IMG/VR virus record: IMGVR_UViG_3300029288_000077
Coordinates: 119,766-183,765 of that record
Source: a virus
Taxonomy: Duplodnaviria; Caudoviricetes
Strand: one strand, 5' to 3'
Length of the DNA: 64,000 bases
The first letter of the stretch is position 1, and the number at the start of each line of letters is the position of its first letter. The notes below the pieces were generated by a model that was not told the DNA's origin, ran no database searches, and saw only the letters and a list, made by a program, of their open reading frames with translations. Positions 1 to 64,000 of the stretch are shown piece by piece. Both the position numbers and the translations under genes were made by a program.

Positions 1-2
1 AT

Positions 3-86
3 CAACAGGAGAAGTTTGAAGAATATGAAAGACAAAAATCGCGAGAAAGGTCGGTTGATGTGAACGCACAAGAGGTGATAGCATAA
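3..86 (+). CDS. 3' end of an upstream gene (partial)
   Basis: Open frame QQEKFEEYERQKSRERSVDVNAQEVIA* ends at TAA 84-86, abutting the next ATG at 87. Confidence 0.5.
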   Translation, partial: QQEKFEEYERQKSRERSVDVNAQEVIA

Positions 87-1148
87 ATGGCAATGTCTAC
101 GCAGAGGATTGTGTGTCCCGCAATAGTACTGGCGGTTCACCCAGAAGATAGACTTGTGGACGTGAAGTGGGCAGATGCCGAAGGTGGCAGAAAAGGCGTA
201 GTGATGATTAATGACATGGGGTCTTACTCCATGCCAAACATAGGAGACTCTGTTCTGGTGCTTGGTACTGGTGTAGATTATTTTTGTGTAGGTAAAATAG
301 AATACGGATACAAAGCCAAACTTAACGGAAAGCAGCGCGTGCAGGGATCTAGCACGCCTCTGAAGTATAAAAATGTTGGTCCGGGAGAAATCATAATCAA
401 CCACATACGCAAACTGTCATGGCTAAAACTTGCTAATAGCGGCGACTTTTCGCTAATGAATGGATTCATTGAAGGATTTAAATATCTAAGAAGCATAAGA
501 ACAGCCCGCGTATTGGGTCGTACCATAGAACTAGTAGCTAATGGTGTTAAGATTGGGGCAGGTACGGTTATTAGAAATATACCAGGAAAAGGCGAACAGC
601 CGATTACCGGGGAGTCTGGCGGAAAAGCTCTAGAATACTACATACAGATAGCATATAACAGCATACAGTCAGTGCGTTTTCATTTGGGTGAGATTCGTGA
701 TATGACTTTGGGGGTAGTGCCGGAAGTAAGTTCACTTGGTGGTAGAGTAAAAGCACTATTGGAGGTTACACAGGCCGCAGTAAGAATGGGATTCTTGGTT
801 ATTGATGAAGCTGGTAATGTCGAGCTGACATCAAAAGTGGCTACGACTGTGGTAGGTGGGACAGAGGTAAAACTTGGTGGTGTGGCTGCACAGGAGCCAG
901 TAATAAAAGGACAGTCTTATTCTACTGCGGAAATAAATTTTTTGTCGAAGATGACTTCGTTTGTAACTGCGCTGCAGGCTTACATAACTGCTTGTTCTAC
1001 AGAAAAGACAACGGCCCCCACACTGTTAACTGAAACTGCTGCTAGTGCCGTTGCGTTTATGCCACTTATAGCTGAATTTCTGTCTGCTATTTCAGAATTC
1101 AACGGAAAGATAACACCGGCACTGTCTGCTGTAGTAAAAACTACTTGA
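87..1148 (+). CDS. Baseplate spike/hub protein (gpV/gp5-like N-terminal OB region)
   Basis: N-terminal 'AIVLAVHPEDRLVDV...MPNIGDSVLV' resembles gpV-type OB folds; C-terminal 'VKLGG...EPVIKG' is typical of spike proteins; lies upstream of baseplate genes. Confidence 0.6.
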   Translation: MAMSTQRIVCPAIVLAVHPEDRLVDVKWADAEGGRKGVVMINDMGSYSMPNIGDSVLVLGTGVDYFCVGKIEYGYKAKLNGKQRVQGSSTPLKYKNVGPGEIIINHIRKLSWLKLANSGDFSLMNGFIEGFKYLRSIRTARVLGRTIELVANGVKIGAGTVIRNIPGKGEQPITGESGGKALEYYIQIAYNSIQSVRFHLGEIRDMTLGVVPEVSSLGGRVKALLEVTQAAVRMGFLVIDEAGNVELTSKVATTVVGGTEVKLGGVAAQEPVIKGQSYSTAEINFLSKMTSFVTALQAYITACSTEKTTAPTLLTETAASAVAFMPLIAEFLSAISEFNGKITPALSAVVKTT

Positions 1149-2064
1149 TTGCAGACATTTTACTAACTACAAAATTTACTACTTCTGGAGATACTTCCAT
1201 CTTTGTGCCTGCGGCTTGTCTGTGACCGCCACCACCAAATTTATTAGCGATTTCTGATACATCTACATCACTTTTTTCAGTATATAGTGAAACCCTGTTT
1301 TCATCTGCGTTTACTATTATTACATAGTCTATTTCATTGTGACTTTTCAGAAATTTGTGACCGGTTTCTGGTTGATACTGTGTTGCTAATATTACTGAAT
1401 ATCTGTGCCCGTTAGGATCACAAAAAACTGTAATTGGCGAATTCTTTTCTACTGTTCTGGTTATTTGTTCGTTCCTTCTTTCTCTGGTTGCTTCTATAAT
1501 CTCTTTCATTTTCTCTAGATCTGCATTAATGTTGATGTACATGTGTTTTACAAAAGAGTTAAACCCGAGTACCTGCAACAAATCATTTAATCCTTCTCCC
1601 CTAAATCTGTGATGTGACGATAATTTCCACATGTCATAGGCATCAATTGCCTTTGAAAATATGTATTTGCTGTCTGACTCATTTATTTTTGCGTCATCGT
1701 TCTGAATTTTCATGCAAAAATTGTAAACAAGGGATGTTGCACACCTATTTGGATTAAAAGACGACCCAAAATCATACTTTGAAAGCCACTTCTTTGTTTT
1801 GTGGTGATCTATAATCAATACCTGGTTTTTGTATTTGTGTGCATTTATTTGATCGCATACTTCAATAGATGGGCAAATGTCGGTAATCATAAGCAGAGTA
1901 GAATCGTCTAACTGCTCCAGGGCCTGCAATACATGCTTGTCTATCTTTTCGTATCCACACTGTTGGTATCTTGTTACGTTAAAAAATAATTTCAGCAATA
2001 TCAAACACCCGGCACCGTCTAAATCTGAGTGTGTTATTGCTATTACTTGTTTTTCGTTGTCCAT
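1141..2064 (-). CDS. DHH/DHHA1 family phosphoesterase
   Basis: Motifs THSDLDG, ITD, IIDHH and GGGGHRQAAG; start set at ATG 2064, just after a GGAGGA SD. Confidence 0.9.
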   Translation of the reverse strand: MDNEKQVIAITHSDLDGAGCLILLKLFFNVTRYQQCGYEKIDKHVLQALEQLDDSTLLMITDICPSIEVCDQINAHKYKNQVLIIDHHKTKKWLSKYDFGSSFNPNRCATSLVYNFCMKIQNDDAKINESDSKYIFSKAIDAYDMWKLSSHHRFRGEGLNDLLQVLGFNSFVKHMYININADLEKMKEIIEATRERRNEQITRTVEKNSPITVFCDPNGHRYSVILATQYQPETGHKFLKSHNEIDYVIIVNADENRVSLYTEKSDVDVSEIANKFGGGGHRQAAGTKMEVSPEVVNFVVSKMSAIK

Positions 2065-2164
2065 GTGTTCCTCCATTACCTTGCCAGAAGTGGTACCGTA
2101 TAGGACACGGTAGTCAACACAAGAATTTATTTTGGAGAGCGGCATGATTGTAAAATGGTATGCA

Positions 2165-2629
2165 ATGGCTTTTGCTGACATAGAGAATAAGGAGTGTTTG
2201 TGTGCGTGGTTGGCTGGATTGGGTGAACCACCAAAGCAGCAGCTAAAAACCTTGATTCAGGTTGCAAATGGGCTTATTCAAACGGCTAAGGCTGTATACA
2301 TACTCATAAACACTGATTTTGAAGATCTGTTGAAAAAAGAGGCTTTAGAGAAGTTACTTGAAGTATATAAATTAGCCACAAAACCGCTAGAGATGCCGTT
2401 AAATTATTTGTCGGCGGTGACTGCCCCTGCGGCTGATTGTCCACCAGTAGCACAAATTGCCGCCACTATGTATGATCTGAAAAATACTTTATTGGCACCA
2501 GTAAAAGATTTGGAAGAAGAAATAGAAGCATATATTAGTTCCATAGAACAGTCACAGGCGAATTCTGAGTTTTTAGATATGTTGTCTAGTGTATTGGATG
2601 ACATAAGCCAAGCTATAAATGAGTGTTGA
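2165..2629 (+). CDS. Hypothetical helical protein in the virion module
   Basis: ORF overlaps the next gene; start at ATG 2165 (MAFAD) inferred. Confidence 0.6.
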   Translation: MAFADIENKECLCAWLAGLGEPPKQQLKTLIQVANGLIQTAKAVYILINTDFEDLLKKEALEKLLEVYKLATKPLEMPLNYLSAVTAPAADCPPVAQIAATMYDLKNTLLAPVKDLEEEIEAYISSIEQSQANSEFLDMLSSVLDDISQAINEC

Positions 2630-3362
2630 CATGGTAGATTATCAATCTGACCTAAAAGTGATACTTCCGGATGGCACTCGCTTCAGAAGTTCCATAGCCC
2701 TATCCCCCTCTGGTGACATACAACTTGTTACTGGCAGGGAAAAACTGATATCACAGCTCGTGTTTGCTATACTGAATGAAAATACGTTTCCTGAAGGGGT
2801 TGCAAATTCTAAGTCTAATGCACTAGGTGATTTGAAAACCGCACTGAATGTTATATTGAGAAGATTCAAGCAAAACCAAATAGCGTATGTGCAACAGTAC
2901 GCTGATTCTGATTTTTTGGGTTTTGGTATTTACAGAAAAGAGGCTGGCGCTGATACAGATTATGCTAGAATTTCTAACCAAGCAGTAACTTGGAATTTTG
3001 AAGACACAGATGTATACAACGAAAAGGAGTATTTATACGGAATCTCCAAATTATATAAAGGTATGCTAGAATCCAAGTATGTTGATGTATTTAGAATTGC
3101 TCCTACCTCTAACACTGAAAATGTTACTGTGTTGTCTGGTAGATATGCTGCCATTGTAAACGGCAATAAATCTGTGTCCATCTATGTTGACTACAATAAG
3201 ACATTTAAAGCGTCAGAACTATTGCAAAACATAATCAGAATACAGGCCACTTTAGTAAAGACAGACCCCAGAAGGGTGTTAATTGATTTGGTAATAGAGA
3301 ATTACTTAGGTGAGCAAGTGTCGCTGTCTTCATATGGCGCTGCTAATGCGTACGGTGCATAA
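2619..3362 (+). CDS. Baseplate wedge protein, gp25/GPW-like with an insertion
   Basis: 'GDIQLVTGREKLISQL' N-terminus and 'DPRRVLIDLVI' C-terminus are typical of gp25-like proteins; directly precedes baseplate J. Confidence 0.55.
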   Translation: MSVDMVDYQSDLKVILPDGTRFRSSIALSPSGDIQLVTGREKLISQLVFAILNENTFPEGVANSKSNALGDLKTALNVILRRFKQNQIAYVQQYADSDFLGFGIYRKEAGADTDYARISNQAVTWNFEDTDVYNEKEYLYGISKLYKGMLESKYVDVFRIAPTSNTENVTVLSGRYAAIVNGNKSVSIYVDYNKTFKASELLQNIIRIQATLVKTDPRRVLIDLVIENYLGEQVSLSSYGAANAYGA

Positions 3363-3365
3363 ATA

Positions 3366-4784
3366 ATGGCTGCTATAAAATCAATACAAACTATGTTCGC
3401 AGAATTGAAGACCTATTTAAGAGCCAGATCTAAGTATTTAGATTTGAGCGACAACAGCCTATTGAATGAGCTAATATTGAAGTCTTTTTCTGTCGGTGGA
3501 AAACTTATTATGGATCAAGTAAACAAATTCAAAAATTTGCACATACTGTCCTTGACTACCGGATCTGATTTAGAAGACGAAGCTGGCAATTATTTATTGG
3601 AAAAGTTAAGCGGCAACTATGCAAAAGTGATACTGACATTATGGACCAACACCAAGCCCACGAGCAATGTAGTAATACCGATAAGTACTCAGGCAAAAAC
3701 CAGTGGCACAGCGTTTGTATCACCAGTAACCTTTTCAACACTTAGCGAATTGAACGTACCTGTTAGTGCTGTAGACTCGTATTTCTCATTCGACAGAAAC
3801 AGGTATGAATTCAACGTGTTGGCGCAGTGTGATAGTATAGGCAGTGTGGGTATTGTTGGTTCGAACCTTGTAAATGAACTCATTACTTCGGTTTCTCAGA
3901 TTGACAGTGTTACAAACCTGCGCGCTTCATACGGGAACAATCTAGATTCAGAGTCGGATTCTGGCTTGCAAGAGAGAATTCGTCTTGCCCGTGTGGGTAG
4001 AAACAAAAACGTGTTGAACGGCATCAAGAAAACGATGAAGGATCTTGGATTTTTTGATGCTAATGTGGTGCGTCCTGGAGACACGTATTCAGAAAAAGCT
4101 ACCGGAATTGACACTTTTGTGGTCGATACCTCCTCTGAAAAAGCTGAAGACGTGTTTGTATATGATCCATCGAATGTAAGATATTATTTTACCCACAGAC
4201 CAATTTTGGAAGTAACTTCTGTAGTGTCCGAAATAAACGGCGCACTGGTAGCATCACAGTACAGTGTTACTATAGACTCAGACTCCCCTGTGAGAAGGAG
4301 CGTTGATGCGTTAGATTATATTGAGTTTTTGCCGCCTGTGTCGTTGGTTCCTGGATCTAGAATTACCGTCGTCTATAACTACGCCTCTGCAATAAAAAAT
4401 GCACAAGATATAATAAATTTAGATAATAGCAAAGTTTTGACCTCTAATGTGTTGGTAAAAAGAGCGTACCCTTTATATCTATATCTGAATGCACAATTGA
4501 CCTTGAAGGCAAATGCAGATGGGCCTACCACAAGAAACAAGTGTAAAAATGCATTAGCTCAGTTTATGTCTACGTACATACTTGGGCAGCCATTGCAAGA
4601 GAGTGATTTGATAGTAACCTTGCAATTGGGGTACGGAGATTATCCAATTGATACTGTAGACGCTGTTAGGATAAGTCAATTCTATTTACAAGATGAATAT
4701 GGCAATAACTACCCATCAGTAAATGGTGTAATATCTTTGAACAAAAAGCAGCATGCAGTATACGGGTCTACTTCTATAGTGTAG
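3366..4784 (+). CDS. Baseplate J-like protein
   Basis: 'TGSDLED', 'CDSIGSVG' and 'VTN...G...DSESDSGLQERI' motifs of the Baseplate_J family. Confidence 0.85.
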   Translation: MAAIKSIQTMFAELKTYLRARSKYLDLSDNSLLNELILKSFSVGGKLIMDQVNKFKNLHILSLTTGSDLEDEAGNYLLEKLSGNYAKVILTLWTNTKPTSNVVIPISTQAKTSGTAFVSPVTFSTLSELNVPVSAVDSYFSFDRNRYEFNVLAQCDSIGSVGIVGSNLVNELITSVSQIDSVTNLRASYGNNLDSESDSGLQERIRLARVGRNKNVLNGIKKTMKDLGFFDANVVRPGDTYSEKATGIDTFVVDTSSEKAEDVFVYDPSNVRYYFTHRPILEVTSVVSEINGALVASQYSVTIDSDSPVRRSVDALDYIEFLPPVSLVPGSRITVVYNYASAIKNAQDIINLDNSKVLTSNVLVKRAYPLYLYLNAQLTLKANADGPTTRNKCKNALAQFMSTYILGQPLQESDLIVTLQLGYGDYPIDTVDAVRISQFYLQDEYGNNYPSVNGVISLNKKQHAVYGSTSIV

Positions 4785-4790
4785 GTATAT

Positions 4791-5384
4791 ATGAATATCT
4801 GGTGGTGCTCACCTAACGGAAACAACGTCTTTGGCGTTGGAAGCAGGGAAAACCCGTTCCAAACCATCGAAAAAGCCTTGTCTGTGTTTCAAGATGGAGA
4901 TCAGATTAGACTGCTACCAGGAACGTTTACTCCTACAGACAGTGTGTTGATTAGTGGTAAAAGTGGATCTATATTTGCAGATGTACCAAAAGCTAGCTTT
5001 ATACAGCCGCAAAAGACACTCAATCACCGGGCTGGGATAGCTGTAATAGATGCAGAAAGGTTTACTATAGCTGGCATAGTATTGTTACAAGCTTCTGACT
5101 CTAGCGGCAATTTGATGGGTATTTATGTTAATAATATAGAGAAATTTCTGTGTCTAACCTGCGATGTAAAGAATTTCACAGTTCCGTCTGGAGATGCTAT
5201 TGGAATTTTTGCGTCTGGTGGTGGACGAGTAGAAAACTGTACAGTAAGTAACTTGAACGGCGCAGGAAACAAAACTATTGGAATTTGGACTATAGGTATA
5301 GTGCCAATAGATTGTCACACAGAGGAATCTTCCGGTGTGAATTACTTCCGTGGGATGCTGATAGAGGGGTTAAATTATCCTTGA
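4791..5384 (+). CDS. Right-handed parallel beta-helix (pectin-lyase-like) virion protein
   Basis: 'SPNGNN...GSRENPFQTIEKAL...GDQIRLLPGTF' N-cap followed by PbH1-like repeats. Confidence 0.75.
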   Translation: MNIWWCSPNGNNVFGVGSRENPFQTIEKALSVFQDGDQIRLLPGTFTPTDSVLISGKSGSIFADVPKASFIQPQKTLNHRAGIAVIDAERFTIAGIVLLQASDSSGNLMGIYVNNIEKFLCLTCDVKNFTVPSGDAIGIFASGGGRVENCTVSNLNGAGNKTIGIWTIGIVPIDCHTEESSGVNYFRGMLIEGLNYP

Positions 5385-5995
5385 TAACTGCTTCTTTAAT
5401 ACGTGGTAATGGTTATTTGCCAGGAAATGCCTCTGTTGGTGGAGTGGTGTTCTTTAGCTTGACCGATAGCAACCCACAGAACGTGCTGTGGAATCTAGAA
5501 AGTGCACCTAATGGATCTGTGGCCAGACTTTTTAATACGAACGGTGCAACCACCAAGTTGTTGGACATAGATAAATATGGCGTATACTTTGTAAAGGCAA
5601 AATTGTTTGTTGGTACCCCAACAGAAAAAGAGTATTCCTATTCAGTATCGGTACCTCAAACTGTACACAACGTAATCCCCCCGGAACCGGTGTTTGAGGC
5701 AAGTGACCGGGTTAGAAACTTCAATTTTGAATTGCCCGGTGAATTTTTTGGGGAGGCACACTACTGGAATACAGAAGATGACAACGGCATTTTGTTTGGC
5801 GGGGGAGGTGCGACCCGTGGTAGAATTGAGCATCCTATTGGCTACGATAAAGATACTGGATTTATATTTTGTTTGGGGGATGATTTGAATGAGGAGTCTG
5901 TGTTCTACAGAGACACACTATTTTCGATATCGCAAGTTGTAGATTTTAGCAATATTGAAACACTAGAAATAGCATTGAAGTTTAGAAAAGGATAA
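5381..5995 (+). CDS. Virion protein with an Ig/PKD-like and a carbohydrate-binding-like domain
   Basis: 'WNLESAPNGSVARL...DKYGVYFV' Ig-like strand pattern and 'VRNFNFE' CBM-like start; TTG start overlaps the upstream TGA and follows GAGGGG. Confidence 0.5.
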   Translation: MITASLIRGNGYLPGNASVGGVVFFSLTDSNPQNVLWNLESAPNGSVARLFNTNGATTKLLDIDKYGVYFVKAKLFVGTPTEKEYSYSVSVPQTVHNVIPPEPVFEASDRVRNFNFELPGEFFGEAHYWNTEDDNGILFGGGGATRGRIEHPIGYDKDTGFIFCLGDDLNEESVFYRDTLFSISQVVDFSNIETLEIALKFRKG

Positions 5996-5999
5996 TACT

Positions 6000-8129
6000 G
6001 TGTCCACCCTCCCAGCATTTTATGTAGATAACATAAAGGTCATAGAAGACCGTACGTATGTTGTGCGTGGCAATGTCGTATCTAACTGCTATGGATCAGA
6101 TGCAATTGGCATAGAAATAAAGAACTGCAACACAGTTCGAGCAAAAAATAATCGCACTCACAGAATTAGATCTGTGTTGGGTAACAGCATTGGTTTGAAA
6201 ATAGTTGATTGTGAAGACGTAGTGTCAGTATACCATGTATCTTCGCGGTGCAATGCTGGAGTGCATTTAGAAAACATAGAGAAACTATATTTTTATAACT
6301 ATACGTCCCACGATTGTGACATTTGCGGCACACTCGACAACCCATCAGTGGTGTCAACATTAAGAAACATCAGTCTGTCGGTGTACGACAATGTGCCTAT
6401 ATTTAGAAAAGGATCTGGATTTGTGCTGTCATCAGGCAGTGTGCTTGACATTGATTACATGTACCACTACGGTATTGGTGACTTATATGTGGGCGGTTCT
6501 GTTACTGAAGGATCTAGTATAACATTAGACAAACCTATCTATGTTGATGAGGAAAACGACGATCTTACTCCGGACAATTTGTCGGTTTTGAACAATGCGG
6601 GTACGGACAACCCACTCTATGAGGCAAATCCAGACATAGGAGGAATAGAGAGTGAGGTTGTAGACGAACAAACCACAGACCAGGATTATTATTACAAGTT
6701 ACTTGATAACACATTCTGGGACATAGGTAATCAAAGTGCGGTTGAAGTGTCGCTCATCAAAGCATTTCAAAGCAGGATTTTAGCTAATTGCGAGTTGGCT
6801 GTCAGTACAGCTAAAAGAGACTATTTTATTAAAGACGCACAATCTTTGACTGGGTTTTCTGAGATATTTCCGTGTCAGGCATACTATTTCAACAGCTCAA
6901 AATTCAAAAAACGTGTGATGGATCTGTGGTTCAACACCATAAATCCTTCTACGTTGTATTCCATGAATTGTTCAATTGGTGGGTACAACCTGTTTCCATC
7001 ATACTTCAAGAGAACTGAAGATGATATACGTTATTGGCTGCTAGGAAGCTCGGCAGTAAATATTGATAATATGCTTTCTAGTGTAGAAAATCTTAGGTAT
7101 GGTATAACCATAGACGTGCTGGGTTTGTCAACTATGTCTTCGATGGCTTCTGCAGAATGTTACAGCCATTTCAAGGAAACTGTGGCTGATGCCGGTCCGT
7201 TTGTGTGGACTATGCACAATGAACCACAACCCAGTGGCTATTTATTATTTACAGATATGTGGAACGACTTTGAAAGATGTACCCTAAATAAAATGTTCTA
7301 CAACAATGATTTCAACATAAGTCCGGAGTCTGCCGAAGATTGTTCACTTGTTACCCCATTGTTGATTACAGGAGCAAATCCCATTTCTGGATCCGTAACT
7401 CTTGGGCCTGCTCCATCAGGCGGAGGAGATGTAGAGCTTTCTTTGTTAGACCGTATTTGGGGCGAGTCTCTGAACAGACAAGCCCATTACAGACTTGGGG
7501 ATTCAGAACCATCTATGGGTTCGTGGAATGAATTGGACAATGTTATAGGAAAAACGATATCAATCAATAACAGATACATACAATTTCGAATAAACGTGTC
7601 CGACTTGAAAAGAAAAGATGATTATGAATTTATGGGATTGTGTTTACGACCACTACAAAACAGACGTGTGTGGTCAGAACCACAAGAATATACACAAAGT
7701 TACATAGAAATAGTGCCTGGCGAGTGCTGTTTTGATAAGACCAATCCTCCTATTTTAGACGAGGGTGGTATTAGGTTCTCGGATGATGGTGTTCCGCATA
7801 TTTGTGGATGGAGTTATTTTGTGCCGAAAGAAATAAGAGAGAGTGCGTCTGAACTTATTCTGATGATTTCTTCTGCTGGGTTGGGTGATTTGTATATGCA
7901 ATATTCAATAATTACTTTATTGAATACCGGTTTTATGGGTGCATCGTTGGTGTCTAATTTTATACAAAATTTCGATGGTGTTGGCTTCTTCAAAACCGTG
8001 AAAATAAATATGAGTGGCTTGTTTAATAATGCAACTACGCATATTATACTATTGCTAACTCGTGATTCTACGAACATAAACGACACACTCAACGGAAATG
8101 CTACTATGTTGCTTGGGAAAATAGAATAG
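6000..8129 (+). CDS. Baseplate/tail-associated protein with an N-terminal beta-helix
   Basis: Beta-helix repeats and 'PDIGGIE' cap in the N-terminal part; position between baseplate J and the fibre. Confidence 0.6.
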   Translation: MSTLPAFYVDNIKVIEDRTYVVRGNVVSNCYGSDAIGIEIKNCNTVRAKNNRTHRIRSVLGNSIGLKIVDCEDVVSVYHVSSRCNAGVHLENIEKLYFYNYTSHDCDICGTLDNPSVVSTLRNISLSVYDNVPIFRKGSGFVLSSGSVLDIDYMYHYGIGDLYVGGSVTEGSSITLDKPIYVDEENDDLTPDNLSVLNNAGTDNPLYEANPDIGGIESEVVDEQTTDQDYYYKLLDNTFWDIGNQSAVEVSLIKAFQSRILANCELAVSTAKRDYFIKDAQSLTGFSEIFPCQAYYFNSSKFKKRVMDLWFNTINPSTLYSMNCSIGGYNLFPSYFKRTEDDIRYWLLGSSAVNIDNMLSSVENLRYGITIDVLGLSTMSSMASAECYSHFKETVADAGPFVWTMHNEPQPSGYLLFTDMWNDFERCTLNKMFYNNDFNISPESAEDCSLVTPLLITGANPISGSVTLGPAPSGGGDVELSLLDRIWGESLNRQAHYRLGDSEPSMGSWNELDNVIGKTISINNRYIQFRINVSDLKRKDDYEFMGLCLRPLQNRRVWSEPQEYTQSYIEIVPGECCFDKTNPPILDEGGIRFSDDGVPHICGWSYFVPKEIRESASELILMISSAGLGDLYMQYSIITLLNTGFMGASLVSNFIQNFDGVGFFKTVKINMSGLFNNATTHIILLLTRDSTNINDTLNGNATMLLGKIE

Positions 8130-8138
8130 GAATAATGA

Positions 8139-8585
8139 ATGCCCGCGAAATTGGAACTTGTTCCTGGTGCTGCTGGTATGGACGGCACCAACCCCGCCAC
8201 ACAGGATGCACAAGATATAATTTTTGAGGGGGACAACGCAGATCACATATGTGGTTGGGTTAAATATGTATCTCCCGAGTTGAGGCTTCTCATTAGTAAA
8301 ATCCTGCGGTTGGGGTTTGGGTATGATGGTGCAGTTGGTACCGCTAGGTTTGATATTACTGTTGCCACTTTTGATGCGGAAGGTAACTTGACGGGGTTTA
8401 CCGTTGTTCCGTTTTATGTGTCAATTTCGAATGTTCCTAATTACATATTTTGGGGAGTGTTTGATTTAACGAATTACATACATGACAATGATGTGGTGGT
8501 GTTCATACTAATGAACAGAAATTCATCAAACCCAGGTGATACACTTAACGGTGATATACGATTCTTTCACGGGTACGTGGAGTAA
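8139..8585 (+). CDS. Hypothetical virion protein, paralogue of the C-terminal domain of the preceding gene
   Basis: Shares 'E(I/L)VPG...TNP...HICGW...DTLNG' with the last ~145 aa of 6000..8129. Confidence 0.7.
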   Translation: MPAKLELVPGAAGMDGTNPATQDAQDIIFEGDNADHICGWVKYVSPELRLLISKILRLGFGYDGAVGTARFDITVATFDAEGNLTGFTVVPFYVSISNVPNYIFWGVFDLTNYIHDNDVVVFILMNRNSSNPGDTLNGDIRFFHGYVE

Positions 8586-8591
8586 TAAATC

Positions 8592-11500
8592 ATGAAACGT
8601 GCAGAATATTTTAATAAGACCATACCAACCGAAGATCAGCTTAATTATACAGAAGATTCAAAAGTAAGTGCGTTGTTGGAGCGACTGCGTTCTGACTCCC
8701 AGTTGGGCGTGGTAAATGGGTTTATAGTAACAGTAAACCCAGTTGATTCAACATTGATAGATGTTGGTCCGGGTGAAGGGTACACAGGCGGGAAATACCG
8801 TCAATTAGATATAAAGGGTGAATACTCCGGAGAAAGAATATCTACCATCAATGATTCTACTTCTGGAAGTACAAATTTTTACACAGTACAAGGACAGGCA
8901 CTAGCATCTTATGTGGCAGGCATAAAGAACTATGTTTCACTGGTATATGCAGAGGTTGAAGATACAGCACTAGCAGAAATCGACTATCCGTTCACACCGC
9001 ACAATACAATAGTTAGAGACAGCTTTTCTGTATCAGTACTTGCAGAAACTGATTGGAACTTACTATCACTAAATGAAAAACGAAGACGTTTTCTTGTAGC
9101 TATAATAACAGCCAATGGGGCTGGTGTGCCGTTAACAGCTTCTAGTATCCAACAAGTGGTACAACCGAAGAGCCACCCTACGCCCACGCAGCCTTCAAAT
9201 GTGTCTGGTGCCATAATTACATCATTATCACAAGAAACATTAATAGGTGCCGGTACACTAAGATATGAATCAAGTACTAAAAAGTTGTATTGGACAGCAC
9301 CAGGAAGTACAGAAGGAGCAGGTGTTACAGTAACTTCTTCTGGCTCGTTTACTTTATACTCTTTCGATGTAATTTACTGGATCACTGTTGAAGTTACGTA
9401 CGCCTCTCTTCCGGCCGGTGACGAAACAGACTCAATTGACATAATATCATTATATGGTAGTATTATACCGCGTTTTAGTGCAGTTGATTCAGTGCACCGT
9501 GATATGGTTGGTTCTGGTGTGCCCACACTCAGCAACCCACACGGCATGACTATTGATGATTTGCCGGGTGGTGGATTTGACCACGCGGACTTATTTCACA
9601 GAAATGGTATTTCGTATGACTCCGATCCAGCACAGTTAGAATGCATCATAAACCCAGATCCTGGTGTGGATGAAATACTGATTAATAACCTTGGAGGGTT
9701 CGACAACAGTTTCTTGGTAGATGGTCGTGTGTATGAAGTGGTGGAGGGCGTGCCTGCGGGTACGGATGCTGTGCTGTCTTTTGATACTGTACCGTCTCCG
9801 GACAGTGGAGAGTATCTGATTTATTTAGACAGTGCTGGGTCGCTGCATAGTGTCAAAATTGGTGAAGTGTTGTGGGATGCTAATATTTATATTGTTGACA
9901 TGTCCAACAAAACCCCCGGCAACGCTACTATTACGTGGAATGCTATTGGTAATGTACTTACTTATCAAGCCCCCGGTGATGGAGCACCGGGCGCTGCTGT
10001 TAGAATAACTGGATTTGCGTCCCCTACCGATCCTCAGCTTTATAAATTATACTCTAGCGATCTTGATAATTGGGTGATAGTAGAGATGATCGGTTCTGTT
10101 GGGTTAAATAACTCAACCACATTTGATACTGATAAAAACAATACCACCAATGATAATGAAGTAATATTGAAGCTTGCGGTGGTGGGGTGGGATGCAGTAA
10201 CCGAAACCCTGTCAAATGTACGTGATATCAGGAGATTTTTTACCGCAGACATTGGTTTTCAATTTGAGGAAGAACATGATTCTGATGGTTCACACACAAA
10301 AGTGCTGCAAAATACTCTAAGATTGGTGAATACCACTAACCCCACAATACGTGCCATAGCTGAATCTGTAGTAATCTCAGCTTATGCAGATGATTCTACT
10401 GCTGTTTATGGAGCTGCGTATGACAGTTATGGTGTGTATGGTTTGGCGGGGGGATCATACGGAGTATTTGGTAGTGCTGGAGGAGCATACGGAGTATGTG
10501 GAAAAGCTAGTAGTTATGGTGTGTATGGAACCGCTAGCAATTATGGGGTCTACGGCTCAGCAAACGGAAATATACCAATAGGACACGTAATAGGCGTATA
10601 CGGATCTGCAGTTAATGTAGGTGCGCCCAATAGTGCTGTTGGTGCTGTTGGAAATGCCGCTGGTGTCAATGCAACGGGTGTGGCAGGCTACGCTGCCAAT
10701 GGAACAGGTGTTTACGGATCTGGAGATGTTTATGGTATTTACGGTACCGCTGCTGAATACGCTATTAGGGGTGTGGCTGCACAAAGCCACGCTGTGTGGG
10801 CTTCTGCTCCACAATCAGCCATACATGCTCGCGCCGGTCAATACGCGGTATGGGGCAGTGCCAACTCGAACTCTGTTGGTAATATATACGGTGTGTTCGG
10901 GTCTGCTGTAAACGGATTAAACGCACACCTAGCAGTGGGTGTAATTGGACAGGCTGGTGGTGTTGCAGCAACTGGTGTATTTGGAAGTGCAGCACAAGGT
11001 AGGGGTGTGGTTGGCATTGGTGTTGTAGGAGTATACGGGTCAGCAAACACCAATGGAGTATACGGGAAAGCATTAGTTGAACAGGGTGTGTATGGAGAAG
11101 CGGTTACTGCAGGCGTATACGGATTTGCGAGTACCTATGGTGTATATGGAGAATCGGATGATGATTACGGTGTGTACGGTACGGCTTTAGTAAGCTACGG
11201 TGTTTTGGGCAAAGCAGCCACGGTTGGAGTAAAGGGGATAGCATCAACATATGGTGTATACGGGGAAGCAGACACCTACGGTGTCTATGGATTGGGTGGT
11301 GATAGTTATGGTGTGTATGGTCAGGCAGCAACTATTGGGGTTATGGGAAAGGCTACTGGTATTAATTCACGCGGTGTTAGGGGCGTGTGTACTGCCGCTG
11401 GTGGTTATGGCGTAGAAGGGGTAGGAGACTCTGTTGGGGTGTTCGGTGATGGTGATGCCGGTGGGTGGTTTGAAGGAGATACCTTTGGTGTAGTGATAAG

Positions 11501-11645
11501 CAACACAGCAAGTTTCATTGTGGCGTTACAAGGCGGTGCTGTAAGTATTGCCGGTGCTGCAGTCCCGGCATCCGCTACATTCATGCCAATAGTGGCAAAT
11601 GGTGGAAATACATACCTTGTAGCTTTATTTGCGGTTCCACCCTAA
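8592..11645 (+). CDS. Tail fibre / receptor-binding protein with a Gly-rich GVYG repeat domain
   Basis: N-terminal baseplate-attachment-like region ('GVVNGFIVTVNP...IDVGPGEGY'); C-terminal GVYG repeats; last gene of the structural block. Confidence 0.75.
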   Translation: MKRAEYFNKTIPTEDQLNYTEDSKVSALLERLRSDSQLGVVNGFIVTVNPVDSTLIDVGPGEGYTGGKYRQLDIKGEYSGERISTINDSTSGSTNFYTVQGQALASYVAGIKNYVSLVYAEVEDTALAEIDYPFTPHNTIVRDSFSVSVLAETDWNLLSLNEKRRRFLVAIITANGAGVPLTASSIQQVVQPKSHPTPTQPSNVSGAIITSLSQETLIGAGTLRYESSTKKLYWTAPGSTEGAGVTVTSSGSFTLYSFDVIYWITVEVTYASLPAGDETDSIDIISLYGSIIPRFSAVDSVHRDMVGSGVPTLSNPHGMTIDDLPGGGFDHADLFHRNGISYDSDPAQLECIINPDPGVDEILINNLGGFDNSFLVDGRVYEVVEGVPAGTDAVLSFDTVPSPDSGEYLIYLDSAGSLHSVKIGEVLWDANIYIVDMSNKTPGNATITWNAIGNVLTYQAPGDGAPGAAVRITGFASPTDPQLYKLYSSDLDNWVIVEMIGSVGLNNSTTFDTDKNNTTNDNEVILKLAVVGWDAVTETLSNVRDIRRFFTADIGFQFEEEHDSDGSHTKVLQNTLRLVNTTNPTIRAIAESVVISAYADDSTAVYGAAYDSYGVYGLAGGSYGVFGSAGGAYGVCGKASSYGVYGTASNYGVYGSANGNIPIGHVIGVYGSAVNVGAPNSAVGAVGNAAGVNATGVAGYAANGTGVYGSGDVYGIYGTAAEYAIRGVAAQSHAVWASAPQSAIHARAGQYAVWGSANSNSVGNIYGVFGSAVNGLNAHLAVGVIGQAGGVAATGVFGSAAQGRGVVGIGVVGVYGSANTNGVYGKALVEQGVYGEAVTAGVYGFASTYGVYGESDDDYGVYGTALVSYGVLGKAATVGVKGIASTYGVYGEADTYGVYGLGGDSYGVYGQAATIGVMGKATGINSRGVRGVCTAAGGYGVEGVGDSVGVFGDGDAGGWFEGDTFGVVISNTASFIVALQGGAVSIAGAAVPASATFMPIVANGGNTYLVALFAVPP
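10401..11480 (+). repeat. About 35 imperfect G-V-Y-G protein repeats
   Basis: GVYG/GVFG/AVWG units, mostly 9-10 aa apart, counted by eye. Confidence 0.85.
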
Positions 11646-11656
11646 TTCATAATGAT

Positions 11657-12247
11657 TTATGAACAGTTGCTGTTGCAGTATTCGCTGCACACCGTCTGTT
11701 CGCATTTGTTTGCCTGATCTTCTTTGTACGTCTCTTTGTTGATACCGTTTCTTTTCACCAACATCAGAAAAAACGGATTACCGCAGTCAACTCTGTTTTC
11801 TTCACAGCCCCCAAATCCATCATTAAGTTCCTGATTGTAATCAAAAAACGGACCATTGCTCAGACAACAACATGTGCTGCACTCATTACTCATGCCTCCG
11901 CACGCTTCGTTCCTCCCAGCAGTATATTCCTTTGTATACTGAATGCATGTTTCCGTGCACGTTCCATTTACACAAACGTTGAAATCACCGCAGTCCTGGT
12001 CATACATACAGGCGTCGCCGGTGCTGGAATCATATTGACGTGCATCGAATGTACATGAATAGGTGCCGTCTGAAAGCACAGAACAGTCGTTTTTGTTGTA
12101 ACAGAACACCATTCCGGTGTCAAAGTCACTCAAACACAACTCTGAATCACCGCCGCACCCATTCAGGCTGATGATTGCCCAGGCCACCAGCACGGCCAGG
12201 ATCATGAAACAAACGGCGTAAAGGATCTCTCTAAAAAATTCCTTCAT
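11657..12247 (-). CDS. Cys-rich lipoprotein
   Basis: Hydrophobic signal peptide ending in lipobox LNGC; 'ACMYDQDCGDFNVCVNGTC' disulfide-type repeat; GGAGG SD. Confidence 0.75.
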   Translation of the reverse strand: MKEFFREILYAVCFMILAVLVAWAIISLNGCGGDSELCLSDFDTGMVFCYNKNDCSVLSDGTYSCTFDARQYDSSTGDACMYDQDCGDFNVCVNGTCTETCIQYTKEYTAGRNEACGGMSNECSTCCCLSNGPFFDYNQELNDGFGGCEENRVDCGNPFFLMLVKRNGINKETYKEDQANKCEQTVCSEYCNSNCS

Positions 12248-12267
12248 TTGAGTGACCTCCTACCCAC

Positions 12268-12326
12268 ATTCTACCACAGCTATAATATCCTGTCAAGTAT
12301 CAAAACGTATAGTCATGTATGGTCAT
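12268..12326 (-). promoter_or_regulatory. Early promoter copy 1 plus operator-like repeat
   Basis: Minus strand TTGACA (12291-96), 17 bp, TAGAAT (12268-73), with extended -10 TG; upstream GTATAGTCAT-GTATGGTCAT repeat. Confidence 0.85.
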
Positions 12327-12513
12327 TGTTGTACTGTTCTGAGCATTCTGGGCAATAATACTCCGCATCAACGGTACCTGGGTGGGGTAATCTACACCAA
12401 CCAGCATTTACTGCGGCACGTATAACGCCATTAGGCAGAATACCTTCAAAGATCTGTGATTTTCCGCACTTATCACAAACCACAACAAGCGTAATTTGCA
12501 GAGTTGCTGTCAT
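12313..12513 (-). CDS. Small Zn-finger protein
   Basis: CDKC...GW...YCPEC; its stop codon lies inside the operator-like repeat. Confidence 0.65.
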   Translation of the reverse strand: MTATLQITLVVVCDKCGKSQIFEGILPNGVIRAAVNAGWCRLPHPGTVDAEYYCPECSEQYNNDHT

Positions 12514-12528
12514 ACTTGGAAAAGGAAA

Positions 12529-12717
12529 TTACACGCATTTGCATCCGAGTGATTTGGCCTGCAGGATTTCGTGCAGTTCTTCGATCTTCTCTTTGGCTTG
12601 TTCCAGTTCTTGTTCCAGAGATGAATTTGATTCTCGAAGACGGATAATTTCCTTTTGTAGACGTACGATTTCCTCATCCGCTTTTGACATCAGCGCTGCG
12701 TCAACTTGAAGGCCCAT
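12529..12717 (-). CDS. Small coiled-coil protein
   Basis: Heptad pattern; AAGGAG SD. Confidence 0.65.
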   Translation of the reverse strand: MGLQVDAALMSKADEEIVRLQKEIIRLRESNSSLEQELEQAKEKIEELHEILQAKSLGCKCV

Positions 12718-12729
12718 AGATATCTCCTT

Positions 12730-14133
12730 TCAAATCTGGAAGATGGTTTCCTTGATGTGCTCAGTGTTGTTGAGATCGGAAGCGTCAATCGACCACAGCT
12801 TGTCGGACAGGGACTTGAGGTCGTCGCCGTCTGCGGGTACACCACCAATGACCACAGAAAAGAGCCTGGCACCCAACTTCTTCTTGGTATTAGAGAGTGC
12901 TTCCTTATCGGGGATGTTGCACAAACCGTCTGTGATGAACACAATGTCGGCTTTGGACATGGAAACGTTCTCCGTAACAGAGGAGAATGCCTTTCCAAGG
13001 GCTGACGAAAAATCTGTGCCTCCGCCGAAAAACATTTCCATGCACTTGAGCAAATCCTCGGTGTTGAATGGAGAGGTGAACTCCTGCTCGTGTCTGACGC
13101 ACTCCGAGAAGTGGATGATGCGGAAAGCGCGCTTTTGCTTAGAGGCCACGAAAGCCATCGCAAGTCCTACTGCTTTTGACCAGATCTCGGGTGCCCCTAC
13201 CATGGAACCACTGTTGTCGATGCACACGACGATGGGACCCTTCTTCTCGGTGATGTGCTCGTCGAGCCGGTACTGTACCAGCCCCTTCTCCAGGTACCTC
13301 TTGAAGAAATCGAGTTCGAGATCCCCAGCCACCAGTTTCATGGCCTCAGCGGGGATCAACCGGCCGATGTCATTGCCCATCTCGATGTCGGTGATTTCAT
13401 CGGGTCCCGGCTGCTTCTTGTTGGCCTGGTGCTTCTCCGCTTCGTTCTTGAAGCGACCAGCCATTTCCATGATCTGCTTCAGCTTGGCGCTGTTGCGGAT
13501 CATTTCCATGACGCGCAGCTTCTGCTGGTCGCCGGTTAAAGAAGCCGCCCCGGAAGTCGAATTGTCATATCCAAAGACGGAGTTTGCTTCGCTGGCATCG
13601 TCAAGGGCTTCCTTGGCCTTTCCGAGCCCACGGCGGATTGCCTGGCGCACCTGGTAGCCATCCAGGTTATTGATGGCCTCAGACCACGCTTTCTTTGAAT
13701 TGGCCAACTCCTGCTCCAGCTTTTCCTTGGTAACTTGGTAGTTGGGCCGATCCTGCATGTCTTCCAGGCCGTTCAGATCCCTTTCCACGTCCTTGGGATT
13801 GCGATCTTCCATCTTGGGCAGGGTACTGAGGATCTGCTCGGACAAAACGGAGGTGCCAAGGCCAGACTGGAAGGAATCAAACACCGTGCCTTGGCTGCGA
13901 ATATCCTTCCACTCCTTCATGCCGCGCATCTCGTTGAACACCTTGGATGCCCACTCAGGAGAAGGATTATCAAAGTCGGGGTTGGACTGGAATAGGCTAC
14001 CAAACACACCGGCTTGGAAGTCCCTGAAGTCCGAGTAACCCTTCGAGACACCACTGTTTTCCACCGTCTTCAGGCCACCGTGCGCCTCGAAGAAGTTGTC
14101 AAAGGACATCTTTTCCCAGGAGGAAAGCTTCAT
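12730..14133 (-). CDS. VWA-domain protein, ViaA-like partner of the MoxR AAA+ ATPase
   Basis: MIDAS 'VCIDNSGSM', 'GGGTDF' and 'DIVFITDG'; real start MKLSSWEK at 14133 after GAGGGTG. Confidence 0.9.
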   Translation of the reverse strand: MKLSSWEKMSFDNFFEAHGGLKTVENSGVSKGYSDFRDFQAGVFGSLFQSNPDFDNPSPEWASKVFNEMRGMKEWKDIRSQGTVFDSFQSGLGTSVLSEQILSTLPKMEDRNPKDVERDLNGLEDMQDRPNYQVTKEKLEQELANSKKAWSEAINNLDGYQVRQAIRRGLGKAKEALDDASEANSVFGYDNSTSGAASLTGDQQKLRVMEMIRNSAKLKQIMEMAGRFKNEAEKHQANKKQPGPDEITDIEMGNDIGRLIPAEAMKLVAGDLELDFFKRYLEKGLVQYRLDEHITEKKGPIVVCIDNSGSMVGAPEIWSKAVGLAMAFVASKQKRAFRIIHFSECVRHEQEFTSPFNTEDLLKCMEMFFGGGTDFSSALGKAFSSVTENVSMSKADIVFITDGLCNIPDKEALSNTKKKLGARLFSVVIGGVPADGDDLKSLSDKLWSIDASDLNNTEHIKETIFQI

Positions 14134-14143
14134 GACAGCACCC

Positions 14144-16291
<2,148 letters not shown>

Positions 16292-16326
16292 GCGAACCTC
16301 CTAATTGAAAACTTGATCCTAAGACC

Positions 16327-16395
16327 ATTATACCACAGCTATAATACGCTGTCAAGTATTTCGAACAAACGACGACGTATGGTCATGTATGGTAA
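16327..16395 (-). promoter_or_regulatory. Early promoter copy 2 plus operator-like repeat
   Basis: Perfect TTGACA (16350-55), 17 bp, TATAAT (16327-32), with TG; upstream GTATGGTCAT-GTATGGTAAA. Confidence 0.92.
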
Positions 16396-16405
16396 ATAAG
16401 ACGGT

Positions 16406-16702
16406 TTACCCGATCAACAACTTGGCGTGTTCTTTTAGTGCTTCATTGAATGTGCCTGAAGCAATAAGATTACATGAACACTTGTTTGATACCAGTGGTG
16501 AAATATCGACTTTGTAGATGTCCACTTCAAACTCAGAATAAAAGTTTGGATCCAAAGCCCTTTTCTTTTTAACCAAATCCTCGCGCATTAGCATATGATC
16601 TGGGTATGTTAATACTTCACGGTGTAGAAGTGTTGGACCAAACTTGGGTTTATCGGTTTGGGTGATGATTACCATCAAGAAAGAAGCGTTATTTAGATCC
16701 AT
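16406..16702 (-). CDS. Hypothetical protein
   Basis: 98-aa ORF in a tight minus-strand run. Confidence 0.6.
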   Translation of the reverse strand: MDLNNASFLMVIITQTDKPKFGPTLLHREVLTYPDHMLMREDLVKKKRALDPNFYSEFEVDIYKVDISPLVSNKCSCNLIASGTFNEALKEHAKLLIG

Positions 16703-16792
16703 TTTGTGTACTACCCTTTCTGGTAACTACTTTGCTGTAGATTATCAAAATGGTCAACAGTATCCCGATACCAGTATGCACAAATTCGCTCA

Positions 16793-17065
16793 TCAGAACA
16801 GCTTCTTGCCGCTGATTCTGAATTTGACTGTGCCGTTGTCCAGGGTAAATTCGCATAACATTTCCTTGCAATTAGTCTTGTTGCCGTACTGCTTTTCGTC
16901 CAACACCTTCCAATGTCCGTGTACGGTACACCCAGCCACAAACCTGCTTCTGATTTTCTCAGCCTCTGCGAAAAATTGATCCCACGAAGGATCCTTTTCA
17001 AGTGCAATACGCTCGTGAAGAAAACCCTCAGTGTCACGCACTTCGTACACAGCCTTAGTAATCAT
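16793..17065 (-). CDS. Hypothetical protein
   Basis: 90-aa ORF with AGGAGAAGGA SD. Confidence 0.7.
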   Translation of the reverse strand: MITKAVYEVRDTEGFLHERIALEKDPSWDQFFAEAEKIRSRFVAGCTVHGHWKVLDEKQYGNKTNCKEMLCEFTLDNGTVKFRISGKKLF

Positions 17066-17092
17066 ATTCCTTCTCCTGTGATAGTATGAGTT

Positions 17093-17323
17093 TTATTCCT
17101 CTGTGAAATGTCCGGGTGACTGCAATTGACTGTGGAGTCGGAGTATTCTTTCTTTGTCTTCGGGCTTTACTTCCACGTCTTTGTAAAAACACGTTGAAGC
17201 AATTGAATCTAGTGCGCGTGGGTACGATACGGATTGCAGGTAGTATCCTGCATTTTCTTGGCAACATACTCCATATTCAACCAAACAACGTTCTAGAAAA
17301 TCTTTTAATGTTTCCGCTTTCAC
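17093..17323 (-). CDS. Hypothetical protein
   Basis: 76-aa ORF, tightly packed with neighbours. Confidence 0.6.
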   Translation of the reverse strand: MKAETLKDFLERCLVEYGVCCQENAGYYLQSVSYPRALDSIASTCFYKDVEVKPEDKERILRLHSQLQSPGHFTEE

Positions 17324-17326
17324 AGT

Positions 17327-17545
17327 TTACCACCCCACATTTCTATGTCCAGTGGTTTTGCTGTATACTTGGTTTCCGTATTCATCCCAAACGGCGTCAA
17401 TTTCGTAACCATAAAAGGTTCCGTGTTTCTTGAGGTACTTCTCTTCTGCTGCGTGCATGGCATCCACGGTGTTTTCAGCACGTACACGCACCTGTGATTT
17501 GCACTCACCGTCAGTTTCCTTGAACTTGACTGTGTATAGATTCAT
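17327..17545 (-). CDS. Hypothetical protein
   Basis: 72-aa ORF with AAGGAG SD. Confidence 0.7.
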   Translation of the reverse strand: MNLYTVKFKETDGECKSQVRVRAENTVDAMHAAEEKYLKKHGTFYGYEIDAVWDEYGNQVYSKTTGHRNVGW

Positions 17546-17576
17546 ACGCTTTCTCCTTTGCGTATTCTTTATTGTA

Positions 17577-17649
17577 TGGGACCGGTGGGATTCGGACCCA
17601 CATTCCCTTGATTAAAAGTCAAGTGCGTTACCAATTGCGCCACGGTCCC
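17577..17649 (-). tRNA. tRNA-Lys(UUU); CCA not encoded
   Basis: Cloverleaf GGGACCG/CGGTCCC; anticodon arm CTTGA-CTTTTAA-TCAAG; T arm GTGGG-TCCGAAT-CCCAC. Confidence 0.92.
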
Positions 17650-17696
17650 GTATTACCAAAGATCAACAACATTTGTATTATACTGCGAGGAGTGTG

Positions 17697-17990
17697 TCAG
17701 TAAATCGGTTTGGTCCAGTCTGGTGTGGTGCCGGTATTCTCCATTTCTTCGATCTCATCATCCTCCATATCCAACCATTCGTTGTCATGAAAGATTTGTA
17801 TTCTGCCCGCATTGCAGTAATCAGGCTTGATGTTGTGCTGGAGCTGGAAAAGATCGTAATCACCCAGCACACTGAGCAACAGCCTGGCATCCCTGATGCT
17901 GCTTACAGGGACCTCGAATCCCTCCATGGGCACCTGTGGGATCCACCAAATCCTCAGATCTCCCTCTGCAGGTTCGTGCTTTGTAGCCAT
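17697..17990 (-). CDS. P22 gp17-like anti-exclusion protein
   Basis: 'LRIWWIPQVPM..F.V.V.S...L.DYD.FQ..HNIKPDYCNA' matches my recollection of the P22 gp17 family signature. Confidence 0.8.
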   Translation of the reverse strand: MATKHEPAEGDLRIWWIPQVPMEGFEVPVSSIRDARLLLSVLGDYDLFQLQHNIKPDYCNAGRIQIFHDNEWLDMEDDEIEEMENTGTTPDWTKPIY

Positions 17991-18185
17991 CTAAACCTCC
18001 TTAATCATTTCCACGGACAGTTCGTAGATAGCGAACTCTACATTCCATCCATATTTCTCGTCCAGCTCCTGCTTGAACTTTTCGGCGTCTTCTGCAGTGA
18101 AAAAGATCCTGTCGTGTTGCGCCTTGCACAGCTTCGGCATCGAGCCGTCTGAGCGTCGAGCTGCTACAATAAATGCCTGGTACAT
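17991..18185 (-). CDS. Hypothetical protein
   Basis: 64-aa ORF abutting the gp17-like gene. Confidence 0.6.
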   Translation of the reverse strand: MYQAFIVAARRSDGSMPKLCKAQHDRIFFTAEDAEKFKQELDEKYGWNVEFAIYELSVEMIKEV

Positions 18186-18194
18186 AATATCACT

Positions 18195-19025
18195 TCACAG
18201 CTCCATCAACTTGGCCTTGACCTGGTTCTCCATGGCATTCAACTTCTCCAGCACGTTCTCACCAGAGAACTTCAATCTCTCGGCGTAGAACTCCACTTCC
18301 TTCTTGGTTTCACGGAAACGTTCGAGAGTGGCTGCCCAACCCTTGGGGGTGCTGAACTTGTTGTTGTTGATCTCCTCCTGGAAGTTATCCAAACGACGGT
18401 TCATGTCTTCCATGAGGCTGTTGTAAATCGCCTTCTTGGTGTCTTCGGTGTTGATCTGAGGCACCAACACCATGCTGCATCCCTCCAGGGACTTGAGCAG
18501 TGCCTCCACCTGCTTGAGTTCCCTGGTGAACTTCTCATCAGCGTAGTAGATACCGCCGCCTTCACGGACAGTCACAGGCGTCATCTTGTCGATGATGTCC
18601 TTGATGATCAAACGCATGTCGTAGGACGTGAGGTTTTCCTTGAAGGAGTTGTACTTGTCCTTGATGAGATCAAAGGCGCGGTGTGGATGATCACAGGTCA
18701 GCAACCCGGTCTTCTGATTGAAAGACATGGTAGCCGAGTGGTGGTACTGCAGGTCCTGTGCCTTGGGGTCAACCTTTTCATCCACCAACCCCACCAGGTG
18801 CTGGTCTTTGTCCTTGGCGATCATACGCACCAAGACATGGTGCTGTCCCTGTTGCTGTTTGACCTGACGCACTGCATTGAGGTAGGCTGTGCGGTCGCAG
18901 TCCTTGATGTCGTACTTGATGCCCACCTTTTTACAGGAGGCGAGGAAGTCCACCTTCTTGACCAGGACTTCGCGGATGCTCCACCAGAAGAAGTACCCCA
19001 TGATCACGAGTCCGTTGGCTGTCAT
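18195..19025 (-). CDS. DUF3150/DUF6744-like protein
   Basis: 'GYFFWWSI' N-terminus, 'VREGGGIYY' motif and C-terminal coiled coil; family name from recall, not searched. Confidence 0.6.
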   Translation of the reverse strand: MTANGLVIMGYFFWWSIREVLVKKVDFLASCKKVGIKYDIKDCDRTAYLNAVRQVKQQQGQHHVLVRMIAKDKDQHLVGLVDEKVDPKAQDLQYHHSATMSFNQKTGLLTCDHPHRAFDLIKDKYNSFKENLTSYDMRLIIKDIIDKMTPVTVREGGGIYYADEKFTRELKQVEALLKSLEGCSMVLVPQINTEDTKKAIYNSLMEDMNRRLDNFQEEINNNKFSTPKGWAATLERFRETKKEVEFYAERLKFSGENVLEKLNAMENQVKAKLMEL

Positions 19026-19047
19026 GTCTAAATCTCCTTTCGATCAA

Positions 19048-19080
19048 ATTGTACCACATCTATAATAACGAGTCAAGTAT
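19048..19080 (-). promoter_or_regulatory. Early promoter copy 3 (no operator repeat)
   Basis: TTGACT (19071-76), 17 bp, TACAAT (19048-53); spacer similar to the other copies. Confidence 0.8.
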
Positions 19081-19097
19081 CTGTCGTTGTGTGCATA

Positions 19098-19136
19098 CGT
19101 CCCCAAGGGGATTCGAACCCCTGTACCAAGCTTGAA
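19098..19136 (-). pseudogene. 3' half of tRNA-Glu(UUC)
   Basis: TTC-AA-GCTTG-GTAC-AGGGG-TTCGAAT-CCCCT-TGGGGAC-G; no matching 5' half found. Confidence 0.8.
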
Positions 19137-19171
19137 GAGACAAACGCCATTTATGTTGAGAAAAATGATCA

Positions 19172-19741
19172 TTAAACGCACTTTTTGCCATTGCGGATGT
19201 GCTTCTTTACTGTTTGAAAACTTACACCAAACATTTTACTAACTCCTAAAATACTATTATCTTTTATTAATTTCATAAGTTCATTGTGAGTAGGCCAACA
19301 CACCTTTTGATGGTCTAACTGGCAACATTTAATAGAACAATAACGGTGTCCGTTTCTTTTCACAGGAAAACTGCAACCACAGTGTTCACACACAGATGTT
19401 GTACCTCTCTTGGTGTTTTTCTTGCTGTTCTTTTTATTTCTAATCCACTTTGAGTACTCATTTGATTTATCTGAATTAAAATGAATCTCAGAGTGACAAT
19501 TTGCACACAGTAATTGGCATTTATCTAACTCTTCCTTCATTGTTTCTAGACTACGTTTTCTCATGTGATGCCAAGAAAATTTTTTATTTAATGGGTCTTT
19601 ATGGTGAAACACAAGAGCACCTATACATTTATTGTACCCACATATTTCGCATTTGCCTCCTTTATACTCTACAGCCATCTCCTTCAAATACACATATCTA
19701 CGTTTTATGTATTCAGAATTATATTTTTGATCATCATTCAT
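19172..19741 (-). CDS. HNH endonuclease with C-terminal Zn ribbon/HTH
   Basis: CEICG...FHHKDP...LLCANCHSEIH; then CEHC...YCSIKC. Confidence 0.88.
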   Translation of the reverse strand: MNDDQKYNSEYIKRRYVYLKEMAVEYKGGKCEICGYNKCIGALVFHHKDPLNKKFSWHHMRKRSLETMKEELDKCQLLCANCHSEIHFNSDKSNEYSKWIRNKKNSKKNTKRGTTSVCEHCGCSFPVKRNGHRYCSIKCCQLDHQKVCWPTHNELMKLIKDNSILGVSKMFGVSFQTVKKHIRNGKKCV

Positions 19742-20041
19742 GTTTGTTAGGTACCACTTTTCTCAGACAGGGCATCATCTCACTTTCCTACTTTCTTGGC
19801 GCGTCGCTTTCGGGCGCGCTTGATGGCCTGAATGACTACGTTGATGATGCTCACCCCCATAAATCCACCTTCCCTAGAACAACTCAGAATCTGTTCTTGA
19901 AAGTAAACATGCAACTATGTAAATACCAGAAAAAATGTTGTTAAATGCTCCTCCTCCAGTATATTGTGCCTGACAACTATCCCATCTAATACAGTTGTGA
20001 CAGTTGTAATGCTCACCATTTTGTAAATAACGATTCAATAT

Positions 20042-20284
20042 CTACTCCTTCATGCTCAAGAAATTGTCATAGAATGACATACGACCACTTACACACTCCT
20101 GGAAATTGAAGTAGCACCCGCATGCAGGATCGTAGTGTTCGCAATCCTTGCAGTCCTTGCTTATTGCCCACTGCAAGAACGCCTGGACCATGGTGGCTGC
20201 TCCAATTTCTGCCAGCGTTTGCATGCGCCTGTCCTGATCGTGAGAGGAACTGTATGACGTGTGCAAGTCTTCCCAGGAAAACAT
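20042..20284 (-). CDS. Small Cys-rich hypothetical protein
   Basis: CKDCEHY...C...C; purine-rich SD. Confidence 0.6.
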   Translation of the reverse strand: MFSWEDLHTSYSSSHDQDRRMQTLAEIGAATMVQAFLQWAISKDCKDCEHYDPACGCYFNFQECVSGRMSFYDNFLSMKE

Positions 20285-20296
20285 TCCCTTCCCCCT

Positions 20297-20446
20297 TTAC
20301 TGTTCGCTGCAAAAAACGTTCAGGACGATGAAAGCAAACGTGTCAAGCACGGCGCTGAAAAAGGACTTACAAAATCCGTGCTTCATATATTTGTGGTAAA
20401 GGTACTCACCACGAAAGTTGGCCAAAATTTTGTTGAAAAAACTCAT
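20297..20446 (-). CDS. Small hypothetical protein (MSFFNKIL...)
   Basis: ATG overlaps the upstream stop (ATGA). Confidence 0.5.
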   Translation of the reverse strand: MSFFNKILANFRGEYLYHKYMKHGFCKSFFSAVLDTFAFIVLNVFCSEQ

Positions 20447-20607
20447 GCCAAACCGTTCTCTTTCATGAACTTGACGGTCTTTTCCGCGTCCTGCATCACC
20501 TCCTGCACGGCACACACCCCATGCACTCCGTCGTGTTTGTTGAGCAGCTCGGCCATGGCCTGGTTGAGTTCACTGATGAGAGAGGAAACTTTGTCGAGAA
20601 CTGGCAT
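20443..20607 (-). CDS. 54-aa chimeric ORF whose first 20 aa are identical to the AAA+ ATPase N-terminus
   Basis: MPVLDKVSSLISELNQAMAE followed by LLNKHDGVHGVCAVQEVMQDAEKTVKFMKENGLA*; same SD and promoter as the AAA+ gene; too short for the ORF track. Confidence 0.75.
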   Translation of the reverse strand: MPVLDKVSSLISELNQAMAELLNKHDGVHGVCAVQEVMQDAEKTVKFMKENGLA

Positions 20608-20711
20608 GTGAACCTCCTAATTGAAAACTTGATCCTAAGACCATTATACCACAGCTATAATACTCTGTCAAGTATTTCGAACAAACGATGACGTATGGTC
20701 ATATATGGTAA
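20547..20711. repeat. 165-bp direct repeat, copy B
   Basis: Nearly identical to 16231..16395. Confidence 0.95.
20643..20711 (-). promoter_or_regulatory. Early promoter copy 4 plus operator-like repeat
   Basis: TTGACA (20666-71), 17 bp, TATAAT (20643-48); GTATGGTCAT-ATATGGTAA. Confidence 0.92.
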
Positions 20712-20718
20712 TTAGAAC

Positions 20719-21920
20719 AAGCTAAATGTACGATGGTTAATTCATCTTTATTTTTCAATGTTTTACTTTCTTTGTGCATAAGACTTTCAAATACCGTCTC
20801 TATCCAACACATGTGCAGGTCACTTTGCTAAATACTACATTAGAAATCTGTCGTCAAGTCTATAATAAAACATTGGGTATGAGAAAATATACTTACGAGA
20901 CTGAGAAAAAGTCTTTATCTTTGTACGATACTCACAACCTATTAACTAAATGGAAAAAGGATAGTGTTCATTGGAACAGTGTTTATTCACAAGTACTAAC
21001 TAATGTACAAGTCCGAGTCGATTTAGCCTATAAAGCTTTCTTTCGCAGAGTTAAAGCTAAGCAAACTCCTGGTTTTCCGCGTTTCAAGGGCAAGGGGCGT
21101 TATGATAGCTTTACTTTTCCTCAAGCTAGTAATCAAGGTGCTAAAATCGTTGGAGGTGGTCTTAGACTCAGCAAGATCGGTATTATATCTACAGTCTTTC
21201 ATCGTCCAGTCCAAGGCAAAATCAAGACGATCACTATACGCAAATCATCTACTAACAAGTGGTATGCCTATATCAATGTAGAAATAGATCCTGTACGTTT
21301 ACCAGCAAATGACTTGGCAGTAGGTATAGATTTAGGTATAAAGACTTTTGCTGTCTTGTCCAATGGTGAGACTGTACCCAACCCAAGATTTTTCAAGAGA
21401 TCAGAAAAGAAATTAGCTAAAGTACAACGCAAGTATTCAAAGCTTGAAAAAGGATCAAGTAAGAGACGTGCGTATCGTAAAGTCGTAGCACGAGTCTATG
21501 AAAAGATTTCAAATCAACGCAAAGATTTTGCTCATAAACTTAGCAGAAGTCTCGTTCATCAGTTTGGTACAGTGGTGTTCGAGGATCTCAACATACGAGG
21601 CATGATACAAGATGGTCACTTAGCAAAAAGTATCCATGACGTAGCTTGGCATCAGCTAGTACAATACACTATCTACAAAGCGGAAGAGGCTGGTAGGAGT
21701 GTAATACTAGTAGATCCAAGAAACACGTCGAAAAAGTGCAGCAGATGTGGTAGCATAAAAGAGGATCTAACGCTTGATGACAGGACTTACATTTGTACGA
21801 GGTGTGGCTTGGTCTTAGATCGTGACTTCAACGCATCCATAAATATCTTGGCGCTGGGGCTGCAGCGCCGGGGGCGCTGTGCCCCGCGTAGACGTGTAGA
21901 CCTAAGCACGTAACAGCCAC
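20719..21920 (+). mobile_element. IS200/IS605 family (IS1341-type, tnpB only) element 1
   Basis: Preceded by AGAAC; ends in a hairpin-rich right end ...CACGTAACAGCCAC shared with element 2; no tnpA; left boundary uncertain by about 1 nt. Confidence 0.8.
20774..21913 (+). CDS. tnpB: RNA-guided endonuclease TnpB
   Basis: HTH 'FKYRLYPT'; RuvC residues GIDLG, FEDL, DRDFNA; CxxC-CxxC finger. Confidence 0.95.
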   Translation: MHKTFKYRLYPTHVQVTLLNTTLEICRQVYNKTLGMRKYTYETEKKSLSLYDTHNLLTKWKKDSVHWNSVYSQVLTNVQVRVDLAYKAFFRRVKAKQTPGFPRFKGKGRYDSFTFPQASNQGAKIVGGGLRLSKIGIISTVFHRPVQGKIKTITIRKSSTNKWYAYINVEIDPVRLPANDLAVGIDLGIKTFAVLSNGETVPNPRFFKRSEKKLAKVQRKYSKLEKGSSKRRAYRKVVARVYEKISNQRKDFAHKLSRSLVHQFGTVVFEDLNIRGMIQDGHLAKSIHDVAWHQLVQYTIYKAEEAGRSVILVDPRNTSKKCSRCGSIKEDLTLDDRTYICTRCGLVLDRDFNASINILALGLQRRGRCAPRRRVDLST

Positions 21921-21940
21921 GAGCACACGATCTTGAACTT
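21849..21940 (+). ncRNA. 3' part of the putative TnpB omega/reRNA plus flanking guide
   Basis: Three stems conserved between the two elements while loops differ; by the established TnpB mechanism the guide is the flank 21921-21940; 5' limit unknown. Confidence 0.55.
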
Positions 21941-22147
21941 TCCATTCACACACTTGGCCCTGATCTTGATTGTGTCTTTGTAGATCTCAACCAGCTTATT
22001 GATTAGCTCCGTGGCTTGTGCTTCGGTGTCAAAGCTACCAGGCAGGATGCAGATTCTGTCAGTTTCTGATGCTGGTGCAGAAGCCTGCACTTCGATTTCG
22101 ATGTATTTACCTGTAGCTGGGTCGAAGGCTTTGATGAACCTGTTCAC
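21902..22147 (-). CDS. Hypothetical protein; C-terminus and stop supplied by the IS end
   Basis: 81-aa ORF that runs into the right end of element 1. Confidence 0.6.
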   Translation of the reverse strand: MNRFIKAFDPATGKYIEIEVQASAPASETDRICILPGSFDTEAQATELINKLVEIYKDTIKIRAKCVNGKFKIVCSWLLRA

Positions 22148-22153
22148 AAGTCC

Positions 22154-22224
22154 ATTATACCACAGCTATAATACGCTGTCAAGTATTTCAAACAAACGAC
22201 GACGTATGGTCATGACCATACGTC
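22154..22224 (-). promoter_or_regulatory. Early promoter copy 5 with a palindromic operator variant
   Basis: TTGACA (22177-82), 17 bp, TATAAT (22154-59); perfect 24-bp palindrome GACGTATGGTCATGACCATACGTC at 22201-22224. Confidence 0.92.
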
Positions 22225-22231
22225 TGGTAGA

Positions 22232-24583
22232 TTATACTGGTTCTAGTACATCTATCTTTTTGAAATCTGGTGGCAGGCACCCAAGTCTGTACATGATTGG
22301 TCGCAGTCTGTTTCCGATTTCCTTATGCAGTTTCTCAATGTCTTTCAGTAACACCCTATACTGTTCTAGCTCCTCTTCTGAGCTGTTTCCAATCCATTTA
22401 CGTACTTGGTACCATCCGGCATCATCCCTTGTAAGTTGCAATCTATACGGTGCTGTGTTTCGGTATCCTATTGTCTCTGTTACCAGTCTTGTGGCCGAAT
22501 CGATTAGCAGCCTCACATCACTACTAAAAAGGTGTTTATGGCTTTCAACCCACTTCGACACAAATGACTGATTGGTGCCAGTATTCACCCAAAAGAATTC
22601 GTTTTTGATGTCGTAGGAGTTACCATTGTATTGCACACCTCCAAGTGACGAAGACTGATTGGAATTATGAAACAGTGACCAGATCACCGCGTCTACTGCA
22701 AACTGTCTATACTCAGGGTGTGTGGTGTCTGGGGTGTTATACTGGTCTTTGTTATTTAGCCACCTTCCCTTCGTCAGTCTTCTGATAGTAAACACTGTCA
22801 TAGACTGCTCAAAGTTTTCTGGAGTAATAGACCATCCATTACTATTTGCATATGGTCCAGACAGTATTTCAGTAAAGTCCCTGTGCTGTACTTCGTTAGC
22901 ATTAGCCAAAAGATACCCAATGGCATCTTCAGACAATCTATTAAGTCTACCTTTTTCCACCACGTTCAGTGCACTTTTCATTGGTGGTCTAACTACCGTG
23001 TTCTTAGGTCTATTAATCCACTTATTCAACGGATCCTTAGCAGGACCAAAACCCTTAGTACCTGTCTTTACCAATGCCCCGTTTTTGTCCCTTTCTAACA
23101 CATCCAACTCAACTATATCAATGTTGATAGTGTTTGAATTTTTTCCTTTTACCCACACAGTAAACAATACTGGCCAGTTGTTGGCAATATCGCTGAACTC
23201 TGTTGTCTGGAAACCAGAGCCTTTTACAAACTTCCAGTTACTGAACCAAAATTTTCTGAATGACTCATAGTTTTGCCCAACCAGGAAAGATGCTGGTGTG
23301 AAGATGCCCAATACTGTTCCCTCAGGCATGAGTTCGGTGAGCCTAAACATAAATTGTGGGTATAGATTATTGCAAGTGATCTTTTGATCCTGCATTCTTT
23401 CCTGTGTTTTTGTTCCAGTTACCCCTTTGATGGTGTGTCCGCGTCCGCTGGTATCACCAGCCCACGGCGGATTAATCAACACCGCCCAATTGTGATCATT
23501 AGTTAATAGTTCATGGATGCCTTTTGGAATATCATCATTCAAAAAGTCTAACTGGAAAATCCTTGCCTTGACCCCGTGTTGAATCATGTTTTCTACATCA
23601 TATGACATTAGCGTAGATGCAAAAATTTTGCCTGGTGGGGTTCTGCAGTTCTTTACTAAATTACCTGTTCCAGCACAGCAATCCCAGAAATATATACTAT
23701 CATAATCCAGGGCTGCTTTCTGTAAGTATGAGTGAGCCATCAAACACATATCAGGGGGCGTATTTACTTCTCCTGTGTTTCTGCGATCAGAAAGTTCGAT
23801 TAGTGTATCCTTATATGGCATTATGTTGGAAAGATCTTCTGTGGTGATTCTCTTGTAAACACTCCAGAAGTCATTGTACTCTTTGATGTCTTCAATTACT
23901 CCTTCGATTGACATCGTTTCGCCATTCCAGGAGATTCTTCCATCCTTGCGGAGTTCATACTTGTTTTGTAGATCAAGAAAAAATGCGGATACCAGAATTT
24001 GACTGATTAGATCCTTGCTTCCGAGCACCGTTTTCTTGATCCTGCTGTTCCATTGTCTGTATACATCGCACACGTTCTCTGCATTTACCGTCCTGGTAAT
24101 TGCGGAATTATCCTCCTGAAAATACGCTTTCATGAAACAAGATGCTTCGTACTCATCTGTCATACTGTAGATGTGTGGAGTGCTGATCAGTTCTTCTACT
24201 GCATCAATGATATCTTGACTTGGGTTGCTTGGTACGCTCCAATCCTTTGAGTCATCCTGGATTAGTTGTTCAAATGGCTTTGTTGAGACAATGAATGCTT
24301 CATTTTTGTCCGCAATTGACACCTTCTTTGGTACACTGAGTGTGCAGTCCTTGTAAATAGATCTTACATAGTGCAATACTTGTGCTGTGCACCTAGACCA
24401 CTGTTTCTTCATGTTGTAGTCGAACTTGAATTCAAATATCACACCACGTACATCATCCACCCCATCGCAATTGTGTACTCTATGCAACATATCAACATTA
24501 AGCCATTGGACATAGCAGTCAGTTACTTCTGATTCAGTCTTGGTATTGAGTAATGATTTCACGAACTTTATGGTTGATCCCAT
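22232..24583 (-). CDS. Type IIG-like fused endonuclease / amino-methyltransferase
   Basis: N-terminal D...EFK (CDG...IFEFK) nuclease-like motif; SAM motif WDCCAGTGNL; catalytic NPPW; long C-terminal TRD-like region. Confidence 0.8.
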   Translation of the reverse strand: MGSTIKFVKSLLNTKTESEVTDCYVQWLNVDMLHRVHNCDGVDDVRGVIFEFKFDYNMKKQWSRCTAQVLHYVRSIYKDCTLSVPKKVSIADKNEAFIVSTKPFEQLIQDDSKDWSVPSNPSQDIIDAVEELISTPHIYSMTDEYEASCFMKAYFQEDNSAITRTVNAENVCDVYRQWNSRIKKTVLGSKDLISQILVSAFFLDLQNKYELRKDGRISWNGETMSIEGVIEDIKEYNDFWSVYKRITTEDLSNIMPYKDTLIELSDRRNTGEVNTPPDMCLMAHSYLQKAALDYDSIYFWDCCAGTGNLVKNCRTPPGKIFASTLMSYDVENMIQHGVKARIFQLDFLNDDIPKGIHELLTNDHNWAVLINPPWAGDTSGRGHTIKGVTGTKTQERMQDQKITCNNLYPQFMFRLTELMPEGTVLGIFTPASFLVGQNYESFRKFWFSNWKFVKGSGFQTTEFSDIANNWPVLFTVWVKGKNSNTINIDIVELDVLERDKNGALVKTGTKGFGPAKDPLNKWINRPKNTVVRPPMKSALNVVEKGRLNRLSEDAIGYLLANANEVQHRDFTEILSGPYANSNGWSITPENFEQSMTVFTIRRLTKGRWLNNKDQYNTPDTTHPEYRQFAVDAVIWSLFHNSNQSSSLGGVQYNGNSYDIKNEFFWVNTGTNQSFVSKWVESHKHLFSSDVRLLIDSATRLVTETIGYRNTAPYRLQLTRDDAGWYQVRKWIGNSSEEELEQYRVLLKDIEKLHKEIGNRLRPIMYRLGCLPPDFKKIDVLEPV

Positions 24584-24615
24584 CTTTAACCTCTTATACA
24601 GGTAATCACAAACGT

Positions 24616-24882
24616 TTATTGAACCTTCAATCTCTGTCTAATGTACTTGTTTCTCAGAAGAAAATTTTTCCTGTGTGCCTCTTTCAATTCAAGATCGTAT
24701 TTTAACCTCTTTTGAGGGTTTGTAAGAATTGAATATGCTTTATTCAGCAAAGCCATCTTCTTGACATCACCTGTTTCTTTGTTGTCGGGGTGATAATGCT
24801 TGGCAAGAGCAAAATAAGATTGTTTGATGTCTTCAATCCTACAATCCTCAGTGACGCAAAGGATTATGTAATAGTTGATCAC
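24616..24882 (-). CDS. Stand-alone J-domain (DnaJ-type) protein
   Basis: NYYIIL...IKQSY..LAKHYHPD...LNKAYSIL...R..YD. Confidence 0.9.
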   Translation of the reverse strand: MINYYIILCVTEDCRIEDIKQSYFALAKHYHPDNKETGDVKKMALLNKAYSILTNPQKRLKYDLELKEAHRKNFLLRNKYIRQRLKVQ

Positions 24883-24888
24883 ACCTTA

Positions 24889-24950
24889 ATTTTACTACGA
24901 CTGTAATAATTTTGTCAAGTATTTTCTGTGTATGGTCATATATGGTAAAT
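24889..24950 (-). promoter_or_regulatory. Early promoter copy 6 plus operator-like repeat
   Basis: TTGACA (24913-18), 18 bp, TAAAAT (24889-94); GTATGGTCAT-ATATGGTAAAT. Confidence 0.8.
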
Positions 24951-25292
24951 GTGAAAGGAAGGAACACCCCAACCTCGTTAATTATTATCTACATGCTTTT
25001 CGGATAGCCTGAAGTGTTTGGTCCAGCTTTTATGGGCTGATCGGTGGCATTGTGCTCGATGATATTAAGAGTGAGTATTATTGGAATCTTCCGTAGTGTT
25101 GGGGACACCAATTTCCATAACAGTAAACTCTTCGTACCCTTCAGATTGATTTAATAGATGAGCAACTTCAAGTGCCTCACCTCGCGAATTAAATTTTTTA
25201 GCCTTGGTGGGGTTGTTCGTCAAGCAGTTTCGCCACGGCTCATTTGGATCCCACCTGTTGTTACTATACGTCTAATTACTTGTCCTGTTGAT

Positions 25293-25832
25293 TTAGTCTT
25301 CACGATCGGGCTCTGTATCTGTTTCAGGCACTTCAGATTCTAAATTTTTCACTGCTTCTGCAAAATTCTCAAGATCCTTCATGTACAGTCCATGTCGTTC
25401 AATCACGGAGCAGAATTCTTGCACATCGTGTTCTATGATAGTGTATTTTGTGTCACCATCTTCAGACTCATCATCTGTTTGAACTAACATATGCGACAGC
25501 TCATGGTCGATTACTGCCAATTTTTGAGCATCTGTTAGTGTCTGCCACACGGGATACGACACAATCAACAAGAAGTCAAAACCTTCAACGTCCACGTCAC
25601 TCATACCGTTGTTGTACTTAGCGAGTGCGTTTTCTTTAGGTGAGCACTTCCCGGCAGTAGCTATTACAATCTTCCCGCCTTTCTTTATTTCTTTATTCTT
25701 GAATAGATAAGCGATTCTGGCATTTACTAAGTGGGTGTGAAACTTTGGAATCAGTCTTTTTGCTATTTCTGCTACAGTATCAGCACGATCAAATTGCAGC
25801 GGAACATTTTTCACTTGCTTATTATCAGGCAT
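25293..25832 (-). CDS. Putative phage metallopeptidase
   Basis: 'HLVNARIAYL', 'DHELSH' (HExxH) and 'HDVQEF..VIERHG'; GGAGG SD. Confidence 0.8.
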   Translation of the reverse strand: MPDNKQVKNVPLQFDRADTVAEIAKRLIPKFHTHLVNARIAYLFKNKEIKKGGKIVIATAGKCSPKENALAKYNNGMSDVDVEGFDFLLIVSYPVWQTLTDAQKLAVIDHELSHMLVQTDDESEDGDTKYTIIEHDVQEFCSVIERHGLYMKDLENFAEAVKNLESEVPETDTEPDRED

Positions 25833-25920
25833 GCAGAACCTCCAGTTTTGCAGAAGTTACCGTGTTTTCATTTGTTGGTCAATGTTCATAAAATATACTT
25901 CATTTACTGATCGGTAAAAC

Positions 25921-26065
25921 GGCCACCAGTGACACTGGTGAGAGGTGACCTCTTACAGGTACAGGTTGCCTAGGTCACCAGGTAACCCGCATCTGGTGCA
26001 GGTAGAGGTCGCCAGGTCACCTATGTGAGGTTGCCTAGGTGCCTAGGTACGGTCGCCAGGCGACC
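25921..26065. repeat. Array of about 10 GGYNRCC heptamers with nested palindromes (iteron-like)
   Basis: Copies at 25921, 25944, 25964, 25973, 25981, 26007, 26015, 26029, 26051 and 26059, mostly preceded by A. Confidence 0.85.
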
Positions 26066-26186
26066 TAAAACTTTTTTAAAAACAAAGATCGAAGAAAGAT
26101 CCGGAAAAAATGAAGGAAAAAGGGGTTTGGGGGAGAGGGGAACAACGATGCATGACGCATAAACCCAAGACTAAACTGTATACTGT

Positions 26187-26233
26187 GTGGCGGCATTCGC
26201 CGCCACGTGGTGACTGCGAAGCGCAGTCACCAC
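26187..26233. other. Two abutting perfect GC-rich hairpins
   Basis: GTGGCGGC-ATTC-GCCGCCAC (26187-26206) and GTGGTGACTGCG-AAG-CGCAGTCACCAC (26207-26233). Confidence 0.9.
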
Positions 26234-26303
26234 CCCCACATCTATAGAAATACTTTACCCTGAAAGGAAAGGAAGTACGGCACTCGAAACATGGAGGAAT
26301 AAC

Positions 26304-27284
26304 TTGCCTAATAAAGAAGAAAAACAACACATAGTAATTTATACACAGGGTGGATCGGGAGATATAATTGCTTCTACTCCTATGTTGCGTTGCATACATA
26401 GGGATTACCCAAATCAAGAGTTGGTTGTGGTAACTACATATCCTGTTATCCTAAAAGATAATCCTAATATCAGCAAGGTATTTCCATTCAATGAGGGAAT
26501 GAATGTTTATTCAGAATATAAAGATACCGCTGTTATGTTCAAGAAGAGATTTGCTTATGATTATTTTAGAGACGAACACAGAGCAAAAAGCAAGAACATA
26601 CTTGATTTTATTTGCAATGTGTATGATACTAAGTGGGATGGTGATCCTCCTGAGGTGTTTTTAACAAAACATGAGCGTGAGTTTGGTCAATACTTTATGA
26701 GTCAATTCAAGAAACCTGTAATACTGATACATGCGTTTGGTGCTGTCCCCTCTGAGGGTCAATCTAGAAAAATACACGCTCACAAAGATATGCGGATGGA
26801 TTTGATCTCTGAATTGGTTAGAAAATACAGTAAGCATTTTGAGTTCGTGCAAATTGGATTAGCTGGTGAACAGCTTGTTGAGGGTGCGTTTGATGCTCTT
26901 GGTATGCAGATGCGTGAGACTTTTGCGATCATTGACCTGTGTAAAACGTTCGTGTTCATAGAAAGTTTGTTTGCACATTATTCTGCGTGCATTAACAAGA
27001 CTGGTGTAGTGTTGTTCAATAATACTGATCCAAGATTCTTTGGACATCCACACAACATTAATATCAATGCACCGCAAAGCTTGTGTGATGAGTGGCCTTG
27101 CAATCGACCGGTTGGTGCTTTGTTGGATCTGGAGCCTGGATACTTAAACCCCAAAACCCGTGAACGCAATTTGTGGACATGTAAGAGAGATATAGTATGC
27201 AATCAGATACCGTATGCTACTCTTGAGTCTGCGTTTCTGCGCGCTATAGAAAAGAACACCGAAAAAGACGAAAAGAGTGCATAG
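26304..27284 (+). CDS. GT9 (ADP-heptose:LPS heptosyltransferase-like) glycosyltransferase
   Basis: GGSGDII.STP...NPNIS.V; 'FVFIESLFAH'; TTG start after GGAGGA. Confidence 0.8.
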   Translation: MPNKEEKQHIVIYTQGGSGDIIASTPMLRCIHRDYPNQELVVVTTYPVILKDNPNISKVFPFNEGMNVYSEYKDTAVMFKKRFAYDYFRDEHRAKSKNILDFICNVYDTKWDGDPPEVFLTKHEREFGQYFMSQFKKPVILIHAFGAVPSEGQSRKIHAHKDMRMDLISELVRKYSKHFEFVQIGLAGEQLVEGAFDALGMQMRETFAIIDLCKTFVFIESLFAHYSACINKTGVVLFNNTDPRFFGHPHNININAPQSLCDEWPCNRPVGALLDLEPGYLNPKTRERNLWTCKRDIVCNQIPYATLESAFLRAIEKNTEKDEKSA

Positions 27285-28367
27285 ATGGAAAATCGCCCAT
27301 ATCAATTCCTGACTGAAGACAAGAATGAAGCCAAGACAAAGATCATAGCCTACAAGGCTGATAGTGGTGCGTGTTGGTTTTATAGGTTGCATAGTCCGTT
27401 GAGTGCTCTTACTAGAAACAACAAGTCATTTCTGATTTCTGTATATCCGTATATGCATGAATCTCACATGCTAAAGAAAAACACCGATTTGGCTATATTT
27501 CAACGTCAATATTCTGCACAGGTGTTGCAATATGCCATGCAGATGAAGAAAGATGGCATAAAAATAGTTTATGAAACTGACGATGACCTGTTTCATATAC
27601 CTGATTGGAATCCAGCACATCACACCTACGCAAAAAGACAAACTCAAGACGTGATCAGAAAGTTTTTGGAAATAGCAGACGCTGTTTTTACCACCACACA
27701 GCCGCTAGCTGAGGAACTTTTGCAGTATAATGATAATGTGTACATACTTCCAAATTCAATAGATTTTAGACTGATTACCGAGAGTCCGCACAATTCAATC
27801 AAGAAAGTGGCGGTGTGGCAAGGATCCGCTACTCATAAAAATGATTTAAAATTGATTACTCCAGCCATAAAGAGGCTGTGTTCTGAAGATAAGTACATGG
27901 TGAAACTGATGTATGCTAAAATAGAGGGAGCTTATTCTGTTCCGCCTGTTGAACTGCAGGCATTTTACCAGATGATGAGCCAATTGGACGGTACTGTTGG
28001 TTTTGCACCAATAATAGCAAACAAATTTAACGTGTGTAAATCTAATCTAAAGTTTCTTGAATATGCTGCACAAAAGATAATTACCGTAGCATCTGATGTA
28101 CACCCATATTCAACTTCTATAGTTGATGGTGAAACCGGATTTATAGTAAAGGATAATAAGGAATGGTACGACAAGGCAGTGTGTGTTCTGGAGAACGAGG
28201 AACTTATTGAAAAAGTTACCTCTGCCGCATATGAGTACGTGAAGGATAATTTTGATATAGATGATACATATAAGTATTGGGAGACAGCAATAACAGAAGT
28301 TCTGGAAGGAAAAGACGCAGATAACCAGGAGAATGAAGATGACAGGTCTGTCGCTAGTATTGATTAA
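27285..28367 (+). CDS. GT-B (GT4-like) glycosyltransferase
   Basis: 'FYRLHSP', 'FQR', 'YETDDDL' and 'KSNLKFLEY...TVASDV.PY...G.TG'. Confidence 0.85.
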   Translation: MENRPYQFLTEDKNEAKTKIIAYKADSGACWFYRLHSPLSALTRNNKSFLISVYPYMHESHMLKKNTDLAIFQRQYSAQVLQYAMQMKKDGIKIVYETDDDLFHIPDWNPAHHTYAKRQTQDVIRKFLEIADAVFTTTQPLAEELLQYNDNVYILPNSIDFRLITESPHNSIKKVAVWQGSATHKNDLKLITPAIKRLCSEDKYMVKLMYAKIEGAYSVPPVELQAFYQMMSQLDGTVGFAPIIANKFNVCKSNLKFLEYAAQKIITVASDVHPYSTSIVDGETGFIVKDNKEWYDKAVCVLENEELIEKVTSAAYEYVKDNFDIDDTYKYWETAITEVLEGKDADNQENEDDRSVASID

Positions 28368-28821
28368 TGGAAGCTTTGTTGGCGCGGTGTCTGATAAAGA
28401 ATTTTCAGAGTGGGTTGATGGTACAAAAAATCGCCTGTTGATGTATTTTCCGAAAATGCTGCAAATACAGCCTGTTATGGAAAATGAACAGATGGCTGGC
28501 TTTAAGACCATGGTTTTGCCCATGCATTTGTTGAAGGTTAAACAGGAATTTTTGATGGTGAGTCCTACTACAATAGAAGTGTTGTGTGTAATAAATAAAG
28601 ATCAAGATGAGGCGGAACAAGATATAAACAACTTATCACAAAAAGACATACGCGATTTTATTTTAGAACATCTGCATGCATTCAGTACCATGCCGCAAAT
28701 TGAGCTGTTTGGCTTGTGGACCAACGCTATTAACATGTGGCGCGCTGAGTTGGCTGGTATAGCTGTTCCGTCTGGTCCTGTTCCGAGACCTAGGAACATT
28801 TCAAGATTGAAATTGAAGTAG
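28333..28821 (+). CDS. Hypothetical protein
   Basis: 162-aa ORF in a coupled operon. Confidence 0.65.
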   Translation: MKMTGLSLVLINGSFVGAVSDKEFSEWVDGTKNRLLMYFPKMLQIQPVMENEQMAGFKTMVLPMHLLKVKQEFLMVSPTTIEVLCVINKDQDEAEQDINNLSQKDIRDFILEHLHAFSTMPQIELFGLWTNAINMWRAELAGIAVPSGPVPRPRNISRLKLK

Positions 28822-28828
28822 GTGGTGC

Positions 28829-29164
28829 ATGGCAGACAAAAGACAGCTTTGTAAAATCGGAAAAAATGCAGAAATTGTGTTTGATGGTAAGTGCTTTACT
28901 CTTAGATTTCTAGAAGGAGGATCTGTGGTTGATGAGTTTAATTTTAGCTGGATAGCAGATGCATTGCGTGCGTATGTATTGTACTCATTAAACAAGGTTG
29001 CTAGAATAGAGCCTTCTGTGTCGGGGCTTGTAAAGAAAGTGGATAATTTATCGGCATTAATTAGTTCTGTGGGGTGTGTTCTTGGGGATGAATGGAGGAA
29101 ATTTGTTAACGATCCTGTAGAAAAAGTAATAGAAGAAGAGGATACTAGAAATGAAGACGAATGA
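28829..29164 (+). CDS. Hypothetical protein
   Basis: 111-aa ORF with SD. Confidence 0.65.
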   Translation: MADKRQLCKIGKNAEIVFDGKCFTLRFLEGGSVVDEFNFSWIADALRAYVLYSLNKVARIEPSVSGLVKKVDNLSALISSVGCVLGDEWRKFVNDPVEKVIEEEDTRNEDE

Positions 29165-29732
29165 GAATGTAATAATACTTACTAAAGCGTATATAATAGA
29201 ACTATTTGATAGCATGTTTTTTAGTAATAGGATAAATTGGGGAGGGATAGACTTATTCAACACCCTTCCGATTATAAATTCAGAAAAAAACGGTGAAGAA
29301 GGTATTGAACAAAGATTTGCTTTTATGGTGCATGAATCTGCTCCAATGGCACTCAAACTACTAATCACTGCGTCTGTAGGAAAAGAAATACACAAGGTGT
29401 GCTACAGAGTAAAAACGGTCAATAAACAAATTGAAATAGATGACAGAAAAATGAAAATTCCGGTGGCTATGATTGACTGTTCTATAGCAAACTTGTCACT
29501 GGGGTTCAAAGATCCATCAGCACTCATTTTTAATATAAATACGGAGACTTCTGATGCTGCGGAAGGTTCTGTTGTGTGGAATCTAATGAAGTTTATAACA
29601 AATTCCTACATGGTGTCTCATGAATTAGATAATGATGACAAAAATTTGTTCGATGAAGTGGTATTAGACTTGAAGAGTCTGCCTCCTGTACCTGGTGATG
29701 AACACTACAGACAAGTGTACGCCATATCATGA
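29151..29732 (+). CDS. Hypothetical protein
   Basis: 193-aa ORF overlapping its neighbours. Confidence 0.65.
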   Translation: MKTNENVIILTKAYIIELFDSMFFSNRINWGGIDLFNTLPIINSEKNGEEGIEQRFAFMVHESAPMALKLLITASVGKEIHKVCYRVKTVNKQIEIDDRKMKIPVAMIDCSIANLSLGFKDPSALIFNINTETSDAAEGSVVWNLMKFITNSYMVSHELDNDDKNLFDEVVLDLKSLPPVPGDEHYRQVYAIS

Positions 29733-30271
29733 AGAGGTTGTTTGTAGATCCAGGCAGTGTGTCTGGGTATGCTTGTTATAACAACGGCAATTTGTGTGAA
29801 CACGGTTATTGTAATTGTAAGGTGTATGATAAGGAGTGCGTTGACTACGTAAAATCAATCATTGAACTTACAAAACCAGAAGAAGTATATATTGAGCGAC
29901 AGTTCCTGCCTGAACCAAAAAAAGAGAACGGAAAAGTAACAGGCAGAACACTTGGTATATTCACACTGGTTTTGAATAGGTCTGTGTGGGATGTGTTATC
30001 TACACTTATTATTGGCAGTGATGCTGTTAAAGAAGTGAATGTTGCTAAGTGGCAATCACATTTTGGGCTAAAAGTGGACAAATCTATTAAGAGCAAATAC
30101 TCCAGAAAGAAGAAGCTGAAGCAAGATATGATTTGCAAGGTGAAAGAGCTGTTTGGTATTGAAGTGTGTGAAAATGAGGCAGATGCTGTACTAATAGGTA
30201 AGTATATAACCGACAAAGAGAGCAGCGATGTCACTGGACCTGACAGCACTAATAGCGGTAAAGGATCGTGA
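29729..30271 (+). CDS. RuvC-like Holliday junction resolvase
   Basis: LFVDPG, VYIERQF, 'KWQ' and NEADAVLIG catalytic pattern. Confidence 0.8.
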   Translation: MKRLFVDPGSVSGYACYNNGNLCEHGYCNCKVYDKECVDYVKSIIELTKPEEVYIERQFLPEPKKENGKVTGRTLGIFTLVLNRSVWDVLSTLIIGSDAVKEVNVAKWQSHFGLKVDKSIKSKYSRKKKLKQDMICKVKELFGIEVCENEADAVLIGKYITDKESSDVTGPDSTNSGKGS

Positions 30272-30962
30272 GTTCAACATAAATTACTGTTTGTCGTCGA
30301 TAGATAAGTGCAATCCGAAACCGAAGTGTATTTTAGTTGATTTTGGTAGCAAGATACCTTTGTCCGGGAGATTCAACTATGACTGGTTGCAAGTGATTAG
30401 GGTTACTCGCAATACTAGCCTGTTTCATAAAGCAAGAGCACTGAACATAGGACTGAAGAAAACCACTACCAAATATGTGTGTGCTACGGACGCTGATCAG
30501 GTCTTTAACCCATCATTTTTTGGTGTGGTGCATGATTTGCTCATGAAGAACCCAAAAGCGTTCGTGATGTGTTATACATATTTTTTGTATAAAGCTCCAA
30601 ATTTTAAGCCGCATGAACTCAATTATCACGCGCTACTAAAACAAGTGCGTGCATCAAAATCCAAATTGAGTGGAGATGGATGTTGTAATGGTATAAACAA
30701 AGATTTTTTGATGAGTGTGCATGGATGGGATGAAAGATACATTGGGTATGGTGCAGAAGACAGTGATATGAATCTTCGTGCGCGGTTACGCGGGTATAAC
30801 ATAGTATGGGCACATAAATATACTAATATGATTCATTTACCTCATAGCAGAAGTACGCCATATCACTCAGCTTCATATTTATCTGCAAATAGAAAGATGT
30901 ATTATACAAGAAGAAGAATCAAAGACGTGGTTGTAAATCCCAGGAATTGGGGTGAGATTTAG
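30228..30962 (+). CDS. GT2/GT7C-type glycosyltransferase
   Basis: 'LVDFGS', 'KARALNIG', TDAD (DxD) and 'GWDERYIGYGAEDSD'. Confidence 0.9.
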   Translation: MSLDLTALIAVKDREFNINYCLSSIDKCNPKPKCILVDFGSKIPLSGRFNYDWLQVIRVTRNTSLFHKARALNIGLKKTTTKYVCATDADQVFNPSFFGVVHDLLMKNPKAFVMCYTYFLYKAPNFKPHELNYHALLKQVRASKSKLSGDGCCNGINKDFLMSVHGWDERYIGYGAEDSDMNLRARLRGYNIVWAHKYTNMIHLPHSRSTPYHSASYLSANRKMYYTRRRIKDVVVNPRNWGEI

Positions 30963-31897
30963 TGTCAAGACCAAAGATCATAACGATACGAAAATGGGGC
31001 ACCGCAAACTGTATGCGTGAGTTTGGGTTTGATGTGTATTCTGTTCCAGTTAATAATTTGAAGAGCGCGCGTTTGTTTATGATGGCAGTTAAGGAGATTC
31101 AACCTGATATATTCTTTTTCTCTAAAGATGAGAGTGTGTCGCCCAGTGTATTTAAGAGGGTGAGAACTTTGTCACCCAATACAGCTTGTGTGATGCTGTA
31201 CTGGGATCAACGTGGGCGTGTTCCTGGGATAATCAAGGCCAGGAGAGGGTGCATAGACTCCATTATTATAAATAATGCTGATCCAAAACAATTTTTGATG
31301 TATAAAAAATTTGGAATAAAAAATGTGTATACGCTGTATGATTCTGCAAACAGTAAGATATTCAATCCTATTAATAAAAAGAGAACATATGATTTAATAT
31401 TTGGTGGCTCGAACTACAAAAATTTGTTTCCGCTGTCTAATATGAGATTGTGTTTATTGGGAGAATTGAAAAGGAAATTTAATATGATAGTCTATGGTAA
31501 TGGTTGGCCATTTCAATCTATGCCTATAGTAAGAAAAAATAAATATTGTGAGGCTATTCAGAATGCAAAAATTAGTTTAGGTATAAATCATTATGATGTA
31601 TATAAATATTATGAGGAAAGATTTATTGAGTGCATGGCAGCAGGAAGAATGCATTTAACATATTATATACCTGGAATGGAAAACGATTTTGGAAATAGAA
31701 AACATGTGGTGTGGTTCAAAAGTGTTCCTGAGTGTGTTGATCTTGTGCGTTATTATTTGAAATACCCAAATAAGAGGGAAGAAATAGGGAGGGATGGGAG
31801 GAAAAGGATTTTTGAGCTTTTTGATATCAAAAAGAACACACAGAGATTATCAAATATACTTAAGGATTCATATACAAGAAAGCAGGCGGCAACGTGA
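30962..31897 (+). CDS. CgeB-like GT-B glycosyltransferase
   Basis: 'AKISLGIN...ERFIECMAAG...YYLK.P..REEIG..G'. Confidence 0.85.
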   Translation: MSRPKIITIRKWGTANCMREFGFDVYSVPVNNLKSARLFMMAVKEIQPDIFFFSKDESVSPSVFKRVRTLSPNTACVMLYWDQRGRVPGIIKARRGCIDSIIINNADPKQFLMYKKFGIKNVYTLYDSANSKIFNPINKKRTYDLIFGGSNYKNLFPLSNMRLCLLGELKRKFNMIVYGNGWPFQSMPIVRKNKYCEAIQNAKISLGINHYDVYKYYEERFIECMAAGRMHLTYYIPGMENDFGNRKHVVWFKSVPECVDLVRYYLKYPNKREEIGRDGRKRIFELFDIKKNTQRLSNILKDSYTRKQAAT

Positions 31898-32946
31898 AAG
31901 TTGGTGTGATATTGGATGATTTTTCCTATTATAACTTCTCTCCTGAATTTCAGGCCATTAAAATAAGTAGTAAAAATTTTATGAATGACATTAAAAATAT
32001 AGATATGTTGTTTGTTGAATCTGCCTGGGCCGGAAACAACAATCAATGGAGACTAGTTATAGGTCCTAACAATAGGTGGGTTGATGGTGCTATTAATTCT
32101 ATCATAAATGTGTGTAAAAAAAGAGGAATTCCTACAGTTTTTTGGAATAAAGAAGATCCCGTACACTTTAAGAATTTTTTGTGGTTAGCAAAAAAGTTTG
32201 ATTTTGTTTTCACTACAGATGATGGTTCCATTAATAAATATAGAAGTGCTTTGAAACACAACAGAATCTATGCGCTTCCTTTTGCCGCCCAACCAATGTA
32301 TCAATACCCTTCTGTGTTGTCTGGAAGGAACAAGAACCCGTGTTTTGCTGGTACATACTGGAATAAACAGCATTTGCATCGGAAAAAACAAATGGAGTGC
32401 GTTCTGAAACCATGCATTCCATATGGTTTGCATATTTATGATAGAAAGAAAGTTGGTGGTGCCGGTAATAGTTTTCCAGGCCCATATGATAAGTGTGTGG
32501 TGGGTGGAGTTCCGTTTTTGGAGTTAATGAATAAATATAGAAATTATAGGTTTTTTGTAAATGTTAACATAGTTACGAATTCAAATACGATGTTTTCTAG
32601 AAGAGTTTTTGAAATAGCATCCTGTGGTACGCCTATTTTGAGTTATCCTTCTTTGGGAATGAAAAGGGTTTTCGGTGATTCCATTGTGTTTTCTGATTCA
32701 GAGGAAAAATCGCGTGAATATATAAGAAACATACTGTCTAATGATGCATATTGGGAGGAGTTGTCTATTAAAGGGATAAAGGTTGTATATGGTAAAAATA
32801 CCTATTCGCACAGATTTGATAGGATATGTAGGATTGTCGGTGTTCGTACTCCGGATGTTGTTACTAGAAGGATCGAGTTATACGATAGGGTTATGAAATG
32901 CAACTCTGTGTCTGAGGCATCATTGTTGATGCGTGAGATACTATGA
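31894..32946 (+). CDS. CgeB-like GT-B glycosyltransferase
   Basis: 'FVESAW', 'FWNKEDP', 'LPFAAQP' and 'FSRRVFEI.SCGTP'. Confidence 0.85.
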   Translation: MKVGVILDDFSYYNFSPEFQAIKISSKNFMNDIKNIDMLFVESAWAGNNNQWRLVIGPNNRWVDGAINSIINVCKKRGIPTVFWNKEDPVHFKNFLWLAKKFDFVFTTDDGSINKYRSALKHNRIYALPFAAQPMYQYPSVLSGRNKNPCFAGTYWNKQHLHRKKQMECVLKPCIPYGLHIYDRKKVGGAGNSFPGPYDKCVVGGVPFLELMNKYRNYRFFVNVNIVTNSNTMFSRRVFEIASCGTPILSYPSLGMKRVFGDSIVFSDSEEKSREYIRNILSNDAYWEELSIKGIKVVYGKNTYSHRFDRICRIVGVRTPDVVTRRIELYDRVMKCNSVSEASLLMREIL

Positions 32947-33632
32947 CAGATTCAAACATTTTATCCGCAATAAAGAAAAATACAATGCTAGGTAGCATTA
33001 CGTTTAATAATATCATAAAACAAGTAAAATACGTAATAAAGAATGGTGTGGAAGGGGACTATGTGGAGTGTGGTGTTTGGAAAGGTGGGGGTGCTGCTAT
33101 TGCAGCAAAAACCTTTTTAGATAATAAATCTGTCAGATGCATGCACTTGTTTGATGTGTTCGATGATCCTCCTATGCCCACCGTACATGACGATGAAAAA
33201 CTTGTGAAAAAACTTGGAGGAATAAGGACAGGTGAATGTAAATCTATAAAAGGATGTTATGCAAGAATGGGTAAATCCGGTCCAGGGACAGAAAATGGTG
33301 CAAGGAATTTAATAATTAATAAAGTTGGGTATTGTGAAAAGAACGTGCAATTCTATAAAGGTTGGTTTCAGGACACTGTTCCTGCAGCAAAAGAGGGCAT
33401 CAATAAAATTTCTGTGTTTGTGTTAGATTGTGGGTATTATGATGCTAGTGTTGTTTGTTTAGAAAATTTATATGAAAAGCTGGAAGGAAAAGGTATTATG
33501 ATTGTTGATAATTATTTTACGTATTCTGGGTGCAGGAAGGCAGTGGATGAATACTTAAATAAAATTGGCGAAAAACCAAACATGGTTCGAGTTAATAAAG
33601 ACTGCGTGTGTTGGCACAGGCACAGGATATGA
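32943..33632 (+). CDS. TylF/MycF/NovP-type sugar O-methyltransferase
   Basis: 'GDYVECGVWKGG', 'LFDVF' and 'KGWFQDT'. Confidence 0.9.
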   Translation: MTDSNILSAIKKNTMLGSITFNNIIKQVKYVIKNGVEGDYVECGVWKGGGAAIAAKTFLDNKSVRCMHLFDVFDDPPMPTVHDDEKLVKKLGGIRTGECKSIKGCYARMGKSGPGTENGARNLIINKVGYCEKNVQFYKGWFQDTVPAAKEGINKISVFVLDCGYYDASVVCLENLYEKLEGKGIMIVDNYFTYSGCRKAVDEYLNKIGEKPNMVRVNKDCVCWHRHRI

Positions 33633-35413
33633 AAATATTACACATTGGGGGATCTCATTCCATACACTTATCAGATTTGGTGTATGAATTAGATAAGTTG
33701 GGTCACAAACAATGCGTATTTAGTTACAGGAAAAAGAGCACACTAAAAAATTCAATACCGGTTTATTATTATCCATATGATTCTTTCTATCCTGATGTAG
33801 TTGACGCAAACAAATCAGCGTGTGTTAGGGGCATGCTGAAGAGAATTGTTGAAAAAGAACAGCCAGATTTAGTCCATGTGCATTTTATTATCGTTGGGTG
33901 TGTACCGTTGTTGCTTTTAGATTCTATAAAGAAACTGCCGGTAATTGTATCGCCGTGGAACCTTAGGTTTATGGGCAGCGTGGGAATATTAGGCAAAAGG
34001 ATAAGACGTTCATTTGAAATATGCGACAGAGTGTTGTTTGGATCAGATGTAATATTTAGATGTTTTCAAAAAGACTATCAAATTCACGAAAATAGGTATT
34101 CGTTCTACAAACTTCCCCTTGATTTAGACTGGTACATGCATTCTGATGTAGACTGTTCATGTCCTAAAATACTCTCTGCCAGGGTTATGCAACCAACAAA
34201 CCACCAAGATTTGCTATTATATGCAATTAAGAAGATGAGAGAGGGTGGTGGGGATGTGCACGCAACATTTATTGTTGGTCAAAGCCGAGAGCAAGGTATC
34301 AATTACTTCAATAAAATGAAGGCACTCTCACGCGGACTTAATATTGAAAAACTGTGTACTTTTATAGATCGCAGTTTATCTCAAGATGAGTTTAAAAAGC
34401 TTATTGCAAAACACAATATTGTGTATTCTGTGTCTGAAGACTCTGGTTATTCACAAACAACAATACAATCATTGTGTGCCGGTGTGGTCACTTTAGTAAG
34501 AGAAAATGTACTAGAAAAAAATCTTGCTGATAACAACAAGAATTTACTTCCAGTTAAACTAGACGTAGCTGGGGTGTATAATGGGCTAAAAAAAGCAGTT
34601 GATGGTCTGCAGAATCTGTGCATACCTGTCGGTGAACGAAACAAAGCATTGTTGTTGTATGATAAATCTGTAACTATGCCGACATTGAACTGGATTTATC
34701 TGAATATCAACAAATGTAAAATTTGTGGTGATGTTGTGAGAATAGAAGAAATTTCTGGGCATGATTTGTGTATATGTAATGCGTGTGGTGTTAGGTATCA
34801 TCGTAGTACCCCCTCTGGTAGATTTTTGGATAATTACTACAAAGGTCTTTCGAAGAGATTTGGTAGTATTCAGAAGGCCATAAACAGAAACCACAATCAG
34901 AACAAAAAATCTTTTGAGGTGTATGTACGCGAGGTTAAAGAGAACGTGCCTGTTGGATCAAGAATTTTAGACGTAGGATGTTATGATGGACTATTAGTAA
35001 AGATGTTGGTTGATGCCGGTTATTTGGCAGAAGGAATAGAGATAAATAGTGAATTGGTGAGGTGCAGCAAAAAATATGGAGTCAATGTAACGAATTGCGA
35101 CATAAGCAATTTTAATAATAAATTCCAATACGATACGGTTATATCTCATGCAGTTTTGGAACACCAGCCAGATCCATTCATATTTATTGATAAAATAAAA
35201 AGTGTGCTGTCCGAGGGAGGCACAGTTATTGTGTCAGTTCCTGACTCTTGTAGAAATTTTTCAGTTTCTTATCCTGCACATTTGTGGCACTATACTGCCC
35301 ATTCATTAAAAATTCTTTTCAACAAGTGTGATATGGTTTGTGAAGTGCACCCGAGACAGACATCCAAATCATTGGTGTGTGTTTCTAAAGTGAGAAGGTG
35401 CTGTGTTGAGTAA
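33629..35413 (+). CDS. GT4-like glycosyltransferase fused to a Zn-ribbon and class I SAM methyltransferase
   Basis: MKILHIGG...PDLVHVH; CKIC...CNAC; ILDVGCYDG...VLEH..DP. Confidence 0.85.
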   Translation: MKILHIGGSHSIHLSDLVYELDKLGHKQCVFSYRKKSTLKNSIPVYYYPYDSFYPDVVDANKSACVRGMLKRIVEKEQPDLVHVHFIIVGCVPLLLLDSIKKLPVIVSPWNLRFMGSVGILGKRIRRSFEICDRVLFGSDVIFRCFQKDYQIHENRYSFYKLPLDLDWYMHSDVDCSCPKILSARVMQPTNHQDLLLYAIKKMREGGGDVHATFIVGQSREQGINYFNKMKALSRGLNIEKLCTFIDRSLSQDEFKKLIAKHNIVYSVSEDSGYSQTTIQSLCAGVVTLVRENVLEKNLADNNKNLLPVKLDVAGVYNGLKKAVDGLQNLCIPVGERNKALLLYDKSVTMPTLNWIYLNINKCKICGDVVRIEEISGHDLCICNACGVRYHRSTPSGRFLDNYYKGLSKRFGSIQKAINRNHNQNKKSFEVYVREVKENVPVGSRILDVGCYDGLLVKMLVDAGYLAEGIEINSELVRCSKKYGVNVTNCDISNFNNKFQYDTVISHAVLEHQPDPFIFIDKIKSVLSEGGTVIVSVPDSCRNFSVSYPAHLWHYTAHSLKILFNKCDMVCEVHPRQTSKSLVCVSKVRRCCVE

Positions 35414-36272
35414 TTTTCCAAAGACCATAGTAATCGATAACTGTGGTTTTTGTAATTTGAACTGTGTGATGTGTGATCACAAAAACATACTCAGATATAG
35501 AGACAAAAGGAGCATGGATATAAGTTTATATCGTAAAATAATAAAGGAGATTTCTGTTGAAAATAAAAATGCTAGAGTTTGGGAAATATTTTTTGGCGAG
35601 CCGTGTCTATGCAAGGATATGAGCAGTAGAATCAAAGAAGCGAAAGAAGCTGGTCTTAATGATGTTGTGTTGAACTCAAATGGAGTATTGCTCACAGATG
35701 GAAAATCGCGTTCATACATAGAATCTGGGCTTGATTGTATGTATGTTGGTCTGGATGCAATAACTGAAAGTACATATGATCTAATGCGTGTTGGTGGAGA
35801 TTTCAAGAAAGTGGTGAAAAACATACTTTTGTATAGAGACAATTTGCAGAAATTTGGTACTACGAAACAAAAGCTGTTTGTGCAGTTTATAGAAGGTAAG
35901 TACAATGCACATGAAAAGAGTGAGTTTGTGGAGCGTTGGTACAATCAAGGTGTGGAAGTGAAGGTCCGAAGTATGCTGGGGTGGGCCGGATTACTGGGTT
36001 CGTCACCAATTGCTGATTTTTCAAACAGGAAACCATGTTATTGGATTCAAGATACTATGGTAGTATGTTCAAATGGTTGTGTGCCCTTGTGTGCGTGTGA
36101 TGTACATTGTAGGGTTGAATGTGGTAATTTAAATAACAGTACTATGAAAGAAGTTTGGGGCGGAAAATTGAAAACATACAGAGAATATCACATAAATAAT
36201 GAATGGGATAAAATTCCTGATATTTGTAAGTCGTGCACAGACTGGGTTTTTGGTCGTGCGGAGTATGCATGA
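35403..36272 (+). CDS. Radical SAM / SPASM-twitch domain protein
   Basis: CNLNCVMC (CxxxCxxC), FGEP, and C-terminal C...C.CD...GNL...CKSC. Confidence 0.92.
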   Translation: MLSNFPKTIVIDNCGFCNLNCVMCDHKNILRYRDKRSMDISLYRKIIKEISVENKNARVWEIFFGEPCLCKDMSSRIKEAKEAGLNDVVLNSNGVLLTDGKSRSYIESGLDCMYVGLDAITESTYDLMRVGGDFKKVVKNILLYRDNLQKFGTTKQKLFVQFIEGKYNAHEKSEFVERWYNQGVEVKVRSMLGWAGLLGSSPIADFSNRKPCYWIQDTMVVCSNGCVPLCACDVHCRVECGNLNNSTMKEVWGGKLKTYREYHINNEWDKIPDICKSCTDWVFGRAEYA

Positions 36273-37348
36273 AGGTATTGCATATTGGCGGCAGCACTGC
36301 CGTGCATGTTATAGATGAACTAAGGTTCTTAGATAAGAGAGGTGTACATCAGTATTTGCTGAGTTACAATTTGGAAAATAGAATGCCTGAGTATTTGAAG
36401 AAGAAAATACCTACTTATTATTTATTTGATTTTAAAAAAGAGTTTGGTCCAGGTCATGTCAAGCCCGGAAAACAAAAAAAGCTTATGGTATTTGCAAAAA
36501 GAATTATGAATAAAATTAGACCAGATATCATTCATGTGCACTGTCCGTCTTATTGTGCGGTAGCTGCTTTGTTGTGTTATAGAATGAGAAAAACACCTAT
36601 GCTGATTACTTTGTGGGGTGTTCCTGACATATCTATAAACTCAGTTAATAAAAAGAGGATCAAAAAACTGACTGAATGCTGTACCTACATGAATGCGAAA
36701 AACGTGAATTTTCTGAGGTATTTCTGCAAATTTTATGGTATGAAAAGAGGCAAAGGAATAATATCTGGTTATCCGATAAGACTTAGCGGTTATGTTGGGC
36801 ATGTACCAGATTATTCTCTTCCTAGGGTATACATACCACGGTCTTATTTCCAGGACATGATTGTTTATGCGATTAGAGATGTGTTGAAAGCAGGAAGAGA
36901 CTTTAGAGTTACTTTACATGTCCCGTCAAAAACACGGAACAAGATACTTTCGTTGATTCATAAGCTTGGTATAGAGGATAAATTCGATTATGTATATAAA
37001 ATGCTTCCTCAAGAAGCATTCATTGAAAATATGAAAAAACATAATATATTAATATCTATAAGTTCCGATCCTGGTACATCTGCAACTACTGTTCAAGGGG
37101 CGTTTAGTGGGATGATAGTACTTTCACACCACTCTCCGTACTCTCATGGTATACTAGATGATAATGTTAATGTTATTAAATGTGCAAAAACAGTGAAGTC
37201 CATCAGTAAAAAACTGAGATACGCCATTGACAACTTAGGTGTGTTGGGGCCTAAATTTCATAAAAATAATAAAAAATTGATAAAATTTGACGCCGAGTGC
37301 TCCATAGATGCTATAATGAATACATATAAGAAGATGGTTGGCGGGTGA
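36269..37348 (+). CDS. GT4-like glycosyltransferase, paralogue of the 33629 N-terminal domain
   Basis: MKVLHIGGS...PDIIHVH...KKHNI..S.S.D.G.S.TT.Q. Confidence 0.8.
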   Translation: MKVLHIGGSTAVHVIDELRFLDKRGVHQYLLSYNLENRMPEYLKKKIPTYYLFDFKKEFGPGHVKPGKQKKLMVFAKRIMNKIRPDIIHVHCPSYCAVAALLCYRMRKTPMLITLWGVPDISINSVNKKRIKKLTECCTYMNAKNVNFLRYFCKFYGMKRGKGIISGYPIRLSGYVGHVPDYSLPRVYIPRSYFQDMIVYAIRDVLKAGRDFRVTLHVPSKTRNKILSLIHKLGIEDKFDYVYKMLPQEAFIENMKKHNILISISSDPGTSATTVQGAFSGMIVLSHHSPYSHGILDDNVNVIKCAKTVKSISKKLRYAIDNLGVLGPKFHKNNKKLIKFDAECSIDAIMNTYKKMVGG

Positions 37349-37351
37349 CTA

Positions 37352-38032
37352 ATGGTGGTTGGCGTTCTGCAGCCCAGCTACTTACCGTGGTTGGGGTATT
37401 TTGATCAAATAGATCAATCTAATATATTCATATTCTATGATACAGTTCAATATGATAAAAATGGGTGGCGAAACAGAAATAAAATAAAAACAAAAAATGG
37501 AATACAGTGGCTTACTGTTCCCATCACTAAAAAAGACGGTTTGCTAAAAGATGTTGAAATAGTTTACGAGTCAGACTGGGTTAAAAAGCACCTAGAGTCA
37601 ATAAAACAAACCTATGGCAAATATCGATTCTTTGAAGAAGTATATGAGATTATTAGTAATAGGTTGTTGCTGAAATATGGTAATTTAAGTATGCTGTGCT
37701 GCGATTTGATTGTTGACATTTGCAGATATATGGACATGGATAACATCATGTTCATGAAAGCATCTGATCTGCCTGAATTTACCGGTGATGCAAATGAGAG
37801 ACTTGTGAAGATGTTGATGCACGTGAATGGTACAATGTTTATAGAGGGTGCTTCTGGCATTAACTATATTAATGATAAAATGTTTGCTAGGAATGGCATA
37901 GAAGTTAAATTTCAGAACTATGAGTGTGTTAAATATGATCTTACAGTCAATGAAAATTTGTCGGTGGTAGATGCATTATTTAGATTCGGAAAAGACACGA
38001 TAAACGTGGTACAAAAAGGAAGAAAATCATGA
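37352..38032 (+). CDS. WbqC-like protein (putative glycyl transferase)
   Basis: 'QPSYLPWLGYF', 'DTVQY...WRNRN' and 'WLTVP'. Confidence 0.92.
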   Translation: MVVGVLQPSYLPWLGYFDQIDQSNIFIFYDTVQYDKNGWRNRNKIKTKNGIQWLTVPITKKDGLLKDVEIVYESDWVKKHLESIKQTYGKYRFFEEVYEIISNRLLLKYGNLSMLCCDLIVDICRYMDMDNIMFMKASDLPEFTGDANERLVKMLMHVNGTMFIEGASGINYINDKMFARNGIEVKFQNYECVKYDLTVNENLSVVDALFRFGKDTINVVQKGRKS

Positions 38033-39060
38033 AAATACTGGTAACAGGTGGGGCTGGGTTTATTGGATCAGCATTTTGTCATTATATGAAAAATAAATAT
38101 GGAAAGGAAGTCGAATTAGTTGTATTAGATGCTCTTACTTATGCTGGTAGTATAGAAAATCTGCCAGTTCATTATTCGCAAATCAATGAGGTTGAAGGGT
38201 TTTCGTTTTGGTATGGTAATATTACCAACAGTCAATTAGTGAATGAACTTGTATCACAAGTAGATGTGGTGGTGGGGTTTGCCGCAGAAACCCACGTTTC
38301 ACGTTCCATATATGACAATCAATTGTTTACTGTTACAGATGTATTAGGTACTCAATGCATAGCCAATGCCGTTTGCAAACACAAAAAGTCCATTAAAAGA
38401 TTCATACACGTGTCTACTTCTGAGGTGTACGGAACTGCAGAAGCTGAAAGCATGTCAGAGGATCACCCTTTGAACCCAGCCAGTCCTTATGCTGCAGCTA
38501 AAGCAGGTGCTGATAGACTGGTGTATTCATATTGGAGAACATACGGCATTCCGGCCACAATAATTAGACCGTTTAACAATTATGGCCCAAGACAGCATCT
38601 AGAAAAACTTATTCCAAGATTCATAACGAACATGATCATGGATGAACCATTAAGAATACATGGCGACGGAAGTGCTTCCAGAGACTTTGTGCACGCCGAC
38701 GATACGTGTCGTGCTATTGATTTGTTGTTAAATATTGATTCAGATTCCATAGACGGTAAAGTGTACAATGTGGGATCTGGTGTTTCTAGATCCATACTTG
38801 ATATTGCAAAAGACATATCCTCTTTATTTGGTAAAGAGGCGAAACTGGAGAAAGTTGGTGATAGACCGGGACAAGTTGTTAGACATACGGCAGAATGTCA
38901 TAAGATTGCAAGTCTGGGGTGGATTCCGCGAGTGGATTGGATGGATGGGCTATCACAAACTATAGAATGGTACAAAAACAATAGAGACAGATGGGAAAAA
39001 CAAATATGGATGCGATCAGTTCCTATAGTAACGGCATCTGGGAAGAAGGAGTGGCACTGA
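38029..39060 (+). CDS. rmlB: dTDP-glucose 4,6-dehydratase-like SDR
   Basis: VTGGAGFIG, DALTYAG, FAAETHV, VSTSEVYG, YAAAK and NNYGP; has STSE where canonical RmlB has STDE. Confidence 0.85.
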   Translation: MKILVTGGAGFIGSAFCHYMKNKYGKEVELVVLDALTYAGSIENLPVHYSQINEVEGFSFWYGNITNSQLVNELVSQVDVVVGFAAETHVSRSIYDNQLFTVTDVLGTQCIANAVCKHKKSIKRFIHVSTSEVYGTAEAESMSEDHPLNPASPYAAAKAGADRLVYSYWRTYGIPATIIRPFNNYGPRQHLEKLIPRFITNMIMDEPLRIHGDGSASRDFVHADDTCRAIDLLLNIDSDSIDGKVYNVGSGVSRSILDIAKDISSLFGKEAKLEKVGDRPGQVVRHTAECHKIASLGWIPRVDWMDGLSQTIEWYKNNRDRWEKQIWMRSVPIVTASGKKEWH

Positions 39061-39593
39061 TACGGTTGGTGCTTTCCGATCTTGAGCGCTACAAAGATTC
39101 ATATAAGGCCAGAGGTTCGAAATTTTCCAAAAAAGCGTATTTGGAAAGTTTTGTGTTTAAACCTGGATTCCAGGCAGTGTTGTTATACAGAGTTTCTCAT
39201 TTTTTGTATAAGGTTGGTATGAATTATGCAGCCTGGGCGGTTTCTAGAATCAATCAAATTTTGACGTCTGCAGAGATTGAATTCAACGCAGAGTTCGGCC
39301 CTGGGTTGTTTATTGCCCATCCCTCCGGTATTGTTGTTGGCAGAGGGTCGAAAGTCGGCAAGAATTGTACAATGTTCCAACAAGTTACATTAGGTGTTAG
39401 GAGTTGGGAGGATATGCGATATCCTGCTATAGGGGATGGTGCTGTGCTTTTTTCTGGATCTAAAGTACTTGGTGGTATAAGAATTGGTAATAATGTTACA
39501 GTGGGTGCCAATGCCGTTGTGTTTGACTGTGCTGGTAATGACATGTTATGTGTTGGTAACCAAACCACAAAACATAAGAGAATGAAAACATGA
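39051..39593 (+). CDS. Hexapeptide-repeat (CysE-like) acetyltransferase
   Basis: 'A.FGPGLFIAHP.GIVVG', 'QQVTLG', 'P.IGD' and 'IGNNVTVGANAVV'; GTG start at 39051 inferred. Confidence 0.85.
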   Translation: MALIRLVLSDLERYKDSYKARGSKFSKKAYLESFVFKPGFQAVLLYRVSHFLYKVGMNYAAWAVSRINQILTSAEIEFNAEFGPGLFIAHPSGIVVGRGSKVGKNCTMFQQVTLGVRSWEDMRYPAIGDGAVLFSGSKVLGGIRIGNNVTVGANAVVFDCAGNDMLCVGNQTTKHKRMKT

Positions 39594-40723
39594 AGGTTGA
39601 ATTCTTCAAACATTCTGTTGGTGATGAGGAAATAGAGTCTATAGCTCAAGCAATAAGAGGCAAGTTTCTTACTAATGGGCCAATTGTAGAAGAGTTTGAA
39701 TGTGCCCTTGCTGAGTACATGGGCATGAAGTACGCTGTGGCCGTTTCTAGTTGTACTGCTGCCTTGCATTTGTCCCTGTTGGCGGTTGGTGTTGAGCCAT
39801 GTTCGGAAGTGATAGTTCCAGCAATGACATTTGTGGCAACCGCTTTGGCAGTCATGCACGCTGGTGCTTCTCCTGTGATTGTTGACGTGTTGAAAAAAGA
39901 CGGCAACGTAGATCCAGAAAAAGTTTATCAACGAATAAGAGAAAAAACTAAGGCTGTGGTGCCAGTGCGTTTATATGGATCGTGTTGCGATGAAGAAGCA
40001 GAAATAGGAAGAATGTGTAGCAGAGATCACGTGCCTGTGATTGTTGATGCTGCACATGCTTTGGAAATGACCAAAGGTCGTGTTGTAAGCAACTTTGATG
40101 GTGCATGCCTAAGTTTCTATGCCACTAAGAGCATAACGTGTGGTGATGGTGGCGCTTTTGTTACAGACAATGAGCATTTATATGAAAAAGTGAAACTGCT
40201 GAGAACGCATGGTATGAGTGCTGATGCCTCCGCCAGGTATCACAATAAGTACACTCCGTGGGATCTTGTAGCGCATGGCTGGAAATATAATATGACTGAC
40301 ATACAGGCGGCCATGCTGTTGCCGCAGTTGAAAAGAGTGGATACCAATTGGCAAAGCAGAAAAGAAGCTTACGATAGATACGTTGTTCAGCTAAAAGATG
40401 TGGAAGAGATTGTACTTCCCGAGATCCCCAAAGACAGAAACAGGCACTCGCATCATTTGTTTACTGTGTGGACGAAAGACGAAAACACTCGAAACGCGCT
40501 AATAAGGTTTTTGAATACCTGCGGTGTGGGCGTAGCTGTTAATTACAAATCTATTAATCTTACTTCGTACTTGTCAAAAAGACTTGGTGCTGGTCGAGGT
40601 ATGTGTCCTGTTTCTGAGCGCATAGGTGATGTGACTATATCTCTTCCATTTTATGCTGGTATACCATATTCGGACATAGATTATGTGTGTTCATGCATTA
40701 AGAGATTCTATAGTAAGACATGA
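39590..40723 (+). CDS. DegT/DnrJ/EryC1 sugar aminotransferase
   Basis: 'SSCTAALHL', 'DAAHA' and 'SFYATKSIT.GDGG' (PLP lysine). Confidence 0.95.
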   Translation: MKVEFFKHSVGDEEIESIAQAIRGKFLTNGPIVEEFECALAEYMGMKYAVAVSSCTAALHLSLLAVGVEPCSEVIVPAMTFVATALAVMHAGASPVIVDVLKKDGNVDPEKVYQRIREKTKAVVPVRLYGSCCDEEAEIGRMCSRDHVPVIVDAAHALEMTKGRVVSNFDGACLSFYATKSITCGDGGAFVTDNEHLYEKVKLLRTHGMSADASARYHNKYTPWDLVAHGWKYNMTDIQAAMLLPQLKRVDTNWQSRKEAYDRYVVQLKDVEEIVLPEIPKDRNRHSHHLFTVWTKDENTRNALIRFLNTCGVGVAVNYKSINLTSYLSKRLGAGRGMCPVSERIGDVTISLPFYAGIPYSDIDYVCSCIKRFYSKT

Positions 40724-41445
40724 ACAAGGCAGCGGTGTTGATATTGACGCACAACAGGGTAGGTGTGTCTTCAAAGTATGTTCCAAATATAGTAGACAAG
40801 GCACGCAATGCAGATATTTTGATTTGGGACAATGGTTCTACTGATGGTACTTTTGAATGGTTGTTCAATTATTACTTGATGGAAAAAAGAATTACTAAGA
40901 TTTTTGGTTCTGACAAGAATTATGGTATGGAAGCAGTAAACTTCATGGTTAATGAGTCTGACAGTGAATACATCATAAAAGTTGATGATGATGTAACTAT
41001 ACCAGACAATTTTGTTAATAGACTGGTTGGTGCCTATGAAAAACTTGGTGATAGGAAAGTTTTGTTTATGTCCTGGGACATGAATTGGGGCAAAAGCACA
41101 TTTGCTACAAGACATGGGATAAGAATGTTCGGAGGAAATAGCGGGAAATTTAAAATGGTTGGCAAAAACGAAAAGGTGTACGTGTGTAATGATCCACACA
41201 AATTCATGGCGAATGGTGTGTGCAGGCTGTCAAGAAAACGCGATTTTGTGAAAATAGGCGGTCATCCTCCAGGTGTGATTTATGGTGTGGATGCTATAGT
41301 TTCAAGCATAGCTGGCTCTTGTGGATATAAAATTGCTTATTATTCACCCAGTGATTTGATAGTGCATCACCAAAATGATGATCCTGTGTATAGAAGGTTC
41401 AAGGACAAAGAACTAAGGAGAGTTAATTCTCCAAAGAACGTGTGA
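40720..41445 (+). CDS. GT2 glycosyltransferase
   Basis: 'ILTHNR', 'WDNGSTDGT' and 'KVDDD'. Confidence 0.88.
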   Translation: MNKAAVLILTHNRVGVSSKYVPNIVDKARNADILIWDNGSTDGTFEWLFNYYLMEKRITKIFGSDKNYGMEAVNFMVNESDSEYIIKVDDDVTIPDNFVNRLVGAYEKLGDRKVLFMSWDMNWGKSTFATRHGIRMFGGNSGKFKMVGKNEKVYVCNDPHKFMANGVCRLSRKRDFVKIGGHPPGVIYGVDAIVSSIAGSCGYKIAYYSPSDLIVHHQNDDPVYRRFKDKELRRVNSPKNV

Positions 41446-41452
41446 GCGTTGT

Positions 41453-42229
41453 ATGGATCGTACAGTGTTGAGCATAGTAATTCCGTGTTTGGATGCTGCA
41501 GACCGTACTATTAGCTGTGTAAAAAGTATAGTCAAATATACGTACACACCGTATGAGATTTTGTTGATTGATAATGGTTCTACTAATAAAAACAAAGAAA
41601 AGATGTGTAGCTATTTTGAATCTACAGGTAAGATTGTAAAATTTGTGAAAATGAACAAAAACGTTGGATTTACAAAGGCAGTGAACATAGGTATCAGAGA
41701 ATCTGAAGGTGACTATGTTGCTATGATGCACAATGATGTTGAAGTATCGTTTCGTTGGGACAAAAAACTGATTAATGGTCTGCTGGATTACAAAGTTGGT
41801 GCTGTTGGCCCCATAACACAACTACCGGTGTCAATGCAGAGCCCAGAAAACTTGCACAGATTCTATAAAGCAAATGTCCCAAAATTCATGCACTCCAATG
41901 AATTTTATGGGAAAAAACTTGATCAGTTGTTGTCAAAGACGTACATTGATATGTGCAAGAAGCCGTTGTCACTGTTTTGTGTGGTTACTAGAAAGAATGT
42001 GCTTGAACATGTTGGGTTATTGGATGAAGATTTCGAACATGATACAGGTGCTGAATGCGAATTCAACCATCGACTGCTTGTTAATGGATATAAATGCTTA
42101 GTTAGTGCAGGCACTTTTGTGTTTCATGCATCAGGTATAACAAAAAAGGCTCTGAAACTAAATCAAGATAGCATAAGAAGAAAAAGTCTTGAGATTTTGA
42201 CAAAGAAGAAAGTGCCGCTACGAGAATGA
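41453..42229 (+). CDS. GT2 glycosyltransferase (rhamnosyltransferase-like)
   Basis: 'SIVIP', 'IDNGST', 'NVGFTKAVN.G' and 'VGLLDEDF'. Confidence 0.9.
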   Translation: MDRTVLSIVIPCLDAADRTISCVKSIVKYTYTPYEILLIDNGSTNKNKEKMCSYFESTGKIVKFVKMNKNVGFTKAVNIGIRESEGDYVAMMHNDVEVSFRWDKKLINGLLDYKVGAVGPITQLPVSMQSPENLHRFYKANVPKFMHSNEFYGKKLDQLLSKTYIDMCKKPLSLFCVVTRKNVLEHVGLLDEDFEHDTGAECEFNHRLLVNGYKCLVSAGTFVFHASGITKKALKLNQDSIRRKSLEILTKKKVPLRE

Positions 42230-43695
42230 CCGATAAGGTGACTTTGCTGGTTGGGTCCAACAGAATAAAGATAATTCCTAAACTTCCAGAGAATGTGTTT
42301 GATGTACTGAGAAGTGAACTTCGATTTCGGGTGCACGGGTATCAATATACGGACGCTTTCCAACGAAGAGTGTGGGATGGATATAAGCAGCTTTTTTTGC
42401 ATAATCAAACAGCACCTGTTGGTCTATATCTTAGGACTAAGAGCATATTAGAGAGAAACGGAATCAACGTTGAGGTGAAGTTTAAAAACGATTACAATGT
42501 ACTTGGTGATAGAATATACGCTACTGGTCTTTCTCTAAACGATTTGCAGATAGCGTCAGTTCGTGTGTCGGTAGACAAAAGAATATGCACAATTACTATG
42601 GCTGTTAGAGGTGGTAAAACAGCAGTGCTGTCTGCAGTCATCAACTATGTGCAACAATTACCAGTTTTTGTGATTACACAAGACAGAGATCTAGTAAAGC
42701 AGACGGTGGATGCCTTTAAAAGGCACACAAATTTTAGGATTGGGCACTTTTCTGAAGGAGAGTTTGTTTCTGGTGATGTGGTGGTAGCTAGTTACAAGGC
42801 CATGAATTCAATGTTGTACATGCTGTCAGTACAAAAAGAAGGGCTCAAGAAAGTAAGTAAGAAAACACAGCTTAGATATAAAAAAGTGTTGAGTGTGATA
42901 AATGAATCGAAAATGTTGTTGCTGGATGAGTGTCATGTGTCTCTGTCGGAGAAGACCAGCAAAGCTGTGTTTCAGTTCCCTAAAGCCGGATACAGGATAT
43001 CGGTCACTGGTACGTACAAAGCGGACAACAAAACGATGATAGAGACAGAAGCCGTGGTAGGACCAGTTGTGTACAATGTAGGTTTTGAAGAGCTAATCAG
43101 CATTGGCCGACTTGCTAGGCCAGTAGTTATTTTATACTCGTTACCAAATTCTTGGTACAATCATTATTTGAATGAGTGGAGTGACATAGAAGAAGCAAAT
43201 ATAGTTAACAATAATATGCGCAACAGGTTTATTGCAGAGACTGTATTGAATTTGAAGAAACAAGGAAAGAGCAGTTTTATTACTGTTTCTAAGTTGGAGC
43301 ACGGAGAGATACTAAATAGTCTTATACCGAATAGTTATTTCGTTAGGGGATCTGTTGATACTGACACCAGGTTTTCATTGTATGAAGCCCTTCAAAATGG
43401 TGGTCTTAGTTGTATTATTTCCACAGTAAGTAAAATCGGGTTAAACCTTCCGAAACTTGATGCTGTAATTAATGCTGAGGGTGTAAAATCAAAGATCCCG
43501 ACGATTCAAAGGATGCGATCATTAACATCGTCAGAAAACAAAGAAACAGGACTGGTTATTGACTTCATTGACAGTGGTAAGTACTTGTTTGAACATTCGT
43601 GTGCAAGAGAAGACATATACATGAAATTGAAGGGGTTTACGATAAAACACAAGAAAGTGAATAAAGACTTTTTTGAGAAGAAAGGTGGAAGATGA
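42226..43695 (+). CDS. SF2 helicase (UvsW/Res-like)
   Basis: AVRGGKT, DECH, TGT, GLNLPKL and IQRMRSL. Confidence 0.9.
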   Translation: MTDKVTLLVGSNRIKIIPKLPENVFDVLRSELRFRVHGYQYTDAFQRRVWDGYKQLFLHNQTAPVGLYLRTKSILERNGINVEVKFKNDYNVLGDRIYATGLSLNDLQIASVRVSVDKRICTITMAVRGGKTAVLSAVINYVQQLPVFVITQDRDLVKQTVDAFKRHTNFRIGHFSEGEFVSGDVVVASYKAMNSMLYMLSVQKEGLKKVSKKTQLRYKKVLSVINESKMLLLDECHVSLSEKTSKAVFQFPKAGYRISVTGTYKADNKTMIETEAVVGPVVYNVGFEELISIGRLARPVVILYSLPNSWYNHYLNEWSDIEEANIVNNNMRNRFIAETVLNLKKQGKSSFITVSKLEHGEILNSLIPNSYFVRGSVDTDTRFSLYEALQNGGLSCIISTVSKIGLNLPKLDAVINAEGVKSKIPTIQRMRSLTSSENKETGLVIDFIDSGKYLFEHSCAREDIYMKLKGFTIKHKKVNKDFFEKKGGR

Positions 43696-44213
43696 ACATG
43701 GATGGAATGATTACAAATGACCCAGTAGAAATTCATATTTACAACGAATTTATGTCTCTTAGGGCCACAAACGAACGACTTCGTAGGTATGTAGATCAGT
43801 CAGGCAAGAGCGCGGAACTTAAGGATATAAATATTTGGAAGCCGTATGATTTTTTGAAGTACTTTTGTAAATTGTACTATGACAAATACAAGAAAGAGTA
43901 CAATGTAAAGGGCAATGTGGTTCGTGCTTATAACAAGATATCGATGTTTATGGGCGAGAATCACATAAATAATCAATCGTTCAAGGACTTTATTGAGTAT
44001 GCATTCAATAGGTACTTTACTGATGCTCGCGTGCCAGTACTAGGTAATGTGTGCAGCGCCAAATTGTACAACAGATTGATGGTGGCTTCAGCAAAAGATG
44101 CCAGCAGAGTTGACAAGTTTTCATTAGATGAAGCGTTGAAAAACGAGAGTCTTGCGTTTGAAGAATACGTTCACAATGAATATGAGTTTGAATCTCTTGG
44201 GGCAACACAGTAA
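43692..44213 (+). CDS. Hypothetical protein upstream of the helicase loader (possible initiator or loader partner)
   Basis: 173-aa ORF; function inferred from position only. Confidence 0.6.
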   Translation: MNMDGMITNDPVEIHIYNEFMSLRATNERLRRYVDQSGKSAELKDINIWKPYDFLKYFCKLYYDKYKKEYNVKGNVVRAYNKISMFMGENHINNQSFKDFIEYAFNRYFTDARVPVLGNVCSAKLYNRLMVASAKDASRVDKFSLDEALKNESLAFEEYVHNEYEFESLGATQ

Positions 44214-44237
44214 CTTTCTCAATAAACACTGGTAGAG

Positions 44238-44945
44238 ATGATCAGTAAATTCAGTAAACGTATCAAAACGTGTGCTTTGTGTGGCGGCAAAGGCTACACA
44301 GAGAAACTGGTTGAGGGCGGTGTGTATCTAGATGACTGTGAGTGCGTAAAGTCTATAGAACTTGAAGCGAAATGGTATAAATCTGGTATACCTGTTCAGT
44401 ATTGGAATTTTGATATGTCTGCGCTCACAAAGGAATTCAGGGAAAAGAATGCAGGCTCCCTCGGTGAAGTAAACAGGTATGTAGACAACCTAAAAGACAA
44501 TATTGAATCAGGAAAAGGTTTGTTGTTTTCTTCTTCTGCTGGTTTAGGCAAATCTTCTATAATGTCCTACATACTCAGAAAATCGACAGATCTTGGTTTT
44601 AATGCATACTATCTGCGTGCTTCTCACATGGTTTCACTGAAGTTTAATGCGCTTCGTGATAGAGATGCTGCAGATCTAATAAATCATGTGGTAGAAGACG
44701 TAGATATACTGGCCATAGAAGAGATTGAGAAAGTGTACCTGTCAGACGAGAATGCTATGAACAACCAGCTATTTTATGAATTCTTGTCGGATTTGTATGA
44801 TTCAAAAAAGAGTTTGTTGGTGTCGTCAAACAAGAAACCAAATGAGTCATTTTTGGCCTTGCCTACATTTATCCAGGACAGACTCAGAAACTTGAAGAAA
44901 GTGGTGTTTGTTGGTAAATCTGGCAGGGTAGACATACAACAATGA
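44238..44945 (+). CDS. DnaC/IstB-like helicase loader
   Basis: CxxC...CEC; Walker A SSAGLGKS; ILAIEEI; SSN; DRL. Confidence 0.88.
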   Translation: MISKFSKRIKTCALCGGKGYTEKLVEGGVYLDDCECVKSIELEAKWYKSGIPVQYWNFDMSALTKEFREKNAGSLGEVNRYVDNLKDNIESGKGLLFSSSAGLGKSSIMSYILRKSTDLGFNAYYLRASHMVSLKFNALRDRDAADLINHVVEDVDILAIEEIEKVYLSDENAMNNQLFYEFLSDLYDSKKSLLVSSNKKPNESFLALPTFIQDRLRNLKKVVFVGKSGRVDIQQ

Positions 44946-46330
44946 GCATAAATCTAAGTTCAGAAACTGCGGAAAGAAAAATTCTTTCCTTCTTCTTCAA
45001 AAAGCCGTACCACCTAAAAGCACTGTATACTGGTGAGGAGTGTTTTGCGTACCCAAAGTTGAAGAGACTGGCTAAATTGGTTCACGAATACGTACTGAAA
45101 TACAGAAATCCACCAACAAAAGAAACACTGTCTGATTTTGCGAATGAGTTTGCTGCTGGTAACAGCAAACTGCTTCTTGAGTGTGCTGAAGCCATAGCAG
45201 AAATAGACTTGCTGTCAGAATCACCAGAAGAGGAATTTGGGTATTATTATGATAAGTTGCATGACTGCAGGATAGGGAGAGGGATATTTGATGCCGCTGA
45301 GTTTATTAAGGAAAAGTTTCAGGAGGCGAAGCATTCAGATTTTAAGAGTTTGAGAAAAGAAATAATCAACAAGCTTATGTCTATTAAAGACCCAGAGGAA
45401 GAGGTGGTGCGCGGATTTTTGCACGATTCTGCAAAAGATAGGTGGGAAAAATATAAGGAGCGCGATGGTGGCAATCTTGGTGACGATATTGTACCTTTTG
45501 GAATTAAGGCACTGGACGATGAATTAGGTGGTATGAGAAAGACATTTCTTACTCTATTATACTCGAAATCTAATGGCGGAAAGACACGCACTGCTCTAAA
45601 CATTGGTTATAACAACAGTATTGCTGGTAAGAACGTGGTTATTTTCTCGTTGGAGATGGAGTATGATTTGTATGCATCGTGTTTGGACAGTAGAATGGCT
45701 TGGGTGGATAGCAATCATATTATTTTCGGTAAGTTGAATCAGGAAGATAAGAAACGATACTTCAATGCACTGAAGAAACAGTATCAAGAAAAAACTGGTA
45801 TCTGGATAGTAGATATACCGGAGAAGGCAACCGTACCAAGGTTAGATGAAGAACTTTCAATTTACACAGCTTCTACTGGTTTATGGCCAGATTTGGTTAT
45901 TATTGACTATGCCAGCTTAATGGAACCAATGAAAGCATACACAGGCAGATCAGAGAAGTATGATTTTTTGTTTGGTGAGCTGCACCAGTTTGTGAGGAGC
46001 TGGAAAACAGCGGGTTTGACGCTTGCACAGGAAAGTAGAACTGCCACCCAGGCTGATAAGAAAAAGAAGAAAGATGAAGATACGGATGGTCTAGATAACA
46101 TTGGTCTTTCAAATTACATGGCACCTCACTGTGAAATTGTGGGTAGATTAAAGCAGTCAAAAATCGATAGATTACAAAACCGGATGGTTTTTAGAGTCGA
46201 TAAGTCTCGGTATAGTAGAGCTAATGAAGACATTCCGTTGTTTTGTTTGTTTGATAGAAATTATGTTGGTGATCGCCTGGTGTCAGGTAGTCATGTTATA
46301 GTGAAAAAGGAAGTCGAAGATGACATTTAA
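44942..46330 (+). CDS. DnaB-like replicative helicase
   Basis: LDDELGG, SKSNGGKT, FSLEM, IIDYA, LAQ and KSR. Confidence 0.9.
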   Translation: MSINLSSETAERKILSFFFKKPYHLKALYTGEECFAYPKLKRLAKLVHEYVLKYRNPPTKETLSDFANEFAAGNSKLLLECAEAIAEIDLLSESPEEEFGYYYDKLHDCRIGRGIFDAAEFIKEKFQEAKHSDFKSLRKEIINKLMSIKDPEEEVVRGFLHDSAKDRWEKYKERDGGNLGDDIVPFGIKALDDELGGMRKTFLTLLYSKSNGGKTRTALNIGYNNSIAGKNVVIFSLEMEYDLYASCLDSRMAWVDSNHIIFGKLNQEDKKRYFNALKKQYQEKTGIWIVDIPEKATVPRLDEELSIYTASTGLWPDLVIIDYASLMEPMKAYTGRSEKYDFLFGELHQFVRSWKTAGLTLAQESRTATQADKKKKKDEDTDGLDNIGLSNYMAPHCEIVGRLKQSKIDRLQNRMVFRVDKSRYSRANEDIPLFCLFDRNYVGDRLVSGSHVIVKKEVEDDI

Positions 46331-46772
46331 CGAACAATATGCTAAGTATGTAGAATTGAAACCGTCCTCTGGAGGAAGGTACACAGCCATTTGTCCGTTT
46401 CATAATGAAAATGATGGCAGTTTTGTGGTGTACCCTGATGGCAGCTTTCACTGTTTTGGGTGTTTAGCACACGGCACTGTAGAAGATTTTTTGTCAAGAA
46501 TGGGCGATGATGGGGTGTTTCACAATGTTAATAATATAGATCTAGAACAAATTCAATCAGATGGTAATGAGGCTGTAATAAAAGCGATAGAAAAGTGTGC
46601 TGAGCAGGTGAAAGAAACTGTTGATTTTTGTGTGATGGAAAAGATTTATGACTTTATTGATATGGTGTGTCTTGCTGTTCGTGGCGGAATAGTTATTGAT
46701 AACTGCATTCTTTTTGTCAATGCAGTAAAAAAGAAGATCGAGAGGATGTCACAATGCAATGTGGAGAAATAG
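46320..46772 (+). CDS. CHC2 Zn-finger protein (primase Zn-binding domain without TOPRIM)
   Basis: CPFH.E..GSF...FHCFGC..HG. Confidence 0.85.
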   Translation: MTFNEQYAKYVELKPSSGGRYTAICPFHNENDGSFVVYPDGSFHCFGCLAHGTVEDFLSRMGDDGVFHNVNNIDLEQIQSDGNEAVIKAIEKCAEQVKETVDFCVMEKIYDFIDMVCLAVRGGIVIDNCILFVNAVKKKIERMSQCNVEK

Positions 46773-46783
46773 TGGGAGAGGAA

Positions 46784-47290
46784 ATGAAGACAGCAAAGAA
46801 GATACCGGTGTCTGAGTGCGTGGTTGGCAAAGAGTATGTTACTGAGTACGGCAGAGTAGTACAAATGGTTTCTGGGGGGCAACAAAAATCAAAGTTTCTG
46901 GTGCTTCTTACAAAGAAAACGGTAGAAATGGAAAATGATTATACTGTGTATGACAAGGAAGAACTGATGAAAGCGAACGCAGAATGCAGTAGCAGTGAAG
47001 ACGAATCAGTTGCCGTTCCTCCGCCAGAAGTCCTGTGTAAAGACACAAATGAATTTGTTGATGTGAAAGGATCCGGTATTTCTGCTAGGCAGTTAGTAAA
47101 AGAGAAACTGCTTGAAGGTCCACAGACCAGGGATTCGTTGGCAAAGGCCATCGTTGATAACGGTCTTTCCAAGAATACCGACACGAAGAAAGTTAAATGC
47201 TACGTAAGCGTGATTTTGGCTAACCTAAAGAAGAAGGACGGGTTGAATATTGTGTCTGACAAGCCAGGCAGCTACCATATTGAGCAGTGA
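46784..47290 (+). CDS. Hypothetical protein with a probable C-terminal winged helix
   Basis: Start MKTAKK after GGAGAGG; C-terminal HTH-plus-wing pattern. Confidence 0.55.
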   Translation: MKTAKKIPVSECVVGKEYVTEYGRVVQMVSGGQQKSKFLVLLTKKTVEMENDYTVYDKEELMKANAECSSSEDESVAVPPPEVLCKDTNEFVDVKGSGISARQLVKEKLLEGPQTRDSLAKAIVDNGLSKNTDTKKVKCYVSVILANLKKKDGLNIVSDKPGSYHIEQ

Positions 47291-49842
47291 TGCGTCCAGA
47301 TACTTGCAACAAGAAATGTGGTAGATATGCACTAGAATTGGAGCATCCTTGTATCCGTGGTAGGGGCAATAAACAAGCGAAAGTGATGTTTGTTGGTGAG
47401 AGTCCAGGACAAAATGAAGACAATCAGGGTAAATGCTTTGTTGGCAGAGCCGGTCAATTATTAATACAAGAGATAAAAGGTGTCGGTATAGAGTCAAAAG
47501 ATGTTTACCTTACAAATATAGTGAAATGCGCATTCCCAAAGGTAAACAAGAAACCGTCTGATGCAGAAGCCAAACACTGCAAGCAATACATAGAAAAAGA
47601 AATAGAAGAGATAAAGCCTAATTTGATTGTGTTGCTGGGGGACTTTGCGTGTGAAACATTAATTGGCCGGGGTAGTATAAAAAAGATACAGAACAACTTT
47701 TTTGTGTATGAGCCCACAAACACAAAAGTCATACCATTGTTGCATCCGGCATATGTACTAAGAAACCCAGAAGAGATAGTAAAGTTTAGGGAAGGGATGC
47801 AATTGATTGCCCAGGAATTGCACTCTCCTGATATGGTATACAAGTCATCCATAAAAGAAAATTATTTGGTTGCTGACACTGAACAAAAAGCACTAAAAAC
47901 ATTAAATAAGTTGATGGAAGTATCCGCTTTTTCGGTGGACATAGAAACTTCTGGATTAGACTATAGAAACAGTGACATACTGAGCATACAATTTTCGTGG
48001 CAACCGGGAGTTGGCATAACAATTCCGTGGAACATTGTGGTTGAAAGTAAAGTTGTATATGATTTATTGAAGCAAGTGCTGTCGAGAAAAGACGCAGTAA
48101 AAGTAGGTACCAACCTCAAATTCGATATTCAACATCTGGCCAAAGCAAAGATAGCTATTGCACCACCCATTCATGACATAATGTTAGCTGACAGCCTGAT
48201 TGACGAAAATGCTATTGATCACAAACTCGAAACCATGATCTTGCGTATGACAGACATGGGTGAGTACTGGTCAGAACTTGAAAAATACAAGCTTCAAATC
48301 ATGGCGGAGAAGAAAATCAAGGAAGAAGACTTTTCTTATGCACTGTTGCCAAAACCAGTATTGTATCTGTACGGTGCAAAGGACACAGACGGAACTTTTA
48401 GAATATACCTGCAACAATTAAAGGAGCTAAACCGGCAGGGGCTTACTGAGTTTTTTGAAAGATATTCCATGCCATTTATGCCTGTTTTGGCTGAGATGGA
48501 ATATCGCGGTGTGAAGGTGGATCGTGATCGTGCTTTCGTAATGCTGAAAGAACAAGAGAAGTTAATGGAGGAGTTGTCTGCCAAAACGCTGGAAGACGAA
48601 AACGTAAAGAAATATGAAGAATTTAGATCCAGGAAAGCAAAAGAGGAACTAAAGGAGCACAGAAAGAAGTCTAAAACGCTGGTTTCTAGGTTTCCTGATG
48701 AGAACGTATATGTTGAGGAACGAATAAAAAAGATGGGCGACAAATGGCACGATGAGTATAGATTTAACCCGAATTCTTCCGCTCAAATGAAAGAACTGTT
48801 CTTTGATATGCTTGGTCTTGTTCCTGTGAAGATGACCAAACCAAAAAAAGGCAGTAATGCAAAACCGCAACCAAGTACTGACAAAGATGTTATGGAAGTA
48901 ATAGCTGAAAGGGATCAAATCAGTCTAGCCATTTTGATGAGAGAGTACGCTTTGGTGTCAAAATTTGTTACTAACTTTATGCGGCCGGTGTATGAACTGT
49001 CGGAATTTGATGGTAGAATACACACTAACTACATTCAAACCGATGTGGTTACTGGTAGGTTGAGTAGTCGTTCACCAAACCTGCAGAATATGAGTCGTGA
49101 TCGGCCAGAATTTAAGGACCTGTTCGTGGCTGATGATGGGATGGTGTTTGTAAAGGGTGACTTGGCGCAGGCAGAGTTTAGGGTGTGGGCCAATGCTTCT
49201 GATGATGAAGATATGATTCGTGACATTATGTCTGGATTAGACATTCACAGGCGCACAGCTAGTGAGGTGTTTGAAATTGCAGAAGAAGAAGTAACCAAAA
49301 AGCAGCGTGAACCCGCTAAGCGCGGCACGTTCGGAATGATGTATGGCATCGGGTCAAAAACACTTGCGCAGAGATTTAAGATTACACTGGATCAAGCCAA
49401 AAAGATTTTGAAAGTGTTTTCAGAGAGATACCCAGTGGCTACTGCATGGATTTACAGTTTGCCGAAGATAGCGCATTCAAAGAAGCAAGTGCGAAGTATA
49501 TTAGGGCGAATAAGGCACTTACCGCACATAGACAGTGATGATCAAGACACAGTAGCTAAGGCTGAGAGGCAGGCGATGAACAGCCCAGTGCAGGCTGCAG
49601 CCTCTGATATCAATAACCATTATATGACATGCGCCGTTAGAGAAGGAAGAAGAGCAAAAATAAAGTGTTATCCCGCATTGACCGTGCATGATGAAAACGT
49701 ATCGCAGGTAGAAGAATCAAGAGCAGAGGATTTTGCTAGAATTTACAAAAAAGTGGTGGACACTGAATTTCCGCAATTCAAGTGTAAGATGGGCGTAGAA
49801 ATAAAGATAGGCAAGAGAATCGGTTCCGCCGAAGAGTGGTGA
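47287..49842 (+). CDS. Family A DNA polymerase with N-terminal family-4 uracil-DNA glycosylase and 3'-5' exonuclease
   Basis: UDG: VGESPG, FVGRAG, TNIVKC, HPAY; exonuclease: DIETSG; polymerase: TGRLSS..PNLQN, DLAQAEFR, AKRGTFGMMYG, VHDE. Confidence 0.95.
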   Translation: MMRPDTCNKKCGRYALELEHPCIRGRGNKQAKVMFVGESPGQNEDNQGKCFVGRAGQLLIQEIKGVGIESKDVYLTNIVKCAFPKVNKKPSDAEAKHCKQYIEKEIEEIKPNLIVLLGDFACETLIGRGSIKKIQNNFFVYEPTNTKVIPLLHPAYVLRNPEEIVKFREGMQLIAQELHSPDMVYKSSIKENYLVADTEQKALKTLNKLMEVSAFSVDIETSGLDYRNSDILSIQFSWQPGVGITIPWNIVVESKVVYDLLKQVLSRKDAVKVGTNLKFDIQHLAKAKIAIAPPIHDIMLADSLIDENAIDHKLETMILRMTDMGEYWSELEKYKLQIMAEKKIKEEDFSYALLPKPVLYLYGAKDTDGTFRIYLQQLKELNRQGLTEFFERYSMPFMPVLAEMEYRGVKVDRDRAFVMLKEQEKLMEELSAKTLEDENVKKYEEFRSRKAKEELKEHRKKSKTLVSRFPDENVYVEERIKKMGDKWHDEYRFNPNSSAQMKELFFDMLGLVPVKMTKPKKGSNAKPQPSTDKDVMEVIAERDQISLAILMREYALVSKFVTNFMRPVYELSEFDGRIHTNYIQTDVVTGRLSSRSPNLQNMSRDRPEFKDLFVADDGMVFVKGDLAQAEFRVWANASDDEDMIRDIMSGLDIHRRTASEVFEIAEEEVTKKQREPAKRGTFGMMYGIGSKTLAQRFKITLDQAKKILKVFSERYPVATAWIYSLPKIAHSKKQVRSILGRIRHLPHIDSDDQDTVAKAERQAMNSPVQAAASDINNHYMTCAVREGRRAKIKCYPALTVHDENVSQVEESRAEDFARIYKKVVDTEFPQFKCKMGVEIKIGKRIGSAEEW

Positions 49843-51035
49843 CTGTTACGTGCTTAAATCTGCACGTCTACTCGGGGCACCGCGCCCCCGGCGCTGCAGC
49901 CCCAGCGCCAAGATATTGATACTAGCATTAAAATCACGATCTAAGACCAAGCCACACCTCGCGCAAGTATAAGTCCTGTCTTTTAGTTCAAGATCTTCCT
50001 TTATGTTACCACACTTTGAACACTTCTTCGACGTGTTTTTTGGATCTACTAGTACCACGTTTCTACCAGCCTCTTCCGCTTTGTAAGACGTGTACTGTAC
50101 CAGCATGTTCCAAGCTACGTCATGGATAGACTTAGCTAAGTGACCACCCTGTACCATACCCTTTATATTCAAGTCTTCAAACACGATCGTACCGTATTTA
50201 TTTACCAGTGCATTACTAAGTTTATGAGCGAAATCTTTACGTTGGTTTGATATTTTTTCGTATATCTTAGACACCGACTTTCTAAGATGTCTTCGTTCTT
50301 TAGATCCTTTTTTGGTCTTACTAAATTTACGCTGTACTCGTGCTAGTCTATTTTCTGATTTCTTGAAAAATCTCGGGTTTTGTATTATAGTACCATCTGA
50401 TAAAGTAGCGAATTTTTCTAACCCTAAATCTATACCGACTGATTTATCTTCATGCGGTAATCGTACTGGGTCTACTTCTACACTAATAGTGGCGTACCAC
50501 TTATTTGTAGGTGTGTGTCTAATAGTGATAGTCTTGACTTTACCTAGAATTGGACGGTGAAAGACAGCAGAAACAGTACCTATTTTACTAAGTCTGATAC
50601 CTGTATCTTCTATAAAAGCTCCACACGTATTAGCTTGAGGATAAATAAAACTGTCGTATCTATTTTTACCCTTGAAACGAGGGAAACCTGGATTTTGCTT
50701 GGCTTTTACTCGTCTGAAAAACGCTTTGTAAGCTAAATCAACACGCATTTGTACATTGGTTAGTAACTGCGAGTATACTGTATTCCAATGGGTGTTGGTC
50801 TTCTTCCATTGTGTAAGGAGTTTTTGAGTGTCATATAAGAATATTGATTTCTTTTCTGTTTCGTATGCGGTTTTTCTTATGTCAAGTGTTTTATTGTAGA
50901 CTTGACGACAGATTTCTAATGTAGTATTAAGTGAAGTGACTTGAGCGTGTGTTGGATAAAGACGAAACTTGAAAAACTTACGCACGAAAATATAGTAACA
51001 TGACTCAATGAAAAGTCATTAATGAATGTAAGATT
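49839..51035 (-). mobile_element. IS200/IS605 family (tnpB only) element 2
   Basis: On the minus strand preceded by AGAAC and ending ...CACGTAACAGTCAC; homologous to element 1. Confidence 0.8.
49846..50985 (-). CDS. tnpB: RNA-guided endonuclease TnpB
   Basis: GIDLG, FEDL, DRDFNA and Zn finger intact; same length (379 aa) as copy 1. Confidence 0.95.
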   Translation of the reverse strand: MRKFFKFRLYPTHAQVTSLNTTLEICRQVYNKTLDIRKTAYETEKKSIFLYDTQKLLTQWKKTNTHWNTVYSQLLTNVQMRVDLAYKAFFRRVKAKQNPGFPRFKGKNRYDSFIYPQANTCGAFIEDTGIRLSKIGTVSAVFHRPILGKVKTITIRHTPTNKWYATISVEVDPVRLPHEDKSVGIDLGLEKFATLSDGTIIQNPRFFKKSENRLARVQRKFSKTKKGSKERRHLRKSVSKIYEKISNQRKDFAHKLSNALVNKYGTIVFEDLNIKGMVQGGHLAKSIHDVAWNMLVQYTSYKAEEAGRNVVLVDPKNTSKKCSKCGNIKEDLELKDRTYTCARCGLVLDRDFNASINILALGLQRRGRGAPSRRADLST

Positions 51036-51067
51036 GTTCTTACTTGGAAACTGTGGAAGGAACGGTA

Positions 51068-52177
51068 ATGGTTCAAGTAAAAAAGAGCAATAAGAAAATC
51101 GAAGAGACAGAACCAGAAATCCAGGTGCAACCAATCGATAAGAGCAATTTTAGCATAGCAACGTTTGCCTCCAAGTTGATTGGTAAGTATGGTGCGGGCA
51201 TTGTAACGCACAAAAGCGTTGGACTAATACACCCAGTTGATGTGATACCAACAGGCAGTTTGAAGTTAGATCGGGCTGTAGGCATAGGTGGTTTGCCCAG
51301 GGGCAGGGTGGTTGAAGTGTTTGGTCAAGAGTCTGGGGGCAAAACCACATTAGTGCTGGGTGCTATTGCACAGGCACAAAAACATGGCGGAAATGCCGCT
51401 TTTATAGATGCCGAAAACGCGCTTGATTTGTCTATGGCTCGTGGGATTGGTGTAGATACTGACAACTTGTTGGTGGCTCAACCAGATTACGGTGAACAAG
51501 GACTAGAGATCACAGAAGATTTGGTGGCTACTGGGTGTTTTGAAATAGTGGCGATAGATTCAGTGGCTGCTTTGGTGCCCAGGGCGGAACTTGAAGGTGA
51601 TTATGATGATGCCAATATGGGTTTACAGGCGCGCATGATTGGTAAGGGTCTTAGACGCATTTCTAAAGTGGTATCAAAAACCAATACCTGTGTGGTATTT
51701 ATAAATCAATTGCGGCAAAAACTGGGACTGGTGTTCGGGAGCAATGAAGTGACTCCCGGAGGAAACGCACTCAAATTCTGGTCGTCGTTGCGTTTAGATG
51801 TGCGCAAGATATCATCCATAAAGTCTGGTGAAAATGTGATCGGTAATAAGGTGAAAATTACAGTTATTAAGAACAAGCTTGCTCCGCCATTCAAAGTGGT
51901 AGAAACTGACCTTATCTTTGGAAAAGGGTTCTCATACGAATCGGAATTGTTCGATATGGCGTTGGAAGCAGGAATTGTTGAAAAAAGTGGTTCCTGGTTT
52001 TCGTGTGGCGGTGAGAGACTTGGGCTTGGAAAAGCAGCTTCCCTGGAAACCATTCTCAAGAGTGAGAATATGAAAAATACTATAATTGAAAAGATTGAAA
52101 GGCTGAGTCACGAAAAGAAAGAGGAAGAAAATGGTACCGACCAGGATAAAGAAACGGTTCAATCCGACGTTCTCTAA
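51068..52177 (+). CDS. recA: RecA recombinase
   Basis: GGLPRGR, GQESGGKTT, DAENA, DSVAAL, FINQLR, GGNALKF and KNK.APPF; ATG 51068 after GGAAGGA. Confidence 0.97.
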   Translation: MVQVKKSNKKIEETEPEIQVQPIDKSNFSIATFASKLIGKYGAGIVTHKSVGLIHPVDVIPTGSLKLDRAVGIGGLPRGRVVEVFGQESGGKTTLVLGAIAQAQKHGGNAAFIDAENALDLSMARGIGVDTDNLLVAQPDYGEQGLEITEDLVATGCFEIVAIDSVAALVPRAELEGDYDDANMGLQARMIGKGLRRISKVVSKTNTCVVFINQLRQKLGLVFGSNEVTPGGNALKFWSSLRLDVRKISSIKSGENVIGNKVKITVIKNKLAPPFKVVETDLIFGKGFSYESELFDMALEAGIVEKSGSWFSCGGERLGLGKAASLETILKSENMKNTIIEKIERLSHEKKEEENGTDQDKETVQSDVL

Positions 52178-52418
52178 GAAATTTCCTGATGGTAGCATGG
52201 CGTCATTTACTTTTGGTACTGAAATAGAATATGAGTACGATGGTGAGCATTTTAAAGAAGAGTTAGAAGGACTGTTTGATTTAGTAGTGAAGTCTACTGT
52301 TGATGATATGAAAAAGAGATTTGAAAAAGACCCGATTTTCCGATCTGTGTTCAGTGAGATTAAAAGGCAAGTGAAGAATGCAGAGAAAGTACAAGAAGCG
52401 TTGAAGGAAGATAAATAG
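52131..52418 (+). CDS. Hypothetical protein
   Basis: 95-aa ORF with GAGGA SD. Confidence 0.65.
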   Translation: MVPTRIKKRFNPTFSKKFPDGSMASFTFGTEIEYEYDGEHFKEELEGLFDLVVKSTVDDMKKRFEKDPIFRSVFSEIKRQVKNAEKVQEALKEDK

Positions 52419-53027
52419 ATGGTGGTGGTAAAGAAAATACCTGTTCCTCCAGAAGAGAAACTGTCCCATCTGCTTACTGGTACAGATGAAGCTCTTTCTG
52501 ATGAAGATCGTGTTGAATTAATAAAAAAGAAGTTTAATTTAGCGAAGAATGCTACCCCTGATCATGAAGACCTGCAGCGTGAGATGAACTCATACGACAT
52601 AAAGTTGTCTGAGACTCCAGATGTAACAGACTTTTCTGACATCAACAAGAAATACGCTCTAGCGCAGGCGTGGATCAGCAGAGTCAATACCATAGAGATG
52701 GCTTGTATTTATTCAGAGAGCGCTTGGAAGGACGTATTTAGTAGTATAAAGTCATTCATTGACAAGCGCACTAGTGAAATACTGATGGAATCAGAGGTTG
52801 GAGAGCTGAAGAATGCAAGGATGCAGGAAGCATCTGTGAGGAACAGACTTGGTGGTGTATACGATGCTTTACTGAAAATAGAAAGTGAGTATAACAAATC
52901 CAAGTCATTTACACAAATAGTACAAGCGAAAAGCAAGGAATTGACTTCAGTAATAACCAACCTTACAAGGCAAGTGAAAACACTTTCACTTGAGTATACA
53001 GTAACCAGGGACCTGAACAGGTCGTGA
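52419..53027 (+). CDS. Helical protein, possibly a UvsY-like recombination mediator
   Basis: Coiled-coil pattern; lies between recA and the SSB-like gene (positional inference). Confidence 0.45.
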   Translation: MVVVKKIPVPPEEKLSHLLTGTDEALSDEDRVELIKKKFNLAKNATPDHEDLQREMNSYDIKLSETPDVTDFSDINKKYALAQAWISRVNTIEMACIYSESAWKDVFSSIKSFIDKRTSEILMESEVGELKNARMQEASVRNRLGGVYDALLKIESEYNKSKSFTQIVQAKSKELTSVITNLTRQVKTLSLEYTVTRDLNRS

Positions 53028-53039
53028 AGGAGACGAGAG

Positions 53040-53624
53040 ATGGCAAAAGTAAAGCGTGACGATTCTAACAATCCGTGGGCTGTTGATCCCGGTGTGTATG
53101 AAGCTATCATCATTGCAATTGAAGAGAAGAAGGGCCAGCAAGGCAGGGAATTTTTGTCATGGAAATTCAAAATTCAGGAACCCATACAGAATGGTGAGCC
53201 GTGCGAGAACGATGTTACTATTAATGGTGGCTCACCAATGGTGTTCCGTGAGGGAGATAAGCTAGACAAGTGGCTGAACGCCTGTGGCATTACTCTAGAA
53301 GATAATGATGAATTTGACCTCGATGCCGTGATAGGTTCACGAGTGCAAGTGGTGGTGGAGAAGAACAAGAAGGGCTATGATCAAGTAACCAACGTGCTAC
53401 CGATTCGCAAGAAGTCGCAGCAAAAGACTCAACAAAAGCAAGAAGAGGAGGCAGAAGAGGGAAAGCCCACAAAGGCACAGGAGAAGCCGAAGCAGGCCGC
53501 AAAGCCCGCACCAAAGCAGGAAGAACCTGCTGAGGATGAGGCACCACCTCCGCCCAAGAACAAGCCCAAGCCGAAGCCCGCCGAAGAAGCCAGCGACGAA
53601 GACGTGTTTGACTTTGACGCATGA
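53040..53624 (+). CDS. Single-stranded DNA-binding protein (phage OB-fold type)
   Basis: 'PGVYEAII' beta-rich N-domain, Pro/Lys/Glu linker and acidic aromatic tail DEDVFDFDA. Confidence 0.7.
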   Translation: MAKVKRDDSNNPWAVDPGVYEAIIIAIEEKKGQQGREFLSWKFKIQEPIQNGEPCENDVTINGGSPMVFREGDKLDKWLNACGITLEDNDEFDLDAVIGSRVQVVVEKNKKGYDQVTNVLPIRKKSQQKTQQKQEEEAEEGKPTKAQEKPKQAAKPAPKQEEPAEDEAPPPPKNKPKPKPAEEASDEDVFDFDA

Positions 53625-54679
53625 AAATACTGCACACCGCTGACTTGCAGTTTGGTGCACCAAACCAACCAAAGGTGTACTATACTGAGCCTATCAACGC
53701 CCTGTCGAAGTTTTGCAGGGACAACGATATAGGGATGGTGCTGATAGCGGGCGATGTGTTTGATCATCCAGCACCCAGTCAGCGGCACAAGGATCTGTTA
53801 ATTGAACAGTTTATAGCTAATGAAGACATACTTTTCGTGTTGTCTGTTGGAAACCACGATGTATACAAAACCGAGAAAACGTACGGAGGGTTGAATACTT
53901 TCAAGATACTGCACAAGCATCTCAAAAACGTAGCGGTATTGGACGGGGACGAAAAGGGCATAGAATATAAGATACATCCTTATGAAAAGGAATTCAAGTT
54001 TTTGTCTTTGATGGGTGATTGGGACAAACTGTGCCCGAAAAAGCAATCAGGAACTACCATCGCTGTGTGGCATGGTGAGGTGCCTGGTGTGTTGAATGGT
54101 GACAGCGGTGCAGCCACAGAGTTCATAAAAAAATATAACCTGTCATACCTGGCGCTTGGTCATATACACAAAAGGATAAGTTTTCCGGGTGGTGGGTATC
54201 CAGGCGCAATCATACCAAAAACGTACGTCTGCGAACATGGGGTGTATATACTGGACACCGAAAAGCTAACAAGAGACTTTGTGCCGCAATCAAGTTTTCT
54301 AGATTTACCACTTAGGTACTCGTTCAAGGTTGAAATCGACGCGGAGGATAGTGAACAAACCATTGTTGATGCCATTGAGAAACAAGGCATAGCAGATGGA
54401 TCGTTGATAAAGATCAAGCTTTCCGTGCCCATGTCAAAGTGGAAAACGATTGCTACGAGAAGCATCATTGAAAAATTGAATGGAAAGTTTTTGGAAGTAA
54501 AAATTACCAATGATGTAGTACCAGAAAGAGATCAGCGAAAAAATGCAGAATTGATTTACAAAGCAAAGTCGTTTGAAGAAGAGATGTCGGTGATTTTTGA
54601 CTCCATGGAAATAGATAGTAACTTTGATAGAGACAGGCTGATGAAAGAGTGTTGTGGGTGGTTCAACAATGCGGTGTGA
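53621..54679 (+). CDS. SbcD/Mre11/gp47-like nuclease
   Basis: HTADLQ, AGDVFD, GNHD, WHG and LALGHIH. Confidence 0.92.
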   Translation: MKILHTADLQFGAPNQPKVYYTEPINALSKFCRDNDIGMVLIAGDVFDHPAPSQRHKDLLIEQFIANEDILFVLSVGNHDVYKTEKTYGGLNTFKILHKHLKNVAVLDGDEKGIEYKIHPYEKEFKFLSLMGDWDKLCPKKQSGTTIAVWHGEVPGVLNGDSGAATEFIKKYNLSYLALGHIHKRISFPGGGYPGAIIPKTYVCEHGVYILDTEKLTRDFVPQSSFLDLPLRYSFKVEIDAEDSEQTIVDAIEKQGIADGSLIKIKLSVPMSKWKTIATRSIIEKLNGKFLEVKITNDVVPERDQRKNAELIYKAKSFEEEMSVIFDSMEIDSNFDRDRLMKECCGWFNNAV

Positions 54680-54684
54680 AACAA

Positions 54685-55617
54685 ATGGTATTATCATTAG
54701 AACAGTTGCAGTGGCTGGCAGGGATTATTGATTCAGAAGGATCCATAACACTCAGAAATTCGTTTTTTCATGATAATAGAAAATCTGGCAAAATGAAGGC
54801 ATCAAGAAACGGAAGAATTACCATAGCCACATGCGACAATGTAATAGTACCTTTTATAAGTGAGCTTGTTGGTATAAATTACAAAATTTTGAATAGGAAA
54901 ACGGCTGCTGGTAATAGTATATACTCAATTATAATTGGTGACAAGAAAACACTGAAGGATTTATTACCAAAAATTATTCCATACATGTTCACTAAACAAC
55001 CCCATGCGCGCATACTTCTTAAATCACTGTTTCTTCCATCTGGTCGTTTTTATACTGATGAAGAGTCTATTATGCACAAAGAGCTAACAAATAAAATAAG
55101 AATTCTTAATAGCAGAGGTTATGGAATACAAGATGAGTTAGAATCAAGGGATCACCTTTTTACATACTCGTGGTTTGCTGGTGTGATTGATGGAGATGGG
55201 TGTGTGTCTGCCGGTGAGTGGAAGATAAAAAGTAGAAATGGGATACAACGTTCCGTGTTGAAGCCATATTTGAAAATATCTTTATCACACATTAAGACCG
55301 TGGAGTATTTATCGTTTGTATTGCAAACTGGCATACTGAAATCCGGCAGAGAATTGTCGTGTCGCACCAACAGAAGGAAAACAAGAGCAATAAGGCTCAT
55401 GCCAGAAAAACTTATGATTTGGCTTCCAAGGGTAATGCCACATCTAAGGCTAAAAAGAAATCAGGCAGAACTGGCATTGCAGTTATCCAAACTAAAAAGT
55501 GACTACAAGAACCACAAAATTGTGTTGAGCGATGAATATAAGTCTGAAGTGTGTAGAATGTACAATGCTATAAAATCTCTGAACAGAGGCAAGAAAAATG
55601 ATCAACAAGTGTGTTGA
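54685..55617 (+). CDS. Free-standing double-motif LAGLIDADG homing endonuclease
   Basis: WLAGIIDSEGSI and WFAGVIDGDGCV, each followed by a 'PY/PH..K..(H/Q)A' tail. Confidence 0.92.
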   Translation: MVLSLEQLQWLAGIIDSEGSITLRNSFFHDNRKSGKMKASRNGRITIATCDNVIVPFISELVGINYKILNRKTAAGNSIYSIIIGDKKTLKDLLPKIIPYMFTKQPHARILLKSLFLPSGRFYTDEESIMHKELTNKIRILNSRGYGIQDELESRDHLFTYSWFAGVIDGDGCVSAGEWKIKSRNGIQRSVLKPYLKISLSHIKTVEYLSFVLQTGILKSGRELSCRTNRRKTRAIRLMPEKLMIWLPRVMPHLRLKRNQAELALQLSKLKSDYKNHKIVLSDEYKSEVCRMYNAIKSLNRGKKNDQQVC

Positions 55618-56908
55618 TGCGCTGGTGGGACTTCAAGCTGGATCAGAAGGCAAGGGGAAATTGGTTGGATCTTTGTCAAAAGACTATAAGTATTTAGTAA
55701 GAACGGGTGGCACGAATAGTGCTCACACCACATACTGTAACGGCAGAAAATACTTGTTTCATCAATTGCCGTGTGGGTCGGTAAACTTTCCTAAGGCAAA
55801 ATTAGTACTGGGTGCAAATACGCACATTGATTTGGAATATTTACAAAAAGAAATACAAATATTAAGGGATGGTGGGTGCTGGCTGGTAGACGGCAAGCCT
55901 AGATTGTACATTGACAAAAACGCATCATTGGTTGACCCAGTAGACAAGATAGCTGAAAATGGTGGGTTTATGCCGAAGTGTGGTGAGATGTACTTTCATC
56001 CTCGTGACTGTGAGAAACATGCTCAGCTTGGTGGTACATGTATTGGATGTGATAATATATCCAAGGACAGCGCGTGGGTGAAACTCGGAAGCACAACACA
56101 CGGGTGTGGAGCGAACGCCATTAGACGTATTCTGCGCGGATCAAAAATGGCTTTGATGTCTGGAAAACAGTTTGATCTAAAATCGTACTTGTTCAAGAAA
56201 GCGGCAGAAATTGGAAGAGTAAACCCAACGATGTATGATATAATTACTGCATTTGAGAAAGTTACTGATTGGTCGGAGTGGGTTGATAATGAGCCCATAA
56301 GATTTGCACCAGAGGATGAATTTGTGAAGCAGTTTGTGTGTGATACAGTAGACTTGCTTAATACTGCAATAGACAACAATGAAGAAGTGCTGCTAGAAGG
56401 AACACAGGGATCCTTGTTGTCGTCATATCACGGCTATATGGGAAAAACTACGTCGCGTGATACTAATGTGTCTACTTGGTGCGCTGAGGCAGGCATCAGC
56501 CCTGTGTGTGTTAGAGATGTATATGGCGTGGCGCGTGTTTATCCTATAAGGGTAGCAGGAAATTCTGGTGACCTGTCCGGCGAAGAAATTACTTGGGAAC
56601 AGGTAACTGTTGAAGCTGAATCACCTGTGCTCATTGTAGAACTGACATCGGCCACTCGCAGAAAGAGACGTGTTTTCCGTTTCGGTGACGCTGATTTCAG
56701 GAAGTCCGTTCAAATAAACAGGCCAACGAAATTGATGCTTACTTTTGTGGATCAGCACCATTATTCAAATCGTGGTAAGAATAATTGGTGTGAATTGGCA
56801 GAAGGTTCACGCAAGTGGATTGAAGACGTAGAGAAGCGTCACGGTGTGTTTTTCAATTACATATCAACTGGCCCTGATCAGGGTGATACCATCGTTCGGG
56901 AAAAGTGA
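55598..56908 (+). CDS. purZ: Adenylosuccinate-synthetase-family enzyme of the PurZ/PurZ0 type
   Basis: GSEGKG (Ser at the PurA Asp13 position), NSAHT, EGTQG, TSRD, YPIRVAGNSG, TFVD and STGP; family certain, PurZ activity inferred. Confidence 0.7.
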   Translation: MINKCVDALVGLQAGSEGKGKLVGSLSKDYKYLVRTGGTNSAHTTYCNGRKYLFHQLPCGSVNFPKAKLVLGANTHIDLEYLQKEIQILRDGGCWLVDGKPRLYIDKNASLVDPVDKIAENGGFMPKCGEMYFHPRDCEKHAQLGGTCIGCDNISKDSAWVKLGSTTHGCGANAIRRILRGSKMALMSGKQFDLKSYLFKKAAEIGRVNPTMYDIITAFEKVTDWSEWVDNEPIRFAPEDEFVKQFVCDTVDLLNTAIDNNEEVLLEGTQGSLLSSYHGYMGKTTSRDTNVSTWCAEAGISPVCVRDVYGVARVYPIRVAGNSGDLSGEEITWEQVTVEAESPVLIVELTSATRRKRRVFRFGDADFRKSVQINRPTKLMLTFVDQHHYSNRGKNNWCELAEGSRKWIEDVEKRHGVFFNYISTGPDQGDTIVREK

Positions 56909-58875
56909 TGTTGGCAGACTTTTCATTACTAGAGCTATGGATTGATGGGTTTATAGGATATGGTACTGTTCGTCTTGACTTGTCGAAGGAAGGTGTGACC
57001 TACATACGTGGTAAAACCGGGTCTGGTAAGTCTACTATACCAGAGGCCATTTTTTATTTGCTGTTCGGAGATACGCTTCGTGAGAGTACTTCTGTGCAGG
57101 ATTTGGAGAATAAATATGTAGGTGGTGGGTATGAAATCGGATTGAAGTATAAAAAAGGAAAGCATACTTATCAAGTGTGTGAGATCCGCAATAGAGGAAA
57201 GAAAGACGGATTGTACTTTGCTGAAGATGCAGAATTAGATTTTGGTGTGAGAGATGACGTAAAGTCTGTAAAAAAGAAGATACTTGAGTCCGTTGGTATG
57301 ACCAAAGAGGAGTTTTGTGCCAAGGCGTTTATAGGACAAAATCAGTCGTATGCACTGATAAAAGGCACTCCAGAGAAAAGAGCGAAGACGCTTGTAAAGA
57401 TGTTTTCGCTAGATAAGTACGATTCCCCCATTTCTGAGATAGATGCACACGTAAAACAGTTGAAATCGAAAGTACTTGACATTGACAAGGACTTGGTTGG
57501 GGTGCGGGGTAAAATAGCCGAATTGAGTTCTGTACTAAGTTCCTTGGAGAAGCCGCAGGAAGTAGTTAGTGAAAGTGCTGATGAGCTGGAAGGAAAACTA
57601 GAGAAGATAAAGGCAAAAATCAAAAAAATTAGGCAGATGGAGTCGGACAACACCAAGAAGATTGGAGACATAAATTTCGCAGACAAGGTAAGAAATAATT
57701 GTGAAAAGATGCAGGAAGAGGTAAAGCTATTAAAGGGCAGTTTGAACGAATTTTCTGGGTTGCCTGAATTGTCTGTTGTTGATAAAGAAATTTTGAAGAT
57801 TGATAAACAGGTGGCTGCTATAGAGCATGAATTGCAGTCCATCAATGTGTCTATTAGGAAGCTTGATAATCTAAATCCATTGTGTCCAGTTAACAATAAA
57901 GACTGTCCTGTGAATGTGCCCGCTGAGTACCGTGATTCGAATCTGAAAGACTTGAATTGCAGACAATCTGAATTGAACAAACAGAAGGGTGAACTTGAAA
58001 AGGGCAGGGAAGAAAAAAGTAAAATAAAGTCGAAGGCTAGATCTAAGGAAGAGATCACTACTAAGATTAGGATAAAGATGGGTGAGATTGATAAGTATTC
58101 TGATGTGGAACTACCAGAAAAGACCAAAGAGGAATTAGAGGCAGAAATCAAAAAGTGTTATGAAGCCATTGAAGAAGGTGATGAAAAAGCACATGAAATA
58201 GAAGAGAAAATTAGAGCTATTAGAACTTACCAAGAGTTGGTAACTTCCTATGAAAAATCCACAAAAACAGCCACAGAACGCATTCAGAGATGCGAAGAAG
58301 ACACAAAACGTCTGGAGTCTGAGAAAGCGGATTTGGGTGTTGCCATAGGTTATGCGTCTTTGTCATTGTCAGCATTCAAGTTACTTAGGTCGTATAAGAT
58401 AGACTTGGTGATTGATAATCTGAATGCCAATCTGCAGAGAAACTTAGACAGGATTTTTGAAGGAGACATAAAGGCGTCATTTAAATCCAAGGACGAATCT
58501 TCTGATAGTAAACGAATGATTGAAAGAGTAACCATGGATTTTATGAAGTCTTCGTCTATGACACCTATACCTATCGGTATGGTGTCTGGTGGGCAAGAGG
58601 CATACGTTACTGTGGCTTTGATTTTGGCCATTCGAGAGACTGTGGAATCTTTGCACGGCGACAAATTATCATTTATGTTCCTGGATGAAGTGTTTGGACC
58701 AGTGAGTGATGATATGGTAAATTCAGTATTTGAGTCTATGGCAGCCATTTGCAGGGATGTGGGCATAAGTTCCTTGAAAGTGATTTCCCACAAAAACATA
58801 GATGAATCGCTGTGTGATCACATTTGGGATGTGTCATCAGACGGGGAAATATCATCGTTGGTGGAGACTAAATGA
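56905..58875 (+). CDS. SbcC/Rad50/gp46-like ATPase
   Basis: GKTGSGKST, Q-loop, long coiled coil, VSGGQ, FLDEVFG and VISH. Confidence 0.93.
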   Translation: MMLADFSLLELWIDGFIGYGTVRLDLSKEGVTYIRGKTGSGKSTIPEAIFYLLFGDTLRESTSVQDLENKYVGGGYEIGLKYKKGKHTYQVCEIRNRGKKDGLYFAEDAELDFGVRDDVKSVKKKILESVGMTKEEFCAKAFIGQNQSYALIKGTPEKRAKTLVKMFSLDKYDSPISEIDAHVKQLKSKVLDIDKDLVGVRGKIAELSSVLSSLEKPQEVVSESADELEGKLEKIKAKIKKIRQMESDNTKKIGDINFADKVRNNCEKMQEEVKLLKGSLNEFSGLPELSVVDKEILKIDKQVAAIEHELQSINVSIRKLDNLNPLCPVNNKDCPVNVPAEYRDSNLKDLNCRQSELNKQKGELEKGREEKSKIKSKARSKEEITTKIRIKMGEIDKYSDVELPEKTKEELEAEIKKCYEAIEEGDEKAHEIEEKIRAIRTYQELVTSYEKSTKTATERIQRCEEDTKRLESEKADLGVAIGYASLSLSAFKLLRSYKIDLVIDNLNANLQRNLDRIFEGDIKASFKSKDESSDSKRMIERVTMDFMKSSSMTPIPIGMVSGGQEAYVTVALILAIRETVESLHGDKLSFMFLDEVFGPVSDDMVNSVFESMAAICRDVGISSLKVISHKNIDESLCDHIWDVSSDGEISSLVETK

Positions 58876-61289
58876 CAAAGCTAAATCAAGCAGCCATAGA
58901 TGTACTGAAACGTGACTATCTTCACGGTGATGAGACACCGGAAGATATGTTTAGGCGGGTCGCCAGGACAGCAGCCATCCCGAATTTTGTTGATGGTGTG
59001 TTGAAGAGATGCAGAAAGTCGCCTGCTTCAGAAAATGCAGATGATCTGATTGAAACACTGTCGCGTGTTGGTTTTCAGTTAAAAAACGGAGCAGAGATTT
59101 ACAAATTGGTGATGAAAAGGAGGGGCGTAGACTATCATAAATACACATCTTTTCTGAGAAACCGAAAAATGTTTGAGGAGTTACTGAATACATTTAATGA
59201 ACAGGTAGATATGTATTATGCGCTTATGAGTGAATTGACTTTTATGCCTGCTACGCCTACACTAATAAACGCCGATTATAATGGTATGCTTTCAAGCTGT
59301 TTCTTTATGCGAATTGAAGACTCAATAGAAGACATATTTGAAAAGATAAAGAAAGCAGCCATCATTTTGAAGTGTGGTGGCGGTGTTGGTTTTGATATGA
59401 GTCTTATACGACCTGCTGGGTCTGTGGTGTCCAGTAGTGGGGGAAAAGCTACAGGTGTAGTTTCCTACATGAAAATTATTAATGCTATGGGCGAGCAAAT
59501 AAATCAAGCTGGTATTAGAAAAGCTGCTATGATGGCCATTTTGGATGTTTCACACCCAGACATCTGTGATTTTATACGATGCAAAAAAGTGGAAGGTGAT
59601 TTGTCGAATTTTAATGTTTCTGTTATGATTAACAATAAATATATGAGTCGTTTGATAAATAATAAGGAATCACCAGTTATATTAAAGTTTGCTGACCAGC
59701 AATACTATATAATCATGAAAGGGATAGGTAAATCTGCAGAGTACATAAAGGTGCCGATTAATGATGTTGATACTATTGACACCGATGATAGGAAGTGTCT
59801 GAAATACGGTGATTTATGGAAAATGATCGTCGAAAGTGCTTGGGACAATGGCGAGCCTGGTATCATATTTGAAGATCAACTGGAGAAGTCAGATGTGTTT
59901 GACGGAAAATATGGCAAGCTTGGTGTAAATCCGTGTGGGGAGATCCCTCTATTATCATTTGCAAGTTGCAATTTAGCTTCTATTAACCTAAATTCTACCA
60001 GGTTTGGATCTGATGGTGTGTTTGATTATGAAGAGTTCAAAAAAGTGGTGTGGGTTGGTGTGCGTTTTCTTGATAATGTGATTGATGTAAATAAATATCC
60101 GTTACCAGAAATAGAAGAAGTTACGTTGCGTGGTAGGCAAATAGGTTTGGGAGTTATGGGCTTACATGATCTTATGCTAAGACTTGGTATAAAGTATGGT
60201 TCTGAGAAGTCTCTAGAACTGGTGTCCAATATCTATAAGGTGATGCAAGAAGCATCGTTATGTACTTCAGAAAAGCTGTATGAACAACGCGGTGCTCCTA
60301 CGGAATTGATTGAAGCTCTGTCAAGTAAGGGTGTGAAGCTAAGGAGAAACTCTAATCTTTTGTCGGTTCAACCAACTGGATCGACTGCATGGATTTGTAA
60401 CCAAGCATCGAGTTCCATAGAGCCGGTATTTAAATTTTTATACATTCGAAGAGACTCGCATGGTGAGCACGAAGTAAAACATCATATAGTAAGAGATGAT
60501 GGAAAACTGCCGGAGTTTGCGGTCACTGCACTTGATATAACCGCAAAAGAGCATGTTGACGTACAAGCAGAAGTGAATAAGTATGTGGACAACAGTGTTT
60601 CCAAGACTATCAATATGCAAGAGACATCCTCTGTTGAGGATGTTAGTGAAGCGCTTATTTATGCGTTCAAGAGAGGGTGCAGATCTGTTACTGTGTATAG
60701 GAGCGGAAGCAGAAAAAACGAAGTATTGATAAATGGTAGTAAAAAAGAAGACAAAGAAACAAAGGTGATACACAAAGATAGAGATCCGAGGAAGCGACCG
60801 CGTGTTTTGTTTGGTGCCACATTCAGTGTAAATACTCCTTCTGGTAGATGTTTTATTACTATCAATGAAGACAAACATGGTGTGCGCGAGATGTTTGCGC
60901 ATTCTCATAAAGCAGGAAGTGAGATAGCAACGCACCTAGAAGCCGAAGGTAGAATGTTTTCAAATTCTATGAAGCACTGGGTGCCATTAGAATCCGTAAT
61001 AGAACACTTATTAGATAATAAATCAACTCCTGTATTTGATAATGGGAGGTTTATTAAGAGCATACCGGATGCAATGGCTAAAACAGTGAAAGAGTATCAG
61101 GATCAATTTCTTGGTTTCTCTGAGTACCTAGAAGCGAGCGGTGAAATTCCTAATATATATTCTGAAAAGATGCAACAGCCTCCTGGCTCTGACTTTAACG
61201 GAGAAATATGCCCAGAATGTGGTGATACACTTTACGCTGTGTCTGGGTGTGAAGAGTGCAAGAGTTGTGGTTACTCTCGGTGTGGATAA
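58872..61289 (+). CDS. nrdJ: Class II (adenosylcobalamin-dependent) ribonucleotide reductase with C-terminal TSCPD/Zn ribbon
   Basis: PATPTL.NA, LSSCF, GGGVG, NPCGE, CNLASINL, QPTGS, SVSKTIN, VTVYR.GSR and CPEC...C..CGYS.C; no adjacent small-subunit gene. Confidence 0.9.
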   Translation: MTKLNQAAIDVLKRDYLHGDETPEDMFRRVARTAAIPNFVDGVLKRCRKSPASENADDLIETLSRVGFQLKNGAEIYKLVMKRRGVDYHKYTSFLRNRKMFEELLNTFNEQVDMYYALMSELTFMPATPTLINADYNGMLSSCFFMRIEDSIEDIFEKIKKAAIILKCGGGVGFDMSLIRPAGSVVSSSGGKATGVVSYMKIINAMGEQINQAGIRKAAMMAILDVSHPDICDFIRCKKVEGDLSNFNVSVMINNKYMSRLINNKESPVILKFADQQYYIIMKGIGKSAEYIKVPINDVDTIDTDDRKCLKYGDLWKMIVESAWDNGEPGIIFEDQLEKSDVFDGKYGKLGVNPCGEIPLLSFASCNLASINLNSTRFGSDGVFDYEEFKKVVWVGVRFLDNVIDVNKYPLPEIEEVTLRGRQIGLGVMGLHDLMLRLGIKYGSEKSLELVSNIYKVMQEASLCTSEKLYEQRGAPTELIEALSSKGVKLRRNSNLLSVQPTGSTAWICNQASSSIEPVFKFLYIRRDSHGEHEVKHHIVRDDGKLPEFAVTALDITAKEHVDVQAEVNKYVDNSVSKTINMQETSSVEDVSEALIYAFKRGCRSVTVYRSGSRKNEVLINGSKKEDKETKVIHKDRDPRKRPRVLFGATFSVNTPSGRCFITINEDKHGVREMFAHSHKAGSEIATHLEAEGRMFSNSMKHWVPLESVIEHLLDNKSTPVFDNGRFIKSIPDAMAKTVKEYQDQFLGFSEYLEASGEIPNIYSEKMQQPPGSDFNGEICPECGDTLYAVSGCEECKSCGYSRCG

Positions 61290-61292
61290 TAG

Positions 61293-61565
61293 ATGAACAT
61301 TGAAGACAACTGTGAAAGCGGCAGAAATTCATTGCCGCTACTGCCGTGTTCAAATAAAACCTGTCCGTGGGTTGTAAATGACATAGAATATAGGAACTGT
61401 TTTTTTGTGTTGTTGCAGCACATCTCTGTGACCCCAGACTATGAAATGAGTATTGAAGACATAGCTAAAATGGAAGGCATTTCTGAACAGGAAGTAGTAG
61501 ATATAATAGAAAAAGCTGAGAAAAAAATTAGGATAAAGCACAAAGTGGAATTATCTAAAATATGA
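61293..61565 (+). CDS. Small Cys-containing protein with a sigma-70 region 4-like HTH
   Basis: 'MSIEDIAKMEGISEQEVVDIIEKAEKKIR'. Confidence 0.7.
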   Translation: MNIEDNCESGRNSLPLLPCSNKTCPWVVNDIEYRNCFFVLLQHISVTPDYEMSIEDIAKMEGISEQEVVDIIEKAEKKIRIKHKVELSKI

Positions 61566-61603
61566 CAGAAATTAATAATCATCAGTAAGGGCATGTTTCA
61601 ATC

Positions 61604-62041
61604 ATGATTGATACAGTTGAACAGCACATAGTCAATGAGACGAAAAGGCTGTTCTTTGAGAATGAATTGCTTATGGATTGGATTAGGTCCTTGAACGGTG
61701 TTCCTAGGTGCGCGGTTTGCGGTAAGCCGGTATATAATGCATCTATTCAACGACTTTTAAGACCGTTTCATTGGGATACCAGAAGATGTTTTGAATTTAA
61801 ACCAAGGAAGATAGTTGCGCTTGAAAAAGAATACGGAATGGATATTGTTGAGATACTGAAACTTACTACTGAGAAGTATGGAAAAATAAAAGCACAATGT
61901 CAAGCACTGAACATTTCTCCGCCCTACTTTTATGATATAGTGAAGAGATACTGTGGAGACGTAGTTGAATTTATGGCAAAACACGCTTCTGGAAGAAGGA
62001 AGCAAGAATACGTTGATAAACTCAAACTCAGGTCTGCATAA
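61604..62041 (+). CDS. Hypothetical Zn-finger/HTH protein
   Basis: CAVCGK; 'QCQALNISPPYFYDIVKR' HTH-like segment. Confidence 0.6.
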   Translation: MIDTVEQHIVNETKRLFFENELLMDWIRSLNGVPRCAVCGKPVYNASIQRLLRPFHWDTRRCFEFKPRKIVALEKEYGMDIVEILKLTTEKYGKIKAQCQALNISPPYFYDIVKRYCGDVVEFMAKHASGRRKQEYVDKLKLRSA

Positions 62042-62259
62042 GCAAGCGGTTTGGTCAGGATACTCCCAGCCATACGTACAGAACATAGTTAGTGGTGGGT
62101 TGAAGGTGCTGAAGTTACTGGGCGCTTTGACGTTTGATGCACAACTTTTGCTGTGGGTAAAAGGTCTTGAAGGGCACTTAAACAGGATGATGGAAAAAGC
62201 CCGTAAGCAAAAAGAGAAAGAGGAGTCATACCGATTCACGGTTTGATAGGAGAGACGTC

Positions 62260-63030
62260 ATGAAGAAAGCGGCTAAGTACAAGAAGTTGGCTTCTGTAAA
62301 CCCGGAAAAGAAGACCCGTGAGGCTGCCAAGGCGCGTGTGTTTGACGGTTTGGCGGAGTTCGCCAAAAATCGCGGGTACCGCGCCGACCTGGTGGTGTCT
62401 GCTGCTTCTAAGAAGCAGGCTAAGATAATCAGTGCTGTGGTCAAGTTTGACAAGCAACTTGGTTTTCCCCACGAAAACGATCTTATGGCACTGGTTGCTT
62501 CTAAGTTCCCAACTCATCAGATTGATTGGGCAACTATAGAGGCAGATACTGAGGGTGACACGCTCAGCCTAAACCTGCAGCCAAAGGCTGATGTGATCCC
62601 GCTCAATAGCGTAAAGGATATACCCAACGAATTTAAGTCTATTGGCTCTGGTATCTTCAAGCGGCGTGCTGTAGCTGCTGGCAACGTTTTCGAGATTTGG
62701 GAGCTGAAGCGCGAGGCTGACGGTCTTTCGCTGGTTCGTAAGATGGATGATGTGGAAACAGACACCGAAAATGACAGTGCGGAAGTGTTTTCCAAGGGTG
62801 ACTTGGTTGAAACTGAGCACGGCGCTGGAAAAATTACTGATTTTGATCCAGTTGGTAATGCTATTGTTCAGGTTGGTTCACATAAGCGAATTGTAGCACA
62901 AGAAGATATGAAAAAGTATGAGCCTAAAAAGGATCAGAAGGCGCTGTTAGAGTACTACACCTCCTTGTATGGTGCTGAGTTCGCACAGGGGCTCATAAAA
63001 GACTTTTCTGATCCTGTAATGAAGAAGTAA
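62260..63030 (+). CDS. Hypothetical protein
   Basis: 256-aa ORF with AGGAGA SD; starts a new gene block. Confidence 0.75.
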   Translation: MKKAAKYKKLASVNPEKKTREAAKARVFDGLAEFAKNRGYRADLVVSAASKKQAKIISAVVKFDKQLGFPHENDLMALVASKFPTHQIDWATIEADTEGDTLSLNLQPKADVIPLNSVKDIPNEFKSIGSGIFKRRAVAAGNVFEIWELKREADGLSLVRKMDDVETDTENDSAEVFSKGDLVETEHGAGKITDFDPVGNAIVQVGSHKRIVAQEDMKKYEPKKDQKALLEYYTSLYGAEFAQGLIKDFSDPVMKK

Positions 63031-63041
63031 TCGAGGTTGAC

Positions 63042-63494
63042 ATGGGCAAGGTACTTTCTAACTATGAGTTTGCGGTGGTGGCTTCCAAGCAATCACCGTG
63101 GATGGCAGCAAAAGCCAAAAAGAGATTGGTGAGTGCCGTAAAGGGTTTCGTATCTCGTTCTGACCTGAATGTGATTTTGGCCGAGTGCGTGGCCTGTAAC
63201 AAACCAGAAGATGCTAAGTGGATTCGGGCAGTCATGTCTGCCTATGATTCAGGGAAGTTATCTAACCTGCGTCAGGACAAGGGTGACTGGGTGACCCACC
63301 TAGCACACGTCCGGGTGCTTTCTGACTCAAAGAAGATACCTTTCGGGCTTCGGGAAATGGTGATGGTTAAGGACACCGGGATGGTGGGTCAGGTGATGGA
63401 TTACTTAGTTGACAAGGATGAGTATGTGGTGGTATTGAATCCGTTTGAAATCAAACAGCTTCCTGCCAGCGCGCTGCTGAAGTCAAATAAATGA
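63042..63494 (+). CDS. Hypothetical protein with an SH3/KOW-like C-terminus
   Basis: 150-aa ORF with GAGGT SD. Confidence 0.7.
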   Translation: MGKVLSNYEFAVVASKQSPWMAAKAKKRLVSAVKGFVSRSDLNVILAECVACNKPEDAKWIRAVMSAYDSGKLSNLRQDKGDWVTHLAHVRVLSDSKKIPFGLREMVMVKDTGMVGQVMDYLVDKDEYVVVLNPFEIKQLPASALLKSNK

Positions 63495-63503
63495 GGTCTG
63501 CTT

Positions 63504-64000
63504 TTGCGTGTGTTTGCCAAACAGGTTGTAGATGAAGACTTAGAATATCGTCCTGTCTTTACACCCAAAACAGGATCTGCAAATGTAGCCAAGCATATAA
63601 AATTTTCCTATTTGAAAGAAAAAGTAGCAGAGTTTGTGGGGGATTTGCTGGGTGAAGTGGAAGGATTAAGGATAGCAGGTCACGTTCGTGTTTGTGACGT
63701 GCACGGTTTTGAAAGCACCAGCGACTTTTATCATGCGAATGGTTTTGCTAAGATATCTTCTATTGTGTTTTCTGCGTCTGGTGTGCGTTCCATACTTGAG
63801 TTATATGTACCCATTTACAAGGGTGTGTTGCTAAAACCCTCTATTATGACCATAAACGGAAAGAGGCGGGTGTTTTCCAGATCTGAGTTGGAGTACTATC
63901 TAACTTCTTCAGAGACAGTGTTGTGTCAATTGGATGGGCAGTTTACTAGTCGCCCAGCCATTTCCCACAAGAGCAATGATCGTACAAATATGTTTGGATC
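63504..64000 (+). CDS. Hypothetical protein, truncated by the window end
   Basis: TTG start after GAGGT; frame open to position 64000. Confidence 0.6.
   Translation, partial: MRVFAKQVVDEDLEYRPVFTPKTGSANVAKHIKFSYLKEKVAEFVGDLLGEVEGLRIAGHVRVCDVHGFESTSDFYHANGFAKISSIVFSASGVRSILELYVPIYKGVLLKPSIMTINGKRRVFSRSELEYYLTSSETVLCQLDGQFTSRPAISHKSNDRTNMFG

Follow-up and report, generated by a model that had tools for sequence, protein, structure and literature searches.

The 16-kb block of genes at 26304-42229 of the window (the whole 64,000-nucleotide stretch of phage DNA analysed here) is perhaps best read as a cytoplasmic pathway that would glycosylate phage proteins, building a complex methylated amino-sugar glycan without any export step. 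A probability of roughly 0.5 seems appropriate for this reading. Four things were established directly: which enzymes the island encodes, that they are soluble, that they are deeply conserved within one clade of phages, and that the complete genome lacks genes for export or for a DNA handle.

Gene content of the island

The island occupies about 16 kb, entirely on the + strand, and encodes nine glycosyltransferases (one of GT9 fold, three GT4-like, three GT2 and two CgeB-like), together with a TylF sugar O-methyltransferase, a second methyltransferase domain, a radical SAM/SPASM enzyme and a nucleotide-sugar module made up of WbqC, RmlB-like, acetyltransferase and DegT proteins. Every gene type named in the initial annotation was recovered, on that strand and at the coordinates given below.

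ORF1 (26304-27284; 326 aa, with a TTG start after GGAGG) encodes a divergent GT9-fold glycosyltransferase. A direct Pfam search with it gave no match and TIGR02201 matched weakly; of its 934 homologues 77 were aligned, 43 of these matching Glyco_transf_9 (PF01075), and an ORF1 profile compared with solved structures reached the GT9 structure 3tov at 4e-10 and WaaF at 2e-9. An AF2 model (pLDDT 91.4) gave a VIA Z score of 24.2 for 3tov and placed the protein equally close in fold to WaaF and to the protein heptosyltransferase TibC (21.4 each), the next fold group lying at 11.6. The model carries a C-lobe insertion in which C261, C266, C293 and C299 are conserved in 41-64 of the 77 homologues; in TibC, a Cys4 iron finger in the C-lobe insertion aids binding of the protein substrate (PMC4358343).

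ORF2 (27285-28367) is a GT4-like (GT-B) glycosyltransferase of phage family phrog_7162 (2.3e-57), its Pfam matches falling below cut-off. A tblastn search found its homologues in 146 phage records, among them records of Streptomyces, Arthrobacter and phi92-like phages; those in Streptomyces and Arthrobacter phages are annotated as glycosyltransferases, and in Streptomyces phages (e.g. KimJongPhill) the gene lies immediately upstream of the terminase and has an SDR and a methyltransferase as neighbours.

The glycan genes do not form an unbroken run: four ORFs at 28333-30271, overlooked by the initial annotation, are not recognisable as glycan genes. ORF3, ORF4 and ORF5 (28333-29732; 162, 111 and 193 aa) gave no match in Pfam, PHROG or PDB searches, with ESM Atlas scores for the group not exceeding 0.84 and a pLDDT of 41 for the AF2 model of ORF5; the group is nonetheless conserved, with orthologues in the related lineages L005, L003 and L096. 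The fourth, ORF6 (29729-30271), is a RuvC-like Holliday-junction resolvase (phrog_827 at 9e-8, also phrog_1770) and has no glycan function.

Glycosyltransferases resume with ORF7 (30228-30962), a GT2 enzyme with a Glyco_transf_7C-like end (PF00535 3.7e-10, PF02709 9.5e-8), followed by the CgeB-like ORF8 (30962-31897; Glyco_trans_1_2, PF13524 6.7e-19) and the CgeB/YkvP-like ORF9 (31894-32946), which joins DUF3880/YkvP_N (PF12996 6e-6) to Glyco_trans_1_2 (PF13524 2.2e-15). ORF9 has 869 homologues, and most of those that carry a name are CgeB/YkvP of Bacillota; identity to Bacillota CgeB/YkvP-like proteins is only about 40%, and tblastn against 50,697 GenBank phage records gave no match. For CgeB itself, the founder of the family to which ORF8 and ORF9 belong, the reported activity is glycosylation, within the mother cell, of Thr112 of CgeA, a protein of the spore crust (PMC13577073).

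The modifying enzymes begin with the TylF-family sugar O-methyltransferase ORF10 (32943-33632; PF05711 1.8e-33), whose best solved relatives are NovP and MycF. ORF11 (33608-35413, alternative start 33629) is a fusion of an N-terminal GT4 glycosyltransferase (PF13439 2.1e-8, residues 19-163) and a C-terminal class I SAM methyltransferase (PF13489 2.3e-13, residues 441-568), the two halves being separate genes in L003. The radical SAM/SPASM enzyme ORF12 (35403-36272; PF04055 2e-16, PF13186 1e-4), for which the best solved relative is BtrN (1.8e-9), is probably sugar-modifying. After a further GT4 glycosyltransferase, ORF13 (36233-37348, alternative start 36269; PF13477 1.6e-9, PF13439 8.6e-9), comes the nucleotide-sugar module: the WbqC-family ORF14 (37352-38032; PF08889 4e-61), for which no solved relative was found; the RmlB-like NDP-glucose 4,6-dehydratase ORF15 (38029-39060; TIGR01181 at 327.5 bits against a cut-off of 365, with gmd reaching just 73 bits); the CysE/EpsC-like hexapeptide acetyltransferase ORF16 (38991-39593, likely start 39006; NF041874 at 137.8 bits against a cut-off of 150, the NeuD/VioB family merely 1.6e-7); and the DegT-family nucleotide-sugar 4-aminotransferase ORF17 (39590-40723; PF01041 6e-103), with ArnB and perosamine synthetase as best solved relatives. 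Among the phage's own genes there is no nucleotidyltransferase. Two GT2 enzymes, ORF18 (40720-41445; PF00535 2.9e-13) and ORF19 (41453-42229; PF00535 2.7e-23), complete the set.

Genomic setting and conservation

The contig is the complete genome of an uncultured phage (183.6 kb, or about 184 kb, with ends that overlap by 127 bp), carrying terminase-like, PolA and RNR genes as well as the PurZ-like gene already proposed, which was confirmed at 55598-56908. No integrase or serine recombinase was found on it, which argues against lysogenic serotype conversion, and the phage is probably strictly lytic. The Patescibacteria bin that holds the contig is heterogeneous and so does not identify its host; the remainder of that bin contains no close homologues of the island proteins.

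The island lies outside the structural module, at the head of a long + strand array that continues into the replication genes. The first of these, a UvsW-like helicase (42226-43695, + strand; ResIII and UvsW_N matches), serves here as a context marker outside the pathway; its start does overlap the stop of the last GT2 gene, by 4 nt (42226-42229). Since no recognisable terminator intervenes, the island is probably expressed with the replication genes rather than with the late genes.

None of the island proteins has a credible transmembrane segment. The claim that the phage supplies no export machinery holds beyond the window, for all 184 kb: a survey of hydrophobic segments found no protein with more than two and no polytopic membrane protein, so that the phage lacks proteins of the Wzx, Wzy, ABC-permease and WecA/WbaP types. 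The further claim that no gene would provide a DNA handle was likewise borne out across the contig, which has no thymidylate-synthase (ThyA) homologue, 2OG oxygenase, C5-MTase or TGT/DpdA, and no Tet_JBP in a search run without a positive control; this favours a protein acceptor over DNA.

The same island, in the same order, is present in three further uncultured phage lineages (L005/L006, L003/L004 and L096/L097) at 35-65% identity, a divergence similar to that of the helicase (42% identity). In L003 it ends at a UvsW-like helicase in the same position, while the contigs of the remaining relatives end before that point. A core of GT9, GT4, ORF3, ORF5, GT2, two CgeB-like, GT4, RmlB and DegT genes is conserved, to which the terminal GT2 genes can be added in contigs long enough to include them; TylF, the radical SAM enzyme, WbqC, the acetyltransferase and extra glycosyltransferases vary. 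Judged from these comparisons, the island is not a recent acquisition but is deeply conserved within the phage clade, and such variation in tailoring around an unchanging core is what an exposed glycan would be expected to show.

The acceptor of the glycan

In a pathway of the kind favoured here, the RmlB-like dehydratase and DegT aminotransferase would convert host NDP-glucose to an NDP-4-amino-4,6-dideoxyhexose, the WbqC protein and CysE-like acetyltransferase would probably tailor this amino sugar further, and the nine soluble glycosyltransferases would build up a heteroglycan on its protein acceptors directly, the likeliest of these being phage proteins of the virion or associated with it, with the TylF-type O-methyltransferase, the GT4-fused methyltransferase and the BtrN-like radical SAM enzyme decorating the product. 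In this scheme the identity of the sugar, the choice of protein as acceptor and the role of the glycan are all inferred; shielding, stability and adsorption control are candidate roles. Counting against it are the position of the island outside the structural module and its probable expression with replication genes, and a search for an acceptor showed that no credible phage protein contains a Ser/Thr-rich or collagen-like tract. Nor do the enzyme families fix the acceptor, since CgeB-like, GT2, GT4 and GT9 families all include enzymes acting on lipid-linked substrates or polysaccharides; phage DNA glycosyltransferases also come from LPS-like and teichoic-acid-like families (bioRxiv 10.1101/2023.12.21.572611).

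A less likely alternative is that the island remodels an envelope glycan of the host during infection (a lipid-linked O-antigen, capsule, teichoic-acid or S-layer precursor), the soluble phage glycosyltransferases working at the cytoplasmic face on polyprenyl-linked acceptors while the host provides the initiating transferase, flippase and ligase; this could serve superinfection exclusion, or stop progeny re-adsorbing to debris. The initial annotation had argued from the missing membrane genes to a cytoplasmic acceptor, but this does not follow, because pathways for O-antigen, capsule and teichoic acid also use GT2 and GT4 enzymes that are soluble or peripheral, as are GT9 enzymes of surface polysaccharides, and that act on lipid-linked acceptors whose initiation and export are the work of host proteins. 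Precedents can be found in TarP, a prophage enzyme that modifies wall teichoic acid (as cited in bioRxiv 10.1101/2023.12.21.572611), and in glycosyltransferase-rich cyanophage clusters interpreted in print as modifying the host surface (PMC12801897), and a host-directed role would fit expression alongside replication genes. However, the lack of an integrase or serine recombinase leaves no route to lysogenic conversion, no phage gene for a membrane step occurs anywhere in the 184 kb, the co-binned genome has no close counterparts of the island proteins, and the 16-kb island has been held at one locus despite divergence down to 35-45% identity, a long retention indicating a core function of the phage and not a host-specific moron.

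It is improbable that the product, made inside the cell, is bound neither to protein nor to DNA, being instead a glycolipid, a soluble methylated oligosaccharide or a glycosylated small molecule that might be used in host takeover or released at lysis. The TylF, NovP and MycF relatives and BtrN are indeed natural-product tailoring enzymes, the acceptor-protein search was negative and ORF3-5 stay unexplained, but the island and its surroundings contain no gene for an aglycone, a polyketide, an NRPS or lipid synthesis, nine glycosyltransferases imply that the product is a large glycan and not a small molecule with decorations, and we know of no phage precedent.

Least probable of all is hypermodification of phage DNA with a complex glycan, giving layered nuclease protection together with PurZ-type 2-aminoadenine. 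No functional link between PurZ and the island was seen to support the layered shielding once suggested, and we know of no DNA precedent for TylF-type or CgeB-type enzymes. The island does lie immediately upstream of replication genes, with which it probably shares a transcript, the phage has its PurZ-like gene, glycosyltransferases adjoin primase/helicase genes in phi92-like phages too, and GT-A and GT-B enzymes of LPS and teichoic-acid type have been recruited to add di- and trisaccharides, including heptose, to DNA (bioRxiv 10.1101/2023.12.21.572611), but DNA glycosylation is disfavoured by the absence of any enzyme making a hydroxyl handle (a thymidylate-synthase homologue for 5hmC, 5hmU or 5hoC, Tet_JBP, 2OG oxygenase or C5-MTase) and likewise of TGT/DpdA, and nine glycosyltransferases with O-methylation and an amino-sugar pathway go far beyond the known DNA glycans of at most three sugars (PMC13326640).

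Comparison with known systems

Precedents known beforehand are actinobacteriophage virion glycosylation, giant-virus glycans and glycosyltransferase-rich cyanophages, and to call the island unlike characterised phages was an overstatement, given mycobacteriophage virion glycosylation, a cyanomyovirus with 13 glycosyltransferases and a four-glycosyltransferase block in phi92-like phages. Virus-encoded glycan machinery also makes the capsid glycans of chlorovirus PBCV-1 and the fibril glycans of Mimivirus with their viosamine-type sugars, using 4,6-dehydratase, aminotransferase, acetyltransferase, methylation and several glycosyltransferases in the cytoplasm, on virion proteins; these are eukaryotic viruses, compared here by type of enzyme.

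Phage DNA glycosylation systems (T4 alpha/beta-GT; MT+5mYOX+GT; RB69/DLP3 arabinosyl-5hoC) share soluble GT-A/GT-B enzymes drawn from envelope pathways, and in some clusters sugar-nucleotide genes, but each known system has a handle-making enzyme whereas this phage has none. In phi92-/phAPEC8-like coliphages (Stephanstirmvirinae) a block of four glycosyltransferases, two of them ORF2 homologues at 25-33% identity, lies directly upstream of primase/replication helicase and PolA; unlike the island it has only these four and lacks genes for sugar nucleotides, methyltransferases or a radical SAM enzyme, and no reported function was found for it in the literature consulted. The ‘cell-wall synthesis/modification’ clusters of the cyanomyoviruses S-SCSM2R (with its 13 glycosyltransferases), S-SCSM1 and P-SSM2 resemble the island in combining many glycosyltransferases with an NDP-sugar epimerase in a lytic myovirus, but their glycosyltransferases are of other families (GT10, 11, 24 and 25) and the clusters include Kds and PgaA genes, and their authors propose host-surface or DNA roles (PMC12801897); no homology to the island appeared by megablast, or by tblastn of ORF9 against the phage collection.

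Mycobacteriophages are an established case of virion glycosylation (Freeman 2023, as cited in PMC12619734), and actinobacteriophage cassettes are known from Che8, Corndog and Myrna (Freeman et al. 2023, via PMC12619734, PMC13313380 and PMC11256854). As described in those citing papers, they resemble the island in having phage-encoded soluble glycosyltransferases with a methyltransferase and no export genes, the glycan being built in the cytoplasm, but they are smaller, with two glycosyltransferases in Maravista and one plus one methyltransferase in Rhodococcus cluster CB, against nine here. The island, by contrast, encodes an amino-sugar pathway of its own as well as a radical SAM enzyme, draws on the CgeB-like and GT9 families, lies ahead of replication genes rather than in the structural module, and is carried by a large non-actinobacterial myovirus-like phage in which no glycosylated C-terminal tract was recognised. 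The Bacillus subtilis spore crust (CgeA/CgeB, CgeD, Sps, Yfn) differs in its setting, sporulation rather than a phage, and in its CgeA acceptor, no counterpart of which was recognised in the phage; but it shares soluble CgeB/YkvP-family glycosyltransferases, GT2 enzymes and a 6-deoxyhexose pathway, which there decorate a protein assembly made inside a cell and freed by lysis, with no membrane export (PMC13577073).

Gene content and predicted chemistry of the island

The island at 26304-42229 comprises 19 ORFs, all on the + strand, tightly packed and for the most part overlapping by a few bases, and it continues directly into a UvsW-like helicase gene (42226-43695, +), the first gene after the island, which is followed by DnaC-like, DnaB-like, primase-like and PolA genes; a scan for promoters and terminators over 24800-44500 gave counts that were not above those for shuffled sequences. 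Family searches found all of the gene types named in the initial annotation, namely three GT2 glycosyltransferases (30228-30962, 40720-41445 and 41453-42229), a TylF O-methyltransferase (32943-33632), a GT4-methyltransferase fusion (33608-35413), a radical SAM/SPASM protein (35403-36272), a further GT4 (36233-37348), a WbqC protein (37352-38032), an RmlB-like 4,6-dehydratase (38029-39060), a CysE/EpsC-like hexapeptide acetyltransferase (38991-39593) and a DegT aminotransferase (39590-40723; 345 bits), together with two CgeB-like Glyco_trans_1_2 proteins, ORF8 (30962-31897) and ORF9 (31894-32946). The last two score 68.7 and 57.3 bits respectively for PF13524, against a cut-off of 25, and ORF9 also has a YkvP_N/DUF3880 domain (PF12996, 26.9 bits against a cut-off of 25.2), so that both belong to the CgeB/YkvP family as defined by PF13524 above its gathering score, with PF12996 for the YkvP type. 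ORF2 (27285-28367, +) is weak in Pfam and, at 2e-57, matches phrog_7162, a family of phage glycosyltransferases.

The count of nine glycosyltransferases also stands, with ORF1 included as a GT9. The description of the whole as a 16-kb glycosylation island is right as to extent and enzymes, but it overlooked four ORFs at 28333-30271 that break the run: three small ones, ORF3-5, and a RuvC-like resolvase, ORF6 (29729-30271, +). Although ORF3-5 have no recognisable function, and gave no matches in Pfam, in PHROGs or by phmmer against the PDB (nor, for ORF5, in NCBIfam), their orthologues are kept in related phages. In the ESM Atlas none of the three scored above 0.84, and the one lead, a weak GINS-like one, was for ORF3; a word-based homologue search with ORF5 returned only ORF5 itself, and an AF2 model of it built on four orthologues reached a pLDDT of 41. 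One conjecture for the three is that they might be acceptors or adaptors of the CgeA type. In one related locus (L003) an RRXRR-domain nuclease gene (L003:3288-4409) lies between the ORF2 and ORF3 orthologues, one gene upstream of the RuvC-like position, and since one genome carries a RuvC-like gene and the other an RRXRR nuclease, the stretch around ORF6 seems to accept nuclease genes.

For ORF1 (26304-27284, +) there is no direct family match in Pfam, where it falls below threshold, and the assignment comes from homologue profiles and an AF2 model. An exhaustive search gave 934 homologues, and PF01075 (Glyco_transf_9) is matched by 43 of the 77 that were aligned; the profile matches the GT9 structures 3tov (4e-10) and WaaF (2e-9). 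The model (pLDDT 91.4) finds GT9 structures at 4e-13 in Foldseek, and its VIA Z scores are 24.2 for 3tov, 21.4 for both WaaF and TibC and 19.4 for WaaC, with the next fold group at 11.6. Judged by its modelled fold and its profile homology, ORF1 thus qualifies as a GT9 (heptosyltransferase fold), donor sugar apart. An insertion in its C-lobe (27084-27200) contains four cysteines, C261, C266, C293 and C299, which are conserved in 41-64 of the 77 homologues of this phage-associated GT9 branch and may, by analogy with the iron finger of TibC, form a structural metal site. In TibC the Cys4 finger (Cys339/342/358/370) is likewise in the C-lobe and touches the beta-helical substrate, while residues 1-97 form a beta-barrel (PMC4358343). 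Membership of the BAHT protein heptosyltransferases (TibC/AAH) was considered and rejected, as the N-terminal beta-barrel domain is absent: the ORF1 model goes straight into its first Rossmann strand (residue 9), and its alignment with TibC begins only at TibC residue 87. ORF1 has just four weak matches among 50,697 GenBank phage records, and its nearest homologues outside the clade are also on phage-like contigs, one of them adjoining a run of glycosyltransferase genes.

As to the sugars themselves, the dehydratase (TIGR01181 at 327.5 bits, under the equivalog cut-off of 365; gmd at just 73) and the DegT aminotransferase are together predicted to make an NDP-4-amino-4,6-dideoxyhexose from host NDP-glucose; no nucleotidyltransferase (NTP_transferase) is found on C2, the phage contig. 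By sequence the acetyltransferase belongs with CysE/EpsC and not with VioB/PglD. Among solved structures, the TylF protein has its best relatives in NovP and MycF, enzymes that methylate a sugar once it is on its acceptor, and the radical SAM enzyme is nearest to the carbohydrate dehydrogenase BtrN; WbqC is without a solved relative, and a literature search found no functional account of it. That there are nine transferases implies a sizeable heteroglycan.

Relatives of the island and the phage genome

Megablast of the island against the 50,697 phage records gave no matches, nor did tblastn of the CgeB-like genes against the same GenBank records, and a helicase-only search for related loci in IMG/VR returned nothing; relatives were found through the protein homologues of ORF9 and ORF1. 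An 18.5-kb locus from two SRA runs (L005/L006) has counterparts of ORF1-ORF18 at 28-65% identity and covers no more, a further GT2 gene running off the contig end; it has one additional GT4 gene, and an intein (Intein_splicing) interrupts the epimerase/dehydratase domain of its RmlB-like dehydratase (L005:13733-15925, 730 aa). In a second lineage, known from a contig of 138.7 kb in ENA and one from JGI (L003/L004/L095), the genes retained are ORF1, ORF2, ORF3, ORF5, a GT2 gene, the CgeB-like pair, a GT4 and, as a gene of its own, a methyltransferase, then the dehydratase, DegT and the final two GT2 genes, after which comes the UvsW-like helicase; these contigs are without TylF, the radical SAM gene, ORF13 (the GT4 at 36233-37348), WbqC and the acetyltransferase, and have a UDP-GlcNAc 2-epimerase-type gene in their place. 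Yet another variant, on a 128-kb IMG/VR contig (L096), has two TylF-like and three GT4 genes. The island shows a fixed core and variable tailoring genes. Identities across these relatives are 35-65% for the enzyme genes and 23-41% for the small ORFs without known function, and as the helicase, at 42%, falls within the range of the enzymes, the island is as old in the phage lineage as the replication genes.

C2 (183,765 bp), of which the window is the final 64 kb, begins and ends with the same 127 bp (C2:1-127 and window positions 63874-64000), giving a closed length of 183,638 bp, and since such ends are the usual assembler signature, this implies that the phage genome is complete and either circular or circularly permuted. 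Its gene content includes terminase-like, baseplate, PolA, RecA/UvsX-like, SbcCD-like, RNR and PurZ-like genes, with no tyrosine integrase or serine recombinase anywhere on C2, and the lifestyle is apparently lytic. The only GT2 genes on the contig are the island's three. Among other features, IS200/IS605-type TnpB genes lie at 20774-21913 and 49846-50985 (phrog_506, 1e-116 and 1e-119), one of them adjoining the end of the family A DNA polymerase gene (47287-49842), which has an N-terminal UDG-family domain (precomputed Pfam, for the identical gene in locus L002). Upstream of the island, at a distance of about 39 kb, is a truncated UDP-glucose/GDP-mannose dehydrogenase-like ORF of 271 aa (C2:106674-107489, or L099:13675-14490), which has the N-terminal and central domains, lacks the C-terminal one and is neighboured by Metallophos and Macro-domain ORFs, with a dCMP deaminase (L099:8051-8575) and a GNAT gene (L099:6731-7192) nearby.

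The large contig of the same bin, C1 (775 kb), which carries the 16S gene, has its relatives in Paceibacteria/Patescibacteria and belongs to an organism of that type. A Patescibacteria/CPR host was considered for the phage and rejected: in tetranucleotide signature C1 and C2 correlate at only 0.62, as against 0.98 between the two halves of C1, and C2 shares no DNA with any other contig of the bin, so it is not called a CPR phage here. The bin (C1-C10) is by its composition heterogeneous, C1 correlating at about 0.02 with C4 and C7, and the rest of it holds no close homologues of the island proteins. One 44.6-kb contig, C6 (38.6% GC), which may represent another phage or a mobile element, has an ORF2 homologue at 25% identity (G000:C6:31122-32198) together with two GT2 genes.

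The acceptor

The initial annotation saw no flippase, polymerase or undecaprenyl-phosphate transferase in the island, and this can be extended to all of C2: none of its 281 called ORFs has more than two hydrophobic segments (19-mers with a Kyte-Doolittle value of at least 1.7), implying that there is no export machinery phage-wide, whether flippase, polymerase/ligase, ABC permease or polyprenyl-phosphate transferase. A self-contained Wzx/Wzy- or ABC-dependent polysaccharide locus is accordingly rejected, the polytopic membrane proteins that it requires being missing from the phage. The further step taken there, from the lack of membrane genes to a cytoplasmic acceptor, is however not valid on its own. 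Soluble glycosyltransferases normally serve lipid-linked glycan pathways, and the host could initiate and export such a glycan, so the absence of membrane genes does not fix the acceptor.

We put the probability that the island glycosylates protein (virion) acceptors at about one half. On this reading the nine soluble glycosyltransferases would build a methylated amino-sugar glycan on phage proteins in the cytoplasm. It is favoured by the modelled fold of ORF1, which is as near to TibC as to the LPS enzymes, and by its four conserved C-lobe cysteines; by the ORF2 homologues that adjoin the terminase in Streptomyces phages; and by the report that CgeB glycosylates CgeA, a protein of the crust, within the mother cell (PMC13577073), a direct analogue of virions assembling in a cell that is bound to lyse. 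Against it, nothing credible as a Ser/Thr-rich, mucin-like or collagen-like acceptor tract was found in the phage proteome, and the island leads the replication operon instead of lying among the structural genes. A more specific version, speculative and quite improbable, is that ORF1 acts in the cytoplasm like the autotransporter heptosyltransferases on the phage's own beta-helix/CBM tailspike-like proteins, the CgeB-like, GT2 and GT4 enzymes then extending a methylated amino-sugar glycan; it draws on at least two tailspike-like ORFs with a hydrophobic, signal-like segment at the N-terminus, C2:97272-98951 (a weak Beta_helix match) and C2:102026-104320 (G8 and CBM_4_9 matches).

A host lipid-linked glycan remodelled by the phage, with the host supplying initiation and export, belongs to the kind of pathway in which soluble transferases normally work, but this reading is made unlikely by the apparently lytic lifestyle, by the retention through vertical descent of a costly block of 16 kb over deep divergence and by the lack of any membrane component brought by the phage. 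Some other product altogether is distinctly less probable still. DNA glycosylation has the poorest prospects of all, because the DNA glycans described in phages carry three sugars at most (PMC13326640) and all begin at a hydroxylated base, from a thymidylate-synthase homologue or from a C5-methyltransferase with a TET-type dioxygenase (PMC13326640; bioRxiv 10.1101/2023.12.21.572611), while C2, in line with what the initial annotation saw in the window, has no such handle-making enzyme: PF00303, PF12851 (a search without a positive control), PF00145 and PF13640 are unmatched, and there is no thymidylate-synthase homologue, C5-methyltransferase, TET-type enzyme, 2OG oxygenase or TGT.

Comparison with known phage glycosylation systems

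Should the island make a virion glycan, the pathway would be among the largest for protein glycosylation in a tailed phage, and the first with spore-crust-type (CgeB) and GT9-type enzymes and its own amino-sugar supply. Glycan coats would then be an old, conserved trait of an entire uncultured myovirus-like clade and not a peculiarity of actinobacteriophages, with consequences for the stability and adsorption of the phage and for its recognition by antibodies or defence systems, and the variable tailoring genes would mark phage "serotypes". Were the TibC-like reading true, it would imply glycosylated host-recognition or depolymerase gear, which is not known from any tailed phage.

Giant viruses have virion glycans with comparable amino-sugar chemistry. 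In the cyanomyovirus S-SCSM2R there are 13 glycosyltransferases, whose target is not known (PMC12801897). The phi92-/phAPEC8-like coliphages have four consecutive glycosyltransferase genes directly before the primase/helicase and PolA genes (for example NC_052653.1, Escherichia phage vB_vPM_PD06, 43764-46940; L093), which is exactly the position of the island, and two of the four are homologous to ORF2; a literature search found no study of the function of this block, and these phages, sharing the placement, offer a culturable system for the role of replication-linked glycosyltransferase blocks. That mycobacteriophages have glycosylated virions is established (Freeman 2023, as cited in PMC12619734). 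The island resembles the actinobacteriophage systems in combining soluble phage glycosyltransferases with a methyltransferase and in lacking export genes, but differs from them in its place outside the structural module, flanked by a minus-strand block of early type and by the replication genes, position being no strict criterion for the family. What sets it apart is this location on the replication side, its set of enzymes (the CgeB pair, the GT9 with Cys4, the GT4-methyltransferase fusion, the radical SAM enzyme and the WbqC module) and its size. It is the same kind of system as the known phage glycosylation islands.

What the first reader, a model, noticed from the sequence alone, without database searches (positions are those of the whole stretch)
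55598..56908. Divergent PurZ/PurZ0-type synthetase: likely 2-aminoadenine (Z) or a new purine modification in a large contractile-tailed phage
Seen: the P-loop is GSEGKG, not PurA's GDEGKG. The protein also has TSRD, YPIRVAGNSG, TFVD and STGP. Known: Asp13-to-Ser is the PurZ signature that makes room for the 2-amino group of dGMP. ATP-using PurZ has NFxN, while GTP-using PurA and PurZ0 keep TxxD, so this looks like the GTP-using PurZ0 branch. Unusual, by manual alignment: the aspartate-binding loop reads TSATRRKRR rather than TTVT and seems to keep the PurA Arg303 equivalent. There are also two insertions, one Cys/His-rich (CGEMYFHPRDCEKH...CIGC, possibly Zn-binding). No DatZ (HD dATPase) or MazZ gene is visible in 64 kb. 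Inference: either a Z genome with unknown companion enzymes, or a variant with different nucleotide or amine specificity.
Basis: partly seen in the sequence, partly recalled or inferred. Interest (0 to 1): 0.85.

Follow-up and report, generated by a model that had tools for sequence, protein, structure and literature searches.

The report
New PurZ-type clade in large phage
A complete 184-kb uncultured phage encodes an intact, divergent relative of PurZ, the enzyme that small phages use to replace adenine with 2-aminoadenine (Z) in DNA. It has an added zinc-binding module and none of the usual helper genes, so Z-type DNA in this phage is plausible but unproven.

Summary

- **Placement:** it belongs to a metagenomic family of about 60 proteins, found on phage contigs of up to 186 kb. 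In an IQ-TREE analysis the family (UFBoot 100) lies inside the clade bracketed by PurZ0 and PurZ (UFBoot 90). It is nearer ATP-type PurZ (96) than PurZ0, and far from Asp13-bearing PurA.
- **Residues shared with PurZ/PurZ0:** Ser for Asp13, Thr350, Pro316 and Trp333.
- **Family-specific features:** a GTP-type Asp385 beside PurZ-like Phe383, the PurA-type Arg355, Ala14 in place of an aromatic residue, a Cys4/His insertion invariant in 60 of 60 members, and a helical insertion.
- **Missing partners:** the circular genome has no DatZ, MazZ, DUF550, DUF5664, DutZ, DmtZ, NUDIX or PurB. Seven related contigs also lack the helpers within 10 kb.
- **Indirect signal:** GC-rich 6-bp palindromes are purged and AT-rich ones are not. 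This fits an adenine-position modification but does not prove it.

Most likely this is a GTP-using dGMP-to-succino-aminodeoxyadenylate synthetase. It is a new variant of a known kind. This scan has flagged PurZ-type genes in other large phages before.

The parts
55598..56908 (+). PurZ-type adenylosuccinate-synthetase-family gene (436 aa, P0001)
   Evidence: ORF; PF00709; PHROG 1211; trees; AF2 model with pLDDT 96.1
55640..55657 (+). P-loop GSEGKG (residues 15-20), with Ser16 in place of PurA Asp13
   Evidence: Only 1 of 263 nearest homologues has Asp here. All PurA references have Asp; all PurZ and PurZ0 references have Ser.
55961..56077 (+). Cys4/His insertion (residues about 122-160), a probable structural zinc site just before the nucleotide 5'-phosphate loop GSTTHG
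   Evidence: C128, C138, H141, C148 and C151 are invariant in 60/60 members. A four-Cys insert sits at the same site in some sister proteins. pLDDT is 93-96. It is absent from PurA, PurZ and PurZ0.
56153..56317 (+). Second, helical insertion (residues about 186-240), present in only part of the family
   Evidence: Alignments; helices 194-205, 212-218 and 224-228 in the model
56540..56602 (+). YPIRVAGNSG...EEITWEQ segment (Pro316, Trp333), a signature shared by the Ser13/PurZ groups
   Evidence: Motif table; residue map to phiVC8 P233 and W252; literature
56639..56671 (+). Aspartate loop ELTSATRRKRR (348-358): Thr350 = phiVC8 T262, Arg355 = PurA R303
56738..56755 (+). NTP-base pocket LTFVDQ (381-386): Phe383 as in PurZ, Asp385 as in PurZ0 and PurA
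56864..56875 (+). STGP (423-426), guanine-binding element kept from PurA
53621..54679 (+). SbcD/Mre11-type nuclease gene, upstream neighbour
   Evidence: PF00149; same order in L013
54649..55617 (+). Free-standing LAGLIDADG homing-endonuclease gene inserted between sbcD and the PurZ-type gene
   Evidence: PF00961. It is absent from this slot in the closest relative, L013, where sbcD and the PurZ-type gene are 12 nt apart.
56905..58875 (+). SbcC/Rad50-type ATPase gene; its start overlaps the PurZ-type stop
   Evidence: AAA_23 and SbcC_Walker_B
58872..61289 (+). Class II-type ribonucleotide reductase with a TSCPD domain, the constant neighbour of the PurZ-type gene in relatives
   Evidence: relatives
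47287..49842 (+). Family A DNA polymerase with an N-terminal UDG-like domain and a 3'-5' exonuclease
   Evidence: only weak similarity to DpoZ (E 1e-8 to 1e-10)

Best explanation
The gene encodes a PurZ-type synthetase, an N6-succino-2-amino-2'-deoxyadenylate synthetase, belonging to a previously undescribed clade found in phages with contigs of about 100-186 kb. Inferred mechanism, by analogy with PurA, PurZ and PurZ0: the P-loop and His43 region transfer the gamma-phosphate of a nucleoside triphosphate to O6 of dGMP. That triphosphate is most likely GTP, because Asp385 and STGP are kept. The amino group of L-aspartate, held by the T350-x-x-T353...R355-x-R357-R358 loop, then displaces the phosphate. 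Ser16 and Thr350 leave room for the guanine 2-amino group. A cellular adenylosuccinate lyase and cellular kinases would convert the product to dZTP, and the phage's own family A polymerase would place it opposite T. Because the phage has no dATP-clearing enzyme, substitution may be partial. The invariant Cys4/His insertion is read as a structural zinc module beside the nucleotide-phosphate loop; its role is unknown. Shown here: family membership, residue conservation, phylogenetic position, gene context and absence of helpers. Inferred: substrates, product and presence of Z in the DNA.
For: - **Phylogeny:** the IQ-TREE consensus (100 sequences, LG+G4, UFBoot) gives long PurA, then archaeal short PurA (Asp13), then a Ser13 clade. 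Within it, a clade with support 90 holds PurZ0 and PurZ. A subclade with support 96 holds PurZ and this family, and the family itself has support 100. A 354-sequence FastTree gives the same topology.
- **Shared residues:** Ser16, Thr350, Pro316 and Trp333 match phiVC8 S14, T262, P233 and W252. The literature ties S14 and T262 to the dGMP 2-amino group and ranks W252 first among residues that separate dZ contigs from dA contigs.
- **Loop insertion:** the extra residues in RVAGNSG, which in PurZ push Val toward C2', are present.
- **Catalytic core:** it is intact. G15, K19, H43, E267-G271, T285, R318 and R357 are invariant across 143 homologues.
- **Structure:** the AF2 model has pLDDT 96.1. It superposes on PurZ0 7vf6 (Z 42.1), PurZ 6fm1 (Z 41.5) and P. 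horikoshii PurA (Z 45.3).
- **Conserved context:** in seven relatives the gene lies in the replication and nucleotide module, beside a class II RNR in six and near RecA in five.
- **Palindromes:** 6-bp palindromes with 0 or 2 A/T positions are purged (O/E 0.39 and 0.70, nine sites absent). Those with 4 or 6 A/T positions are not (0.94 and 0.86). This matches the report that sites with 4-6 dZ are the most restriction-resistant.
Against: - No enzyme of this clade has been assayed.
- The complete circular genome (127-bp end overlap) has no DatZ (HD or YfbR-like), MazG/MazZ, DUF550, dGTP_diPhyd_N (DUF5664), dUTPase/DutZ, NDT/DmtZ, NUDIX or Lyase_1/PurB. By contrast, every one of 98 PurZ0 genomes has dutZ and most PurZ genomes have datZ.
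- Arg355 is kept; in PurA this residue contacts the ribose 2'-OH.
- Ala14 replaces the aromatic residue found in PurZ, PurZ0 and PurA.
- The phage encodes an MT-A70 adenine methyltransferase, and relatives carry Dam and Mom genes. This suggests ordinary adenine, or at least a free N6, remains in the DNA.
- NCBIfam PurZ scores 158 bits against a cut-off of 300.
- Several backbone tree nodes are weak (42-64).
- The palindrome pattern could simply reflect the host's set of restriction enzymes.
Confidence: 0.55

Rival explanations
1. The enzyme works at the ribonucleotide level. It converts GMP (with aspartate and GTP) to N6-succino-2-amino-AMP. After lyase and kinase steps, the adjacent phage class II ribonucleotide reductase makes the deoxy form, so Z enters DNA by a ribo route.
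For: Arg355, the equivalent of PurA R303 that contacts the ribose 2'-OH, is invariant in the family, whereas PurZ has Leu/Lys and PurZ0 has Lys. The gene is next to or near a class II RNR in this phage and in six of seven relatives. There is no dGTP-to-dGMP enzyme.
Against: The RVAGNSG loop insertion that is thought to exclude the 2'-OH in PurZ is present. Clustering with RNR may only reflect a general nucleotide module. Ribo-Z would also enter RNA pools.
Confidence: 0.12
2. It is an ordinary auxiliary PurA. It converts IMP to adenylosuccinate to raise the adenine nucleotide supply during infection.
For: The best sequence and structure match is archaeal PurA. The GTP pocket and Arg303 equivalent are kept. 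There are no Z helper genes.
Against: The catalytic base Asp13 is replaced by Ser throughout the family, and only 1 of the 263 nearest homologues has Asp there. About 99% of true PurA sequences keep Asp13. The family is nested between PurZ0 and PurZ, not with Asp13 enzymes. Thr350 replaces the PurA Gly.
Confidence: 0.08
3. The enzyme has a new specificity. It uses a different nucleotide or amine donor, or the succinylated product is itself the end product and ends up as a new hypermodified purine in DNA.
For: Ala14 enlarges the region next to purine C2, and the loop has Ala352 where relatives have Val. The family has unique insertions. No PurB is found in the phage or in the co-binned genome. 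Mom-type N6-modifying genes lie within 10 kb in three of seven relatives.
Against: The aspartate loop is nearly identical to that of PurZ (TTATKRKRR against TTVTKxxRR), and all catalytic residues are kept. The host is unknown and probably supplies PurB. This phage has no Mom gene.
Confidence: 0.1
4. The enzyme manipulates nucleotide pools without any base substitution. For example, it drains dGMP/dGTP or produces a nucleotide that interferes with host defence or host replication.
For: Related Ser13 enzymes in bacteria sit in kinase-PurA-like/DUF7002/NUDIX operons beside defence-type genes. That shows the chemistry is used outside Z genomes. This phage has no helper or discriminating-polymerase signature.
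Against: The phage family lies in the clade with the phage PurZ and PurZ0 enzymes, apart from the kinase-fused cellular clade. It sits in a conserved position in the replication module.
Confidence: 0.1

Closest known systems
PurZ (DgsS) of Vibrio phage phiVC8 and cyanophage S-2L (PDB 6FM1, 6FKO, 6TNH, 7ODX)
   Same: Same fold (Z 41.5, rmsd 1.9 over 322 residues). Ser for Asp13, Thr350 (= T262), Pro316, Trp333, Phe383, the extra residues in the RVAGxSG loop and the short archaeal-type C-terminal half are all shared. It is the nearest characterized clade in both trees.
   Different: Identity is only about 26%. The P-loop is GSEGKG rather than GSTGKG. Asp385 replaces the Asn/Gln that makes PurZ adenine-specific. 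Arg355 replaces Lys/Leu and Ala14 replaces Phe/Tyr. There are two insertions totalling about 100 residues, one of them a Cys4/His module. No datZ or mazZ lies beside it, and the phage is 184 kb rather than about 40 kb.
PurZ0 of Gordonia phage Archimedes and Arthrobacter phage Wayne (PDB 7VF6)
   Same: Ser13, a Glu-containing P-loop (GSEAKG against GSEGKG), RVAGNSG...TW(E/D), and Asp at the guanine-specifying position, so probably GTP use. Z 42.1. Best GenBank phage hits at 28% identity.
   Different: It is a separate clade, and the query family is closer to PurZ. It has Phe383 where PurZ0 has Met, and no dutZ, dmtZ or DUF5664. The insertions are absent from PurZ0.
Archaeal short adenylosuccinate synthetase (Pyrococcus horikoshii PH0438, PDB 5K7X/2D7U; NCBIfam NF003295)
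   Same: Best sequence and structure match (E 2e-33; Z 45.3 with 333 of 337 residues aligned). Same short architecture, GTP pocket and Arg303 equivalent.
   Different: PurA has Asp13, Gly at the Thr350 position and no RVAGNSG/TWE signature. The query scores 200 bits against a cut-off of 368 and branches well inside the Ser13 clade.
Cellular Ser13 PurA-like paralogues (kinase-PurA-like fusion with DUF7002 and NUDIX neighbours; for example Pseudomonas putida and Terriglobus roseus)
   Same: GSEGKG P-loop, RV.GtSG motif and Arg at the R303 position; about 32% identical to the query.
   Different: They are 530-560 aa with an N-terminal P-loop kinase domain. They are chromosomal and sit alongside a normal PurA, in a distinct operon. 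Those sampled in the IQ-TREE set form a separate clade outside the PurZ0-PurZ bracket. Their function is unknown, and a search of the paper library for DUF7002 found no paper.

Membership tests
Adenylosuccinate synthetase superfamily (PF00709) | Significant match to the family profile and the PurA fold | tested here: met
   151 bits against a cut-off of 27; Z 45 to solved PurA
Canonical PurA (IMP to adenylosuccinate) | Catalytic base Asp13 in the P-loop GDEGKG | tested here: not met
   Ser16 in GSEGKG; all nine PurA references have Asp; NCBIfam purA models are all below cut-off
PurZ-type (PurZ + PurZ0) succino-aminodeoxyadenylate synthetases | Ser in place of Asp13 | tested here: met
   Ser16, invariant in the family
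PurZ-type (PurZ + PurZ0) succino-aminodeoxyadenylate synthetases | Thr at phiVC8 T262, Trp at W252 and Pro at P233, plus the extra residues in the RV(A/G)GxSG loop | tested here: met
   T350, W333, P316 and RVAGNSG
PurZ-type (PurZ + PurZ0) succino-aminodeoxyadenylate synthetases | Aromatic residue two positions before the P-loop Ser (phiVC8 F12) | tested here: not met
   Ala14 in the query, and Ala in 12 of 15 sampled family members. In S-2L the literature attributes this contact to backbone atoms, so the weight of this feature is uncertain.
PurZ-type (PurZ + PurZ0) succino-aminodeoxyadenylate synthetases | Phylogenetic position within the clade bounded by characterized PurZ and PurZ0 | tested here: met
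   UFBoot 90 for the bracket and 96 for the subclade with PurZ; same topology in FastTree
PurZ-type (PurZ + PurZ0) succino-aminodeoxyadenylate synthetases | Catalysis of dGMP + Asp + NTP to dSMP | not testable with these tools
   Needs an enzyme assay
ATP-type PurZ (NCBIfam NF038379) | Score above the curated cut-off; NF.N(Y) adenine pocket; GSTGKG P-loop | tested here: not met
   158 bits against 300; TFVDQ with Asp385; GSEGKG
PurZ0 subgroup | Membership of the PurZ0 clade and co-occurrence with dutZ (reported in 98 of 98 genomes) | tested here: not met
   Separate clade; no dUTPase-family gene in the genome
Z-genome gene cluster | A dATP-removing enzyme (DatZ or DutZ) and a dGTP-to-dGMP enzyme (MazZ, DUF550 or DUF5664) in the genome | tested here: not met
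   No hit in the complete genome. The one HD protein is RelA/SpoT-type HD_4.
Z-genome gene cluster | 2-aminoadenine in virion DNA | not testable with these tools
   Needs LC-MS of nucleosides. Palindrome statistics are only circumstantial.

The most novel reading that the evidence does not exclude
Phages with contigs of about 100-186 kb use a helper-independent route to 2-aminoadenine-type DNA. The route is built on an enzyme that is an evolutionary intermediate between GTP-type PurZ0 and ATP-type PurZ: it has PurZ's Phe/Tyr pocket walls but keeps the guanine-specifying Asp. The enzyme carries an added zinc module that may regulate or dock it. In relatives that place a nuclease-Mom fusion beside it, the 2-aminoadenine (or residual adenine) may be further acylated at N6, giving a doubly modified purine.
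Probability: 0.2. Interest if true: 0.8.

Novelty: new variant of a known kind. Interest (0 to 1): 0.55.

Why it matters
The papers on natural Z-DNA read here describe it mainly in phages of roughly 40-80 kb that carry a compact purZ cluster with dATP- and dGTP-hydrolysing helpers.

A conserved PurZ-type clade in large phages, without any helper, would mean one of two things. Z substitution may be achievable with PurZ alone, perhaps partially or with polymerase discrimination. Alternatively, this branch of the family may do something else with guanine nucleotides.

The hybrid NTP pocket offers a natural intermediate for studying how ATP specificity evolved from GTP specificity. The invariant zinc insertion is a new structural element in the PurA fold. 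The large, uncharacterized Ser13 radiation seen in metagenomes and bacterial chromosomes shows that 'Ser13 = Z genome' is a wider inference than current papers test.

Tried and rejected
- **Helper genes:** I searched the complete genome with Pfam HD, YfbR-like, MazG, DUF550 (PF04447), dGTP_diPhyd_N (PF18909), dUTPase, NDT, NUDIX, Lyase_1 and Mom. I also ran phmmer with reference DatZ, MazZ, DutZ, DmtZ and neighbouring proteins from S-2L, phiVC8, Archimedes and Wayne. The phage contig gave no hits except a RelA/SpoT-type HD_4 protein, rejected as DatZ. The searches with PF04447 and PF18909 rang in no control genome, so their negatives are weaker.
- **PADLOC:** no hit for the protein.
- **Near-identical phage DNA in GenBank:** none.
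- **PHROGs on ten neighbouring or structural ORFs:** no hits, so I could not check the tail type.
- **IMG/VR scan:** the single-protein scan found nothing; the alignment-based scan worked.
- **Host link:** no spacer-like or att-like match between the phage contig and the rest of the bin, and the palindrome biases differ. I therefore do not treat the Patescibacteria bin as the host.
- **Restriction data:** per-enzyme results for dZ DNA (PvuII, XhoI, SacI, StuI) were not available in the held texts.
- **Zinc-site geometry:** this could not be measured because model coordinates are not exposed.
- **Structure comparison:** it does not separate PurA from PurZ, since all give Z 38-45.
- **LAGLIDADG as carrier of purZ:** rejected. 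The closest relative has the PurZ-type gene between sbcD and sbcC with no LAGLIDADG gene.
Full report
**Observation**

Window 55598-56908 (+) is an uninterrupted 436-codon ORF. It matches Pfam Adenylsucc_synt (E 5e-44) and PHROG 1211, annotated '2-aminooxy adenylosuccinate synthetase' (3e-56). All NCBIfam PurA and PurZ models match, but all below their curated cut-offs: archaeal PurA 200 against 368, PurZ 158 against 300.

Against solved structures by sequence, the best match is Pyrococcus horikoshii short PurA (2e-33). It is followed by phiVC8 PurZ (2e-25), PurZ0 of phage Archimedes (1e-23) and S-2L PurZ (1e-10). No GenBank phage has a closer relative than 28% identity, and the top hits are the Arthrobacter PurZ0 phages.

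**Genome setting**

The window is the last 64 kb of contig C2 (183,765 bp) of a 1.26-Mb bin. The last 127 bp of C2 repeat its first 127 bp, so the contig is a closed circle and the phage genome is complete.

The gene sits in the replication and recombination module. The order is:
- UvsW-like helicase
- DnaA-like loader
- DnaB
- primase zinc ribbon
- UDG-exo-PolA
- a TnpB gene on the other strand
- RecA
- DUF669
- SbcD
- a LAGLIDADG endonuclease
- the PurZ-type gene
- SbcC
- class II RNR with a TSCPD domain

The rest of the bin is a Patescibacteria genome, judged by EF-Tu (76-81% identity to CPR MAGs). It has no PurA and no Lyase_1/PurB. I found no sequence link between it and the phage. Its palindrome biases also differ from the phage's. 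I therefore do not take it as the host.

**Relatives**

The large protein collection holds about 60 proteins at 38-70% identity (P0002-P0063), on contigs of up to 186 kb. Two of these contigs, and three from a sister group, are also in IMG/VR at 112-178 kb.

Of the 263 nearest proteins from the two database searches, only one has Asp at the PurA Asp13 position. The most frequent P-loops are 195 GSEGKG and 35 GSEAKG. Known PurZ reads GSTGKG and PurZ0 reads GSEAKG.

The same signature is common in bacterial and archaeal chromosomes, with more than 549 loci. There it is usually a 530-560-aa fusion with an N-terminal P-loop kinase, followed by DUF7002 and often NUDIX. It sits alongside a normal PurA. 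So Ser13 alone is a broader signature than 'Z phage'.

**Phylogeny**

A FastTree of 354 sequences and an IQ-TREE LG+G4 analysis with 1000 ultrafast bootstraps on 100 sequences agree.
- Long PurA and thaumarchaeal short PurA, both with Asp13, branch first.
- A Ser13 clade follows. Within it, the kinase-fused cellular proteins sampled form their own clade (support 100).
- A clade with support 90 contains PurZ0 on one side. On the other side are PurZ, several metagenomic groups and the query family.
- PurZ and the query family share a subclade with support 96, and the family itself has support 100.

The protein is therefore inside the bracket defined by the two experimentally characterized enzyme groups, and it is nearer PurZ than PurZ0. 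Some internal nodes are weak (42-64), and my PurZ and PurZ0 sampling is small (nine sequences).

**Residues**

I mapped the positions highlighted in the literature onto the alignment.

Features shared with PurZ and PurZ0 and absent from PurA:
- Ser16 (phiVC8 S14)
- Thr350 (T262)
- Pro316 (P233)
- Trp333 (W252)
- the extra residues in RVAGNSG

The NTP pocket is a mosaic:

| Position | This protein or family | Matches |
|---|---|---|
| 383 | Phe | PurZ |
| 385 | Asp | PurZ0 and PurA |
| 386 | Tyr in most of the family, Gln in this protein | PurZ (Tyr), PurZ0 (Gln) |
| 423-426 | STGP kept | PurA |

This mosaic suggests GTP use. It also fits the family's tree position between PurZ0 and PurZ.

Family-specific features:
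- Arg355 at the PurA R303 position, where PurZ has Leu/Lys and PurZ0 has Lys
- Ala14 where all other groups have an aromatic residue
- Ala352 in the loop, giving TTAT (TSAT in this protein) instead of TTVT

The catalytic core is invariant across 143 homologues.

**Insertions and structure**

AlphaFold2 with a 143-sequence alignment gives pLDDT 96.1 and pTM 0.92, with no weak segment. VIA-align superposes about 320-335 residues on three structures:

| Structure | Z | rmsd (Å) |
|---|---|---|
| P. horikoshii PurA | 45.3 | 1.7 |
| PurZ0 (7vf6) | 42.1 | 1.9 |
| PurZ (6fm1) | 41.5 | 1.9 |

The remaining 100 or so residues are the two insertions.

The first insertion (residues about 122-160) contains C128, C138, H141, C148 and C151. 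All five are invariant in 60 of 60 full-length family members. A four-Cys insert occupies the same site in some sister proteins of about 390-420 aa. It lies immediately before the GSTTHG loop, which in PurA binds the nucleotide 5'-phosphate. I read it as a structural zinc site, but I could not inspect its geometry. The second insertion is helical and occurs in only part of the family.

**Companions**

The complete genome gave no hit to HD/YfbR-like DatZ, MazG, DUF550, dGTP_diPhyd_N, dUTPase, NDT, NUDIX or Lyase_1 on the phage contig. It also has no homologue of reference helper proteins. The single HD protein is a RelA/SpoT-type HD_4 hydrolase.

In seven related contigs the gene lies in the same module, with a class II RNR in six of them and RecA in five. 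No known helper lies within 10 kb in any of them. Mobile endonuclease genes cluster around it:
- LAGLIDADG in this phage and in one relative
- HNH-type genes in three relatives
- a Vsr-like nuclease fused to a Mom-family domain directly downstream in two relatives, with a Mom-domain gene about 10 kb away in a third

This phage has no Mom gene. It does encode an MT-A70 adenine methyltransferase.

**Indirect signal**

I compared counts of 6-bp palindromes in the phage with maximal-order Markov expectations.

| A/T positions in the site | O/E |
|---|---|
| 0 | 0.39 |
| 2 | 0.70 |
| 4 | 0.94 |
| 6 | 0.86 |

Nine GC-rich sites are entirely absent, including CAGCTG (0 against 34.5 expected). None of the AT-rich sites is absent. 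[quoted passage not shown] The pattern is therefore what a Z-type genome would show, but it could equally reflect the host's enzyme repertoire.

**Reading**

The most likely function is a GTP-using PurZ-type enzyme that makes dSMP from dGMP and aspartate, with host lyase and kinases completing dZTP (confidence 0.55). Membership of the PurZ-type clade is well supported. The substrate, the sugar specificity (Arg355) and the actual DNA composition are inferred.

The rivals are a ribonucleotide-level route coupled to the adjacent RNR, a plain PurA role, a new specificity, and pool manipulation without incorporation.

**Comparison and novelty**

The papers read here describe PurZ and PurZ0 with their helper sets. 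None mentions this insertion-bearing clade in large phages or a helper-free arrangement.

Earlier notes of this scan report PurZ-type genes in other large phages, nuclease-Mom fusions beside purZ, and a bacterial PurZ-type cassette. I treated these as leads and re-derived the overlapping points on my own data. I rate this a new variant of a known kind.

Noticed in passing
L013:2499-4166; L016:11313-12701; L195:21276 onward: In relatives, a Mom-family (PF25680) domain lies directly downstream of the PurZ-type gene or within 10 kb of it. It is fused to HTH repeats and a Vsr/DUF559-like nuclease motif. This phage has no Mom gene.
   Followed up: partly
L070:4906-8258 (Pseudomonas putida); L083:5419-7655 (Terriglobus roseus): There is a conserved bacterial operon of P-loop kinase, kinase-PurA-like (GSEGKG) fusion and DUF7002, with a NUDIX gene after it in P. 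putida. It sits next to a PIN-TPR-GreABC gene and in genomes that also have a normal PurA. More than 549 such PurA-like loci occur across phyla. PADLOC gave only weak kinase-domain hits to the operon's proteins (none to DUF7002), and no paper on DUF7002 was found.
   Followed up: partly
G000:C2 whole contig (window = C2:119766-183765): GC-rich 6-bp palindromes are strongly purged. CAGCTG, AGGCCT, CTCGAG, GAGCTC, GTCGAC, GGCGCC, GCCGGC, CCGCGG and GGGCCC are all absent, while AT-rich palindromes are near expectation. The co-binned chromosome shows no such bias; only TTATAA and GATC are low there.
   Followed up: yes
G000:C2 ends: The last 127 bp equal the first 127 bp, so the 183.6-kb phage genome is assembled as a circle.
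   Followed up: yes
G000 contigs other than C2: By EF-Tu the bin is a Patescibacteria (CPR) genome. It lacks PurA and any Lyase_1 family member. Nothing links it to the phage beyond binning.
   Followed up: partly
window 49846-50985 (-): An IS605-type TnpB gene (OrfB_IS605 plus Cas12f1-like TNB) is inserted on the opposite strand between the DNA polymerase and RecA genes.
   Followed up: no
window 47287-49842 (+): The family A DNA polymerase carries an N-terminal uracil-DNA-glycosylase-superfamily domain ahead of its 3'-5' exonuclease.
   Followed up: no
L279:7063-7704 (C2:7063-7704): An MT-A70-family adenine methyltransferase gene lies next to the primase core. An NAD-dependent DNA ligase, a sigma-70-type factor and an M23 peptidase are nearby.
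   Followed up: no
L006:252-2746 (C2:30266-32760): A cluster of DUF4326, a RelA/SpoT-type HD_4 hydrolase (a possible alarmone hydrolase) and a NADAR-DUF7695 protein.
   Followed up: no
L016:6577-9708 and 14948-17398; L196:434-4963; L013:6114-8843: In related phages the RNR and RecA genes carry inteins with LAGLIDADG domains. Together with the HNH and LAGLIDADG genes around the PurZ-type gene, this marks the module as a hotspot for homing elements.
   Followed up: no
window 1-11645 and 61604-63998: Ten ORFs of 145-1017 aa had no PHROG match at 1e-5, and the four between 61604 and 63998 had no Pfam match either. Much of this phage's proteome is unannotatable with current libraries.
   Followed up: no
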